Shown here one piece after another: positions 1-64,000 of a DNA stretch of 64,000 nucleotides. Under the pieces are notes generated by a model. That model was not told the DNA's origin and did no database searches. It saw only the letters and a program-made list of their open reading frames with translations. Source of the DNA: Malacoraja senta (lineage: Eukaryota); the NCBI GenBank assembly GCA_038087875.1, contig CM075990.1, positions 4,032,001 through 4,096,000 on the forward strand, read 5' to 3'. The translations under genes and the position numbers were made by a program. How positions within the stretch are numbered: the first letter of the stretch is position 1; each line of letters opens with the position of its first letter.

Positions 1-227
1 CTATCTATAATGTAATAAATAAAGAACTGCAGATGCTAGTATATACCAAAGAAAGACACAAAATGCTGGAGTAACCCAGCGAGTCAGGCAGCATCTCTGG
101 AGAAAGTGGATAGATGACTTTAGACTTTAAAGATACGGCGCGGAAACAGGCCCTTTGGCCCACCGAGTCAGCGCCGACTAACGATCACCGCGTACTAACA
201 CTATTTAGGCAGGTTGAAATTTATGAG

Positions 228-1672
228 TCATCCTTACATACAGGAGAGGTGCCGGAAGACTGGAGGGTGGCAAATGTTGTGCCTCTTTTCAAGAAGGGCT
301 GCAGGGAAAATGCTGGGAAATATAGGCTGGTGAGCTTAACATCTGTCGTTGGAAAATTACTAGCGAGTATTTTGAGGGATAGGTTAGACAGGCATGTAAA
401 TAGGCAAGGCCTGATTAGGGATAGTCAGCGTGGTTTTGTACGTGGGAGGTCGTGTCTCACAAATCTGATTGATTTTTTTGAAAACGTCACCAAAAAGGTC
501 GATGAGGGCAGAGCTGTAGATGTTGTGTACATGGACTTCAATAAGGCATTCGACAAGGTTCCGCATGGTAGGCTGCTCTGGAAGGTTACATTGCATGGGA
601 TCCAAGGAGAGATAGCTGAATGGATAGCAAATGGTTCCATGGAAGGAAGCAGAGGGTGATGTTGGATGGTTGCTTTTCGGACTGGAGGCCTGTGACTAGT
701 GGTGTGCCTCAGGGTTCGGTGCTGGGCCCGTTACTGTTTGTCATCTATATCAATGATTTTGATGAGAACATACAGGGCAAGATAAGTAAGTTTGCAGATG
801 ATACAAAAGTGAGTGGTTTTGCAGATAGTGAAGATGGTTGTGAACGATTGCAGCAGGATCGATTGGCATGGTGGGCGGAGGAATGTTGATGGAATTTAAT
901 ACTGAGAAGTGTGAGGTGTTGCATTTTAGACGTCGAACAAGGGCAGGACCTACACAATAAATGGTAGGCCTCTGGGTAGTGTTGTAGAGCAGAGGGATCT
1001 AGGAGTACAGGTGCATGGTTCCTTGAAGGTCGAGTCGCAGGTGGATAAGGTGGTCAAAAAGGCCTTTGGCACTTTAGCCTTCATCAGCCAGAGTATTAAG
1101 TTGGGAGGTCATGTTGCAGTTGTATAAGAGATTGGTGAGACCACATTTAGAATATTGTGTTCAGTCTGAGCACCATGTTATAGGAAAGATATTGTCAAGC
1201 TTGAAAGGGTTCAGAAAAGATTTACGAGGACGTTGCCAGGACTAGAGGGTGTGAGCTATAGGGAGAGGTTGAGTAGGTTGGGGTCTTTATTCTATGGAGC
1301 GCAGGAGGGATGAGGGGTGATCTTATAGAGGTGTACAAAATCTTGCGAGGAATAGATCAGGATTGCCCAGAGTAGGGGAATCAAGGACCGGAGGACATAG
1401 GTTCCAGGTGAAGGGGATAAGATTTAATAGGAATCCGAGGGGTAACTTTTTCACACAAAGGGTGGTGGGTGTATGGAACAAGCTGCCAGAGGAGGTAGTG
1501 GAGGCAGGGACTATCCCATTGTTTATGAAACAGTTAGACAGGTACATGGATAGGACAGGTTTGGAGGTATATGGACCAAGCGCAGGCAAGTGGGATTAGG
1601 GTAGCTGGGACATTGTTGGCCGGTGTGGGCAAGTTGGGCCGAAGGGCCTGTTTCCACACTGTATCATTCTGT
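228..1672 (+). mobile_element. CR1/HER1-type LINE, 5'-truncated, frameshifted RT
   Basis: ORFs 114..659, 620..889 and 1363..1599: [58 protein letters not shown]; tail gggccgaagggcctgtttcc. Confidence 0.95.
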
Positions 1673-2019
1673 GACTATTCTACACACTGGGGACAATTTA
1701 CAATGTTACCAAGGCCAATTAACCAACAGACCCGTACTACTTTGGAGTGTGGGAGGGAACCGGAGCACCCGGAGAAAACCCACGCGGTCACAGGGAGAAC
1801 ACACAAACTCTGTACAGACAGCACCCGTAGTCAGGATTGAACCTGGGTCTCTGGTGCTGGGTCTCTATCACTACGCCACCGTGCTGCCCTGACGTTTCGG
1901 GTTGGGATCTTTCTTCAGACTCCAGCATTTTGTGTCTATCGTTGCTCTGCACTATCCTTTGATTCGCCCAAAACGATGTGGGGGGTGGGGGAAAGAGCCA
2001 GAAATCCTGGAGTAACCCA

Positions 2020-2535
2020 AAGAAGGCACCGTGGGAAGCATCTTACCAGGATGCACCACACTTGGTTTGGCAAAGGCTCCATCCAAGACAGCAAGAAATA
2101 GCATCAAATCGTGGACCTCGCCCTGGCCATCACACAAACCAACCTCCCTTCCATTGACTCCATCTACACTTCACGCTGCCTCGGCAAGGCCAGCAGCATA
2201 ATCAAGGACCTGTCTTACCCCGGTCACTCCCTCTTCTCCCCTTTCCCATCAGGCAAGAGGTATAGAAGTGTGAAAACACACACCTCCAGATTCAGGGACA
2301 GTTTCTTCCCGGCTGTTATCAGGCAACTGAACTATCACCAACTAGAGAGCGGTCCTGACCTCCATCTACTTCGCTGGAGACCTTTGAGTTATCCTTAGTT
2401 GGTCGTCAGTGTTATATCTTTGCACTAAATGTTGTACCCTTTATCCCTTAACTGTGCAAAGTGTTGTCTTTGACTGGATAGCACACAAACAAAAGCTTTT
2501 CACTGTGTCTTAGTACACGTGACAATAATAAACAA
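2020..2535 (+). mobile_element. Rex/Babar-like LINE 3' fragment
   Basis: ORF 2111..2398 (LPSIDSIYTSRC...HPGHSLF..PSGKRYRS..TSRFRDSFFP-type C-terminus); tail ...ttcactgt..gtgacaataa. Related copies at 7545-7740(-), 31375-31760, 52990-53920, 58235-58600. Confidence 0.8.
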
Positions 2536-2586
2536 TAGACCTTCTTCAGGAGTCTGAGGAAAGGTCCTGACCGAAATGTCACCCAT

Positions 2587-2786
2587 NNNNNNNNNNNNNN
2601 NNNNNNNNNNNNNNNNNNNNNNNNNNNNNNNNNNNNNNNNNNNNNNNNNNNNNNNNNNNNNNNNNNNNNNNNNNNNNNNNNNNNNNNNNNNNNNNNNNNN
2701 NNNNNNNNNNNNNNNNNNNNNNNNNNNNNNNNNNNNNNNNNNNNNNNNNNNNNNNNNNNNNNNNNNNNNNNNNNNNNNNNNNNNNN
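2587..2786. other. Assembly gap (200 N)
   Basis: Run of N. Confidence 1.
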
Positions 2787-3150
2787 CACCTCTCCCCCAC
2801 CCCTCACCTCTCCCCCATCCCGGGCAGACAAAGCCTTTACCTGCAGCTTCATTTTTTCCAGCGCGGGCTGAATGGGCCCCGGGCGTTGGGCCCGCCGGCA
2901 GCCCCCCCGGGGGTGGGGGTGGGGGTGGGGCCGGGGGCCGAGGCCCGGGCCTGGGGCTGGAGTGTGGAGTCCGGGGCCTGGAGCTCCGACCCTCCCGACC
3001 CTCCCGACCCTCCCGACCCGAGCGGTCCCGCCCTCCCGGCACCGGCGTGAACTGCGTGGTCTGCGTGCGTGCGTGCGCGCCCCCGCGGGGTGCTGGTGCC
3101 CGACGTCCGTGCGCGCCCCCCCCCCGCCGCCGCACGCGCACGCGCCCTGT
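2787..3150 (-). promoter_or_regulatory. CpG-island-like promoter / candidate first exon of the downstream gene
   Basis: Very high GC and CpG content, GC boxes, GCGCACGCGC (NRF1-like) repeats, (GGGGGT)n tract; minus-strand donor CAG|GTAAAG at 2841/2840. Confidence 0.5.
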
Positions 3151-3189
3151 TTGTCTGCTCAGGGGTAAACAAGTGTCTGGGGATAGTTT

Positions 3190-3900
3190 CCTTTTTTGTT
3201 TTAAATTATTTTTATGAGAAGCAATTGTACAAGAATAACAACAATCGGCATTTTATGTTGTACAGTTATTGCACAGCTTCAATTGTAACCTTTTAACTTG
3301 AAAATAAGGGAAAGAAAAAGAGAAAGAACAAGAGAGAGAACAAGTGATAGGTGCAAAGATAGGTGCCCTAGACCACCAAAGTAGTGTGGCCAAAGAGTGG
3401 ATAAAGATGTAAGAGAGGAGAAGGGGGACAAAAGTGGAGATATACCTGCCTCTCGTCCCCCCCCCTCCACCGCCCACCTCACCCAACCCAACCCAACCCA
3501 TGGTTGGATTTAAATCCACAGTTGTGTTGCACCATACTATCCTTGTAAGAATTCGGTGAAGGGTGTCCATGTCTTGAAAAATTTGATCTTGTAACGGCGC
3601 CACCTAGCGCACGCAGATATCGAACCCGGTTCGGAAGCCGCGGTCACGTAATTCGGGAGGGGCCGTCGTTTTCGCGCGGTTTTCCCTTGGCGCGTGTTAG
3701 TTCAGTGCTGACCACCGATGTGGGCAGACGTGTTTGACAAACCTGTATACTGCAACTTACTTTCGAATAAAGTTTTTGGTTGAAAACTTCAGTGGTCGTT
3801 TCTCAAACCGCTAAAATCTGTTTTTTCTGCCAAGACAAGCCTAATATTTCCAAATGTAGTGTCTCTGACATGTTTGTAATCCACATCTTAACAGTAGGAC
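3190..3900 (-). mobile_element. L1 3' fragment (ORF2 C-terminus, 3'UTR, A-rich tail) interrupted by a solo LTR
   Basis: Minus strand reads PTVKMWITNMSETLHLE..RLVLAEKT / FKTWTPFTEFLQG*, homologous to the L1 at 59940-60077. Confidence 0.8.
3590..3815 (+). mobile_element. Solo LTR (226 bp, Gypsy-like) with 4-bp TSD ATCT
   Basis: Termini TGTAACGG...CCGCTAAA (imperfect inverted), internal AATAAA at ~3766, ATCT at 3586-3589 and 3816-3819; removing it rejoins the L1 sequence. Confidence 0.75.
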
Positions 3901-4734
3901 TGATGTGTGTTTCCAAAAGGGGGGATGGCTTCCTGGAGCACAGAAGACCCCACAACACACAGGCCTCACAAACCACAGTCATTCACCTACCCCAACCACA
4001 CACGTAAGTCAGCCTGATGGCGAGGATAGGGATCACCTGCAGAAATACCTGTACCAAATGGGCTTAGAGTCACAGGGCCACACAGCACATTAAACAGGCC
4101 GTTTGCCCATGTGCATAACTTCATAAGTGATAGGAGCAGAATTAGGCCATTTGGCCCATCAAGTCTACTCCGCCGTTCTATCATGGCTGATCTATCTTTC
4201 CCTCTCAACCCCATTCTCCTGCCTTCTCCCCATAATCCCCGACAAATGTACTAATCAATAATCTATCTATCTCTGCCTTAAAATACCCATTGACTTGGTC
4301 TCGTCAGACTTCTGTGGCAATGAATTCCACAGATTCACTATAGAAATTCCTCCTCATCTCCTTTCTAAAGGAGCAGCCTTTTATTCTGAGGCTGTGATCT
4401 CTGGTCCTAGACTCTCCCACTAGTGGAGACATCCTCTCCACATTCCACTCTATCCAGACCTTTCACTATTCACAAGGGTCCTGTCAGTGTGTCTGGGGGA
4501 TTCCAGGAACTCTGCAGCCACCCGCTGAGTAACTGCCACGTGTGGGGCGGCTTGTGGTGAGTGAGTTGGCGGGGAGCGACGCAGCCTCACTGCCTGTTGC
4601 TGCCCTGGATTACAGCCTTCTCTCCGCACTCCTCCTCCCCCTCTCCATCTGTCCACAGGATCATCGCCACACCAGCCAGGTCACACAAGGAATGATGCTA
4701 AGCCCCATCTGCCTTGTAAATCTCAAAGCCTTCA

Positions 4735-5492
4735 TCATAATCATAATCATAATCATAATCATACTTTATTAGCCAAGTATGTATTGCAACATACGAGGAA
4801 TTTGATTTGCCATACAGTCCACCATTAAAAAGCAACAGAACACACAAAATACATTTTAACATGAGCATCCACCACCGTGACTCCTCCACATTCCTTACTG
4901 TGACGGAAGGCGAAATATAGTTAAATCTCTCCCCTTCTATGCTCTCCCGTGGTCGGGGGCCTCGAGCCTTAATGGGGCGATCATGGCTCCCATAGCAGGC
5001 GGCAATCGGGCCCTCTGCATTCGGGGCGATCAAGGTCCCAAATCGGGGCGGGGGGAATCTCAGCTCCCCTGTGCTGGGCGATCTGACCCCGGGTCAAGGC
5101 TGGTCGAACCTTCCGCGTCGTTTGGAGCTTCCCGACATCGGTCTCTACCCGAAACTGCGAGCTCCTTGTTGTTGAAAATCCGCAGAACGTCGATCCCAGG
5201 CAACGGATCGGCTCCGATGGTAAGTCCATGTCCCTGCAGTGGGGCTCAAAGTCAGTCCCGAGCAAGGCTTCCAGCTCCATGATGTTAGGCCGCAGAGCGA
5301 CCGGAGATACGATCCGGAAAATAATCGCATCTCCGGCAAGGTAAGAGATTGAAAAGAAGTTTCCCCCGACCCCCTCCCACACCCCCCACTTAAAACAAAC
5401 GAGAGAACATTAACACATACTTTTAAAGCACACTACAAATGACAACAAAAAAAGACGAAAAGACAGACAGACTGTTGGCGGGGCTGCCATCA
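4735..5492 (-). mobile_element. Non-autonomous GC-rich retroposon with (TGATTA)n tail; second copy 48310-49020, relatives 5830-6790 and 51260-51625
   Basis: Long shared blocks with 48310-49020 (e.g. agccaagtatgt..gcaaca, aatcgcatctccggcaaggta); microsatellite tail; no recognisable protein. Confidence 0.7.
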
Positions 5493-6894
5493 GGTGCACC
5501 ACAGTGTGGAAACAGGCCCTTCGGCCCAACTTACCCACACTGGCCAATATGTCCCAGCTACACTAGTCCCCCAAACCTGTCCTATCCATGTACCTTTCTA
5601 ACTGTTTCTTAAACTTTGGGATAGTCCCAACCTCAACTACCTCATCTGGCAGCTTGTTCTATACACCCACCACCCTTTGTGTGAAAAAGTTACCCCTCAG
5701 ATTCCTATTAAATCTTTTCCCCTTCACTATGGACCTATGTCCTCTGGTCCTCGATTCCCTTACTCAGGGCAAGAAACTCTGCATCTATTGATCTTGCCCT
5801 GTATGTTCTCATCCAAATCACTGGTGTAGATAATAATAATAATAATTCATTTTATTTACTGGCGCCTTTCTAAAACCCAAGGACACCTTACAAGGCATAG
5901 AATCACAAAAATACAAAACACATAATCGGAATAAATTAAATATAAAAACACCACAGTACACAAATCAAGGACAGAATACAATTTCAAAAGCACAAAAAGA
6001 AAATAAGAAACACAATTTGAGGAGAGAGCAGCGGCGACCAATTCGCGCCAGCGTCCACTCTCCCCTCCGACCGCCATCTTGAACACAGACCAACAGACAC
6101 AGCACACAAAAATCATCCCCCCACAATGACCACCACTGTGGGGGAAGGCACAATGTCCAGTCCCCAACCCAGTTCTCCCCAGAGTCAGGCCCAATGAGGC
6201 CTCCACAGTTGCCTCTACGGAGGCCCGATGTTCCTGGCCGTCGGGAGAGTCCTCGCAGCGGCTGGAACGGCCGGTTTCCCAGCGGAGTCGATGGCACCTG
6301 AAGCCGACAGGGCCGCGCCGATTTGGAGCCACGAGGCTCCCGATGTAAAAGTCGGCACCGCCGCCCGCGGCTGGTCGCTCCGCAGTCCCGCAGCCCGGAG
6401 GTGTTGATCTCGGCGGTCAACGCATACCGGAGCTCCAGCGCGTCGATCCAGCGCGGCGACCCAGGCAAGGCATCGCCCGCTACGCTCCCCGATAGCGCTC
6501 CAGCGCTGTGCCGCCACCGAAGCTGAAGGTGCTGGGCGGTCCCCGTCAGGAAACAGCGCTCCATGCCCGCTGGTAGGCCACGAGGACGGGTCGACGAGGC
6601 AGCCTGGAGAAAAAGCTGCCTCACCAACCAGGTAGGGACCCAGAAATAGTTTCCCCTTACCCCCCCACATTAAAAGTCAAAATCCCCCAAACAAACAAAG
6701 AAATAAAAAAAGCTAAAACTAAAGAAAAAGTGAATTTGACGGACGGCTGCTGGTTAGCAGCCGTTCCTCCAAGATGGCGGCTCCTCCTTGACAAACAGTA
6801 ACAGGCCCAGTACCGACCCCTGAGGCACACCCCTAGTCACAGGCCTCCAGACCGAGATACCGAAAGAGGGGCTGTAACCTTTCACACATATGGC

Positions 6895-7150
6895 AACATG
6901 GTGGTGCAGCGGTAGACTTGCTGTCTTACAGCGTCGGAGATCCGTGTTTGATCCTGACCATGGGTGCTGTCTGTACGGAGTTTGTACGGGTTTCCTCTCA
7001 CAATCCAAAGACGTGCAGGTTTGTAGGTTAATTGGCTTGGATAAAAGTAAATTGTCCCTAGTGTGTGGAGAATTGTTTTAGCGTGCAAGGATCGCTGGTC
7101 GGCATGGACTCGGTGGGATGAAGGGCCTGTTTCCGTGCTGTGTCTCTAAA
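6895..7150 (+). mobile_element. tRNA-derived HE1-like (V-SINE-type) SINE; representative of >15 copies (10216-10500, 11310-11750, 11760-12060, 12770-13765, 22325-22610-, 24180-24625, 25222-25435-, 40890-41160-, 44610-45000, 51650-51905, 55605-55850, 56255-56525, 61045-61355-)
   Basis: A-box-like ggtggcgcagcggtaga, B-box-like ggttcgatcc, conserved core ttcctcccacactccaaagacgt, LINE-like tail ggccgaagggcctgtttcc..ctgtatctctaaa. Confidence 0.85.
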
Positions 7151-8429
7151 AGTAAAACACTCCGAATACACATGGAATACAGTCTCTTCCAGGCTGCAAT
7201 GACAGGCTACTGGCGAGTCCGTGAACTGAGTTAAATATCTGTTGCTGTGCTTTGTGCTGGACCCCACAATGGGTGGAGGGGTCATCACAAGGTGACTGGG
7301 ATGACCGGGTCCCTGCTGAACCCAGGAACGGCCCAACCATCCCATTCCCAACCAGCCTGAAACACGACGACCCTGTGCAAGCTCAGTGAACCGAAGGAGT
7401 CAAGATGGCAGGAGAATGGGGTTAGGTGGAAGAGATAGATCAGCCATGATTGAATGTCGGAACAGACTTGATGGACTGAACGGCCTAATTCTGCTCCTAT
7501 CACTTATGAACTTATGAGAATGGAACAGCGTCAACCTAATGCTACAAATAATCCATTGGACCCATCAATATATGGTGGCCTTGCCGAGGCAGCATGAAGT
7601 GTAGATGGAGTCAATGGAAGGGAGGTTGGTTTGTGTGATGGTCTGGGCTGCGTCCACAACTCTCTGGAATATCTTGCAGTTTTTGATGGAGCTGTTCCCA
7701 AATCAAGATGTGATGCATCCTGATCAGATGCTTTCTGGGGGAACCAATGTTTGGCAGTGGTCGGTGGGCGGGGAGAGGGAATTTTTGCCAGCAGTAAAAT
7801 TCGCCAGGGAGTGAATGGACTCGGAGCTCTGCACCTGAGGCACCACTGGTGAGGCAGCTGACTGCCACCTACTGGAGGGTGCAGTGACTGCAAGTCCATC
7901 AACGCCTGCAGCAGGTGTGGCAATGGCAATGACAATGTCTCCCTTACACTCCCACTGCTGTCAATGTTCAAGGTCTGGGACTGACACACAGCGGGGCAAC
8001 GCTCGAGGAGAAGAGGAGAAAACGAGGGGACGTTTTCATCTGTTGTCCCTTTGGCTCAGCAATAGCACAGACCCTGCAAACACTTGGCATATTTCATTGG
8101 GGGGGGGGCTGAGATTAAATCTCCATGACTTCAACCCAAGAACAACAATCAACTGCTCCAATAGTTTTTTTGAACGTTATTTATCAGATGTGAAAACTGT
8201 AGGAATGGAAAGGAAGTATTTCCCTGGCAGTCATGATTCATGCAATTGGGTGTCGGACTTGACTTCAATAGGGTCAAGTCCTTAGATAGACACAAAATGC
8301 TGGAGTAATTTTGTGCCTATCTTTGGTGTACTGACCCGCCGAGTTACTCCAGCATTTTGCTTCTTACTTCGGTGTAACCGGCATCAGCAGTTCCTTCCCA
8401 CACATTGGGTCAAGACCTTGGCTCCTCTT

Positions 8430-9300
8430 CTAAGTGATGATACAAAAGTGAGTGGTTTTGCCGATAGTGAAGTTGGTTGTGAACGATTGCAGCAAGATCT
8501 GGATCGATTGGCCAGGTGGGCGGAGGATTGGTTGATGGAATTTAATACAGAGAAGTGTGAGACGTCGAACAAGGGCAGGACCTACACATTAAATGGTAGG
8601 CCTCTGGGTAGTGTTGTAGAACAGAGGGATCCAGGAGTACAGGTGCATGGTTCCTTGAAGGTCGAGTCGCAGGTACATCAGGTGGTCAAAAAGTCTTTTG
8701 GCACTTTGGCCTTCATCAGTCAGAGTATTGAGTATAGACGTTGGGAGGTCATGTTGCAGTTGTATAAGACGTTGGTGAGACCGCATTTAGAATATTGTGT
8801 TCAGTTCTGGGCACCATGTTATAGGAAATATATTGTAAAGCTTGAAGGGTTCAGAAAAGATTTACAAGGATGTTGGCAGGTGTGAGCTATAGGGAGAGGT
8901 TGAGCAGGCTGGGTCTCTATTCCATGGAGTGCAGGAGGATGAGGGGTGATCTTATAGAGGTGTACAAAATCATGAGTGGAATAGATCGGGTAGATGCACA
9001 GAGTCTCTTGCCCAGAGTAGGGGAATCGAGGACCAGAGGACATAGGTTCAAGATGAAGGGGAAGAGATTTAATAGGAATCCGAGGGGTAACTTTTTCACA
9101 CAAAGTGTGGTGGGTGTATGGAACGAGCTGCCAGAGGAGGCAGTTGAGGCTGGGACTATCCAATCGTTTAAGAGACAGTTAAATAGGTACATGGTTAGGA
9201 CAGGTTTGGAGGGATATGGACCAAGCGCAGGCAAGTGGGACTAGAGCAGCTGGGACATTGTTGGCCGGTGTGGGCAAGTTGGGCCGAAGGGCCTGTCTCT
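8430..9300 (+). mobile_element. CR1/HER1 LINE 3' fragment (same family as 228-1672 and 63420-63955)
   Basis: ORFs 8313..8885 and 8870..9244 (LYKTLVRPHLEYCVQFW, RGDLIEVYK, FFTQSVVGVWNELP). Confidence 0.93.
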
Positions 9301-9409
9301 AAGTGGTGTAGTTGCAGGGCAGACCAACGGGCAGGAATGTGGAGGTGGGCTGATCGGAGGTCAGGCATCACGTAATACTTCCGCCCAGAGTCAACAACAC
9401 ATTCCTGAA

Positions 9410-10022
9410 TAACGTCACCCATTCCTTCTCTCCAGAGATGCCGCCTGTCCTGCTGAGTTACTCCAGCATTTTGTGTCTATCTTCGGTTTAAACCAGCATC
9501 TGCAGTTCCTTTCTACACATTCTTCATGCTTTCTTTGTTGTTAAATGCAGTGAATTAATAGCAAAATTATCCCCCTTAGTCCTTCAACCATCCTGTGCTC
9601 CTCCACTGTCAGAGTGAGGCCCAGCGCAAATTGGAGGAACAACACCTCATTCTTTGGCAGAAACCCCAGCGGAATGAGCATTGACTTCTCAAACTCCAAG
9701 TAACCCTTGCTTTCTCCCTCTCTCTCCATCCCTCCCCCATCCTAGTTCTCCGACCAGTCCTTCCATCCTCCTGATTAAATTTTATCTCTGTATGCTTTGT
9801 TGTCACCATTCCCTAGTGACCAATGATCTGTTCTACATTTTCCTTGATCTCCATCCCATTTGATATTTTGTTTTCACACCTTACCCTTCCATAGCTCTAT
9901 GTCTCCCTCCCCCCCTGACTCTCAGTCTGAAGAAGGGTGTCGACCCGATACGCCACCCATTCCTTCTCTCCAGAGATGCTGCCTGACGCGCTGAGTTACT
10001 CTAGCATTTTGTGCCTATCTTC
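9410..10022 (+). mobile_element. Penelope-like element 3' fragment (GIY-YIG ORF C-terminus plus terminal repeats)
   Basis: From ~9601 reads LHCQSEAQRKLEEQHLI...SGMSIDFSNSK*; direct repeat of cacccattccttctctccagagatg at ~9416 and ~9954. Related pieces at 10545-10797, 12372-12722(-), 57260-57600(-). Confidence 0.75.
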
Positions 10023-10676
10023 TTGTGTTGAACTGGTGTTTAACTGGACTTCTGTTAGTAAACCAACGCATGCATTATCAATACCCTATTTTCCTGCTAA
10101 ATGTATTTAGAGTCATAGAGAGAGTCATACAGTGTGGAAACAGACCCTTCGGCCCTCCTTTGCCATGCTGACCAATGTGCCCTATCTACACAAGTCCCAC
10201 CTGCCTGCGTTTAGCCCATATCCCTATAATGGGCATCACGGTGGCGTAGAGGTAGAGCAACTATGAGTGCCTGTCTGTACGGAGTTTGTACGTTTTCCCC
10301 GTGACCTGTGTGGGTTTTCCCGGGAGCTCCGGTTTCCTCCCACAACTCCAAAGACGTCCACGTTTGTAGGCTAGTGGCTTGGTATCAATTGTAAATTGTC
10401 CCTGGTGTGTATAGGATAGTGTGTATGGGGATCGCTGGTCTGCATGGACTCGGTGGGCCGAAGGCCCTGTTTCTGCGCTGTATCTCTAAACTTAACTAAA
10501 ACTACATGGTTCTCTAACTTCAAGTAGACTTCTCGAACTTCTCATTGACTTCTCCAACTTCAAGTAGCCCTTGCTTTCCCTCTCTCTCCACCCCCTCCCC
10601 CTTCCCAGTTCTCCCACCAGTCTTACTGTCTCCGACTACATTCTATCTCTGTACCGCCCACTCCCCTGACATCGGT

Positions 10677-10704
10677 CTGAAGAAGGGTCTCGACCCGAAA
10701 CGTC
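10677..10704 (+). ncRNA. Minimal type-I hammerhead-ribozyme-like motif (intact-core copies also at 11478-11505+, 36130-36157+, 31066-31093-)
   Basis: CUGAAGA-A-GGGU(CUCG)ACCC-GAAA-CG-UC^; palindromic ACGU helix III; helix I only 2-3 bp (GGU/ACC here); lies in Penelope-like terminal repeats. Confidence 0.55.
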
Positions 10705-12959
10705 ACCCGTTCCTTCTCTCCAGAGATGCTGCCTGTTACTCCAGCATTTTGTGTCTATCTTCGATTTAAACCAGCATCTGCAGTTCCTTCCTACACATTA
10801 CATCACCTGGCGTTAAATTACATGGTGTTCCTTACATGGCATTGCATTACATGCATGGCTGCAGCAAGCCTAGAAATAAAGTATCTGTGTTACGGAGTGG
10901 TAAGAAAGTCCGCCTCAGTCTCCTGTCCTCAGACAACATCCTGATCAATATCCTTTTGTTGAAACTATAAACGCTTTACAACATTCACAAATCACATCTC
11001 AGAGCTCAGAAGACAGACAGTGGGTCTGCACTGGGCTTCACATAATTCCCCAATTCATTATTTTTTCCCTTTAAGCCCTGCAAATGTCTGCTAAATTATT
11101 CTCTCCCAGTTATTGATTGTCCAATAACAATGGCAAGATCCAAATCAGCGGGCAAGACAGCCAAGCTGAGCACATCTTCCTTTGTAAGTACAGGATTTCA
11201 CTTTAATACTTGTCCGTGCATTTCACTGTTAATAATTTAGTAATTGATGTAATGGATTAGCACTCCGAATGCTGAGGTTTGCATGCTGGCAGCAGACGCC
11301 ATGGCACTGTGCGGTCAGCTTGGTAAACCTGCTGCCTCACAGCGCCAGGGACCCCAGTTAGATCCTGACTACAGATGCTGTCTGTGCGGAGTTTGTATGC
11401 TCTCCCTGTGACCGCCTGGGTTTTCTCTGGGTGCTCCGGTTCCCTCCCACACTCCAAAGACGTAAAGGTTTGTAGATCTGAAGAAGGGTCTCGACCCGAA
11501 ACGTCGCCCATTCCTTCTCTCCAGAGATGCTGCCTGGCCCGCTGAGTTACTCCAGCATTTTGTGTCTCCCTTCGATTTAAACTGGCATCTGCAGTTCCTT
11601 CCTACAGGTTTGTAGGTTAATTGGCTTAGGTATAATTGTCAAATGATCCCTAGTGTGTGTAGGATACCACTAGTGTACGTGGTGATTGTTGGTCAGTGTA
11701 GACTCGATGGGCCAAAGTGTCTTTTTCCTCGCTGTATCTCTAAAGTGTAAAGTCAAAAAGCTGGTAGAGATGCTGCCTCACAGCGCCAGAGACCTGGGTC
11801 TTTGATCCTGACCTCAGGTGCTGTCTGTGTGGAGTTTGCATGTTCTTCCTGTGACCGCGTGAGTTTCCTCCGGGTGCTCTATTTCCTCCCACCACCTCCC
11901 AAAGATGTGCGGGTTTGCAATTGGCTTCTGTAAAATTGCCGCTGGTGTGTAGGGAGTGGATGAGAAAGTGGGATAACATAGAACTAGTGTGAACAGGTGG
12001 TTGCTGGTCAGTGTGGACTTGGTGGCCGAAGGACCTGTTTCCGTGCTGTATCTTTAAACTTAGCCAAGTTTAGTTTGGGGCTTGGGCTGCAAGGTAAGCC
12101 TGACACAGCACACACAGGGATGGAAACCAGTCCGGGAAAGATTTTGGAGGAAGAGCAGCCTTTCTCAGGGGTTTGGGCAGCCCAAGAAGTTACTGTCTAC
12201 CTAGGTCACAGCCACTTTAGACTTTAGATTTCTGAGAGACACAGCACGGAAACAGGCCCTTCGGCCCACTGAAGCCACACCGACCAGCGATCACCCTGTA
12301 CGCCAACACTATCCTGCACACTGGGGGTAATTTGCAAATTCTACCAAAGCCACTTAACCTACAAACCTGAGGTGGACACAAAATGCTGGAGTAACACAGC
12401 GAGACAGGCAGCATCTCTGGAGAGAAGGAATGGGTGATGTTTTGGGTCGGGACCCATCTTCAGACTGATGTCAGGGGAGTGGGCGGGACAGAGATGGAAT
12501 GTAGTCGGAGACAGTAAGACTAGTGGGGGAAGCGGGAGGGGATGGAGAGAGAGGGAAAGCAAGGGCTATCTGAAGTTGGAGAAGTCAATGTTCATACCGC
12601 TGGGGTGTAACCTACCCAAGCAAAATATGAGGTGCTGTTCCTCCAATTTGCGTTGGGCCTCTCTGACAATGGAGGAGGCCCAGGACAGAAAGGTCAGATT
12701 GGGAATGGGAGGGGGAGTTGAAGCGCTGTATCATATATTCAGCACTCTGTTTATTTTCTTTTTATACGGTGTGGGTGGCGCAGCAGTAGAGCTACTGCCT
12801 CACAGCGCCAGAGACCCGGGTTCGATCCTGACTGCGGGTGCTGTCTGTACGGAGTTTGTACGTTCTCCCCGTGAGCGTTTTATTCTGAGATCTTCGGTTT
12901 CTTCCCACATTCCAAAGACGTACAGGTTTGTAGGTTGGTATAAATGTAAATTGTCCCTA

Positions 12960-13670
12960 GTCAAGTCGAGTCAAGTTTATTCGACACATGCGCATACGAG
13001 ATGTGCAGTGAAATGAAAAAGTGGCAATGCTCGCGGATTGTGCAAAAAAACTAAACAGAATGGAACCGGATCACATATTCACAAATTACATATTTGTGGG
13101 AGGAAAAAACAGCAATTTAAAAAAGACACCACATAACAGTAGATTGGTTCAGTAAGTTAGTCCCTGGTGAGATAGGAGTTTACAGTCCGAATGGCCTCTG
13201 GGAAGAAACTCCTTCTCATCCTCTCCGTTCTCACAGCATGGCAACGGAGGCGTTTGCCTGACCGTAGCAGCTGGAACAGTCCGTTGCAGGGGTGGAAGGG
13301 GTTTCCCATGATCCTATTGGCTCTGGAGTGGCACCTCCTGATGTATAGTTCCTGCAGAGGGGCGAGTGAAGTTCCCATAGTGCGTTCGGCCGAACGCACT
13401 ACTCTCTGCAGAGCCTTCTTGTCCTGGGCAGAGCAGTTCCCAAACCAGATTGTGATGTTTCCGGACAAGATGCTTTCCACAGCCGCTGAGTAGAAGCACT
13501 GGAGGATCCTCAGAGACACTCTGAATTTCCTCAATTGCCTGAGGTGGTAAAGGCGCTGCCTTGCCTTACTCACGAGTGCTGCAGCATGTGATGTCCATGT
13601 CAGATCCTCTGAGATGTGGACTCCCAGGTATTTAAAGCAGCTCACCCTATCCACAGTATCCCTATCCACA
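12960..13670 (-). mobile_element. Rex/Babar-like LINE 3' end inserted in an HE1-like SINE
   Basis: Open ORF 13157..13669 (FKYLGVHISEDLTW...KARQRLYHLRQLRKF...RRSFFPEAIR); short-repeat tail; SINE halves at 12770-12960 and 13671-13765. Confidence 0.88.
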
Positions 13671-14258
13671 GTGTGTGTAGGATAGTGTTAATGTGCGGGG
13701 ATCGCTTGTCGGTGCGGACTCAGCGGGCCAAAGGGCTTGTTTCCGCGTTGTATCTCTAAACTGAATTAATAACTAAACTGTGTGTTGAGCACATGTGGTA
13801 AGATTTGCCTGGATAGCACACAAAACAAAGCTTTTAATTATATGTTGGTACACGTGACAATAATAAACTGATATCAGTATCTTCTCAAGGGAATGTCACC
13901 ATAAGAAGCTGTTGAGTGACCACATGGAAGGATGTGTTTATGTTGCACCATCCTTGGCAAGACTGTTCTACGACACCTTCCCTGCCCTGTGAACCCATTT
14001 TAATGGAGACTGCTGCAAGAGCCTGGGTAACAGTGGAATTCTCTGCCACAGAAGGCAGTGGAGGCCAATTCACTGGATATTTTCAAGAGAGTGTTAAATT
14101 TAGCTCCTGGGGCTAACGGAATCAAGGGATATGGGGAGAAAGCAGGAACGTGGTACTGATTTTAGATGATCAGCCATGGTCATATTGAATGGTGGTGCTG
14201 GTTCGAAGGGCCTACTCCTGCACCTATTTTCTATGCTTCTATGTAACAGGAAGCTCTT

Positions 14259-14585
14259 CACGACCGGGATCTCGCCTGAAGTCACGTCGGGGGCATAACC
14301 GGGAGGGAGCGGTTGGAGACATTGTACATGAGGAGCAAGGGCCTGTAGGAGGGTGAACCGGGATAATGCCTCCAGTGCCATCAAGGTCGGCTGCAGGAGG
14401 CCCCCCCCCCCGCCCGGGACACAAAGATGGCCGGGCGAGGAGAGGGACGTCGGTTCGTGGGAACTGCTCCAGTACATCGAGCGCGCGGGCGGACCGGACT
14501 TTGAACGATGGCGGCGCCCGCATGTGTAATATTTGCAAAAAGAATTTCACTGTGCAGTTTTACATGCGACTAATAAAGCAACACT
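14259..14585 (+). mobile_element. Short GC-rich retroposon with 9-bp TSD GAAGCTCTT
   Basis: TSD at 14250-14258 and 14586-14594; Rex-like tail aatttcactgtgcag..atgcgactaataaa. Confidence 0.65.
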
Positions 14586-15014
14586 GAAGCTCTTGGAAAC
14601 TGTCGCAACAGAGGCATGGGTGTGAATATCCCCCGTCAGCAGCTGATTTTTCCAATGAAATCCAAGAGTCAAGAGTGTTTCGGTAACCAAGTCTCTTGGC
14701 ACATTTCCTCACATTAATAACCAACATTGGCGACTTTGCCTTATTCCGTGGCTAATCAGTGGGTTGCATCTAACCCCATTATAAGTCAAATCAGTTTAGA
14801 ATCGAGTTAAGGCAGGCTTGGAAACTGATGGCAGTGAAAATCATTGACAACAGGATGTGAAAGGCAGTCAGGAGTCGGCGAGCATTCAAGTCCTCTTTCC
14901 TGAAGCCCCACCGAGTGGCTGCATCTGTGTTGGCTTGAGTTTCAAGACCAAATGTAAATCACCGCAGGATCAAACCAAAGTTGAAAATAAATCAAACTGT
15001 GAAAAATAGCCCAA

Positions 15015-15625
15015 AACAGTGCTGGAGTAACTCAGCGGGTCAGGCAGCATCTCTGGTGAAAAAGGATGGGTGATGTTTTGGGTCTGGACCCATCTTCAGA
15101 CTGATTGTATTGGGAGGGGGGGAGAAAGATGGGAGAGAGGGGCAGGACAAAGGGTGACAGGTAATAGGTGAACGTAGGTGACAGGGGGAGGAGGGGGGTG
15201 GGGGCAGATCTTGGGCTAAAAGCCAGAGTTGAAAGAAAGTGTGAGACAGAAGGATTGAAGAGATGTGAATTGTGAAGGCGGAGGAAGGAATGTAGGTGGA
15301 AGTGGGGGAGATTAATTGGTGCCAGTCAGTTGGGGTGAAGGGGTGGTGGGGGGTATGAGAGGGGTTTGTTAGAAGTTACCTATAATTGGGGAATTTGATG
15401 TTCATGCTGTATGCTCCTCGAGGTACAGTCGCTCCAGCTTGTGTGTGGCTTCATCTGGCACTGGAGGCGGCCCAGGCCAGAAGGGTCAGAATGATTTTTC
15501 AGGGAGTAATCCAGGTTCACATGCACCTCCTCCAACCTCATCTACTGCATCTGGTGTTCCCTGGCGTGGCCTCCTGTACATCGCAAGTCCAAGCATAGAC
15601 TTGGTGACCATTTCACTCGGAAACA
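15015..15625. mobile_element. Penelope-like remnant with internal inversion, including GIY-YIG motif
   Basis: 15516-15585 (+) reads FTCTSSNLIYCIWCS / GLLYI (frameshifted); 15015-15490 is the PLE 3' end/terminal repeat on the minus strand. Confidence 0.7.
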
Positions 15626-16005
15626 AAGTCTTCCATTAAATATCTAATTGAACAAGGTCTTGATCACTGGTGAATCTGGTCTGATTGCTAAGGGGACTTG
15701 GGGACTTTGATTGGAGATAGTCGTCTCCAGGTCTCACTGATGGTTGGCAGTTTCTTGGAAATGACTACCCCAGAGTGATGGTAGCTGCCCTAAACTCCAC
15801 TAACAGAATATCTAGATCTGTGTGTGACCATGTGGTTGATATCGTGTTGGATTCCCATACCAGCAAGTTCCCGCCTACACAAAGGCCCATCAGCAGGAGT
15901 GGGTTCTGAGGTACTGTACCACATCAGTTCCTTAGACAAAGTCCAGTGTCCTCAATGGAGTGGAGGACAATACAGTGGCATAGTGGTGGAGTTGCTGCCT
16001 TACAG

Positions 16006-16318
16006 ATGGCGCAATGGGCTAAGTGTCCGGCTGGCAACCGGAAGGTAGCCGGTTCGAATCCCGCTTGGAGTGCATACTGTCGTTGTGTCCTTGGGCAAGA
16101 CACTTCACCCACCTTTGCCTGCGTATGAATGTGTGTGAATGTGTGTGAGTGATTGGTGGTGGTCGGAGATTAGCAGCCACGCTTCCGTCAGTCTGCCCCA
16201 GGGCAGCTGTGGCTACAGAAGTAGCTCACCACCACCGAGTGTGACTGAGGAGTGAATGAATAATGTGATGTAAAGCGCCTTGAGTATTAGAAAGGCGCTA
16301 TATAAATACCATCCATTA
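16006..16318 (+). mobile_element. Second SINE family (tRNA head, AFC/CORE-like body, L2-like tail) nested in an HE1-like SINE, TSD TTACAG
   Basis: TSD at 16000-16005 and 16319-16324; ggttcgaatcc B box; gttgtgtccttgggcaagacacttcacc; tail tgtaaagcgccttgag..gaaaggcgctatataa. Confidence 0.8.
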
Positions 16319-16752
16319 TTACAGCTCCAGAGACCAGGGTTCGATCCTGACTAAGGGTACTGTCTGTATAGAGTTTTCATGTTCTCCCTGTGACCGCATG
16401 TGTATACTCTCACATTCTAAACACCTGCAGGTTTATAGGCTAATTGGCTTCTGTAAATTGTCCCTAGTGTTTAAGATAGAACTAGTGTACAGGTGATCGC
16501 TGGTCGATGTGGACTCATTGGGCTGAAGTGCCTGTTTTAAACATACAGAGTGCTAGGTGCCTGGAACGCGCTGCCAGGGATGGCGGAGGCAGATGCTATT
16601 TAAAAGTTTAAGATGCTTTTATATAGGCAGAAAGATGCTCAGAGAACGAAGGGATTATCGATCACGTGCAGGCAGAGGAAGTTAGTTAAACCTGGCATCA
16701 CATTCAGCACTGACATTGTGAGCTAAAGGGCCTGTTCCAGCATGATACTGTT

Positions 16753-19700
16753 ACATAGAAACATAGAAAATAGGTGCAGGAGTAGGCCATTCGGCCCTTC
16801 GAGCTTGCACCACCAATCAATATGATCATGGCTGATCATCCAACTCAGTATCCTGTACCTGCTTTCTCTCCATACCCCCTGATCCCTTTAGCCACAAGGG
16901 CCACATCTAACTCCCTCTTAAATATAGCCAATGAACTGGCCTCAACTACCTTCTGTGGCAGAGAATTCCAGAGATTCACCACTCTCTGTGTGAAAAATGT
17001 TTTCCTCATCTCGGTCCTAAAAGATTTCCCCCTTATCCTTAAACTGTAACCCCTTGTTCTGGACTTCCCCAACATCGGGAACAATCTTCCCGCATCTAGC
17101 CTGTCCAACCCCTTAAGAATTTTGTATGTTTCTATAAGATCCCCCCTCAATCTTCTAAATTCTAGCGACTACAAACCGAGTCTATCCAGTCTTTCTTCAT
17201 ATGAAAGTCCTGACATCCCAGGAATCAGTCTGGTGAACCTTCTCTGTACTCCCTCTATGGCAAGAATGTCCTTCCTCAGATTAGAACAAAACTATACGCA
17301 ATACTCCAGGTGTGGTCTCACCAAGACCCTGTACAACTGCAGTAGAACCTCCCTGCTCCTATACTCAAATTCTTTTGCTATGAATGCTAACATACCATTC
17401 GCCTTCTTCACTGCCTGCTGCACCTGCATGCCTACTTTTAATGACTGGTGTACCATGACACCCAGGCCTCGTTGCATCTCCCCTTTTCCTAATCGGCCAC
17501 CATTCAGATAATAGTCTACTTTCCTGTTTTTGCCACCAAAATGGATCTCACATTTATCCACATTATACTGCATCTGCCATGCATTTGCCCACTCACCCAG
17601 CCTATCCAAGTCACCTTGCAGCCTCCGAGCATCCTCTTCACAGCTAACACTGCCCCCTCCGCTTCGTGTCATCCCTCGTCCAAATCATTAATATATTTCG
17701 TAAATAGCTGGGGTCCCAGCACTGAGCCTTGCGGTACCCCACTAGTCACTGCCTGCCATTGTGAAAAGGACCCATTTACTCCTACTCTTTTCTTCCTGTC
17801 TGCCAGCCATTCTCTATCCACATCAATACTGAACCCCCAATACCGTGTGCTTTAAGTTTGTATACTAATCTCTTATGTGGGACCTTGTCGAAAGCCTTCT
17901 GAAAGTCCAGATATAACACATCCACTGGTTCTCCCTTACCCACTCTACTAGTTACATCCTCGAAAAATTCTATAAGATTCATCAGACATGATTTACCTTT
18001 CATAAATCCATGCTGACTTTGTCCAATGATTTCACCATTTTCCAAATGTGCTGCTATCCCATCTTTAATAACTGACTCTAGCAGTTTCCCCACTACCGAT
18101 GTTAGACTAACTGGTCTGTAATTCCCCGTTTTCTCTCTCCCTCCCTTTTTAAAAAGTGGGGTTACATTTGCTACCCTCCAATCCTCAGGAACTACTCCAG
18201 AATCTAAAGAGTTTTGAAAAATTATCACTAATGCATCCACTATTTCTGGGGCTACTTCCTTAAGTACTCTGGGATGCAACCTATCTGGCCCTGGGGATTT
18301 ATCGGCCTTTAATCCATTCAATTTACCTAACACCACTTCCTGGCTAACCTGGATTTCACTCAGTTCCTCCATATCATTTGACCCCCGGTCCCCTGCTATT
18401 TCCGGCAGATTATTTATGTCTTCCTTAGTGACGACAAAACCAAAGTAGTTATTCAATTGGTCTGCCATGTCCTTGTTCCCCATGATCAATTCACCTGTTT
18501 CTGACTGCAAGGGACCTACATTTGTTTTAACTAATCTTTTTCTCTTCACATAACTATAAAAGCTTTTGCAGTCAGTTTTTATGTTCCCTGCCAGTTTTCG
18601 TTCACAATCTATTTTCCCTTTCCTAATTAAGCCCTTTGTCCTCCTCGGCTGGACTCTGAATTTCTCCCAGTCCTCTGGTAGGCTGCTTTTTCTGGCTAAT
18701 TTGTACGCTTCATCTTTTGCTTTGATACTATCCCTGATTTCCCTTGTTATCCATGGATGCACTACCTTCCTTGATTTAATTTTTTGCCAAACTGGGATGA
18801 ACAATTGTTGTAGTTCATCCATGCAGTCTTTAAATGCCTTCCATTGCATATCTACCGTCAACCCATTAAGAATCAATTGCCAGTCTATCTTGGCCAATTC
18901 ACTTCTCATACCCTCAAAGTTACCTTTCTTTAAGTTCAGGACCCTTGTTTCTGAATTAACAATGTCACTCTCCATCCTAATGAAGAACTCAACCATATTA
19001 TGGTCACTCTTGCCCAAGGGGCCACGCACAACAAGACTGCTAACTAACCCTTCCTCATTACTCAATACCCAATCTAGAATAGCCTGCTCTCTCGTTGGTT
19101 CCTCTACATGTTGGTTTAGAAAACTATCCTGCATACATTCCAAGAAATCCTCTTCCTCAGCACCCCTGCCAATTTGATTCACCCAATCTATATGTAGATT
19201 GAAGTCACCCATTATAACTGTTTTACCTTTGTTGCACGCATTTCTAATTTCCTGTTTGATGCCATCCCCAACTCCACTACTACTGTTAGGTGGCCTGTAC
19301 ACAACTCCCACTAGCGTTTTCTGCCCCTTAGTTTCGCAGCTCTACCCATATCGATTCCACATCCTCCAAGCTAATGTCCTTCCTTTCTATTGCGTTAATC
19401 TGCTCTCTAACCAGCAACGCTACCCCACCTCCTTTCCCTTTCTCTCTATCCCTCCTGAATATTGAATATCCCTGGACGTTCAGCTCCCAGCCTTGGTCAC
19501 CCTGGAGCCATGTCTCTGTGATCCCAACTATATCATAGTCATTAATAGCTATCTGCACATTCAACGCATCCACCTTATTACAAATGCTCCTTGCATTGAG
19601 ACACAAAGCCTTCAGGCTTGTTTTTACAACACTCTTACCCCTTATACAATTATGTTGAAAAGTGGCCCTTTTTGATTTTTGCCCTGGATTTGTCTGCCTC

Positions 19701-20513
19701 CCACTTTTACTTTTCACCTTGCTACCTATTGCTTCTACCCTCATTTTACACCCCTCTGTCTCTACGCTCACACATTTAAGAAACCCTTTCCCTTTAACTC
19801 CATCCTCAACTATCCCATTCGACACCCCACCCCCCTTATTCAGTTTTAAACCACCCGTGTAGCAGTGGCAAACCTGCGTGCCAGAATGCTGGTCCCCCAC
19901 CTGTTAAGATGCAATCCGTCCCTTTTGTACAGTTCCCCCTTACTCCAAAACAGATCCCAGTGATCTAAGAATCTAAATCCCTGCCCCGTGCACCAGTTCC
20001 TCAGCCACACATTCAGGTCCCGTATCTCCCTGTTCCTGCTCTCGCCAGCACGAGGAACTGGAAGCAAACCGGAGATAACAACCCTGGAGGTCCTGCTTTT
20101 CAGCATTTTTCCGAGCTCTCTAAAGTCACGCTGCAGAATATTCATCCCCTTCTTTCCGACATTGTTTGTGCCGACATGCACTACCACTTCCGGCTGTTCA
20201 CCTTCGCCCTTGAGGATTTTCTGCACTCTGTCCATGACATCCTGGATCCTGGCACCAGGAAGGCAGCACACCATCCTTGAATCCCGTCTGTTGCCGCAGA
20301 AACCCCTGTCCGTACCTCTCACAATGGAGTCTCCCACTACAATGGCGTTGCCCGATTTTGGTTTTGGCTCAACAGCCCTATTCGCATCGCAAGCCAGTCC
20401 GCCGCTCAGTGTAAACACGTCTTCTGTCCCGACAGCTTCTAAGTGGGTGAACCTGTTCACAAGAGGTACAACACCCGGGGACGTTTGAATTCCATGCTTC
20501 CCTCCCTTTCCGT
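16753..20513 (-). mobile_element. Long CR1 LINE (3.76 kb): ORF1 SGNH esterase plus ORF2 APE endonuclease/RT, disrupted
   Basis: ORF 19846..20460 (VVGDSIVRG, HVGTN, DGLHLN); ORFs 19328..19900 and 17782..19311 (CLNARSI, GITETW, YRPP, MGDFN, SDH, DFQKAFDKVPH); (TTCTATGT)n tail; 8-bp TSD ATACTGTT at 16745-16752 and 20514-20521. Confidence 0.96.
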
Positions 20514-21129
20514 ATACTGTTCTATTCTATGCTCCAATTTAATGAACAATATGTTAACTGGCCTGGATAGAGTGGATATGGAGAGGTCATAGACTCAAAA
20601 TTAAAGGATGTACCTTTAGGAAGGAGATGAGGAATTTCTTTAGTCAGAGGGTGGTGAATCTGTGGAAGTCATTGCCACAGAAGGCTGTGGAGGTCAAGTT
20701 AATAGATATTTTTAAGGCAGAGATGAGATTCGAGGCCAAGTTAATAGATATTTTTAAGGCAGAGATAAGATTCTTGATTAGTACAGGTGTCAAGGTGAGA
20801 AGGCAGGGGAATGGGGTTATGAGGGAAAGACAGATCAGATATGATTGAATGGCAGAGTAGACTTGATGGACAAATGGGCTAATTCTGTTCCTATCACGTA
20901 TGAACTGCCCACTTCTTGTACTGCAGCCGGGCTATCAGTTCTGGCTTTCATCGGGAAAGGTTAAGACTGTTGACCTCAAGCAAGTGCCTCTCTTCTGCAG
21001 TGTTCAATTCTAAATAGGATGATTAAGCAATTAATGCGCACAATACCATTATAGTACAAATGCCAAAATACCATTGCTTTAATATAAATTAGTTTAATAT
21101 TGGCTAGATGCTGTTCGCACATTAGAAAA

Positions 21130-22051
21130 ATTATAGCTGCAAATTATTCAATTTTTATTCAAATCTTGTTAACAGCACTAACTTTTATTTGCAAAAAAAA
21201 CCCAGAAGTGTGTAGAGTCTTGTATTTAAAAAAGTGAGATTACAAAAAAAAAGGTTCACTTTGCCAAAAAAGTGAGATATGTAACCAAAGCACAGAATTA
21301 GGCAGAAGATCATTGCTGAGGATCAGTCGTGAAGACAGAAGTCGTAGGATTAACTCAGAACATGTTTGCAGTAAGGTGGCCAATAATCTTGATAAATTGC
21401 ATAAAACTCAAAAGATTTTGCTTTGAACATCCACAGAGATATTGCACAACCAACCCAGTACGGGAGCCAAGTACAGTTGTCACTGAATCCAGCCATCAAT
21501 GATGCCAACCTCTGGAGAAGCAGCAGAGTTGCTCATTGTTTTCACCATGAAATAAATATACTTTTAACGAGAACTTGCAATGTTAAAATAGACACGAATT
21601 AAAATGTTATATTACAAAGACCTGATGCACATGCCATCTTTTTTTTCCAAAAAAAGGGTTCTCCCTTGGGGTTTATTTCAGTCAAACAGTAGTGACAGTT
21701 TTTTTTTTAAATAAAGTGCATTCTTGCAAGAGTTGCTCGTGAAGCATAGTCTGCACCACATACAAAATTTAACAAAACATCTGCATTCATTGGAAACCAC
21801 ACTCACAGCATAAATCTTCAGGAAATTTCATTTTTAGTTTTTTCCCCCACACTGACAATTTACTAAAAGAATTATGCAAACTAAAAACCCACAATAGTGT
21901 TTACATAATACATAAATACCAAGCATCAATTATGTGCTTCTGATTGGCAAATTTTTGTCTTTCCGGACCAAACGTCAAAAGTTATGCAAAACGGTTAAAT
22001 ATGTAGTTCTTTCCGCACAGATTTGACAAGCTGCACACAATTCTACAGCAG
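21130..22051 (-). other. ZFAND4: ZFAND4 3'UTR with candidate AATAAA signals at 21154-21159, 21184-21189 and 21672-21677
   Basis: TE-free AT-rich ~0.9 kb after the stop codon; TTTATT hexamers on + strand. The exact cleavage site cannot be determined. Confidence 0.6.
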
Positions 22052-22187
22052 TCAGATTTTTGGAAGCTTTGGTGCGCTAACAACAGGGTTGGTGTCTTGC
22101 AAGTATCTCCTTCCCACAGTCTTGTAGTCGTACGAGCATTCGTGAGTCTCAGCATAGCGATGCGTGGCGCAGAAATTGTTCCCACAC
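22052..22187 (-). CDS. ZFAND4: ZFAND4 last coding exon (CGNNFCATHRYAETHECSYDYK...NPVVSAPKLPKI*)
   Basis: Diagnostic AN1 zinc-finger C-terminus; stop TGA at 22054-22052; acceptor aaactAG. Confidence 0.97.
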
Positions 22188-23857
22188 CTAGTTTCAGGAA
22201 CACAGTTTAGTGCACAAATAACCTTTTTTTCAAACTAAATGCATTATATTCCTGAATTATGCAGTTCTGAACAAATGTTTGGTTTACTTGCAAACAATTA
22301 GGAAGATCCTACAAGTGACAATAGTTTTAGTTTTTTAGTTTTGGAGATAGAGGCCCACCGAGTCCACGCCGACCAGCAATCTCCACACATTAACGCTATC
22401 CTACACACTAGGGACAATTTACATTTATACCAAGGCAATTAACCTAAAAACCTGTACGTCTTTGGAGTGTGGGAGGAAACCGAAGATCACAGAGAAAACA
22501 CACATGGTCACGGGGAGAACGTACAAACTCCATACAGACAGCACCTGCAGTCAAGATCGAACCCGGGTCTCTGGTGCTGTAAGGCAGCAACTCTACTGCT
22601 GCGCCACCGTACTTATTACTGTTAACACCACACCCAAACTTGAAATAGCATCTCAATTTTTGTACTCAAAGTAAAAAGCATGTCCACAGTACACAATGGC
22701 CAGGATAATTTAGAAGGGATTTTTAATAAATGTGCACAAAATAACCAAATATTAACAAGGTATTACTTGCAATTAGTGTAGTTTAAGGTGTAATGAGTTA
22801 AAACGCCTATCTATGTACAAAATAAAAGCAGTTAAGACCTAATGACATTTTGAAAGTGACATTAGATTAGATGTATGATTATTGCCCTTTGCTGCAAGAC
22901 CACATTGTATCTGGCATATATCTACGATATTCCTCTTATCATTCACTTCATAAAAAGACAATTATAAAAATATTTGGAAGACAGTGATTTGACAGTAAAC
23001 ATTTCAAGATCTAAACTATTCAATAACATAAATCCCTCTACATTCAAAAGTGAATCGCTGAAAACAGAACCGAGACCACAAACCCTCAAAGGCAAATTAC
23101 CCAAAATACTTGTGTCCCTATTGCGTCAATTAAAAATTATAACCAATAAACAGGGGAGAAGGCAGGAGAATGGGGTTGAAAGGGAAAGATAGATCAGCCA
23201 TGATTTATTCCATAGACTTATTCTGTTCCCATAACTAATGAAACAAGTACCACTGGGAACTTTGTCTCTCCCCAGAGGATTTAGTCCAATATCTTTGGTG
23301 ATCAGCCATGATCACATTGAATGGCATTGCTGGCTCGAAGGGCCGAATGGCCTACTCCTGCACCTATTGTCTATCTTAAATAGATTGAAACAACTGCTTG
23401 TAAAGCCCCAAACTTGAAATGCATGAAGCAAAATCGCAATATTTCTAAGATACCACATATTAATTTAAGTAAAAGAAAGCAACATAAACATCCACTGTAC
23501 TCTTTATTGTTAAGGGAATAAATTTGGTTGGATCCAAGGAAAATGATAACTTCTAATCAATAAACTGTAAAGGTGCTGGGAATGTATAGGTGCATGAGGA
23601 AGGGTAAGATAATTTCCAAAGGTACATGTTTAAAATGTAAATCTGGTCTTGTTTTCACTGGCCTGTTGTGCTCTTTTTACTTTTTAATTATTTACATAAG
23701 ATCGAAGTGTTAACAGTGGGAAACTTTGACTCTGACTGTTCAAGACGGGAGCAGTACAAATGCTGAGATTCCAAATTTAGAAAAGCATTCTCCTTCCACC
23801 GATTTAGCAGAAAGCCACATCTATTCACCATTTAACCATCACATAAATGCCACTCAC

Positions 23858-23984
23858 CTGCACTCATAGCTGGTTGCCAATCCAGTTTTCTTCCCACAAA
23901 GAAAGCAGTGCTTGGCATTTTTCTTTTTTGTCTGGGTTGGAGCCATTACCGGTGGGAAAAGATGTGCAGGGGTACCTGTTGTAC
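23858..23984 (-). CDS. ZFAND4: ZFAND4 coding exon 8 (first half of AN1 zinc finger: KHCFLCGKKTGLATSYECR)
   Basis: ggttcttAG acceptor (alternative in-frame acceptor 9 nt downstream), AG|GTGAGT donor; CxxC motif of AN1 finger. Confidence 0.96.
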
Positions 23985-25867
23985 CTAAGAACCAAAGAGG
24001 TGATATCGTTTAATGTGTTATTTTTGAAAACTGAACATATTACTCAGAAGTTAAATAAGCACATGGGGTGGGAAATGAAGGGCATGGAGTTTTGTTTCTG
24101 TTTTGAGTTGGGTTTCAGGGAGTAGCTGAAAATTATTTCCATCAAGCAGGCAAGACAAGCAACCATACTTAAGGCGATGGGCGGCACCGAGTTGCTACCG
24201 ACAGTGCTAGACCCATGTTCGATTCTGACTATGGGTGCTGTTTTCTATGGGTGCTCTGGTTTTCTCCCACACTCCAAAGATGTACAGGTTTGTAGTTTAA
24301 TTGGCTTTGGTAAAACTGGAAATTGTCCCTGGTAGACACAAAAAGCTGGAGTAACTCAGCAGGACAGGCAGCATCTCTGGAGAGGGAATGGGTGACATTT
24401 CAGGTCGAGACCCTTCTTCAGACCTGAAATGTCACACATTCCTTCTCTCCAGAGATGCTGCCTGTCCCGCTGAGTTACTCCAGCTTTTTGTGTCTACCTT
24501 CGATTTAAACCAGCATCTGCAGTTCTTTCCTCCACTGTAAATTGTCCCTAGTGTGTAGGATGGTGTTAGCCTATGAGGATTGATGGGCCGAAGGGCCTAT
24601 TTACCCGCTGTATCTCTAAACTAAACTCATTTTTGTGAAACACCTGCTTTCATTCACTCTTAATGGCGGAATGTCAAAGATATAAAGTAGCCTATGAAAG
24701 GAACAAATTCCATGTATTCATATTACACGAACTGCAGGAAATTGAATTGAATAGATTGATGCAGGTTGTTCTTTCTGGAAATAAGGTGATCACACGATGA
24801 GCCCTGTGCCCCAATACATCGAGGAAGTAGAGTCATTGGTGAACTTTCTTTGTAATTGCCTCAGAGCTTTGAGAAAATGTGGCATGTCACCAAATACTCT
24901 GTCCAACTCCTGCAGGTGTAGGGTAGAGAGCGTACTGGTTGGTTGCATCATTCATGAGCATAGAAATCCAAATGCTCATGAATGAAGGAGGCTGCAAAAA
25001 AGTAATGGGTATTGCCTGATCCATAGTGAATTTGAAATCAAGGTAACCACTGATGGTAAAAACGTATAGTTCTGCTTTTTTAGACTACTACATTAAACAT
25101 ATTTATCTTGCCTCAGTCCTTAGCGAGTATTTATATAATACAAGCTCCTTTAGAAATCTATACAACTTTGCTTTGGTAGATGGCTATTGGTGAAATGACC
25201 AGTAGTAGCTAAATGATATAATTTAGAGATACAGCATGGAAACAGACCCTTCGGCTCACCGAGTCCACACCGACCAGCGATCATCCTACTTACTAAGGAC
25301 AATTTACAGAAGCCAATTAACCTACAAACCTGTACATCTTTGGAATGTGGGAGGTAACCAAAGCACCCGGAAAAAACTCATGCAGTCAGGGTGAGAACGT
25401 GCAAACTCCATACAGACAGCATAGCTGTGCCACTGTGTATGTGAATCATGAGCAGTTTTTTCCCCCACAACCTTATTGGAGGGGTTTGGTGTGTAATTAG
25501 CCTGGATACCGAGAACAGAATTCATCTTTCAACTGTCTCCAGTGTACCTTTTCAAGTGACTAAGACAACTATCATAGATAAGACTGGAAATTCAGTATGA
25601 AGAAAAATTAAATGCACAATGCACTCTTATTATCTCTATCAAGTCAAATGCACATTAGATGGTTAAAATGCCAATATCAGTCAAAATATGTTATGCTACA
25701 GTAGTGCCAGCTGATTTAAAGGAGAACTAAAATATTGAAATCAACTTTGTAATAAGGTTTGGCTGGAGGGTTGCGGCTCACAACAGCTAAACAGTTTATA
25801 AAGATGATGAGAGAATAACAACTACTCATGGAGAGATCAAAGTCACATCACCTTGTTACAGGCTTAC

Positions 25868-25922
25868 CTATTCGCCTTCCTAGTGTTGTCGGTCTGCCTG
25901 TTGCACAAAATCCAAGCGGAGA
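25868..25922 (-). CDS. ZFAND4: ZFAND4 coding exon 7 (SPLGFCATGRPTTLGRRI, 55 nt)
   Basis: Strong polypyrimidine acceptor ctttcctttccAG, donor G|GTAAGC; phase 0 to 1 bridges the flanking exons exactly. Confidence 0.85.
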
Positions 25923-27189
25923 CTGGAAAGGAAAGATAAGAGCAATATTGTACCCGATATATGCTGGAATCTTAACCAGGGTGAAAGAGTTAAACATGGT
26001 CATTATTTAATCAGTGCCTTGTTCTTTTTTAGCGTGCTTTCTATACTAAAACAATGCTGTTATAACTTTAGAAAATTCTCCCAAAGATAAATATGGCCAT
26101 AGAGTCGAAATGTTCATAATTTCTGGAAGCAAAACTAGGCCATTCGGCCCATCAAGTCTACTCCACCATTCAATCATGGCTGATCTATCTTTCCCTCTCA
26201 ACCCCATTCTCCTGCCTTCTCCCTATAACCCCAGACAAGAATCTGTCAATCTCCGCCTTAATTATATCCATTGGCTTGGCCTCCACAGCCGTCTGTGGCA
26301 ATGAATTCCACAGATTCACCAGCCTCTGGCTAAAGAAATTCCTCCTCATCTCCTTTCTAAAGATACGTCCTTTTTATTCTGAGGCTGTGGTCTCTGGTCC
26401 TAGACTCTCCCATAGTCTAGGAGAGTTGAATGTTGTAAAAAGTAATTACTAGTAGAGGAACCAATCTAAATAATTAAATCAAGATGTACGCTCACTACTT
26501 ATTTATCTCACTCCTCAACTCTAAAAAACTTGTTATTGCAAATGAATGGAAGTGTAAGGAGATAACAGCACGAGAATGACAACGGGGACCTTAGACAATG
26601 CAGGACGATAGTTTCTTTGCCTTCATTAAAGTACAGGAAAAGAAACAGAGCAACAATGAGGAGGAAGGAAGAGCTAATTAAGAATAACATTTGATAGCAA
26701 AAATAAGAAATTAGAAATATATATCAAAGGGAAAAAAACGACAAGGAAAATAATTTTCTAAAAGTTAACATATTGTCAGATAATTCCACTTGAGATAGAG
26801 CTGAATTCAACCTTACCTGAGGAAATGAAACTGGTCATGTGATGAGGGAGGACGCTTTGACAACAATGACTGCAGATTGGTTGAGGCTGGGGCTGTCCCA
26901 TTGTTTAAGAAACAGTTAGACAGGTACATGGATAGGACAGGTTTGGAGGGATATGGACCAAGCGCAGGCAACTGGGACTAGTATAGCTGGGACATTGTTG
27001 GCCGGTGTGGGCAAGTTGGGCAGAAGGGCCTGTTTCCACACTGTATCACTCTATGATGTCTGAGGCTCCACATGATAGAGAACAGATGGAACGTTGGACG
27101 GAGCATTGGTAGAAGAATCTAGTGTAGATTCATATTGGCAGGACATATACAGTGAGATGCGTTGTATTGTTCTAAGAACTGTTGATGAA

Positions 27190-29283
27190 TCTTAATGGTC
27201 ATGGTCACAGATGCCCAGAAGTGGCAAGACAGGTGGAACGAGTGGTGGAGGTGGTAATATGGCACATTTCCCTTCACAAGTCAGGCAGAGAATATCAGTC
27301 TGAAGAAGGGTCTCGACCCAAAACGTCACCCATTCCTTCTCTCCTGAGATGCTGCCTGTCCCGCTGAGTTACCCCAGCATTTTGTGTCTACTTTGGATTT
27401 AAACCAGCATCTGCAATTCTTTCCTACACAGAGAATATAAAAGTTGGGGCATCATATAGTGACTTTACAAAACAATGGTTCGACCATGTTTGGAGTATTG
27501 TGTGCAGCTCTGGTCACAATACTACTGGAAAGATGCGATTGTTCCAGAGAGTATGCAGGGGAGATTCACCAGAATGTTTAAGAAGGAGCTGCGGATGCTG
27601 GTTTATGCCGAAGTTGACACGGTGCTGGAGTTACTCAGCGGGCTGGGCAGCATCTCTGGGGGAAAAAGGATGGGTGACGTTTCAGGCCCTTCTGAAGAAG
27701 GATTCCAACCCGTTTCAGGCCCTTCATCCTTTTTCTCCAAAGATGCTGCTTGACCTGCTGAGTTACTCCAGTACTATGTGTACATCTTCATCAGGATGCT
27801 GCCAGGATTGGAACACTTTTGTTATCAGCAGTGACTGGATATGCTGGGCTTATTTTCACTGGAGTGAAAGAGGCTGAGAACGGATTTAATAGGGGGTGTA
27901 TCAAATTATAAGAGGCATAGTTCGAGGAGATTGCCAGAATCTCTCTTTAAGGTGAGGGGGAAAGATTTAATAGGACCCCGAGCGGCAACTTTTTATTTTT
28001 ACACAAAGATTGGTAGATATGGTACAAGCTGCCAGAGGAGATGGTTGAGGCTTTAAAAACATTTGCACAGGTACATGGATAGGATAGGCTTAGAGGAATA
28101 AGGGCCAAATGCAGGCAGGTAGGACTAGTGTAGATGGGGCATGTTGGTCGGCATGGACAAGTTGGGCTGAAGGGCCTGTGTCCACGCTGTACGAGTCGAT
28201 GACCATGAATCTTTCACAATCAAAAACAAAGGGGCATCGTTTCAGGGTAAGAGGAAGGAGATTTAAAGCAGATGTACACTCAGCTATAGATGGTAGTGCA
28301 ATCAGATACAATTATTACGTTTAAAAAGCAGTTCGACAGACACCTCAACAGGCTAGGCACAGAAAGATACAGATCTGATGAAGGTAAATGGGATTAGGGT
28401 CGACAGATAATTCAGTCAGCAAGATTGTGGTGGACTGAGGGGGTCTGTCTCTGTGTTGACTCTATAATATCCAACAACTGCAGGAACATTAAATATTTAA
28501 GAAAGAACTGCAGATGCTGGAAAAATCAAAGGTACACAAAAGTGCTGGAGAAACTCAGTGGGTGAGGCAGCATCTATGGAGCGAAGGAATAGGTGACGTT
28601 TCGGGTCTCAACCCGCTGAGTTTCTCCAGCACTTTTGTCTACCTTCGGAACATTTAATATGATCATTTCTGAGAAGCAGTTGTTGAGGGCCATTTGAGGA
28701 ACAGAAATCAGGTCACACATCGTTAGGTACCCAATCTAAACTTTGCAGCAAGTTTAAATTTACTTTAAACAGTGTAACTGTGGTCATTTGAGGGAGTGCA
28801 GCGTAGGTTTACAAGGTTAATTCCCGGGATGGCGGGACTGTCATATGCTGAGAGAATGGAACAGCTGGGCTTGTACACTCTGGAGTTTAGAAGGATGAGA
28901 GGGAATCTAATTGAAACATATAAGATTGTTAAGGGTTTGGACACGCTAGAGGCAGGAAACATGTTCCCGATTTTGGGAGAGTCCAGAACCAGGTGCCACA
29001 GTTCAAGAATAAGGAGTAAGCCATGTAGAACGGAGACGAGGAAACACTTTTTCCCACAGAGAGTTGTGAGTCTGTGGAATTCTCTGCCTCAGAGGGTGGT
29101 GGAGGCCAGTTCTCTGGATACTTTCAAGAGAGAGCTAGATAGGGCTCTTAAAGATAGCAGAGTCAGGGGATATGGGGAGAAGGCAGGAAAGGGGTATTGA
29201 TTAGGGATGAACAGCCATGATCACATTGAATGGCGGTGCTGGCTCGACGGGCCAAATGGCCCACTCCTGCACCTATTGTCTAT
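27190..29283 (+). mobile_element. Cluster of CR1 3' fragments with nested Penelope-derived mini-insertions
   Basis: MVRPCLEYCVQLW (27475..), ORF 28796..29200 (QRRFTRLIPG...RVVSLWNSLP). Confidence 0.85.
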
Positions 29284-29599
29284 TTCTTGAAGCTCACGGA
29301 GAAGTCAAGGGCAGCTTTTGCAGAGTTAAAGGTGGAGCAACAGAAATCAGGCACCATCACACAATGACTCACAACTCTCAGCAGTCCTCTTCCTTACAAA
29401 TAATTTATGACTGATAACTTTCTTCTACATTCCTAGCTCAGAGGAACTCTGACCACCATTTTTGCTCTTCACAGTTGTGGCAGACTCCTCGCACCCTCTC
29501 CAACCCAAGATGCGTGGCAACCAGGGAACTGCTAGCAGACTCGGGTACTATCGCCATGCTTAAGAAACATATAGACAGGTACATAGATAGGGTACATTT

Positions 29600-30772
29600 A
29601 CATAGAAACATAGAAAATAGGTGCAGGAGTAGGCCATTCGGCCCTTCGAGCCTGCACCGCCATTCAATATGATCATGGCTGATCATCCAACTCAGTATCC
29701 TGTACCTGCCTTCTCTCCATACCCCCTGATACCTTTAGCCACAAGGGTCACATCTAATTCCCTCTTAAATATAGCCAATGAACTGGCCTCAACTACCTTC
29801 TGTGGCAGAGAATTCCAGAGATTCACCACTCTCTGTGTGAAAAATGTTTTTCTCATCTCGGTCCTAAAAGATTTCCCCTCTATCCTTAAACTGTGACCCC
29901 TTGTTCTGGACTTCCCCAACATCGGGAACAATCTTCCTGCATCTAGCCTGTCCAACCCCTTAAGAATTGTGTATGTTTCTATAAGATCCCCCCTCAATCT
30001 TCTAAATTCTAGCGAGTACAAGCCAAGTCTATCCAGTCTTTCTTCATATGAAAGTCCTGATATCGCAGGAATCAGTCTGGTGAACCTTCTCTGTACTCCC
30101 TCTATGGCAAGAATGTCTTTCCTCCGATTAGGAGACCAAAACCGTACGCAATACTCCAGGTGTGGTACAATTGCAGTAGAACCTCCCTGCTCCTATACTC
30201 AAATTCTTTTGCTATGAATGCTAACATACCATTCGCTTTCTTCACTGCCTGCTGCACCTGCATGCCTACTTTCAATGACTGGTGTACCATGACACCCAGG
30301 TCTCGTTGCATCTCCCCTTTTCCTAATCGGCCGCCATTCAGATAATAGTCTACTTTCCTGTTTTTGCCACCAAAGTGGATAACCTCACATTTATCCACAT
30401 TATACTGCATCTGCCATGCATTTGCCCACTCACCCAGCCTATCCAAGTCACCTTGCAGCCTCCTAGCATCCTCTTCACAGCTAACACTGCCCCCCAGCTT
30501 CGTGTCATCCGCAAACTTGGAGATGTTGCATTCAATTCCCTCGTCCAAATCATTAATATATATTGTAAATAGCTGGGGTCCCAGCACTGAGCCTTGCGGT
30601 ACCCCACTAGTCACTGCCTGCCATTGTGAAAAGGACCCGTTTACTCCTACTCTTTGCTTCCTGTCTGCCAGCCAGTTCTCTATCCACATCAATACTGAAC
30701 CACCAATACCGTGTGCTTTAAGTTTGTATACTAATCTCTTATGTGGGACCTTGTCGAAAGCCTTCTGAAAGT
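29600..30772 (-). mobile_element. CR1 3' 1.17 kb, near-identical to 16753-17910
   Basis: ORFs 30102..30692 ([20 protein letters not shown]) and 29692..30021; same catagaaacatagaaa tail. Confidence 0.95.
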
Positions 30773-33534
30773 CTTTTGGAGGGATATGGGCTAAAAGCAG
30801 GCAGGCGGGTCTAGTATAGATGGGACAAGTTGGTCGGCGTGAGCAAGTGGGCCGAAGGGCCTGTTTCCACGCTGTATGATTCTATGCCATATTATCACTA
30901 AGTTAAAATTGTAGTACTGACCGTTCAGCGCAGGCCATCTTCTCTGCACAAATTAATTTATAAGTAGAAACGAGGAACTGCAGATGCTGGTTAATGTACA
31001 AAAGGACGTAAAGTATTAGAGAAACTCAGCAGGTCAAGCAGCATCTCTGGAGAAAGTGGATAGGTGACGTTTCGGGTCGAGACCCTTCTTCAGATGCATG
31101 TCTAGAAGTTTATATACCTTTATCAGGTCACCCCTCAGCCTTCTCCTCTCCAGGAAACTCCTAGTCTATCTAATCTCCTTATAACTTCAGTGCTCCAATC
31201 CTGGCACCATCTTGGTGAATCATCCCAGTGAATCTCCTCTGCATTCACAATGCAATCACTTTCTTTCCAGTGTGGCGATCTAAACTGCACATAATACTCC
31301 AAGAGTGGCAAATTAATCAAAATTAGCTAAGTTGGCAATTCAAAAAAATGTCAATGCTAGAAATCTGAAATAATGCTGCTGCCTCAGCAAGGCCACAAGC
31401 ATAATCAAGGACCAGTCTCACCCCTGTCACTCCCTCTTCTCCCCTCTCCCATTAGGCAAGAGGTACAGAAGTTTGAAAACGCACACCTCCAGATTCAGGG
31501 ACAGATTATTTCCCGGCTATTATCAGGCAACTGAAAGGTCCTATCATATGCTAGAACGTGGTCCTGACCTCCCAGCCACCTTATTGGAAACTTTTGGACT
31601 TTAATGTTATATCTTTGCACTAAATATTGTACCCTTAATCCATGATCCTTGATCTTTAACCTTGCACGTCTTGATTGTATTACATATAGTCTTTACTTTG
31701 ACTGGATACCACGCAAACAAAAGATTTCCACTGTATCTCGGTACACGTTACAATAATGAAATACACTAAGACCAAAAATGCTGGACCATTCATGAGACAG
31801 CATCCTCAGCCTGCTGCCTGACTACTGGGCATTTAGAGCATTTTCAGTCTTTAATAAAGGTCAATGGGAGTCTGTCCACAAGATTGCCACTGGTTGTGTC
31901 CCACCAAGCTCAGTACCTTCAGCCTCGTTTCATGTGATGTGTGTTAATAGCTTAGCGTCAATTGTAGGGAGAACAATATCGAAGATTGCCAACAAAAACT
32001 GGCTGCAATGGTGTACAGTGAGGAAGAAAGTATTAGATGACAGGAAGATATCGATGTTCTGGTCAGTCGGGCAGAAAAATTGTAAATAGAAAATAGAGAA
32101 GTGTACAGTAATTCAATTGAGGAAGTAGAACAAAAGGAACATCGAACAAATGGGTAGCGGTGGAGTTGCTGCCTCACAGCGTCAGCTTGGTCTCACCTGG
32201 ACTGTGTGTCCGCAGGTTCAGCAGGCCAAGGCAACAGAGGTCAAATGGTTTAAAGGTTATATTGCACACTTTCGTCTAATTTCATGGACTGTAGGAGCTG
32301 GGATATGGGTGCAGGCCAGAACTATATCGCACACTAATCAAGCCAGAGCATCAATACTTTAATCTGTTCCAGCCACCACATTGCAGAAAAGACAATGATT
32401 GCACTGGAAGCTTCGCAAGATTAACAGAAACGGAAAATGATGTGTGATCAAGATCACATCAACTGGAACAGTAGCAAGATTGCATTATCATGTGGGGCTC
32501 AGATAGAATACACAATAAAATTATTTTTCCATGAAATGACCTAACACCAGGTAGCACAAATTTGAAGAAATTGGTAGAATTAGCATTCTAGGGAAAGGAT
32601 TTAGTCAAGCAAAGCAGAATTACAAAAGTTATACGTGCTAGACAACATTGTTATTTTAACACCAGAAGAAGACGATGTGAATAATGTGAGTATACTGGTG
32701 ATGGAAGGATAAATATCCGGCACTGGGTCTTTAGTTTAGTTTCTTATTGCCACGTGCACCAAGGTGCAGTGAAAAGCTGTGTCGGAAGGAACTGCAGATG
32801 CTAGTTCACACCGAAGATGGGCACAAAATGCTGGAGTAACTCAGCGGGTCAGGCAGCATCTCTGAAGAAAGGGATTAGGTGATGTTTCGGGTCGAAACCC
32901 TTCAGGAATTGGTGATGGTATTGACCCAAAACGTCACCTTTTCCTTTTCTCCAGAGATGCTGCCTGACCCGCTGAGTTACTCTGGCATTTTGTGTCCATC
33001 TACAGTGAAAAGCTTCGTGTTGCACGCTAACCAGTCAGCGAAAAAGTCTATACATGATGCACTTTGTGCAGAGGATCACACAAATCAATTTGAAAGACCC
33101 TGCAAACTCGCCAAAAAGCATGGAAGTCTATTTTGATTGACTTAACGCAGCCGGGATTTGGCACTGCAGGAGCAACAAGGAGATTTTAAAGAAGTTGTCG
33201 TTTTGTGTCGATGTAACTGCAGTATGGAAATGTTGACGTGCGAAGTTAGGAGCAGACCTGAGGTGTATTATTCAGTTTAGTTTATTGTCACGTGTACCGA
33301 GGTACAGTGAAAAGCTTTTGTTGCGTGCTAACCAGCCGGCAGAAAGACAACACATTACAATCGAGCCATTAACAGTGTAGATTTTAAAAAGTGGAGCGGT
33401 TGAAATGTAATTGTGGATCTGCTTCTGCGGAATAGCCGTCAGGGGGTTGGGCACCATCCTGGAAGTCAATGTGCAGCAGTAAAACAGTTACATAGAGTAC
33501 AACTAATTTCAAAACAAAAGTGGAATTCACTTAC

Positions 33535-34725
33535 AACAAATGCATTTGGAACTCGATCTGGTGATGCAATGCCTCCAAAAATCTCTTCATGAAAATTCTG
33601 AATGCTAGCAGGTAGTGCAATACCAGACGTCCACTGTCGGCCTGTCCCACAGTTACTCTGCATATTGTCCCTGGAAGTGCTTCGAGCCAGCGAAGCAAAT
33701 GTGCCGACATTTCTTGTAGAGTCCAACGTCTCCGTCGTTGCTTTGTTTGCCATCTCCGTCGGAGAAACCACTTCCGTTTTCTTTCCGGGGGAATCTAGTT
33801 TGAGCCCTCGGAACCTGCTTCCCTTCGACAGTGAAATGCCAGGAAAACCATCGCTATCCTGAAGCGAGTGTAGGAGCTGCGGTGACGTCGGAGACGTTAG
33901 GCTACTTACGTCAAAGGTCTTTGGGGGTCTTTGAGGTGCAAGAGTAATCAAGGAGTTATGAGAGATTGTTGCAGGATATCTAGTGGGTTGGATTAATTTA
34001 TCCTTTGGAAGTAACTCAGCGAAACTTGATTTCCCAGATTCCATGGGAACACATCCCAGTGGATTTGGAAAAACTGGTCTAATAATATTTGGTTCCACGA
34101 TATCCTTTTCTGGAGGCTGGGACTCTTCCTTGATGTGTTCACTCAACAAAGTTTTAAGTCCAATTTCACTCAGTAGCTTTGCCTCTTCAGCACGATCAGC
34201 ATCGATGGACAAGGCAAGTTCGTTCGCAGAATCATCAGCTACTCTTTTATCTTCCGAAAGAGTCACTTCGGTATCTGGGCACTTGACCCCCGAGCCACCT
34301 GCCGTGCAGCCAGTTACAAAGTCCGTACAAATAGTCGGAGCGTTCCTGTAGTCTTGAGAAGCGAGCGACGGAAGCATCTTCTGTTGCCGCGGGCTCTTCA
34401 ACTCTTCCTGCAGGATCCTGCCGGGCGACGGAATAGCGCTCTGGAGCAGAGGAGTCAAGTCGGCGGTTTCGTCGTCCTTCAGCAGGAAGCCGCTCGACGA
34501 CGTCGATGGAGCCAAGCTGATGCCGGAGGCAAAGTTGGGACTCAGCACGTTGTGGTAGGAAAAAGCTGGGTGCTGGTCAACAGGAGGTAGATACAGTGTG
34601 TGATTGAGAGATGGCCCGTTGTGAGGGAGCACTCGGAAAAGGCGATGACGAGCCGCAGTAACCGAGCTACTCGTCGGTCTTGGTGCCATGGGAGGCCTCG
34701 GCTTCACCTTGGCAATCTTCTTGGG
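33535..34725 (-). CDS. ZFAND4: ZFAND4 large coding exon 6 (397 codons, Ser/Pro-rich linker)
   Basis: tttttgcaaaAG|CCC acceptor, GTT|GTAAGT donor, 1191 nt open. Begins PKKIAKVKPRPPMAPRP..RHRLFRVLP and contains FRGLKLDSPGK and FASLARSTSR, as in ZFAND4. Confidence 0.95.
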
Positions 34726-36201
34726 CTTTTGCAAAAACAAAACAAAATACAAATGAAAGAATATCACTCAGGAACACATTTTCCTCCAGTTTAAAAGAAG
34801 GAACAATTTAACAAGTAGAAATTAAATGTAATACAACTATAATCTCTAGTAAAAATATTTTTTAAACTCTGTTCTTGATTCGAGGGTGGTGAATGTGTGG
34901 AATTCATTGCCATAGACAGCTGTGGAGGCCGTTAATAGGCATTTTTAAGGCAGAGATAGATAGATACTTGATCAGTGAGGGTGTCAGGGAGAAGGCAGGA
35001 GAATGGGGTTGAGAGGGAAGATGGATCAGCTGTAATTAAATGGCAGAGTAGACTTGATGGGCCAAATGGCCTAATTCTTCTCCTATAACTAATGAATTTA
35101 TGATTCACTCACTGGATTTTGCCATCAATGGGAAAAAATAGATCCAAAACCCATCGAGTAAAACGTTGAAAGCTGTTCTCCAGTTTATAGGAACTGCTTT
35201 GCCACCCATGGGAATTTGAGGATGTTGGCCACGGCTCCAAAAAGAATTTAGTCAAAACAATAATACAGTAACAGATTGCAAAATAAAGATTGTGTAAAGA
35301 GATGAACAGGAACACACGACTGTTGATTTCTTTGTCAATACCAGATGAATACCTGTGGGATTTTAACAAATGTTTTCAGTCGCTCTGCTCCGCTGGCCCA
35401 AAGGGCCGAACGACCAACTCCTGCACCTATTCTCTATGTTTCGATGGGATAAACCAGCATCTGGAGTTCACTTCCCACACACCACACTTCACTGCTGTGT
35501 TAACTGGGCTTATTTAGAGCAGCAATTGTTTTCAATGCCCTCAAACCGAACAAGAGAAAAGGTACAAAACGATCCTCGTAGCTTGTCTAACCTCCCAGCT
35601 GAAAGAGCACTTTGAATGTTTAGCAAAGACAAATCCAAGCTTGACAAGATAAATTTGAGTCCAACCTCCAACCATCGCTTAGACATCCAGACGATGATCA
35701 AGTAGGGCATTACTACTTCAGACATTACATTTCATTTAATTCCTAGTCCAATATAACTAGTCTCCACATTTGTTGCACTCATTTTTAGCAAATAAATTGT
35801 TATTTCCTCATTTTCCATATGGCACAATTTCCTCTTGTAATTTAAATTTCCTGTTATCTTCTGGTCACAAATCTTTGAATCCTTTCAAAGCACACCCTCT
35901 TCACCCTTTAATGACTCTTTACATTTTATGCTCAATTCTTTTTCTCAGAGCTACTCTTGCTAATTTTACCATTTATTGTCATAACAATCAAATTAACCTA
36001 AAATAAAATTGATCATTCAAACTCCAATATACTGAAGGATGATTCGTGATTGGCTTTCGCCCCAGGTCTTGTTTAATTAAGTAAAGGAAGCAGCAATGAT
36101 GGGGATCTATTGCTGTAGGAAGGAACTGTCTGAAGAAGGGTCTCGACCCGAAACGTCACCCATTCTTTCTATCCGGACATGCTGCCTGTCCCGCTGAGTT
36201 A

Positions 36202-36531
36202 AAGCCCTGTCCCACGGTATGAGTTCATTCCAAGAGTTCTCCCGAGTTTGCCCTGATTTGAACTCGGAGATTTACGGTAATGGCCACTTGTCGGTAGTCG
36301 GGGCTCTCGTGGACATTTTTCAACATGTTGAAAAATCTTCACGAATCTTCCTGTGCTTACCTGCCGTTAGCGAGTCTTCCCGAGTACCTGCCGTTAGCGT
36401 TACGAGCCGCTCAGAGACGTCCCCGAGCTCCGACGTACCCGCTACGTTCATTCTCCGTGCTTACCACGAGTTTGATTTTTTTTAAACTCGGGACAGCTCT
36501 TGGAATGAACTCGTACCGTGGGACAGGACTA
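36202..36531. mobile_element. PIF/Harbinger-like MITE (330 bp), TTA TSD
   Basis: ~48-bp TIRs (cctgtcccacggta.gagttcattccaagag...), TTA at 36199-36201 and 36532-36534; splits the repeat motif ctgagTTActccag. Confidence 0.85.
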
Positions 36532-36609
36532 TTACTCCAGCATTTTGTGTCTATCCTAGAGATATATTGTATGAGATCTAATCGGTAACTTGTTTCCCAC
36601 TGCAATTAC

Positions 36610-36757
36610 CTTTTTACTGAGGTTCATATTTTCCATCTTTGTCTTCAGAAGTTTCATTTTGTTCATAGTGATGGAATTTTCTAATATCTGCTGCCCAGAT
36701 GGAGACTCCTCAGACTCATCTTCATCATCAGCGTATAGGTTGAACATTGAGCCTCCA
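36610..36757 (-). CDS. ZFAND4: ZFAND4 coding exon 5 (SGGSMFNLY...ENSITMNKMKLLKTKMENMNLSKK)
   Basis: attttaAG acceptor, AAG|GTAATT donor, 148 nt; ORF 36556..36747. Confidence 0.95.
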
Positions 36758-37084
36758 CTTAAAATCAGAAAAAAATATTTAAATCTACCGTGTCACCAAC
36801 AAAAAAATAAGTCCTTTCACAAAGATGCAGAACATTACTGAAGTACAATACAGTTTTGAATCAGAAAACCAGAGGTTGTGTTCAAATCTCTCCCCAAGTG
36901 ACACAGAATTAAATTAAATAAGTGTGGCTGGATAGTAGAAAGTGAAGGTTTGTTAACTACTGGCCTTCACGGTGTGCGTCTAATTCCACATTAGTAACAC
37001 GAGGAGTGTGAAAAAATGCCTTTCCAGAATCATGCATGTTAATTTAATAAAATTAAGTATTAATCATCGCACTCTTTGGAAAGG

Positions 37085-37575
37085 GGCAGAGAAGATTTAC
37101 GAGGATGTTGCCAGGACTCATGGGCCTGATCGCCAGGACTCAAGGGCCCGAGCTATAGGGAGAGGTTGGGCAGGCTAGGACAGTGTTCCTTGGAACGCAG
37201 GAGGATTAGGGGCGATCTTATCAAGGTGTATAAAATCATGAGGGGAATAGAAAGGGTAAATGGACAGTCTTTTACCCAGAGTGGGGGAATCAAGAACCAG
37301 AGGACATAGGTTTAAGTTGAGAAGGGCATAATTTAATATGAACCTAAGGGGGGGGCAACTTTTTCCACACAGAGAGTGTTGGGTATGTAGAACGAGCTAC
37401 CAGAGGAGGTAGTTGAGGGAGGTACGATCACATTTACAAGGCATGTGGACAGATACAGGGACAGATACATCAAAGGTTTAAAGGGATATGGGTCAAAAGC
37501 AGGCAGGTGGAACAGTGTAGATGGGGTACCTTGGTCAGTTGCACCAAAGGGCCTGTTTCCATGCTGTATGACTAG
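37085..37575 (+). mobile_element. Degenerate CR1 3' fragment
   Basis: cagagaagatttacgaggatgttgccagg...gggcctgtttccatgctgtatg, homologous to 1210-1670. Confidence 0.85.
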
Positions 37576-37719
37576 AACTTAAAAGTAATCAAAACCACTT
37601 CCACATGGAAAGCAAATCAATGACTAAAGTTATTCTAAATTTAATCTACACAAGAAATATTTCCTAAATGTTTCCTTGAATCAGTAATATAGCTTCATAG
37701 TCTACTAGTTTTCACACAC

Positions 37720-37906
37720 CTCAGGGATTCGGAGAGTGGTGTTAAAGTGCCATCCCCACGATCTACAACTCGAAAGAAATTTAACTGGTCCCCTTCACGA
37801 TATACTAGAAAGGTCACTTGCTTGTTAGAAGGGATCTTATCCCAGATGTCATCTCGACTGGTCTCCATGTATTCAGCCATATCTCTAGTTGGATCTTCCA
37901 CTGGAA
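37720..37906 (-). CDS. ZFAND4: ZFAND4 coding exon 4 (VPVEDPTRDMAEY...QVTFLVYREGDQLNFFRVVDRGDGTLTPLSESL)
   Basis: ttttgtAG acceptor, AG|GTGTGT donor, 187 nt, phases compatible; conserved ZFAND4 motif in ORF 37695..38102. Confidence 0.95.
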
Positions 37907-40900
37907 CTACAAAACATGGATGGACATAAATGGAAATATTTGAACAAATTACAAGGGGCAAAGACAGTGTATTTGCATATATCTCCCTCCAAAAGAACAT
38001 GAGTGGAATAGTTAGGTTGTTACAACCATCTGGTAGTTCCAAGGTTATAATAACTGATGAGAAGACAAGGAATTGCAGATGCTGGAATCTTGCATGGAGC
38101 ACAAAGTTTTGGGTCGGGACCCATCTTCAGGTGGGTCCAGCGCTTTGTGTTCCATGTTATAATTACTGATGGCTGCTTATAATTCATTTATTTTTAATTA
38201 TTAGAATCTAAATTCTGCAGCTCCCATTACAGGGTTCAAGCACGCGGATTAATAGTTCAGTGCCTTGGGTGCCAGAACAGTAACTTAACCACTATTAAGT
38301 GGGGAAAGGGATAAAAGGAGGTAAATCTTCACAGGCTCACAAGGCATTATAACATGGACCAAGTGTATCTCATAACACTATTCATTACCAGTGGAAAACA
38401 ATACAAACGGATCGCTTTGCATTCTACAAGTTCAAATTCCAGATCACAACAGCTACGTTAATCCTTCCAGCCGTTTGTGTTTCTTGGCCACCTAAGACGG
38501 TCAAATGTCCATTATACACAAGATCACAGTTTAGGTATAGGTTCAGAATTGTCACGTGTACCGAGGTTGGTAAAGCTTGGTTTTACATGCTATTCAAGCA
38601 AATCAAGCCTCACTCAATACATAACAATCATGCCTCACTCAAATACAATAGACAAAGCAAAGGAACAGATAGTGCAGAATATAGTTCTCAGCATTGGAGC
38701 ACAATAGATTGTTGCATCTAACTGTAGAGAGAAAAGCATGGGCTAGTTGTGCAATGGCAGAGGGAATTACAGTAAGAAAGAAAATTGCTTAAAAATTAAT
38801 TGAGATTGTTGCATAATTGTCCCATCCCAAATGGACTCCACTGAATAAAATTGTGACCAGTGCATGCACTTCCCTTGATTAAGTGGTTTATGCAAGGAAT
38901 GCAATCCTAGAAAATATTTCCTAAATTGAATGTGTGCAAATACTAGGGGTAATTTAACAAAATGTACTCCTCCGTGGCGAGGCGGTTTTCAATCTCCTGG
39001 TTATTTAAGTGACCTGACAGACAGCAAGATAAATCGCACCATCAGGATATTTCTCCATGTCCTGAGCGTCCTCAGGCTCAGCCTTTTCCCGACAGCTGTC
39101 TGGGAAAGGTGCATCCTCTCCTGGTTGGATTTCCTCAGCCATAAATTGAACTCTGCTAATAGGCAAGTTGGGCAAGATCCAGCATACTAAAACTCAGTAT
39201 CTACATCCAGTTTCACATCCTACATGTAGCATCTACATCCGCTGACTGGTTGAAACACAACAGTAACTCGGAACACGTGACAATAAACTAAACTATTTGC
39301 AATGTACCACTCTGTGCCCTCAGACTTGTGCAGACAGTGGTCTTGCCAACAGGATTCCCCACTAGGATCTGGCTGTGCTGAGACCTTTGCTGTAACAAAG
39401 CTCCAGCGGGTGTGAATAAGGCAAGTACAGGCCCCAGAGTAATCACTGTCACTGAAGGCCCAGCACAGTGCAAGGCAACTAGCAAAGTAGACTCACTGAC
39501 AATGAAGCAGAAATGCAACTTCCACATGCATGCCATGACCTGTCGAGCAAGAATTAACCCTCTTAATTCAGTCCTGATTTCTAACAAGCATACATGCAAT
39601 TGATCGCCACCTCATACTATGACGTACTATCCTCTTCACTGAAGTGGAAGAAGTCCCTTCTTCTTAGAAAGAAACGCTTAATTAACATATTAAAATATTT
39701 ACATCACTTTCATTCATGTTCAAATCATTTTCATCATCGGTCCAGGATGTACTGTAGCCCCGGCAGTGGCCACTGGCCAAGGAAGGCCTTCAGAGAGCCA
39801 GTGGACCTCCAGTGCTCCCTCTCCAGGGACACCAAAGCATGAATGCCCCTTCTTCTTCACCACCAGTCACCATGAGCTATGGCTTGGATCATCTTGAACA
39901 ATCCCAAGATTGAAAGTAACAGTGACTTTGACTTCCATAGCCAAAGCAGCTCAGGCAGTGTGAAAGCAGCAGAATATTACACATCACAATGATGAGCAGG
40001 CCAACTCTGCAGAGATGTAGATAGTGTAGATGGGGCATGTTGGTTGGTGTTGGTAAGTTGAGCAGAGGGGCCTGATTCCACGCTGTATGACTTGTGTACT
40101 TCATGGCGATGTCAAGATGATAATAAGTGTATTTGCGGATATGATGGGATCTTTGAATATGTGCATTTCTCAGTGTCCTCTTTCTGGTTGCCTGAAGCCA
40201 CCTTCATCATCTGGTATGAAGGCCAGGAGGATTACATCACATTCCACTTCAGGTAAAATACATTTTCCGTCAAACTTATTGTTTTCAACCTAGTCGTTAG
40301 TCACTAATGTTTATGTAGCAGTATTCCTATTCTCAGAAGATCCCAAAGCGCGTCACCAGCATTAAACTTTTTCTGAAGTGTAGTTACTCTTGTTACATAC
40401 AATAGCAAATGGGTGCCGTATGAGTCCAAAGTCGCAGTCAGAAGTGCCGCATTAAAACTGTGACAAGAGCGGGCAGTCCTGAATGTCATCAAGCCAGCAC
40501 TATTAGATCTTACACATTCACCTGAACTAGCACAGCGATACTTCAAATGTCTCACCGAAAACAGGAGCCTGCTTGCTCCACTAAACTGCCTACATTAACT
40601 GAAGTTGGCTTTGAACATACAAAAGAAAAAGGTAGTATTCTGCAGGGAATCAATTAGGTAGATGGTAGAGGGCCAAGCAGGTGGCAGTGTGAAAGGCAAA
40701 AGAAACTCAATTGATGTAAATCCCACTGTGCAGACACAGTAATCTGGAAGTTGAACAATATTTCAGCATGCAGGCTATAAATAGGACTAATAAAATAGAT
40801 CTTTCAAAGAGTAAGCATAAAGAAAATGGGTGAATAATGTCTGGTCATTTTCTAGTCTAGGCATTTTCAGTTTTCTAGTAACCACTGTATAGTTTAGTTT

Positions 40901-42328
40901 AGAGATACAGCGTAGATACAGGGCCTTTGCCCACCGAGTTCACGCCAATCAGCGATCATCTGTACACTAGTTCTATCCTACACACTAGGGCCAATTTACC
41001 GGCCAGTTAACCTACAACCGACCGTCTTTAGGATGGAAACCGGAGCACCTGGAGAAAGTCCACGTGGTCACAGGGAGAATGCACAAACTCCGTACAGACA
41101 GCAGGATCGAACCCGGGTCTCTGGCACGGTGAGGCAGCAACTCCACTGCTGCGCCACACTGTATAGTGTATCTCACGTGTACAACTTTGTTTCTCATTCT
41201 CCCTCATTCACTTCCATTTATTTACACTCCTCCAGACAGATCAACTATAATAACAAGCATCATCACCCTCTCTAAGATTACACCAACACCATTTGTCACC
41301 CAAACTAGGTTCACCCCCCCCCCCCCGCCATCTACACCCCTTCCGCTCCTAGTTACTTCAAACATAATCATCTCTCACTTTTCTGATTCAGTTGAAAAAT
41401 CATGAATCATAAAAATGTTAACTGTCTCTCCCCAGATGCTGTGTGTCCTGTCGACCTGCTCCAGCATTTTCCATTTTCATTTCATATTTCCAGCAATTGC
41501 AAGTTTTTGCTTTAAAATTACTCCTCAATGCTGGCTGATTTCATAGTAAGGTGGAGTTATAGGCAGGCCAGAAGTGAACAAGGAGAGGAGCAGGCAGTTT
41601 AGCAAGAATAAAAGCAAGGGAAAGAAATTAGGCGGCAAGTTATTCATTGGAATTCTAAGGCATGTGAAGAGGTCAAGCAAATATTTCTTCAAAAAACTTG
41701 AAGTAAGGATCCCTATGCACAAGTGTACAATTTCTTTAATCAGAGGGTGGTGAATCTGTGGAATTCTTTGCCACAAAAGGCTGTGGCGGCCATCAATGAA
41801 TATATTTAAGGTGGAGAGGGATACATTCTTGGTTAGTACAGGTGTCAGGGGTAATGGGGAGAAGACAGGAGAATGGGGTTGAGAGGGAAAGATAGAACAG
41901 CTACGATCGAATTGCAGACTAGTCTTGACGGCCGAATGGCCTAATTCTGCTCCTACAGCTTATGAACTGATACAACCAAAGATAACAAACAAACCTGAAG
42001 AGACAGGGTAGAGTAAGGTGAGGAAGTCTGTGGTGACAGGAACAATACTGCTAACATAGAGAAGTTTGAATCAATTTCCATGATTGAAAATTTGATTCCA
42101 CAACCCTACATCAACAGATTCCAATCCCATCAGCTGATTAATAGCACCAATGCTCACGTCTTCCTCAAAAGAAAACCTAGTTTCTGCCCATCAACAAAGC
42201 TATTTCATCAACAGTCATAGGTGGTGTTCATCATCATTCATCAAGCTTGCTGAAGAAAGGAGATAGCCAAGTTAACGAATAAAGAGAAGACAATTACATT
42301 TTCCTTAAAGTTGGCACTCTTTACTTAC

Positions 42329-42396
42329 CCCTTCTGGTATTTATAGGTCCCCCTCTCATGGCAAGCACCAGTTTAAGAGTACAACCTTCTGATATA
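42329..42396 (-). CDS. ZFAND4: ZFAND4 coding exon 3 (ISEGCTLKLVLAMRGGPINTRR; end of UBL with RGG)
   Basis: tattgcAG acceptor, G|GTAAGT donor, 68 nt; ubiquitin-like C-terminus LVLAMRGG. Confidence 0.96.
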
Positions 42397-42827
42397 CTGC
42401 AATAGAAGACAGCACACTGTGATAAACTAATGGTGACCTCTGTTCCACACTGCAACTGTAATGGCTGATCCAATGGTTTCTTGAATAATCCACATAAACA
42501 CAATTATATTTTTTCAAAATCTTAAGTGGCATCTGGTAAAATGTAGATGTCCACACTGGTTTTACATGGTCATATTTCTGATAGGAGAACAACGTTCTTG
42601 GAAGTTTGTGTCATATCTGTTGACCATATTTGACAAGATGGAGACCAAGAGGAAACAGGATCAGATGTGTGGCAAAATTGCTTTATGCTGATCTTGACTT
42701 TTGATCCAACTATGTGCTTTAAGCTTATTTTTTTTCCATAAAAGAAAGGCATTGTTTCAAATATTAACAGTTCAACTGGAGAGAAACACCCAAGGTGTTT
42801 TCTTTTAAACAAATAAGATCAACTTAC

Positions 42828-42904
42828 TTGTAGTCTTGTAAACAGTATTCATCTTCAAGTTCCAAGTTGTTCCAGGATGAGATGTTGCTGTGCTATGGAA
42901 ATGC
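42828..42904 (-). CDS. ZFAND4: ZFAND4 coding exon 2 (GISIAQQHLI-WNNLELEDEYCLQDYN), with an apparent 1-nt insertion
   Basis: Acceptor atacatAG|GC, donor CAA|GTAAGT. Clear UBL-domain homology but 77 nt long; the homologous frame switches at ATC-C-TGG (42875-42876). Confidence 0.92.
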
Positions 42905-45900
42905 CTATGTATTAAAAAAGGAGTATTAAAGGCAAGATAAGAGAGCGTCATGGTGCATCCCATTCATAATCAGGCTGTTTCACTCGCACTGCTTCCTTGT
43001 GTCTTTGCCAACTACCACAAATGTCAGCAAGGACTTTATTGGGTCACGAACAAGTGTAGGTTAATTGGCCTCCCCGCCTCTGGTGTGTAGGGAATGGATG
43101 AGAAAGTTGGATAACATAGAACTGGTGTCAGGGTGATCGTTGGTTCAGCGTGGGCTGAAGGGCCTATTTCCACGCTGTATCTCTAACAGTAGATCGATCT
43201 AATCTGAGAGAGAATATTGGCTATTCCTTCCAAGACATACATATCTATTCCAAGCAAACAAGACAAAAATTGAACACAGCATGCCAGGGGCATCAACTGC
43301 ATAAACGCGATAAGAATTCTTTACCTGTATTCCAAGCACTTTGAATACAGCATCTGTGGAGGGTATGGACAGATGACGTTTCAGGTGGGGCACCTTATTC
43401 AGACTGTCGACTCATTCGTCTGTGGAAGGATCCCCACCCAAAACATTCCCTCCACTGATGCTGCCTGACACACGTGTTCCTCCAGCACTTTGTTTTTTGC
43501 CCTTTGTATTAACGGCTTGCTGAACCTGCACTCGATGATTTGTGCACCAAGAAACTCATGCTCCACTGACGACCGTATCTCCAAAGTAGACCTTTGATTT
43601 TCCGGCACCCTTGGTTCCAGAACCTCGCCGGATTATCCGTTTTGCCAGACCAATAATTCAACAATTTCTCTCTGACCTACTAATTATACCCGTCCTGTAT
43701 CTCTAAAGCACCATGGACTGCTTGAAACTTAAATAAAGAATTAACAGTTAACAGAGCAGTAAACCTTATCGGGACGAAAGAGCGTGCGCCATACTCTCTC
43801 ATAATTTTATCCGGATTAAAGGAAGTGACAGACCATCAGTTGCCGGAAAAATTGATAGTGGAGCTGTATTCTCTTCCAAAGTAGACAACTTTACAATACT
43901 TCAAATTACATCCCAGCTGTTATATTCATGGTCATTCACAAACATTATATATGCCTTTGTGACCAACTATGTTCTCCTCTACTTTATTTCCTGTCTGGCT
44001 GCATTTGGTCAGCAAACTTGGATACATTGACTGTCCCACTCAATCATGCCATTCACGGGAACTGAATAGTTGAGGCTCAATTATTGATCACAATATCCTT
44101 CTTCTTACAGATGATCAATCCAAGTGACCAATTTTCTCACAGAGAGTGGTGAGTCTGTGGAATTCTCTGCCTCAGAAGGCGGTGGAGGCAGGTTCTCTGG
44201 ATGCTCTCAAGAGAGCGATAGATAGGGCTCTTAAAAATAGCGGAGTCATGGGGATATGGGGAGAAGGCAGGAACGGGGTACTGATTGGGGATGATCAGCC
44301 TTGATCACATTGAATGGCGGTGCTGGCTCGAAGGGCCGAATGGCTATCGTCTATTATTCCTAATGTTTTGTAGTAACTAACTTTCAACCTTATAAATATG
44401 TCACCACCAGTTCGATAGACCTAATCTTGTGTATCGCCTTAACCGAATGCCTTAAAAAAAAAAAATACAAATGCACCACATTTCACTGGGAAACTATATA
44501 CTACGCTTTGAGTTACAAACTAAGAAGCTCTTATTTGTCACACACTATTTCCCTTTTACAAATATGTCCCTTCATATCAATTTCTCAACTGCCCCATTAA
44601 CCAATTAGGGCGACATACTGGCGCAGTAGAGTTGCTGCCTTATAGCGCCAGAGTTCAATCCTGACTACGGCTATGGTGGATGTTTATGTTAACTTTTATG
44701 TAGTTGTGTGTCTTGTTGCTTTTTTTTTAGTATGCCTGTATGGTAATTCGAATTTCACTGTACCTTAATTGGTACATGTGACAATAAACTGACCTTGAAA
44801 CCCTATATGTTCGGAGTTTGTACGTTCTCCCCGTGGGTTTTCTCCGGGTGCTACGGTTTCCTCCCACACTCCAAATATGTGCAGGTTTGTAGATGAATTT
44901 GACTTTGGTAAACATTGTAAATTGTCCCTAACCTGTAGGATAGTGCTAGTGTACGAGCATCTGAAGGGCCCATCTCCACGCTGTATCACTAAACTGAACT
45001 AAAGAAAACCACAACTCAGTGAGAGACTGCAGTGTTTTCTCTGCTACTTATATCAGGGTAACTGGCCAGAGGCTTCACCATTCTCACACTCCCTCTTTTC
45101 AGATCATTCTGAAATGCACAAAATGCTAAAGATCAAGGCAAAAGCGTGCAGCAACTCCGCAGCCACCAATTAAAATTCAAGCAAGTGGGTCATTAATTTC
45201 CCCACTTTATTGCCTTATTGCTATTTTCATAATGGCATTGCTACTTTTTTTTGAAGTTCTTGAATGCATTTGAGTGTATGAATCTGTATTTCTCATCAAT
45301 GCCCGTGCCACTGCCTTCATCTCCATTATAATTTTACCAGCTTCCTGCATTAATTTTGTTAATCACTTTTCTGCAAAACCAGTGAAGCTTTTACAATCTA
45401 CCGTTATTGCCTATTCACTCTCATTCTATTTTATGTTAATATGTTGGTCAGCACATACTGTATAATATGCAGACACAAAATGCTGGAGTAACTCAGAGGG
45501 TGAGGCAGCATCTATGGAGAGAAGGAATGGGTGACATTTCGGGTCGAGATCCTTCTTCAGACTGAGGAATTCAAACTGTATAATACATGCATTGGATGGG
45601 GAAGGAAACAAGAGGAGAAAATTAAATTCTGCACACAACTGAGGTTAAGGTTCCTTCTAAAAAGCTTTTGTAGTACACTGTAATTATCACCTGAGGGATT
45701 AAGTCAGCACTTCAGAAAGAACCTACGTAGCAAAGGTGTGCAGTTTGCTCCAAAAACCACTAACATGTGCTCAATGGTTTGAAAGCATTTAGCAGTGGCT
45801 TCTGCAAGGGGTTGGGAGAGGAAAAAGCAATGGGGTGCCTCAACATGATTTGCATGGCAAGAGTTTAAACAAAGGGAAATGAGTTTTAGGTTAGTTTAGA

Positions 45901-45972
45901 GATACACGCGGAAACAGGCCCTTTGGCCCACTGAGTCCGCACCGACCAGCAATCCCCGCACACTAACACTAA

Positions 45973-48180
45973 TGGGCCTGTCTCACTTAGGCGACTGCAG
46001 GAGACTATGCAGTTGCCACATGTTCGCGGGTGGTTGCTGGGGAGTCGCCTTCATGGTCGTGAGGAGTTCCCGCATTCCGGGAACTATTCGTGGCCACATT
46101 ATGGTCGCCGTGAATTTCTCAACATGTTAGTGCCGACTAGAATGAAGCTGCCATGGAGAGTAGCGAGAATTCTCGAGCCGTAGGTGGGTCGCCAGGAGGT
46201 CCTAATGAGTTTCCAGGAGGTCGAATGTTGTCGGAGGTTGTAGCCGGTGCATACCGGTGGATTTAATTGGCTCATTGGGGGAAAAAAAGGTAAGCAGTAG
46301 TTTTCAGAACCAAGGATAACCGACCGGTAATGTTAAATGTCCGCCAAGCTTCACAGCCGTGTATCTCTAGCTTAGTAAAAGTTGTCTCCACTCCTCCCCC
46401 ACTCTTTTGAAGGACTTACTGTACACTGTGCTTTAGCCGTCTTTTTACAGCGCCAACCTTCGTGTTCATCGCGATGTGTGTGCCTGTTTCACCTTGGCTT
46501 TGCATTTCTCCCCTGCCTGCATAATGGGCTGGCGAAGGTGTGTGTGTGTGTGTGTGCCGTCAGGGTAGGCAAGTTAGACACTTATGATCTGGCACTTAAA
46601 TTATCAAATGGTAAATATTAAATATAAATAGTAAAGGCACGGGAGAATTATCCCTACCTAAGAGATCGATCTCTAAGGTAGGTATAATTCTCCTGTGCCT
46701 TTCATCCGCAGTAGTTGAAACACGCGAAAGTACGTGCAGCTGACGTGCTGTCGACGCTGCTTCAAGCCTTCAATGACAAGGGGAGGCAAATTTCTTTGAG
46801 CTATGTTTTTAAATACCGTATTTCCCGGCAATGAAGACGCTATTTTTTACCCAAAAATAAGGCACGAAAATTTACCTGGAAGCAGGTTAGGTTGTTAGCC
46901 AAGAAAGAAAGACTTGGCTATCCCTCAGTACACAACATCAAGAACGATGTCGCTGTACTACGGGATAGCCAAGTCTATCCCTCATTGCTGGCAGCTCATG
47001 TGAAGCAGTGGGAAGCGGCTGCAAAAGGACAGCGCCATTGGGGGGGGGGGGGGAGTTCCTTTCACAGCGTGTGGGGAGTCTCGCCAGGGATAAAGTTGCG
47101 GGGGCAGGAGCATTGAGAAGGAGGGGGTCGGGGATCATGCCAGAAACTCACTCACCGCTGCCGCGGCCCTCCAGGCGCGGAGCCACCGCATTGTGGCCAG
47201 GGAGGGAAGTAGCTCGGGTGGCTGCGAGCGGCCGCCGGGACTGGACAGCGGAACTGACCGCCATCTCAGCGCCTTCTGCCAGCCTGTGTCAGCGTGAACA
47301 AGGGACCAATTGAGGTTATTCGCGCGGACACAGGAGTAAGCTCCGCCGCCCCCACTGCCCAAAGGTGAGCGGGCCGGCAGAAGGTGCTGAGATGGCGGTC
47401 GGTTCCGCTGTCCGGTCCCGACGGCCGCTCGCAGCCACCCGAGCTACTTCCCTCCCCGGCCACAATGTGGTGGCTCTGCGCCTGGAGTGCTGCGGCAGCG
47501 GTGAGCGAGTGAGTTACTGGCATGACCCCCGACACCTTGCATCTCAACGCTCCAGCCCTCCCCGCAACTTTACCCCTGGCCAGACTCCCCACATGCTGTG
47601 AAAGGAACTCTCCCCCTAATTGGTCCCTTGAACTAGTATTGTCATTCAATAAGATCACAACTGATTCAACTTGTCCCGGTGTGCTCCCGTCTTTCCCACC
47701 ATCTCTCCACCTACCATCACCCTCCACCCCCCACCCATTCAGTAATTCAGAATGAAGGAGATTTGGAAGCCTTGGGCAAATTGACTTGTTACTTTCTTTA
47801 TTTTTATTTATTTATTTTTGAGCGTGAGAAATTCTATGTCCCGCCAGCCTTCTTTCAAAATTTAGCAGCTCAAAATGGGGGTGCGTCTTCCACGCAGGTG
47901 CATCTTCATTGCCGGGAAATACGATACTTTATTAAGAGATAGGGCTTTTGAAGACTTTATAAAAGTCGACTGACAGCTTACGGAGAGGAGAACAATCTGT
48001 GCATTCGTGGTTTAGGATTTTTTAAAAGCAGACTGACTGCCTACCCTGAGTAATTACTCACGGCACGTGCCTGGTGTGTGCGTGTTCCACTCTGACAGTC
48101 GCCGTTCCAATTGCCGATTTTTCAGGCGACTGGCAGTCGTCGGCAGTCCACTGAAAAATCGCCTAAGTGGGACGGGCCCA
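45973..48180. mobile_element. Harbinger-like non-autonomous DNA element inserted in an HE1-like SINE, itself hosting a pogo/Tigger-like element
   Basis: TIRs tgggcctgtctcacttaggcga / tcgcctaagtgggacgggccca with TAA/TTA flanks; SINE halves at 45890-45970 and 48184-48310. Confidence 0.8.
46816..47924. mobile_element. Tc1/mariner (pogo/Tigger-like) non-autonomous element, TA TSD, with internal long inverted repeat
   Basis: 25-bp TIRs ccgtatttcccggcaatgaagacgc / gcatcttcattgccgggaaatacga flanked by TA (46814-46815, 47925-47926). Confidence 0.85.
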
Positions 48181-51100
48181 TTACCCAAATGCACCATTTT
48201 TCAATTTTACCAAGCCAATTAGCCTACAAACCTGTACGTCTTTGGAGTGTGGGAGGAAACCGGAGCACGTGGAGAACACCCACAGGTCACAGGGAGAACA
48301 TACAGACAATCACAATCAATCACAATAATACCTTATCAGCCAAGTATGTTTCGCAACATACAAGGAATTTCATTTGCCAAGTCAGTCATATAAATAAAAA
48401 GTAACGGAACAAACAAAACACATTTTAACATAAACATCCACCAGTGACTCCTCCACATTCCTTTCTGTGATGGAAGGCAAAAAAAAAGTTCAATCTCTTC
48501 CCTTTGCTCTCCCGCAGTCGGGGGCCTCGAGCCCTCCGTTGACGGGATGATCTTGACTCCGTAGCCGGCGTCCGGCCCTCCGCGTTGAGGCGATCAGCTC
48601 CTGCATCGGGGGGATGTCAGCTCCCCGCGCCGGACGATCGAACCTCGCATCGGGGATGGTCGAACATTGGAGCTCCCGACATCCACGACCTCTCGAGACT
48701 GCGAGCTCCCGATGTAAAGACCGCAGGCTGCAGTTGGAGCGATCCCAGGCAAGGGATCGACCCCAATGGAAGTCCGCGCCCTGCGGTGAGGCCCAAGGTC
48801 AGTCCGAGGTGGCCTCCAGCTCCATCGATGGTAGGCAGCAGAGCGACCGGAGAATGCGATCCGAAAATTAATCGCATCTCCGGCAAGGTATGAAACTGAA
48901 AAAAAAGTTTCCCCCACACGAAACAAACCGGAGAACATTTACACAAACTTAACACACACTAAAAAATTTAAAAAGACGAAAAACTGACTGTTGGCGGTGC
49001 TGCCAATCGTACGGCGCCCCTGGAGCACCCGTAGTCAGGATCGAACACGGGTCTAAGGCAGCTACTCTACCACTGAGTCACCATGCTGCCCTAGGAGTAA
49101 AAATTATCATGAGCAAAAGCTCAGTGGATCGCATTCATGGTTCCAGAGGTTGAGGGCACATCCCAATCCAGACAAGAGTATGACATCCAGTCAGATACAT
49201 TGGGCTTGCACTGGGGAAATGTCACTTTGGCATCTTGGCATGTTAACCTGGGGTGCCAGCGGCTCTCAGCTGAATTACACCCCATACTAAAGAACAACAG
49301 CAAATCAAGCTCAATTCCTAAGAAGAATGCAAAAATAAGAATTGAAAATAAGATACTGGAAACTTGAAACAAGAACAGAAAATGCTGGAAATATTCACAG
49401 AACAGGCAGTAACTGTGGAATGAAAATGAGAGTTAACAATTCTGGTTGAGGATGCTTCTCAGAACTGAGAAAAAGGAAAATAAATGTGGGTTTGAAGTTA
49501 TAGAAGGGAAGTGGTGGGAAGGATGGGCAGTTAATGAATGAATGAATGAATACTTTATTGTCATTATAACATGTAAACATGTACAACGAAATTAGAAATG
49601 CCAACCAGTCAGTGCACCATTCACACATTTTCTTAGAGCAAAAGTCTAAGATAAACAACTAAAATAAATAACATGAAAAAAAACACATTCTTCTGTCGAT
49701 TTCACAGTCCCTTTGGTGTGTAGCACACCTGTACTCATTTGGTGGATACATTAAGTGTATTTATTGCTGTGGGATAAAAACTGTTTTTGAGTCTGTTTGT
49801 CCTTGTCCTCATTGATCTGTACCGTCTGCCTGACTACAGCAGTTCAAACAGGGAGGAAAATGTCCTTTATGATCCTGGGATTTTTTGAGACAGTGGGAAC
49901 TGTGTAGGTCCTCCAAGGTGAGGAGAGGGCAGCCGATAATCTTCTGGGCGTTGTCAATAGCCCTCTGGAGCGCTTTCCTCTTAGCCACTGTGCAGCTGGT
50001 GTACCACACGCATACACAGTATGTTAAGTGAATAATTGTGAGATGTTGGAGCCAGAAATGTTGCAGGAATGGGTTGTTAATTTAGCAATTGCCCCCCCCC
50101 CCCCAACACATTCTTAGTCACGTGTGTGACAAAAATATGAAAAATTGTGGAATACATCTCTTCTAATTGTGAAAGCATTGCTTTTTGTACTGCATATATG
50201 ATCCATATTTTTTTCAAAATTTATCAAGTGAAATGTTTGTTATGCTGACGTTTGTTTAGGGTCAGAGGTCAAACATGACTGGTCACGTGTGTGACCACAG
50301 CCCGAAGCTTTTTTTTCCATAACTCCGTTTTATCGTACAAACTGTGAATTTCAAAAGCTAGAATGTTCATATCTTTAGCAGACACGTATTATAGTTCTGT
50401 AGGTAGGAAAACAGCAATGAATAAGATTAATCGCTTACGAGAATCTTTTAAAATGCATTACTTTATGTGATGCCGTCTGGCCACGTGTGTGACATGTTGG
50501 GCTCACTTTCCAAAGAATAGCCCAATTAGACAGTGGAGTGTGATAGGTTGCAAATAGCAGGTCTGGGTGTGCTCAAGGCAAATGTAAGCCGACAATACAC
50601 AGATGACATGCACCAAAAATGACCATCAGTGTGATAGTGTTATAATGAAGGGAGGGACAGCACCTCATCTGCTGTCTGGGCACATTAGAGCTTCCCAAAC
50701 TCGGTACTGAATTTTTCAACTTCCAGTAACTCGCTCTGCCTAGATCAGAGCTGGTCATACGTAGGAAGGAACTGCAGATGCTGGATTATACCGAAGGTAG
50801 ACACAAAATGCTGGAGTAACTCAGTGGGTCAGGCAGCATCTCTGGAGAAAATTAGGTGACGTTTCAGGTCGAGAGTCTAAAGAATGGTCTCAACCAAAAA
50901 CATCACCTATTTCTTTTCTCCAGAGATTCATCCTGACCCGCTGAGTTACTCCAGCATTTTGTGCCTATCTTCAGAACTGGTCATGTTTAGTGCAAGTCAC
51001 CCGTCTCTGAAATTGATTCAGTATTTAGCCGTCGCCATTTGCAAACTCTAACCAGTTATTTACAACTCGGCACATTTCTTTGTTGCTCTCCAGTCCAACA

Positions 51101-53311
51101 GTAACCTGGTCTCAACCTTTCACAGATATTCCCCCTGTCCAATCCACCCCCACCATCCTCTCCCCCATACCTTCTCTGCATCTTAAATTAACTTTAAAAA
51201 AAATGTCTTTCAAGTTCTGGCAAAGGATCGTCAACTGAAACGTTAACTGATGGTCAAGAGAGAGAGAGAGAGAGACAAGAGACATTTATTGTCACATGCA
51301 CCAATTGGTACAGTGAAATTTGGGGTCACCATACAGCCATATGAATAAAAAGAGAAGAACAGAACACGATAGTCTTTAACATAAACATCCCCCACACAGC
51401 GGAATCCAAGTTTCCCACTGTGAGGGAAGGCCCAAAGTTCAGTCATCCTCCTCTTTGATGCTCCTTGATGTTCACCCGTGGTCGAGGCCTCCCGAAGCCC
51501 CCCGCAGTCGCTGCTACGGACGGCCCGATGTTCAGGCCCTCTCGCCGGGAAGATGGAACTCCGACGTCGGAACGGGAGAACATCCTCAGCGACTTGGACA
51601 TCCGAATCGGCCACTTCCTACCGTCTTTCCACAGATGCGGGTTGATGCACAGTGGGACAGCGCTGCAGTTGCTGCCCTGCAGCACCAAATTCCTGGGTTA
51701 GTTCATGATTACGAGTGCTGTCTGTATGGAGTTTGCACATTCTCCCTGTGACCGCGTGAGTACTCCGGTTTCCTCCCAGATTCCACAGACAGAGGTTTCT
51801 GCAAATTGTCCCTAGTGTATGTAGGATAGTGCGAGTGGACGGGGTGATTGTTGGTCGTCATGGACTCGGTGGGCCGAGTGGCCTGTTTCCACGCTGTGAC
51901 TGTAAAGTATAGTATAAATCTGCAGGGTGTTCCCAGCCTTTTCTGTTTCAGTGTAAAAAATGGGAGTTTTTTTCCTGGCGAGTTATCCTTCAACTTGCAT
52001 TGCTAAACATGTCTTTTACTGTTACCCAAGGGAACATATTGAGCATAAGCCGATTCCTGGCTTTCCCACGTTGCAGCTGTGATATTTCAATTGTACTCCA
52101 CTGGCTGTGAAGCACTTGGAAATTCTGATATTGTAAAAGGCATTAATCAAATTCATGGCTTGTATTCTTTAAAGTATCTCAGCTATCAATAGAAACTAGA
52201 GCTCCTATAAATAAGGTGCTACTTAATCGTTTGAAGGATTAGTGTCTACAACGTGGCTCCAAAGTGTCGTTGAATACACAAAACTAAAAAGTGGACATGC
52301 TTTGAATCACTATTATTTGTAACTGCTACACTGTGGTTTGTTTTAATGTCAAATATTCCCGAGAGAATTTAAAAATGTAAAAGAAATGCAATGCAGATTC
52401 AAATAGTCAATTAAAAAAATCTGAAAATGCCAGTGATATTCTATGGGCAAGTGCAGATTTTGAATGACTTTTCCTTCAATTTGGAAAAGACTATTCTGTT
52501 AAAAAAAAAAAGCAGGTATTTTCTGAAAATTCATAGTGGTACGATGTAAAGGGCAATAATTCAACAATTTAAATTTGAATACAAAAAAGTCACTTGGATA
52601 GAAATGTTTAACAGAGAAAACCAGTTAATTAAGTTTGACCTTTGTACGGAATATACATTTAATGATTATTTTTCTTTGCCCCAGACAGCTTGTTTGCTTC
52701 TATTCTCTTGGAGGGCAAAAGGACTGAAAGACAGGCAAAAATGAGGTTACAAAGCGAGTAGGAAGGAACTGCAGATGCTGGTTTAAACTGAAGATAGATA
52801 CAAATGCTAGAGTGACTCAGCGGGACAGGCAGCATCTCTGGGGAGAAGGAATGGGTGTTGTTACGGGTCGAGACCCTTGTTCAGACTGATCCCTCGTTTA
52901 AATCACTTGTTTAACTGGGCCAGATATCCTTGTAGGGCAGCAAGCACAAAAAGTTGTTGTGAGTTAGGATATAATTTTGGATAAACTGTTGTTTACATGC
53001 CATAGAAAACATTTTATTGGGATGCATCACAGCACGGTTTGGGAACAGCTCCATCCAGGACAGAAAGAGATTGCAGAGAATTGCGAACGCAGCCCAGACC
53101 ATCACACAAACCAACCTTCCTTCCATTTACTCCATCCACACCTCACGCTGCCTCAGCAAGGCCACAAGCATAATCAAGGACCAGTCGCACCCTGGCCACT
53201 CCCTCTTCTCCCCTCTCCCATCAGGCAAGAGGTATAGAAGTTTGAAAACACACACCTCTAGATTCAGAGACATTGTTTCCAGCTGTTATCAGGAAACTGA
53301 ACCATTCCATC

Positions 53312-53701
53312 CAAAGATCCTATAGCGAGCAAGATAGTCCACTCGACGAAAAAGACGTAGTACGGTCATGGGCAGATTCATGGGTAATTTTCGGCCCCAT
53401 GTCTGTAACCTGCTTCCGTCTCCGCACCAAAGATCCCATAGGATACTAGTGCGGAGACAGAAGCCAGTTACGGAAACATCCTCGTAAAAATTAAAATTCT
53501 TTGGTAAAAATCTTCTCCTCATTTTCAGAATTATAATTTATTAACACAAACTGTTCCCCCACAACGTTGATTACACTGCGAGTTGAGTTGGGTTGGGTTA
53601 CTGAAATGGATGAAAAAAAGGCCCACGTTCCGTTCCGTACTACACGTCAGCCCATTGCATTTAGAAGGAGTGGTCTATCTTGCTCCGCTATAGGATCTTT
53701 G
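53312..53701. mobile_element. hAT-like MITE (390 bp) with 8-bp TSD, nested in a Rex-like LINE tail
   Basis: ~33-bp TIRs caaagatcctatagcg.agcaagatag.ccactc; TSD attccatc (53304-53311) / attctatc (53702-53709). Confidence 0.85.
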
Positions 53702-54564
53702 ATTCTATCAACAACCTGAGATACAATCTACCTCATTGAAGACCCTTGCACTATCTTTAATCGGATTTTACTGGACTTTATCTTGCACTAAACGTTATTC
53801 CCTTTATCCTGTATCTGTGCACTGTGGATGGCTCGATTGTAATCATGAATTGTCTTTCCGCTGACTGGTTAGCAACACAAACTTTTCCCTGAACCTCAGT
53901 ACATGTGACAATAAACTAAACTTTGCAGAAGTTGGGTGGCAGTTCAGGAGAGCCAGAACAATAAGCCCCCAGAAGAACGGGCGAGGGTTTCACCAGTGCA
54001 TGCAGGAGTTGGCACAGGTAATACAATGGAGATGGAAATGGATGGGTTTTCATGATGGTGACTCACTCAACAGGTTCAGGTAAGATGGCAAAGTTGCAAA
54101 TATTTGTTTTCAACCTAAGATAGTGGATACAGTGGCAGAAATTACTGATCGCAAGATTTGTAGTGAAAGTTGAAGACAAAATCCTGGTCTGTTTGTGACA
54201 GGGTGGCTGGATTGCAAAAGATTCAGCAACACTGATGACGGGGTGGGGAAGGTTGTATCTAGCATGGTTCTATGACTATAACAAATAGGCAAAGCCATTT
54301 ATTTGGTCAGCCCAGTTAAAAACTGCAAGGTTGGGAAGGACAACGGCGATGGTGATAATCATCAATAAGTATATTTCAGCATTGTGAAATGGATTCAAAT
54401 ACAGAGTTGTTGATTTGGAAGACAGCCAAAACATGTGCAGCTAGTAGAGCTGCTGAACCGTAGCTCTGGAGATCCATGTTCACTCCTGACCTCTGGTGAT
54501 GTTTGGGTAGAGTTTACAGAGCCTTCCAGTGACCGCATGGGTTTCCCCATAGAGGCTCCAGTGT

Positions 54565-54835
54565 AACGGGTAGGCCATTTAGAACGGAGATGAGGAAAAA
54601 CTTTTTCACACAGAGAGTTGTGAATCTGTGGAATTCTCTGCCTCAGAAGGCAGTGGAGGCCAATTCTCTGGATGCTTTCAAGAGAGAGTTAGATAGAGCT
54701 CTTAAAGATAGCGGAGTCAAGGGATATGGGGAGAATGCAGGAACGGGGTACTGATTGTGGATGATCAGCCATGATCACAGTGAATGGCGGTGTGGGCTCG
54801 AAGGGCCGAATGGCCTACTCCTGCACCTATTGTCT
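54565..54835 (+). mobile_element. CR1 3' tail fragment (family also at 28786-29283+, 44135-44345+, 62925-63280-)
   Basis: gagagttgtgaatctgtggaattctctgcctcagaagg...ggccgaatggcctactcctgcacctattgtcta. Confidence 0.88.
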
Positions 54836-57800
54836 AAGTTATATTGTCCAGTGTCCTCCCACAGAGACAGGTTGGCAGCTGTACTTGTTTCCACTGTATA
54901 GGATCTTGGAGGAGATGATGTGGAAGTGGGGAGAATAAGATGGGATTAGTGGAATTTTAGAGTGAATAGGTGCTTCACGATCCACACTTAATTACTGGAC
55001 CAATGAGATGGACAAAGAGACAACATTTCTAATTCCCCGTGCCCCACCTGGAGTCGCACCTACCTCTTCGCTCCCCTTCCACCTGCATTCCTTCCTCTGG
55101 CTTCACAGTTCGCAATTCTTCAATCCTTTTGTCTTACCTCTTGTCTTTTCATCTCTGGCCTTCATCCAACCATTTACATATCGAAATTGCACTCCCCTGT
55201 ATCCACCTATTCCTTGCCCCTCCTCTCTTCCAGTTCCCTTGCCCACCACAATCAGCCAGAAGGTTCCCAACTCAAAGCATCACCTGTCCATGCTCTCCAG
55301 AGATGCTGCCTGACCTGCTGAGTTACTCCAGCATTATGTCTTTTTTGAAAACCAGCACCTGCAGTTCTTTGTTTCACCATTCCTAATGTCACCCATTTCA
55401 TTTGCAATGGAGTTGATGGAGGTGGAACCCAGACAAGAAAGGTTCGGAAGCCCCACAGGAGAGACAATGGAGAAGGATTTAGGGGGCGGGAGGAAAGTGG
55501 GAGAACAATCGATTTTGTGACAAAGCAAGGGCCAATTAGTCCATCACGTCTGCACTATCTGGGAAAAAGTTATTCAATGCTTGACAGGCAAGGTTGGAAT
55601 TAATTCAGGTTCGATCCTGACTACAGGTGCTGTCTGTACGGAGTTAGTACGTTCTCCCTGCGACCAGTTAGGTTTTCCCCAGGTCCTCCAATATCCCCCC
55701 CAGACGTACATGTTGGTAGGTTAATTGGCTTCGGTACAATTTGTAAATTGTCCCTAGTGTGAAGGATAGTGCCAGTGAGGGGGTGATCACTGGTCGGCAC
55801 GGACTCGGTTGACTGAAGGACCTGTTTCCGTGCTGTATCTCTAAAGTCTAATGAAAAAGGATGAAACAATCCCAAACTTACTGAAGTAGAAATTGACAAG
55901 CTCATTCCATAGTAGCAAAGGATCAGTTGAAGGGGGATTTAAGAAATCCGTTGTGGCAGAGAAAATAATATGGCTGCTTATTCTCGATTTCAGGACGATC
56001 CTGGCATTGTATACTTCTTTGGCGGAAAAGGAAAAATGAAAAAGCTAATTTGTGTTTAAGTAGACCTGCAGGAGAATAGTTGAACCAGTGGTATAGCTTA
56101 AACACAAGATTAGCTGAAGCAGTATTACAGCTGGTGAATGCAAATCCTTGCCCGTGGAACTCTGGGGCAAAGTTCAGTACAATACGAGGCAGATGTAGTG
56201 GTCAGAGACTGCAGGAGAACAAGGTAAATGCTTGGAACCACTTGGCAGGTGGAGCAGTGGCGCAGCGGTAGAGTTGCTGCCTCACAGCGCAAGAGACCCG
56301 GATTCAATCCTGCTGTCTGTACAGTTTGTACGTTCTCCTGGTGACCTGCGAGGGTTCTCTCCGAGATCTTCCGTTTCCTCCCACACTCCAAAGACATACA
56401 GGTTTGCAAGTTAATTGGCTTGGTATAAATGTAAATTGGTTCAAGTATGTGTAGGATAGTGTTAACGTGCGGGGATCGCTGGTCGGTGCGGACTCGGTTG
56501 CCGAAGAGCCTGTATCTCTAAACTAGACCACAGAACAGAAACATATTGTGAAGAAAGGACATGTGCTTGACAATGTCAGTGTCAACGTGAGAACATAGCT
56601 GAGGTGGCTTTACAACCCTGTGAAGTACCCACTATCTGGGAGAATGGAATAAACTGGTAAAGAAGTAGAAACAAGGAACTGCAGAGGGTGATCTGAACTG
56701 CAGACATGGGTCTGGACCCGCAACATCACCTATCCATGTTTTCCAGAGATGCTGCCTGACCCGCTGAGTTACTCCAGCACTTTGCGTCCTTTTGTTTAAA
56801 ATGATAAAGATAAAGAAACTGACATCCTGTGAAAGGGACAGTCTGATAAATTGTTAAACCGTAAACAGACATACTTATATTTAAAGAACCAATGGTTGGG
56901 ATAAATCTAGAATAGTGCCAACAGATATATGATGGGGATAAAAAACATAAACACATGGATATGGACTGGGCTTATGGCATATCATTGGTAAAAAGGAAAT
57001 CTACAATGTCTGTAAGGTTAGCACAGAAATGTATGAAAAATTGTCTTCTGAGATAACAGTGACTCCAGAAACTAACCACTGAAGATCAAGTCAGGAACTC
57101 AGAAGAATTTGCCAAGTCTAACTTTAGCCATGATTATCTAGGGCAGGTAATATCTTAATACAAGTGCTGATCTTTGAAAAAGTTGTGAAAGTAAACCAAA
57201 TTTGTGTAAATGTAAACATTTAAACAAGTGTATGGAATGGACTGGGAGAGGGCAAGAGAAGGTAGACAAAAGTGCTGGAGAAACTCAGCGGGTGCAGCCG
57301 AAACCCTTCTTCAGACTGATGTAGGGTGGGGGCGGAGAGAAGAAAGGAGAAAGGAAGAGGAGGAGCCCGAGGGCTGAGGGAGAGATGAGAAGGGGAGGAG
57401 ACAGCAAGGGCTACCGGAAATTGGAGAAGTCAATGTTTATGCCGCTAGGGTGCAAACTGCCCAAGCGGAATATGAGGTGTTGCTCCTCCAATTTCCGGTG
57501 GTGCTCACTCTGGCCATGGAGGAGGCCCAGGACAGAAAGGTCGGATTCGGAATGGAAGGGGGAGTTGAAATGCTGAGCCACCGGGAGATCAGATTGGTTG
57601 AGCGGAGGTGTTCGGAGGGCAAGAGAATCTAGTCAGCAAATGGTATTTAACTTGGGGCAGAGACATCCAGAGCTTGATATATCCGGCATCAGAGTACGGT
57701 TGGAGATTTTTATTGGGATATGCCAAAGGGGAATGAACAGTTAACAGCATTTGGTTTCCTTGCTTTTCTGAAAATTATCAGTATAACACAAAAAAGATTG

Positions 57801-58657
57801 CACAAAGTGAGAAATATAAACTGCAGATACTGGAATCTTGATCAAAATACAGTAATGGAGGAACTTCGTTAGGTCAAGAAGCATTTGTGGAGGGAATGGG
57901 CAGACGACATTTCAGGCTGGGACCCTTCTTCAAACTGGAGTAGGGGAGAAAGCTGGAAGAGGGGGAGGATGGGGAGTGAATCGGCACATGGATGGAGTAA
58001 GCGTCAAAAGCCAGTGGTGCAAAAGGCAACTTTCCTTTGACATCCTTTTTATCTCGAGCCTTTGTCACTTTATCCACCCACCTGCCAATCAACCACACCC
58101 TCTTTCCTGTAGCCACCTATCACTTACCAGGTTTTGCTCGCTCCACTCTTTTCCAGCTTTCTCCCCCCCCCCCCCCCCTCGGCCTGAAGACGACAAAATA
58201 CCACCCATGTGTTCCCTCCCAATGCAGGCGAACGCGTTTTGCCCAGGCCATCACCGGCTCTGACCTCCCCACCATCGAAGGGATCTATCGTAGTCGCTGC
58301 CTCAAAAAGACAGCCAACATCATCAAAGTCCCACACCACCCTGGCCACACACTCATTTCACCACTGCCATCAGGAAGAAGGTACAGGTGCCTGAAAACTG
58401 TAATGTCCAGGTTCAGGAACAGCTACTTCCCTACAGCCATCAGGCTATTAAACGCTACTACCTCAAATGCCATGAACTACAATTGTTTGTTCTTTTTTTT
58501 TCCTGAGTGTGTTATATTATTTATTATGTTTACATGTTCTGTTGTGCTGCAGCAGGTAAGAATTTCATTGTTCTATCTGGGACATATGACAATAAAACAC
58601 TCTTAACGTGTTTTTGCACCTCATTTGTTTCAATACCTTGTTTTTTGCACAAACTTA

Positions 58658-60845
58658 GGGCCTGTCCCACTTGGCTGTCTTTCGCGCGCCATTTACGCGA
58701 CCTGCTGGCGTGTGGGTAGCGTGGGGACGGGCGCATGGAGTGGTGTGGAGGAGTGTGGACTTTGTCCTGAACTAAATCTTCGCTCGCCACCGGCCTGTCG
58801 CGTAACTGACGGCCAAAGTGGGACAGGCCCAAGACCTTGGCGCGACGCAACGTCTCACCTCCAACAGCAGCAGAAGCAGGCAAACGATCGTCGAACTCAG
58901 CCTGGGGCTAAAGTATTAGGGGGCTTAGCACTCCCTAACTTCATGTATTATTATTGGTCAGTAAATATTAAAAATATGATCCAACTGATGGACAACTCTG
59001 CCCAGCAAGTGGACTGGATTGTAATGGAGAGAGAGGACTGCTCCTCTGGTAATATTGGAGCGATCTTCCTCTCACCAATGAAACTGAATAACATAAATTA
59101 TAACAAAAACCCAATTATACATAGTACAATCAGAACTTGGAAACAAATAAAACAAAATTTAAAATTAAGAAATCTATTGCTTTTATCTCCAATAGTTAAT
59201 AACCCTTCGTTTAATCTCTCTATTACAGACAAATCTTTCACACAATGGGATAGACTAGGAATTAAAACGTTCGGTGACTTGTATGAAACTGGAAAATTAC
59301 TATCATTCCAACAATTACAAATAAAATATAAACTGGGAAATAATCAATATTTTAAATATTTTCAAATATGTGACTATTTGAAAAAATATACAAAAGATCA
59401 TTATAATATCCCAGCAGATGTATTGGATGAAGCAATGCAGATAAAAGCTGAATCAGCAAACTTAATATCATATTTGTATAATATTATCTTAAATGTAGAA
59501 ATACGGAAGGTATTAGAAGAGACTGGGAACAAGAATTAGCTATTAAAATCTCAAAGGAAAGGTGGAATGAACATTTATTAAACGTGCATAAATGTTCGAT
59601 TAATGTAAGACACACTTTAATACAATTTAAAATTTTACATAGATTATATTATTCAAAAACTAAAATTAATAACATTTTCCCCAATGTATCATCCATTTGT
59701 GATAAATGTCAATCTCAAGAAGCTACTATAGCGCACTCATGTTTTTTGTACAAAAATTTTGGATTGAAATTTTTGAAATCTTTACAAAATTATTTAAAAT
59801 AAAACTGATACCAAAAGCAGAATGGATTATCTTTGGAACAACGGAAGATAGTCCTGAACTAAATGTGTTTCAAAAGAAATTAATAGATTACGGGTTAATA
59901 ACGGGAAAAAAGTTAATCCTAAAATTCTGGAAAAACGCTCCAATACCAACTATAAACATGTGGATTTCAAATATGTTTGAAACATTACACCTAGAAGAGA
60001 TAAGACTCCTCCTGGCAGGTAAACCAGATCACTTCCACCTGACGTGCTCTGCATTTATAGAATTATTACAAGTATAGGGTGCAAAAGTACTTTAAAAAAA
60101 CAACCCGAGGTCAGGTAAAGGGGGATGAAAGCTGGAGAGTTGGTATATCCCATTTGCGTGATGCTTATAACAAAGTATTTGTTTTTCTCTTTTTTCCTCT
60201 TTCTCTTTTTTTTTTCTTCTTTAGGGTCTATCTCTTAATCCTTTCTTTTTAATTCTTTTCTACAGGGTCTCTGTTCTTTCTTGTTGTCACGTTTTTACAC
60301 CTTCACTATTTTCCTTCACTTTATCTTTTTTCTTAATCTCAACCTTTCCCTTTTATCAGTGTAAAAAATGATGGAGTACATTAATTGTAATAAGATATAC
60401 GTGATGCGTACTAATGTAATTGGTTGTAATGTAATGTACTTCTAATAAATAAAAAAAAACAAATAAAAAAGAACTCAGCCTGGGGCTCACGGCCGTTGCG
60501 GATCCGGATCCACCCCCACTCCTACTCCCAGAGCGGGGTCAAGAAGATTGAAGATAGGCACAAAATGCAGGAGTAACTCAGCGGGACCGTCAGCATCTCT
60601 AGAGAGAAGCAATGGGTGACGTTTCTTTCAGACTGAAGAAGAGTCTCGACCCGAAACATTGATCCATTGCTTCTCTCCAGAGATGTTGCTGGTCCCGCCG
60701 AGTTACTCCTGCATTTTTGTGTCCATCTTCAAAATGACGTCACGCGCTCCAGACGGCTGTGCGGGCGCATGATGACGCGCGCGACTCTCGCGCGACAGTC
60801 ACTACCAGCCTGTCGCGAAAGTGACGGCCCAAGTGGGAAAGGCCC
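58658..60845. mobile_element. Harbinger-like MITE (TTA TSD) carrying nested L1 and Penelope-derived inserts
   Basis: TIRs gggcctgtcccacttgg / ccaagtgggaaaggccc; TTA at 58655-58657 and 60846-60848. Confidence 0.82.
58910..60470 (+). mobile_element. 5'-truncated L1 (ORF2 C-terminal region with Cys motif, 3'UTR, poly(A)), 17-bp TSD
   Basis: GGLALPNFMYYYW, QFKILHRLY, CDKC..ATIAH; AATAAA plus A-tail; perfect TSD GAACTCAGCCTGGGGCT at 58893-58909 and 60471-60487. Confidence 0.93.
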
Positions 60846-62072
60846 TTAAGAGCTGGATTTGCTTATGATCACAAAACAACTGGCAATAAATAATGAGGGA
60901 GGTTACTGCTAAAGGGCTCACACATATACCTTAAACTCAAAAATTACACTTGCTTCACATTAACTCATCGGCCAGAGTGAAGATTTACATATTCAATGTG
61001 ATCGAGTACCAATTGCTCCACTGTGACAGTACCACCAACCTCAGTTTTAGTTTAGAGATACAGCATGTAAACAGGTCCTTCGGCCCACCAAGTCCACACG
61101 GGTCCTCGGTCACCCATTCACACCAGTTCTATGTTATCCAACTTTCACATCCCACACACTACAGGCAATTAATCGAAGCCAATTAACCCAGAAAACTGCA
61201 TGTCTTTGGAATGTGGGAGGAAGCAGGAGCACCCGGAGGAAACCTACGCGGTCACAGGGAGAACGCGCAAACATGACACAGGCAGCATCCGTAGTCAGGA
61301 TCAAACCCGTGTTTCTGGCGCTGTGAGGCAGCAATTCGACCGCTGCGCCACTGTGTAGCCCGAGTTCACGCATTAGTATTTCAATGAAGCACACCAATTA
61401 ATTGGTCTGCCGACAAAGCAACAATGTTTTCAGCTTTTTTTAATGAAAGGAAACAAGGATCAGCAGATGCTGGTTTGCAGAGAAAGACCAAGTGTTGGGG
61501 TAACTCAGCGAGTTAGGCAGCATCCCTAGAGAACATGGATGGGTGACGTTTATGGTCGGGACCCCTCTTCAGGATCCTGACCCAAAACGTCACCTATCCA
61601 TGTTCTCCAGGGATGCTGCTGTCTGTTTGGAGCTTGCATGTTCTCCTCAATACCCTGTAAGTTTCCTCTGGGTGCTCCAGTTTCGTCCCACATTCCAAAC
61701 ACATGCTACATTGGTCACTATAAATTGTTCCTAGTGTACAGATGAGTGGTAAGATCTGAAGGGAGTTGATAAAAATGTGGGGGAAATAAAAAGGGATTGG
61801 TACAGGATTCGTGGATGGTAAACTTGATGGATGGCACAGATTTGATAGGCTGCTGCATTGCTGTACGACTCTGAAAGCTGAAACAAAATGGGTGTTGAGT
61901 ACCACCCTTAATTAGCCTTCACGAGATCACCAAACTTTGCAAACTAATGACTGCACGCAATAACAAATTTTCATGGTAATCTATTTCTCTGAAACTTTAT
62001 ACCACATCCCATTTAGAAAATGCAAACATCCAGAAGAAAATTTGAACAAACTAAAGGAAAAAATGCTTGTAC

Positions 62073-62256
62073 CTTCTAGTCTTTGTATTTTGGCCTTCAC
62101 AGAAATCACAGTCTCGAATGGTGACACTCTGAGTTCAAAACAAGTTCCTGTGAGTGTTTCAATGAAAAGCTCCATTGTCTCGTAAAAAGGGAATTTATAG
62201 CTTATAGGCCCAGAATTATCCTCATTAAAGGAAGGCGGTTCCTTCTTGTTTTCCAT
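62073..62256 (-). CDS. ZFAND4: ZFAND4 coding exon 1 (start codon; N-terminal part of ubiquitin-like domain); whole exon 62073-62384 includes 128 nt of 5'UTR
   Basis: Translates MENKKEPPSFNEDN...MELFIETLTGTCFELRVSPFETVISVKAKIQRLE, matching the recalled vertebrate ZFAND4 N-terminus. Donor GAAG|GTACAA at 62072; acceptor ttttctgacccccAG at 62386-62385; 184 coding nt. Confidence 0.96.
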
Positions 62257-62288
62257 TTCAATGCAATCCACTGGTTTCGGAGGACAGC

Positions 62289-62369
62289 TTATGATGAAAG
62301 CTGGCCCCACGTTAGCTGCAGATGGAGATTGCATCCAAATCGCATTTGAGGCTGGTTCGCGATGACCAT
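62289..62369 (-). promoter_or_regulatory. Upstream ORF (26 aa, MVIANQPQMRFGCNLHLQLTWGQLSS*) in ZFAND4 5'UTR
   Basis: ATG 62369 to TAA 62289 inside the predicted exon, out of frame with and ending 32 nt before the main ATG. Confidence 0.55.
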
Positions 62370-63419
62370 GACCAAGCAGTCCTTCTGGGGGTCAGAAAAC
62401 AAGAGCAAATATTACCACTGATGGCCATTGATCTCCTTTCCTGAGGAACATAATATTATGGGCTTTAAAACAAAATTGGTTACGGAGGTGCTAATATAAC
62501 ATTCAAACTCCCAAACAACAGGCTCGCCAAAAGAAAAAATCAAATCTGTCTTTTAAAAAAAATAAAAGACAATGACAACAAATCTGTAACAATAATTTGG
62601 AGAGGGGAATTAATCGCTCTGAGGTTAATTCACTTTACAACATTACAATAGAAGTATTAGTGAACTGGGTGCCAATTTATTTTGCAGATGGCACACAAAC
62701 AAGAATAACATGATACCACCATATTTGTTCATTGAAAGTAGACTGGAGACTAAATATAAATTGCTTGAAATACTCAATTTCAGAGAGCAACTTTAAAAAG
62801 AGACAGCATTAGCATTTCAAGTCAGAGATCTTTCATTAGAGCTGGGAAAAACATTTAAATAAAGGTAACGGGAGGTCAGAGTAAGATTATGTTTCTTTGA
62901 CTGTACAATGTATTACCAAGAGCAATAGACAATAGCAATGGGTGCAGGAGTAGACCATGCAGGAGTAGACCAGCACCGCCATTCAATGTGATCATGGCTG
63001 ATCATCCCCAATCAGTACCCCGTTCCTGCCTTCTCCCCATATCCCCTGACTCCGCTATTTTTAAGAGCCCTATCTAGCTCTCTCTTGAAAGCATCCAGAG
63101 AACCTGCCTCCACCGCCCTCTGAGGCAGAGAATTCCACAGACTCAACACTCTGTGAGAAAAAGTGTTTCCTCGTCTCCGTTCTAAATGGCTTACTCCTTA
63201 TTCTTAAACTGTGGCCCTGGTTCTGGACTCCCCCAACATCGGGAACATGTTTCCTGCCTCTAGTGTGTCCAAGCCCTTAACGCAGGGGCGTGGACTTTCC
63301 CCATCGGCCAGGCTTTACTAATAACGAGAGAGAAATCAAGCCAAAAATAACAACAGCAGAAAGCCAGTTCTGATACAGGCAGATAGCAGGAATTGCCCAA
63401 ATTTGGAGACTTTGATTTT

Positions 63420-63955
63420 AGGTTGGGAGGTCATGTTGCAGTTGTATAAGATGTTGGTGGGACCACATTTAGAGTATTGTGTTCAGTTCTGGGCACCATG
63501 TTATTGGAAAGATGTTGTCAAGCTGGAATGGGTAGAGAGATTTACGAGGAAGTTGCCAGAACTAGAGGGTCTGAGATATAGGGAAAGGTTGAATAGGCTG
63601 GAACTCTATTCCTTGAAGTGCAGTAGGATGAGGGGTGATTTTATAGAGGTGCCCAGAGTAGGTGAACCGAGGACTAGAGGACATAGATTGAAGGTGAAAA
63701 GATTTAATAGGAATGTGAGGGGTAACTTTTTCACACAAAGGGTGGTGGGTGTATGGAACAAGCTGCCAGAGGAGGTAATTGAGGCTGGGACTATACCAAT
63801 GTTTAAGAAACAGTAAGACAGGTACATGGATAGGACGGGTTTGGAGGGATATGGACCAAACGCAGGCAGGTGGGACTAGTGTAGCTGGGACATTGTTGGC
63901 CGGTGTGGGCAAGGTGGGCCGAAGTGCTTGTTTCCACACTGTATCACTTTATGGC
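63420..63955 (+). mobile_element. CR1/HER1 LINE 3' fragment
   Basis: ORF 63403..63816 (LYKMLVGPHLEYCVQFW, FFTQRVVGVWNKLP). Confidence 0.92.
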
Positions 63956-64000
63956 TCTAAGCCCCAAAAATTACAAAATGTGTCCTCAAACTTGTGCCAG

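Follow-up and report, generated by a model that had tools for sequence, protein, structure and literature searches.

The window analysed here, a 64-kb stretch of the genome of the skate Malacoraja senta, carries the host gene ZFAND4 (coding span 22055..62334, minus strand) and a dispersed repeat family derived from Penelope-like elements (PLEs). The family has 43 profile matches, 41 of which extend into the ribozyme/tail region, and occupies 5,145 bases, or 8.0% of the window; matches at 57404 (self-inverted, overlapping 57599) and 50651 (ORF end only) were excluded before counting. ZFAND4 contains 29 of the 41 repeat matches, and most copies are intronic. Core-spanning matches inside the gene are sense in 13 cases and antisense in 10, and thus sense copies are not depleted. 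In three large runs, the contigs aligning to one 300-nt copy number about 190,000-216,000 per run, a contig depth on a reference copy that does not equal copy number.

Table 1 Coordinates of the repeat family's features in the window.
Feature	Position	Strand	Description
Intact minimal hammerhead core	10677..10704	+	C3-A9 10677-10683, extra A 10684, predicted helix II 10685-10696, G12-A15.1 10697-10700, palindrome 10700-10703, C17 10704; predicted cut after 10704; helix I 3 bp
5'-truncated PLE copy	10543..10798	+	Last 7 GIY-YIG codons and stop 10544-10567, pyrimidine-rich UTR, hammerhead, downstream pLTR with 10-nt deletion, full tail
5' boundary zone of short copies	10671..10677	+	Putative transcription start
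Optional ~35-nt tail	10763..10797	+	Between two 3' end clusters; putative RT start sites, by analogy with PMC11167929
PLE copy	9590..10022	+	Broken GIY-YIG C-terminus (stop 9701-9703), longer UTR, degenerate hammerhead 9927, no tail
Short copy with tail	9410..9520	+	Begins 6 nt before cut site, or has internal deletion
Short copy with tail	11477..11606	+	Intact core 11478-11505; inside SINE-like repeat; 10-13 bp target-site duplication; helix I 1 bp
PLE copy	12375..12733	-	GIY-YIG C-terminus, UTR, CpG-decayed hammerhead 12463, no tail
Second-subfamily copy	15003..15620	-	~280-nt UTR, decayed hammerhead 15099
Inverted 5' piece of the preceding copy	15498-15620	+	Encodes front of GIY-YIG domain
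Head-to-head pair	24331..24535		Joined at hammerhead; one arm tailed; 16-bp target-site duplication
Short copy with tail	27294..27430	+	G12 to A; 10-bp target-site duplication
Head-to-head pair	27574..27789		One arm tailed; degenerate cores
Head-to-head pair	28494..28648		One arm tailed; 14-bp target-site duplication
Short copy	30973..31094	-	Intact core 31066-31093; sense to ZFAND4, intronic; helix I 1 bp
Head-to-head pair	32778..33003		One arm tailed; 12-bp target-site duplication
Copy with intact core	36111..36559	+	Core 36130-36157; inverted 15-nt tail arm ahead; ~330-bp insert 36202-36531 splits copy
Third-subfamily copy	57258..57620	-	63 open GIY-YIG C-terminus codons 57414-57602, different UTR, partly deleted hammerhead; 13-bp target-site duplication

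The PLE parent of the repeat

The sequence-only reading had proposed a PLE origin, a minimal type-I hammerhead and a high copy number, and all three are supported, the ribozyme as a prediction. Five motifs remain linked to an ORF (9927+, 10677+, 12463-, 15099- and 57314-), each lying sense to and 110-285 nt 3' of a GIY-YIG ORF end. As a correction to that reading, the ORF end at 9600-9703 is followed by the copy at 9927, in which changes of A13 and U16.1 have broken the core, and not by the intact one at 10677, which has a 7-codon ORF remnant of its own.

Homologs of the upstream ORF end are PLE GIY-YIG proteins with a cysteine linker, and one, the distant homolog P0115, also has a reverse transcriptase (RT). 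The ORF fragments of the window align to these homologs with weak Pfam GIY-YIG matches, the 63-aa fragment alone giving no match against Pfam. As to the CCHH motif of the domain, the cysteine pair and the histidines were found in two different copies. The CX2-5CxxC linker is seen in the close homologs P0004, P0018, P0029 and P0057, and in the window copies the point of truncation lies downstream of it. Because the 64-kb window holds neither telomerase-like RT sequence nor a full-length element, the clade assignment rests on homologs.

The family shows several hallmarks of PLEs: duplicated target sites, arms joined head to head, and a 35-nt tail that only some copies have. Heavy 5' truncation, an inverted 5'-truncated arm, a tail at only one end and a GIY-YIG domain at the C-terminus are shared with the C-terminal EN+ PLEs Neptune and Nematis (PMC8557442); in contrast to these, the skate copies show no microsatellite targeting, and the full-length ORF and linker are absent from the window. 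A tail-anchored pattern search for related loci gave no match in viral contigs and two in metagenomes, both of which were chance matches to unrelated sequence.

Structure, decay and predicted folding of the hammerhead motif

The 28-mer that defines the motif occurs exactly four times, at 10677(+), 11478(+), 36130(+) and 31066-31093(-), as previously read. Allowing up to three mismatches raises the number to nine, with further copies at 9927+, 24394-24421-, 27300+, 45533-45560- and 60633+; 100 dinucleotide shuffles gave no match. These five account for most of the near-intact variants listed earlier; the remaining two are present but more degenerate, with four substitutions at 1892(-) and substitutions plus a 1-nt deletion at 2554(+).

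The parse as a minimal hammerhead proved correct and fits the >80% consensus of the minimal type-I hammerheads (min-HHRs) found in the terminal repeat (pLTR) of PLEs (PMC4209133, Fig. S3). CUGANGA is followed by one unpaired base ahead of helix II, which has 4 bp, is closed by G10.1-C11.1 and is paired in 90.3% of cells (18 copies). GAAA, the palindromic 15.2/16.2, U16.1 and H17 are all present and a stable helix III is absent. Helix I, described as 2-3 bp, has this length at 10677 (3 bp) and 36130 (2 bp) and only 1 bp at 11478 and 31093; the family consensus has 2 bp, against a min-HHR criterion of about 3 bp or more and 2 bp in several published cases (PMC4209133). With regard to the model searches suggested in the sequence-only reading, a minimal-hammerhead descriptor recovers exactly the four intact copies, with one match across 150 Markov-simulated 64-kb sequences; the Rfam hammerhead covariance models gave no match, neither in the whole window at gathering score nor in 9300-12600 at E-values up to 10.

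The motif shares with the min-HHRs of metazoan PLEs CUGANGA with one extra base, G10.1-C11.1, GAAA-N-N-U-H and the palindromic 15.2/16.2, and also its position behind the ORF, the predominance of dispersed single truncated copies and the nearby opposite-strand pairs; in the skate, helix II is short (4 bp), and helix I (2 bp) lies at the low end of the published range (PMC4209133). Cartilaginous fish are absent from the 56 listed min-HHR representatives and from Table S1 of that study, in which 4,000-9,000 motifs were counted in coelacanth and Xenopus. The skate density of 41 matches per 64 kb would, if the window is typical, far exceed these counts.

Inserted copies decay neutrally. Only 4 of 26 retain an intact core, and G12 is altered in 10 of 30, a loss by CpG decay. 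Among them the core is no more conserved than the flank, an outcome previously named as speaking against a ribozyme; in the comparison that is informative, the one between subfamilies, the motif is kept while the upstream 60 nt are near shuffle-level identity. Equal decay of core and flank does not refute the ribozyme reading, since dead retrocopies are expected to decay neutrally.

In folding predictions, free RNA mostly misfolds: helix II reaches a probability of at most 0.02 at 44-70 nt of RNA in three of three copies, the 11477-11607 copy folds no better than its shuffles (z = -0.30), and none of the predicted dimer folds is the hammerhead dimer. One explanation would be that the motif, though of hammerhead ancestry, has lost its cutting activity and is retained as DNA (an internal promoter) or as a protein-binding fold. 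The predicted dominance of an inactive fold, the helix I of 1-3 bp and the lack of helix covariation above shuffle level in the 18 closely related window copies agree with this, as do Naiad PLEs, which thrive without hammerheads, and a preprint in which 8 of 9 Xenopus dimer constructs failed to cleave. Nevertheless, while loop II varies, the family consensus is exact throughout the catalytic positions as well as at the extra base, at G10.1-C11.1 and in the palindrome, and there are published examples with a 2-bp helix I (PMC4209133). Moreover, poor folding of the free RNA does not prove a motif inactive, because the one of Anolis requires added protein in order to cut (PMC11167929). We consider a loss of cutting improbable.

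Ends of the copies and insertion marks

Truncated 5' ends concentrate at profile positions 410-416, i.e., 0-6 nt before C3 (19 of 33 ends, called by eye and set against a crude uniform null), and none of the 33 lies at the predicted cut site (441-447). This count leaves out seven copies that carry a UTR, two that are interrupted or old (110- and 41425+) and two fragments from further downstream. Short copies outnumber ORF-bearing ones roughly tenfold. At the other end, 16 of the 41 matches stop at profile 506-519, 18 at 534-547 and 7 elsewhere. Head-to-head pairs carry the tail on exactly one arm in 8 of 11 readable cases and on both in none (by eye). A target-site duplication score of at least 9 was reached by 10 of 23 units, compared to 1 of 300 random pairs; one of these 10 duplications (43348) may be internal to the element.

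Contigs of the runs X17, X19 and X21 have their best-supported 5' loose end at 10675, where the summed depth rises more than 10-fold, a step inflated by a private change of the reference at 10674 and by UTR differences between subfamilies, which push clipping to this point. The best-supported contig loose ends listed do not include the shorter 3' site. Minor contig joints at 10708-10712 could derive from cleaved RNA.

A sharp 5' boundary could also reflect a splice acceptor (AG two bases before C3), an RT stop or an alignment artefact. The pyrimidine-rich UTR ends in CAG directly ahead of the core, UTRs diverge between subfamilies, and an intron of D. virilis ends at helix I (PMC4209133). However, several copies continue for another 1-5 bases on the upstream side of the putative junction before they end (8 of 33 ends at profile 410-413), no upstream exon is shared (loose-end agreement 0.33), and window copy ends adjoin inverted arms or target-site duplications rather than other UTRs; a structural stop would presumably fall 3' of the hairpin. 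Together, these explanations appear unlikely to us, less so than a loss of cutting.

Transcription likely starts at this boundary, as its sequence resembles an Initiator. YYANWYY, the Initiator consensus used for comparison, occurs at -3 of C3 in 8 of 10 copies examined, against a background of 0.011 per position; the motif is short, and the 10 copies are mutually related and hence not independent. Most other copies have the A three bases before C3, where the 10677 copy has G. The Penelope promoter of D. virilis is likewise TATA-less and internal, with an Initiator and a downstream element inside the pLTR; there, 46 nt separate the start from a following 75-bp intron ending at helix I, in contrast to about 3 nt between the putative skate start and the core (PMC2377424).

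Probable uncut templates and a proposed start at the ribozyme edge

Hammerheads of PLEs and retrozymes have been proposed to be efficient processing ribozymes, by which a precursor is cut into unit-length or circular RT templates. The perfect catalytic core of the consensus, the retention of the motif across UTR subfamilies, the existing model (PMC4209133) and the tandem tail-to-head joints seen as a minor class in the contigs are in line with this proposal. Yet these joints run from the tail end to 10675 and do not connect one cut site with the next, none of the 33 copy 5' ends falls there, the RNA is predicted to misfold, and no tandem array of the unit was found in the window. For the skate family, we regard efficient processing as quite improbable, on a par with a loss of cutting. 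Cleaved RNA could still exist and never be copied.

Non-LTR retrozymes (bioRxiv 10.64898/2026.07.22.740005), reported from the one chondrichthyan species of that study, are also non-coding, pLTR-derived and equipped with a type-I hammerhead. They are tandem repeats (chondrichthyan mean unit 363 bp), whereas the skate copies are dispersed monomers of 100-135 nt or inverted pairs with target-site duplications.

Another related system is Poseidon PAc of Anolis carolinensis, in which RT was described to start at two internal sites, the hammerhead to be assisted by protein and the main substrate in vitro to be unprocessed RNA (PMC11167929). Both systems have two 3' end sites that define a 30-40 nt tail about 70-105 nt past the cut site, extend both target strands and apparently use uncut templates. 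PAc differs in belonging to the Penelope/Poseidon clade and in having an ORF that begins in helix II, while the closest homologs of the skate family have the Neptune/Nematis cysteine linker and no ORF start was located in the skate copies; the accessible text of PMC11167929 does not describe a clustering of 5' ends at the ribozyme front as in the skate copies.

We favor, with reasonable though not strong confidence, a reading in which the motif matches the minimal type-I hammerhead consensus and sits within the pLTR of a PLE, likely Neptune/Nematis, and most copies are short, neutrally decaying and likely made from uncut RNA, because they begin just before the motif and not at the predicted cut site. 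Transcription would start some 3 nt ahead of C3, at an element resembling an Initiator, placing the hammerhead at the head of the RNA and thereby limiting helix I to 2-3 bp. The mostly misfolded free RNA would cleave slowly, as two copies pairing via the 4-nt palindrome and probably aided by the PLE protein. This protein would nick both target strands, RT would begin internally, at distances of about 99 and 134 nt from the start of the RNA, and the cDNAs would traverse the uncut hammerhead to the RNA 5' end before joining the target or one another. Once inserted, catalysis would be under no selection.

As a tentative extension, which we hold to be possible but rather doubtful, the 100-135 nt unit might be a self-contained SINE-like parasite of PLEs, with an Initiator promoter, a hammerhead and internal RT starts, and with the ribozyme as an off-switch. 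The hammerhead would form the first 31 nt of a capped RNA, and cutting would strip cap and promoter-proximal leader, so that only uncut RNA could give a re-transcribable copy. Such an off-switch would account for the stunted helix I, for why no copy begins at the cut site and for short copies being about ten times as frequent as ORF-bearing ones. It may also apply to other PLEs: UCA(G/U)U within 15 nt before C3 was noted in 10 of the 56 hammerheads of Cervera Fig. S3 (by eye and post hoc).

The repeat is probably already in Repbase and Dfam, and may be in the supplements of the 2026 preprint. Lunse et al. may list shark examples. Our literature search found no paper on a hammerhead ribozyme in Callorhinchus, and the matches listed include no paper that treats a PLE hammerhead from a chondrichthyan or a start site located at the edge of the ribozyme.

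That this known class of ribozyme extends to cartilaginous fishes is in itself expected. The role of PLE hammerheads is still an open question (PMC8557442), and an abundant family such as this preserves the ends of RNA templates as an extensive fossil record. The window copies point to uncut RNA that starts at the ribozyme, which supports the one study that examined a full PLE protein in vitro and, for these copies, argues against the cleave-and-circularise model. If a transcription start were confirmed at the boundary, the position of the ribozyme and its short helix I would gain a concrete explanation.

A minimal hammerhead in an abundant Penelope-like repeat

The exact 28-mer that the sequence-only reading had placed at four positions was recovered at all of them. 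Five further sites in the window carry up to three mismatches, and no match at this level occurred in 100 shuffles. A minimal-hammerhead descriptor matched only the four intact copies in the window, with a background of one site across 150 simulated 64-kb sequences. Rfam hammerhead models gave no match to the motif, as we would expect since it lacks helix III. In the available part of Cervera and de la Pena (2014, PMC4209133), the consensus comprises CUGANGA plus one base, a G-C-closed helix II, GAAA, a palindromic pair and U-H, and every one of these items is present in the 28-mer. Helix I, previously given as 2-3 bp, has 3 and 2 bp in two intact copies but only 1 bp in the two others; Fig. 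S3 of that paper contains 2-bp cases from Culex, Oikopleura and several Drosophila, and cartilaginous fish are absent from the hammerheads it lists. The same available text reports no cleavage for the monomer and low cleavage for dimers.

A profile built from eight copies in the window returned 43 matches, 41 of them extending into the ribozyme or the tail (an optional ~35-nt 3' stretch), and the family occupies 8.0% of the window, in agreement with the high copy number claimed. In five copies the motif is preceded, on its own strand, by an ORF end at a distance of 110-285 nt. The longest open piece matches proteins carrying the names Leucoraja and Rhinoraja at 79% and 74% identity, and 395 relatives of it have E values no greater than 0.001. 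Pfam gave no match to this piece itself; weak GIY-YIG matches were obtained for three of five longer homologs scanned, one also with an RT domain. Four homologs contain the cysteine linker given for Neptune and Nematis in the accessible text of Craig et al. (PMC8557442). The Penelope-like element (PLE) clade is likely Neptune/Nematis, and only likely because the family's RT sequence was not found in the window. A ribozyme copy does sit behind the ORF end where one had been proposed (9927), but with a broken core, and a separate ORF remnant of seven codons belongs to the intact 10677 copy. From the consensus fit and the PLE-type ORF end upstream, we agree that the motif is very probably the minimal hammerhead of a PLE and that the repeat carrying it is very abundant.

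The best homologs of ZFAND4 (AN1-type zinc finger protein 4), whose coding span lies in the window, come from rays and skates, and its well-aligned exons match a skate protein at 92-98% identity. A neuromedin-U receptor model annotated in a skate (P0002) ends in the GIY-YIG C-terminus of the PLE, so the repeat contaminates gene models.

Features of the window (C17, base before the predicted cut; D8/D13, abundant SINE-like repeat, presumably the HE1 SINE)
Feature	Position	Strand	Remarks
Intact 28-mer	10677	+
Intact 28-mer	11478	+
Intact 28-mer	36130	+	its PLE copy is split by insert 36202-36531
Intact 28-mer	31066-31093	-
Variant	~1892	-	exists; more decayed than the near-intact state claimed
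Variant	2554	+	as for ~1892
Longest open ORF piece	57414-57602	-	63 residues
Long PLE copy	15003-15620		non-duplicated inversion within endonuclease domain, resembling twin priming
Older, more diverged remnants, same element type	41425-41507; 50651-50735		tail region; ORF end
Inverted pair	1890-1943		one arm starts at the 5' boundary and stops one base beyond C17, covering the same stretch as a 5' cleavage product; single case
Two independent PLE copies	11463-11615; 12363-12375		end at same position of D8/D13
Pair	24331-24535		~30 nt further into D8/D13
PLE tail end	11603		few bases in common with target
Insert, ~330 bp	36202-36531		terminal inverted repeats, 3-bp T/A-rich duplication; looks like a PIF/Harbinger-type MITE
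LINE remnant, long	17050-20526	-	presumably CR1/L2-type
Open RT stretch of LINE	17782-19341	-	519 codons
Esterase-like ORF1 piece of LINE	19846-20526	-
Assembly gap (200 N), then very GC-rich stretch	2587-3250		GC-rich part possibly CpG-island promoter of neighbouring gene
ZFAND4 coding span	22055-62334	-

Insertion anatomy and the 5' boundary

The 3' ends form two groups ~35 nt apart, 16/41 at profile positions 506-519 and 18/41 at 534-547; the other seven lie elsewhere, three of them where an assembly gap or a different insert cuts the copy. By eye, 13 insertions are head-to-head pairs, and where both 3' ends are readable the tail is on exactly one arm in 8/11 and on both in 0/11. Target-site duplications (TSDs) scored at least 9 in 10 of 23 units, one of the ten being doubtful, versus 1 of 300 random pairs. 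Insertion into the SINE-like repeat possibly reflects target preference or microhomology priming. Tail, inverted-arm and TSD anatomy are PLE hallmarks in the available text of Craig et al. (PMC8557442); for an Anolis PLE, Frangieh et al. (2024, PMC11167929), as far as accessible, showed that the tail is what separates two RT start sites within the RNA and that extension occurs on both target strands.

Seven UTR-bearing copies and four matches that are interrupted, old or downstream-only were set aside. Of the 33 5' ends then read by eye, 19 fall at profile positions 410-416, between six bases before the first core base (C3) and C3 itself, and none lies three bases or less from the cut site (1.7 expected under a uniform null). 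In the window these ends are genuine, because they adjoin inverted arms or duplicated target sequence. The boundary recurs in contigs of three large runs (X17, X19 and X21, coded as three organisms) aligned to 10541-10840: each run has 10675 as its best-supported 5' loose end, and in the top inverted joints one side falls on 10675 or 10677. Two caveats bear on this boundary: the reference has a private change at 10674, which favours clipping at that point, and UTRs differ in other subfamilies. Both also apply to the step in summed depth in X17 from 2.2-3.3 million at 10561-10640 to 41-42 million at 10691-10710 (contig depth, not copy number), which has larger ratios in X19 and X21. Among the top loose ends listed, the long 3' site is present and the short one absent. 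Minor joints at 10708-10712 may represent cleaved RNA or fold-back. The three runs also contain tandem joints in which the tail end (10795-10799) is followed by 10675, as well as a 34-nt repeat consisting only of the core (10708 to 10675); such tandems would place two hammerheads in cis.

YYANWYY, which we take to be the Initiator consensus, occurs at the boundary in 8/10 copies examined (related copies), its A three bases before C3. The boundary bases and the ribozyme are common to UTR subfamilies in which, apart from one close pair, the preceding 60 nt are hardly more alike than shuffles. The available account of D. virilis Penelope places an Initiator-type internal promoter in the terminal repeat (pLTR), although further upstream than the boundary found here (PMC2377424). 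On this evidence, chances appear about even that the RNA begins at the 5' boundary as a putative transcription start. The main rival, a splice acceptor at this position, fits poorly with the 8/33 5' ends that still include bases before the AG junction, and with the contigs, where no common upstream exon is apparent.

Decay, predicted folding and meaning of the ends

Only 4/26 core-spanning copies in the window keep a fully intact core, and the catalytic base G12, which sits in a CpG, is changed in 10/30. At non-CpG core positions 7.6% of cells differ. The figure for all positions downstream is 12.4% (p = 0.025, inflated by differences between subfamilies), and for conserved downstream blocks it is 6.9%. 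In the contigs, G12-to-A (9.7-12.2%) and two palindrome CpG changes (9-17% each) are at or above the level of the loop CpG change (3-10%). Helix covariation was not found among aligned window copies, nor were sense copies depleted in ZFAND4 introns (13 sense vs 10). From these results together, inserted copies decay neutrally, with constraint visible only between subfamilies.

Folding predictions give helix II when the transcript is very short, but at 44-70 nt its probability falls to at most 0.02 in 3/3 copies, because the core strand then pairs with a pyrimidine run further downstream. According to the accessible text of PMC11167929, the Anolis hammerhead cut only with protein present and the main substrate was uncut RNA. 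By analogy, the predicted fold would be compatible with a slow, assisted ribozyme.

In the literature accessible to our search, no cartilaginous-fish PLE hammerhead was found beyond one species in a 2026 tandem-retrozyme preprint (bioRxiv 10.64898/2026.07.22.740005); Lunse et al., Repbase, Dfam and the preprint supplements may cover it. The first reading of the motif itself was right, and what is added here is the end-mapping of copies, which probably indicates uncut templates that start at the front edge of the ribozyme.

Follow-up and report, generated by a model that had tools for sequence, protein, structure and literature searches.

The 130-nt module that recurs through the window (the whole stretch of skate DNA analysed, 64 kb) is the 3' end, with the hammerhead, of Penelope-like elements (PLEs) that are Neptune-type by their homologues; the insertions that contain it are genuine, and the short ones are end stumps of such elements. 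Inverted ends, tails and non-autonomous PLEs are already known. Many of the short copies end sharply at the same 5' position, immediately ahead of the hammerhead, which may mark the start of the element RNA.

Insertions and target-site duplications

The 38 HMM hits to the module family in the window correspond to 27 insertions (Table 1); a weak hit at 35435-35471 had been discarded before the count, and the hit at 36532 was fused with that at 36129. The six elements named in the preliminary description are among the 27, and the family is denser in the window than that list. All six were recovered in place with their direct repeats, which form target-site duplications (TSDs) of 10-15 bp. In an unbiased flank search, in which 26 insertions were scored and 650 mismatched flank pairs served as the null, TSD scores of at least 10 were obtained for nine insertions, including all six named elements, as against 1 of the 650 mismatched pairs. 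The insertions at 11476 and 24331 both lie inside a SINE, and five further window copies of this SINE carry each target once, thus representing paralogous empty sites. Retrotransposition with TSDs, as originally proposed, is upheld by these results. A TSD search extended to 800 nt upstream gave nothing convincing at 30973, 52758, 9926, 10676, 12363 and 15012.

The bounds proposed for the two 130-bp units were reproduced: the C of the hammerhead core lies 2 and 4 nt past their starts, and they end in cctac(a). No tRNA gene was detected in the window by ARAGORN, in agreement with the reported lack of a tRNA head. The six are indeed insertions, as described, but 24331, 28497, 32779 and 50759 are head-to-head inverted pairs rather than single units, and both of their outer ends are PLE 3' ends. 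The two arms of 24331 are each other's best match (96%).

Table 1. Insertions of the module family in the window. Module positions are numbered with the T of TCTGAAGA as +1.
Type	Position	Strand	Module extent and features
Single stump	11476..11605	+	-1 to +130; hammerhead core intact, helix I 1 bp; in SINE; TSD 11466-11475 / 11606-11615
Single stump	27296..27428	+	-3 to +131; hammerhead GAAA changed to AAAA; TSD 27286-27295 / 27429-27438
Head-to-head inverted insertion	24331..24534	.	Reverse arm +95 to -1, forward +17 to +131; in SINE; 15-bp TSD
Inverted insertion	28497..28646	.	Reverse arm from +130, forward to +98 with internal deletion; lacks CUGAAGA box; 14-bp TSD
Inverted insertion	32779..33002	.	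Reverse arm from +132, forward to +97; junction filler ~11 nt; 12-bp TSD
Inverted insertion	50759..50970	.	Reverse arm +132 to +14, forward -2 to +96; 14-bp TSD
Inverted insertion without hammerhead	8284..8406	.	123 bp; arm starts +70 and +59; 13-bp TSD
Single tail-less stump	45468..45571	-	-10 to +95; 14-bp TSD
Single stump	52758..52890	-	-5 to +130; TSD not found
Single stump, older subfamily	30973..31094	-	+1 to ~+124; core intact; TSD not found
Long 5'-truncated PLE copy	57261..57614	-	354 bp, to -299; GIY-YIG C-terminus 57411-57614 (P0001); tail-less; perfect 13-bp TSD
Long copy	12363..12727	-	To -263; GIY-YIG C-terminus; tail-less
Long copy	9590..10036	+	To ~-335; differing pyrimidine-rich spacer; GIY-YIG C-terminus
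Long copy	10543..10796	+	To -133; tail; private 10-nt deletion; reference for contig alignment
Long copy	15012..15640	-	To ~-390; plus inverted non-overlapping GIY-YIG segment ~15492-15640
Copy cut inside hammerhead	9405..9516	+	~+20 to +130; weak 8-bp TSD
Inverted insertion, older	27575..27788	.	One tail; TSD unclear
Inverted insertion	36115..36558	.	14-nt reverse tail piece and arm +1 to +97; interrupted by later insertion ~36202-36530
Inverted insertion, old	43348..43512	.	Arm ends -3 and -1
Inverted insertion	56668..56800	.	18-nt reverse tail piece
Inverted insertion	60547..60732	.	Tail-less on both arms; arms grouped in tree (97/92)
Inverted insertion	61445..61620	.	SINE sequence cuts forward arm at +60
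Long copy, older subfamily	55034..55373	+	To ~-219
Old copy	57819..58020	-	Pyrimidine-rich upstream, to ~-85 by eye
Very old copy	41286..41508	+	Pyrimidine-rich upstream; boundary by eye
Very old copy	49340..49533	-	Pyrimidine-rich upstream; boundary by eye
Partial copy	21..121	-	~+25 to +125; adjoins SINE tail; 5' end ambiguous

Penelope identity of the module

Nine copies extend upstream of the module, and five of these enter GIY-YIG coding sequence, at its C-terminus. The translation P0001 matches proteins with GIY-YIG Pfam hits under the curated cutoff (E 0.001-0.008), and via P0004 14 proteins of 750-950 aa were reached, 12 of which have a YxDD-type reverse transcriptase (RT) pattern; tblastn detected no PLE RT sequence in the window. 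The Penelope origin claimed earlier is borne out, since the long copies contain the module and run into GIY-YIG sequence, and the claimed dependence on PLE RT and GIY-YIG nuclease is rated as supported. A CX2-5CxxC finger is present in the homologues P0003 and P0004 (C-terminal identity 69-70%), in a region that lies outside the window copies. This finger is a Neptune marker but is common to Nematis, and the Neptune assignment, made from the homologues, is tentative.

The module of 11476 contains an open frame of 43 codons, and the same frame is broken in 27296. As it matched none of the N-termini of 14 full-length homologues and gave a single weak hit among 11 candidates, a coding role for the module is unsupported. 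In metagenome contigs, the exact 28-nt pattern had no match, and a protein scan yielded two loci, both distant and short, which were left out of the analysis.

Hammerhead and RNA structure

Five intact hammerhead cores are found in the window, all minimal type I, with a stem II of 5 bp, a helix I of 1-3 bp and a predicted cleavage site after +29. Among the six named elements, all core boxes are kept only in 11476 and in one arm of 24331, the other four having no intact core. No match was obtained with Rfam at the gathering score, and folds were no more stable than those of shuffled sequences (z -1.7 to +0.2). The consensus fold of 18 arms comprised seven pairs at -1.2 kcal/mol, one of them with two-sided change, and conserved structure is unsupported. 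In the model proposed below, the hammerhead would be a passenger; the anole PLE remains able to insert when its ribozyme is mutated (Frangieh et al., 2024, PMC11167929).

Preferred 5' and 3' ends

Of 36 arms, 14 end between -10 and +2, i.e., within 12 nt just before the hammerhead (0.087 per nt vs 0.007 overall); the 5' ends were placed by visual inspection, and paired arms from a single insertion are not independent. Such clustering was reached in none of 200,000 constant-hazard simulations; this test used 36 of the 38 arms, the tail-only arms of 36115 and 56668, added by eye, being excluded. For non-inverted copies alone, 5 of 16 end at the boundary (P=0.019). No 5' end lies between -11 and -60; the nine long copies have scattered ends, from -70 to -390, and 13 arms end within the module.

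At the other side, the 14 TSD-defined 3' ends are equally divided between +95-98 and +130-135. Exactly one tail is present in all five TSD-defined inverted insertions and in eight of the nine assessable ones, which favors priming from both nicked strands. The inverted junctions all differ, no two insertions sharing one. Microhomology of 1-3 nt is present at 11 of 14 junctions. The inverted form and the optional tail of 30-40 nt are published PLE features (Arkhipova et al., 2013, PMC3846280; Craig et al., 2021, PMC8557442; Frangieh et al., 2024, PMC11167929).

When contigs were aligned to the long copy at 10543..10796, each of the four runs (1447, 1674, 356, and 4 contigs) had its top 5' loose end at the boundary base. 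A private mismatch at 10674 inflates this peak, as do other subfamilies with differing upstream sequence. About 10 nt of such upstream sequence is included in the loose-end consensus. Agreement at this end was 0.33-0.38 in the three large runs and equally low at the 3' flanks (0.34-0.36). Summed contig depth rises about 10-fold (run X1) to 30-fold (run X3) across the boundary; since such depth does not measure copy number and gives no ranking of parts, this step is not counted as evidence. The sequencing runs say nothing on expression, and run X18 is marked 'probably DNA'. Taken over the window arms and the contigs of the four runs, the proposed check of end positions gave preferred ends at both sides, and the preferred short unit of the preliminary description therefore stands, with non-random 5' ends and two fixed 3' ends.

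The sharp 5' stop leads us to predict the start of the RNA there, a start that may lie at the boundary as judged from DNA ends. The sequence TCAGTC just before the hammerhead fits the Drosophila initiator in seven of eight copies; speaking against such a start, four 5' ends lie upstream of the initiator A at -2 (-3, -3, -5 and -10). Positions +18 to +27 fit the MTE at 8 of 10 positions (background 0.24%), although this MTE/DPE match overlaps hammerhead stem II and was sought after the fact. Penelope itself has an internal Inr/DPE promoter (PMC2377424).

A model for stump formation

On balance, the stumps probably arise at each insertion directly from the PLE machinery and not from a separate master, the 5' end of the RNA setting the stop. 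The GIY-YIG nuclease would nick both strands 10-15 bp apart, as the TSDs suggest; two-strand nicking has been observed in vitro for the anole PLE, as has internal RT initiation (Frangieh et al., 2024, PMC11167929). The RT would initiate inside the RNA at +95-98 or +130-135 of the module, where the 3' ends fall. With one copy of the module at each end of PLE RNA, a start in the 3' copy would yield ordinary 5'-truncated copies reaching the GIY-YIG gene, and one in the 5' copy would run off the RNA 5' end after 100-135 nt, like retroviral strong-stop cDNA. The initiator-like TCAGTC that immediately precedes the hammerhead would form this RNA end. Both nicked strands may then prime, one per start site, to give cDNAs joined head to head with one tail; a short or absent second cDNA would leave a simple stump, as suggested by arms of 0, 14, 18, 28 and up to 130 nt.

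Against this model, the boundary reads just as well as a 3' splice site, with a pyrimidine tract and CAG in all long subfamilies and a GT donor at the GIY-YIG stop codon in four of five long copies. That the RT stops there on ordinary PLE RNA, at the 3' splice site of a spliced or lariat template or at the base of a hairpin, after a start in the 3' module copy, is nevertheless unlikely. The spacer is intron-like, being variable among subfamilies between conserved sides, TCTG at +1 is able to pair with CAGA near +48, and the boundary coincides with the end of an intron that, in the available accounts of D. virilis, lies at hammerhead helix I, the transcription start being 121 nt upstream (Cervera and de la Pena, 2014, PMC4209133; PMC2377424). 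However, a spliced template would lose the AG and gain an upstream exon, whereas many stumps retain AG, CAG or ATCAG and have no upstream exon in common; no donor-to-acceptor joint is found among the 15 listed of 340 joint rows. In addition, the TGAC motif is merely 7-8 nt from the AG, a distance short for a branch point, and the stability of the folds does not exceed that of shuffles. Plain random 5' truncation with no preferred unit is extremely improbable: heavy 5' truncation is known for PLEs (Craig et al., 2021, PMC8557442), and the long copies and the arms ending inside the module behave in this manner, but it is already contradicted by the 5' ends clustered in window and contigs alike.

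Could the stumps instead propagate themselves, as a SINE-like parasite of PLEs? A 130-bp stump would then be transcribed by Pol II into its flank and recopied in trans, without terminator or poly(A), given its own initiator, downstream promoter motifs (sequence matches) and internal RT start. This is rather unlikely, even if it agrees with the preferred unit in arms and contigs, with the ratio of stumps and inverted arms to long copies (29 vs 9), and with published evidence that having PLE terminal repeats is enough to be mobilised in trans (Arkhipova et al., 2013, PMC3846280) and that non-autonomous PLEs such as MRC1 exist (Craig et al., 2021, PMC8557442). A single clade was rejected for the five stumps (p-AU 0.016) and for the short and inverted copies together (0.0006), in a tree of 31 short rows that excludes arms of fewer than 65 model positions and is still compatible with several small stump-only lineages. 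At least three sequence groups are distinguished among the short copies, every group lying near long or inverted copies; no junction recurs, and the initiator is absent from two of the five stumps (11476 and 30973, starting at -1 or +1). Private changes common to both arms in 24331 and 60547 would be explained by a decayed source copy, but also by one RNA template or gene conversion. It is doubtful that the module is the smallest self-propagating PLE parasite and ranks among the most abundant short repeats in skates, its 5' end set by an internal Pol II promoter overlapping the hammerhead and its 3' end by RT start sites; if it were, stumps would re-transpose in trans without tRNA head, terminator, poly(A) or ribozyme cleavage.

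The independent retrozyme-like family of the preliminary description did not hold up, given the lack of a clade, the 354-bp GIY-YIG copy with the same type of TSD and the 123-bp TSD insertion without hammerhead. It is very improbable that the units are non-LTR retrozymes, i.e., monomers of an RNA that cleaves itself, circularises and is copied by PLE RT. They do contain a type I hammerhead of minimal form, a preprint reports, in its available text, retrozymes of PLE-end origin from one chondrichthyan (Li et al., 2026, bioRxiv 10.64898/2026.07.22.740005), the tail end is joined to the boundary in about 300 contigs in each of two runs, and the hammerhead is duplicated in 17 and 10 contigs. Nonetheless, the spacing is indeterminate in nine of the ten tail-to-boundary joint rows listed, so that these joints possibly reflect neighbouring insertions, and none of ten TRF rows for the window represents a tandem array. 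The unit begins about 30 nt upstream of the site of cleavage, whereas a self-cleaved monomer would begin there, and it stops at RT start sites, so it is not a cleavage product; the short helix I, the unpermuted ribozyme, the broken cores and the insertion of anole ribozyme mutants also speak against a retrozyme.

Comparison with known systems

The 2024 in vitro study leaves the later steps of PLE insertion unvalidated (Frangieh et al., 2024, PMC11167929), and head-to-head forms have been ascribed to self-priming that uses an antisense template (Arkhipova et al., 2013, PMC3846280). Skate stumps produced directly by the PLE machinery, abundant and short enough to be read whole, would record, at genome scale, both RT starts, the cut stagger and the cDNA end point. 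The sharp 5' stop was not found in the accessible text of the literature searched, the inverted form and tails being otherwise published; preprint supplements (species list, consensus sequences) may bear on its novelty.

Insertions of EN+ PLEs share with the skate copies head-to-head inverted ends, a 30-40-nt tail at one end, TSDs of ~8-10 bp or more, heavy 5' truncation, a hammerhead near the 3' end and GIY-YIG at the C-terminus (Arkhipova et al., 2013, PMC3846280; Craig et al., 2021, PMC8557442). Unlike them, the skate insertions mostly comprise the terminal 100-135 nt, number 27 per 64 kb and have TSDs of 10-15 bp, and a sharp 5' stop before the hammerhead is not described in the available parts of those accounts. 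Poseidon_Ac (PAc) of the green anole similarly has, in vitro, two internal RT starts about a tail apart, 100-130 nt past the hammerhead start, with both strands cleaved and extended and the ribozyme dispensable (Frangieh et al., 2024, PMC11167929). PAc belongs to the Penelope/Poseidon clade, with an ORF from stem II, whereas the skate family is Neptune-type by its homologues and its module frame matches no N-terminus among the 14; PAc needed no microhomology, in contrast to most skate junctions.

The minimal hammerheads of metazoan PLEs have the same bulged base before stem II and palindromic two-base helix III, and occur as single motifs and as pairs on opposite strands, spaced by 100-700 bp, which the authors interpret as truncated PLEs; in its accessible part, this survey does not name chondrichthyans among the genomes or analyse insertion boundaries (Cervera and de la Pena, 2014, PMC4209133). 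MRC1 and other non-autonomous Chlamys PLEs are likewise non-coding and have a 3' end in common with an autonomous PLE, but they are described as discrete families, often head-to-tail multimers (Craig et al., 2021, PMC8557442), and the skate stumps did not qualify as a family. Finally, non-LTR retrozymes are also non-coding, with a type I hammerhead, kinship to PLE terminal repeats, presence in a chondrichthyan and dispersed monomers, and are defined by a head-to-tail tandem arrangement in which two or more units have a complete ribozyme and circular RNA is produced (PMC7761336; Li et al., 2026, bioRxiv 10.64898/2026.07.22.740005). The skate units, in contrast, are single or head-to-head, bounded by RT starts and equipped with minimal, mostly broken ribozymes, and they should be annotated as fragments of PLEs rather than SINEs, MITEs or retrozymes.

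Identity of the Module

The hammerhead-bearing module of about 130 nt, numbered here from the T of TCTGAAGA as +1, is preceded by a pyrimidine-rich spacer in nine single copies, here termed long copies, which extend upstream of the module, and in five of these nine it continues into the end of a GIY-YIG-type reading frame. The Penelope origin that the preliminary description had proposed for the short elements is thus borne out. The nearest protein homologues of the frame are from Leucoraja erinacea (70-74% identical); the GIY-YIG Pfam matches of its closest homologues fall below the curated cutoff, and two of these homologues harbor a CX4CX2C finger, which has been described as a mark of the Neptune and Nematis Penelope-like elements (PLEs) (PMC8557442). 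With one finger-bearing homologue as the query, 14 proteins of 750-950 aa were retrieved, and an RT YxDD-type pattern is present in 12. No PLE RT was found within the window. Because the long copies run into a GIY-YIG frame whose homologues carry the finger, the module is identified, on sequence grounds, as the 3' terminus of a PLE, which is probably of the Neptune type. It is common to at least four subfamilies, among which the spacer differs.

Insertion Sites and 3' Ends

The 38 matches to a profile built from three copies correspond to 27 insertions in the window, 16 single and 11 inverted. The six elements named in the preliminary description, together with their direct repeats, lie exactly where it had placed them. 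In a flank search, 9 of 26 insertions, including all six, reached a target-site duplication (TSD) score of at least 10, vs. 1 of 650 mismatched flank pairs. Both 11476 and 24331 interrupt a SINE, and their repeats are true duplications, since five additional SINE copies of this kind within the window contain each target once. Long copy 12363 has its 3' end against SINE sequence at the same AGGTTTGTAG site as the 11476 insertion (11606), and the 24331 insertion is located approximately 25 nt farther into this SINE; a target preference is possible.

The 14 TSD-fixed 3' ends fall into two classes of seven, at +95, 95, 95, 96, 96, 97, and 98 and at +130, 130, 131, 131, 132, 132, and 135, which represent absence and presence of an optional PLE tail of 30-40 nt. 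In the anole element, RT is described as starting at two internal sites, one on either side of the tail (PMC11167929). When contigs were aligned to a tailed copy, the most frequent 3' loose ends were at 10797-10799, and the short end was absent among the ends listed. In 11 of 14 junctions, 1-3 nt are common to the junction and the next bases of the template (mean 1.2; P=0.0001 vs. random flanks), in a test based on one reference copy and on ends curated by eye. The module, including its oldest copies, contains the motif CCAGCAT twice, at +77-83 and +108-114, 31 nt apart (11552 and 11583 of the window are an example). Both motifs are able to pair with one and the same upstream strand, and they precede the two 3' ends by 18-21 and 24-26 nt, respectively. 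Two alternative CCAGCAT folds, which folding supports weakly, might set two RT starts.

Clustered 5' Ends and Inverted Insertions

The 5' ends of the 36 arms (single module copies, two per inverted insertion) are clustered rather than random. Two lie between +97 and +31, 11 between +30 and +3, 14 between +2 and -10, none between -11 and -60, and nine upstream of -60. Within the 12-nt interval from +2 to -10, the rate is 0.087 per nt vs. 0.007 overall, a cluster matched by none of 200,000 constant-rate simulations; among single copies only, 5 of 16 end there (P=0.019). Contigs of four sequencing runs, two from the species of the window and two from relatives, were aligned to the copy at 10548-10835, and in each run the top 5' loose end was 10675, the G at -1 (1447, 1674, 356, and 4 contigs in the rows listed, some events being uncounted). 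This peak pools nearby ends through a private mismatch of the reference at -2, and other subfamilies are clipped there too; in the three large runs, loose letters at 10675 agreed at 0.33-0.38, a level similar to that of 3' flanks. The preferred short unit of the preliminary description therefore stands.

A head-to-head arrangement, with 3' ends at both outer ends, is seen in four of the six named elements. All five inverted insertions with TSDs combine one long and one short 3' end, and of the nine in which tails could be assessed, eight have one tail, one has none, and none has two. The junctions all differ, and the mirror half must therefore be built anew at each insertion, where both strands would prime reverse transcription. 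The second arm measures from 14 nt up to full length, a range that links simple stumps, i.e., copies of the terminal module only, with palindromes. Private changes are common to both arms in 24331 and in 60547; three other arm pairs do not group. The patch at 27712-27725 may be read as a template switch or as gene conversion within the palindrome. At 15012-15640, the inverted segment is non-overlapping, whereas the arms overlap in the small palindromes; the former arrangement presumably resembles L1 twin-priming inversions.

Origin of the 5' Boundary

The bases at the boundary, where stumps stop just before the hammerhead, are TCAGTC in seven of eight copies checked, which is the Drosophila initiator. 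Scored against a published core-promoter consensus (PMC5580651) and counted from the initiator A, positions +18 to +27 match the MTE at 8 of 10 bases, and positions +28 to +32 agree with the DPE at 4 of 5, scores equaled by 0.24 and 17% of window positions, respectively. Penelope is described as having an internal promoter that includes an Inr and a DPE (PMC2377424). We infer that transcription probably starts at the boundary; reverse transcription would then initiate inside the 5' copy of the module and would run off its end within 100-135 nt. These bases would also make a good 3' splice site, and four of five long copies have a GT donor at their GIY-YIG stop; in D. virilis an intron is described as ending at hammerhead helix I (PMC4209133). 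An origin of the stumps from spliced templates is made less likely by the facts that they retain the AG and have no upstream exon in common.

The preliminary description had regarded the short elements as an independent, retrozyme-like family. Their ancestry is mixed: the five stumps that stop at the boundary have their nearest relatives among long or inverted copies, and these belong to different subfamilies. Grouping the five as one clade was rejected (p-AU 0.016), as was separating all short from all long copies (0.0006), both on a weakly supported tree (1 of 28 branches starred); an independent family is thus not upheld. A perfect TSD of 13 bp flanks a copy of 354 bp that includes coding sequence. 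An insertion of 123 bp, likewise flanked by a 13-bp TSD, is devoid of a hammerhead. Retrozymes are defined, in the sources consulted, by tandems with complete ribozymes and by circular RNA (bioRxiv 10.64898/2026.07.22.740005; PMC7761336). No tandem array of the module was found in the window, whose five intact hammerhead cores have a helix I of 1-3 bp; cores are broken in four of the six named elements, and the unit starts approximately 30 nt before the ribozyme cleavage site. Identity of the units as non-LTR retrozyme monomers is very unlikely. In its favor, about 300 contigs per large run join the tail end to the boundary, with the spacing given in one of ten rows, and tail-to-tail joints are absent among the 15 joint rows listed. 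Outside the window, the genome may contain true head-to-tail dimers.

In contigs aligned to 10548-10835, some joints (17 and 10 contigs) lead from 10708 or 10704 to 10675 again across 5-9 intervening letters. They amount to a tandem duplication of the hammerhead core, a possible source of the dimer fold required by minimal hammerheads. One contig of the run X18 contains a tail-to-boundary joint across 15 letters at a depth of 157, whereas the remaining listed contigs of that run have depths of 5-26.

Other Features of the Window

PLE insertions between the host-gene exons would be intronic, and inverted ones would give rise to hairpins in the pre-mRNA. Many 3' fragments of the LINE are found elsewhere in the window.

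Features of the window and of the module
Feature	Position	Strand	Description
Minimal hammerhead	module +2 to +29		followed by the region where reverse transcription starts
Named single elements	11476; 27296		
Named inverted elements	24331; 28497; 32779; 50759		
Long copies reaching the frame end	9590; 10543; 12363; 15012; 57261		
Long copy with inversion	15012-15640		inverted upstream GIY-YIG segment
14-nt patch	27712-27725		in forward arm of an inverted insertion, copied from the reverse-arm junction
Insertion of ~330 bp	36202-36530		terminal inverted repeats, TTA-type duplication; interrupts an inverted PLE stump; presumably a Harbinger-type MITE
Host gene exons	61984-62391; 33466-34767	minus	ubiquitin-like domain (Pfam E 0.007) and long exon; which we take to be probably ZFAND4
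CR1/L2-type LINE, near full-length	16845-20526	minus	APE and RT domains; upstream frame presumably esterase-like
Inverted repeat	47146-47510		two arms of 139 nt with 92% complementarity, separated by 87 nt; no relation to the PLE module
Assembly gap, 200 N	2587-2786		adjoins a very G+C-rich stretch
Module-like fragment	~2540-2586		hammerhead-module-like, seems to adjoin the gap; no profile match there

Relation to Known Elements

In the open literature on Penelope/Neptune, hammerhead, retrozyme, and shark or skate topics, most subscription journals being outside its scope, no paper was found on stumps or a fixed 5' stop; a repeat so abundant is probably catalogued already, Repbase and Dfam lying beyond this coverage. 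Published PLEs are described with inverted repeats, a tail on one end, and TSDs of 8-10 bp (PMC3846280; PMC8557442). The anatomy of the present elements is that of known PLEs; they are a variant in that the 5' stop is fixed and that stumps predominate.
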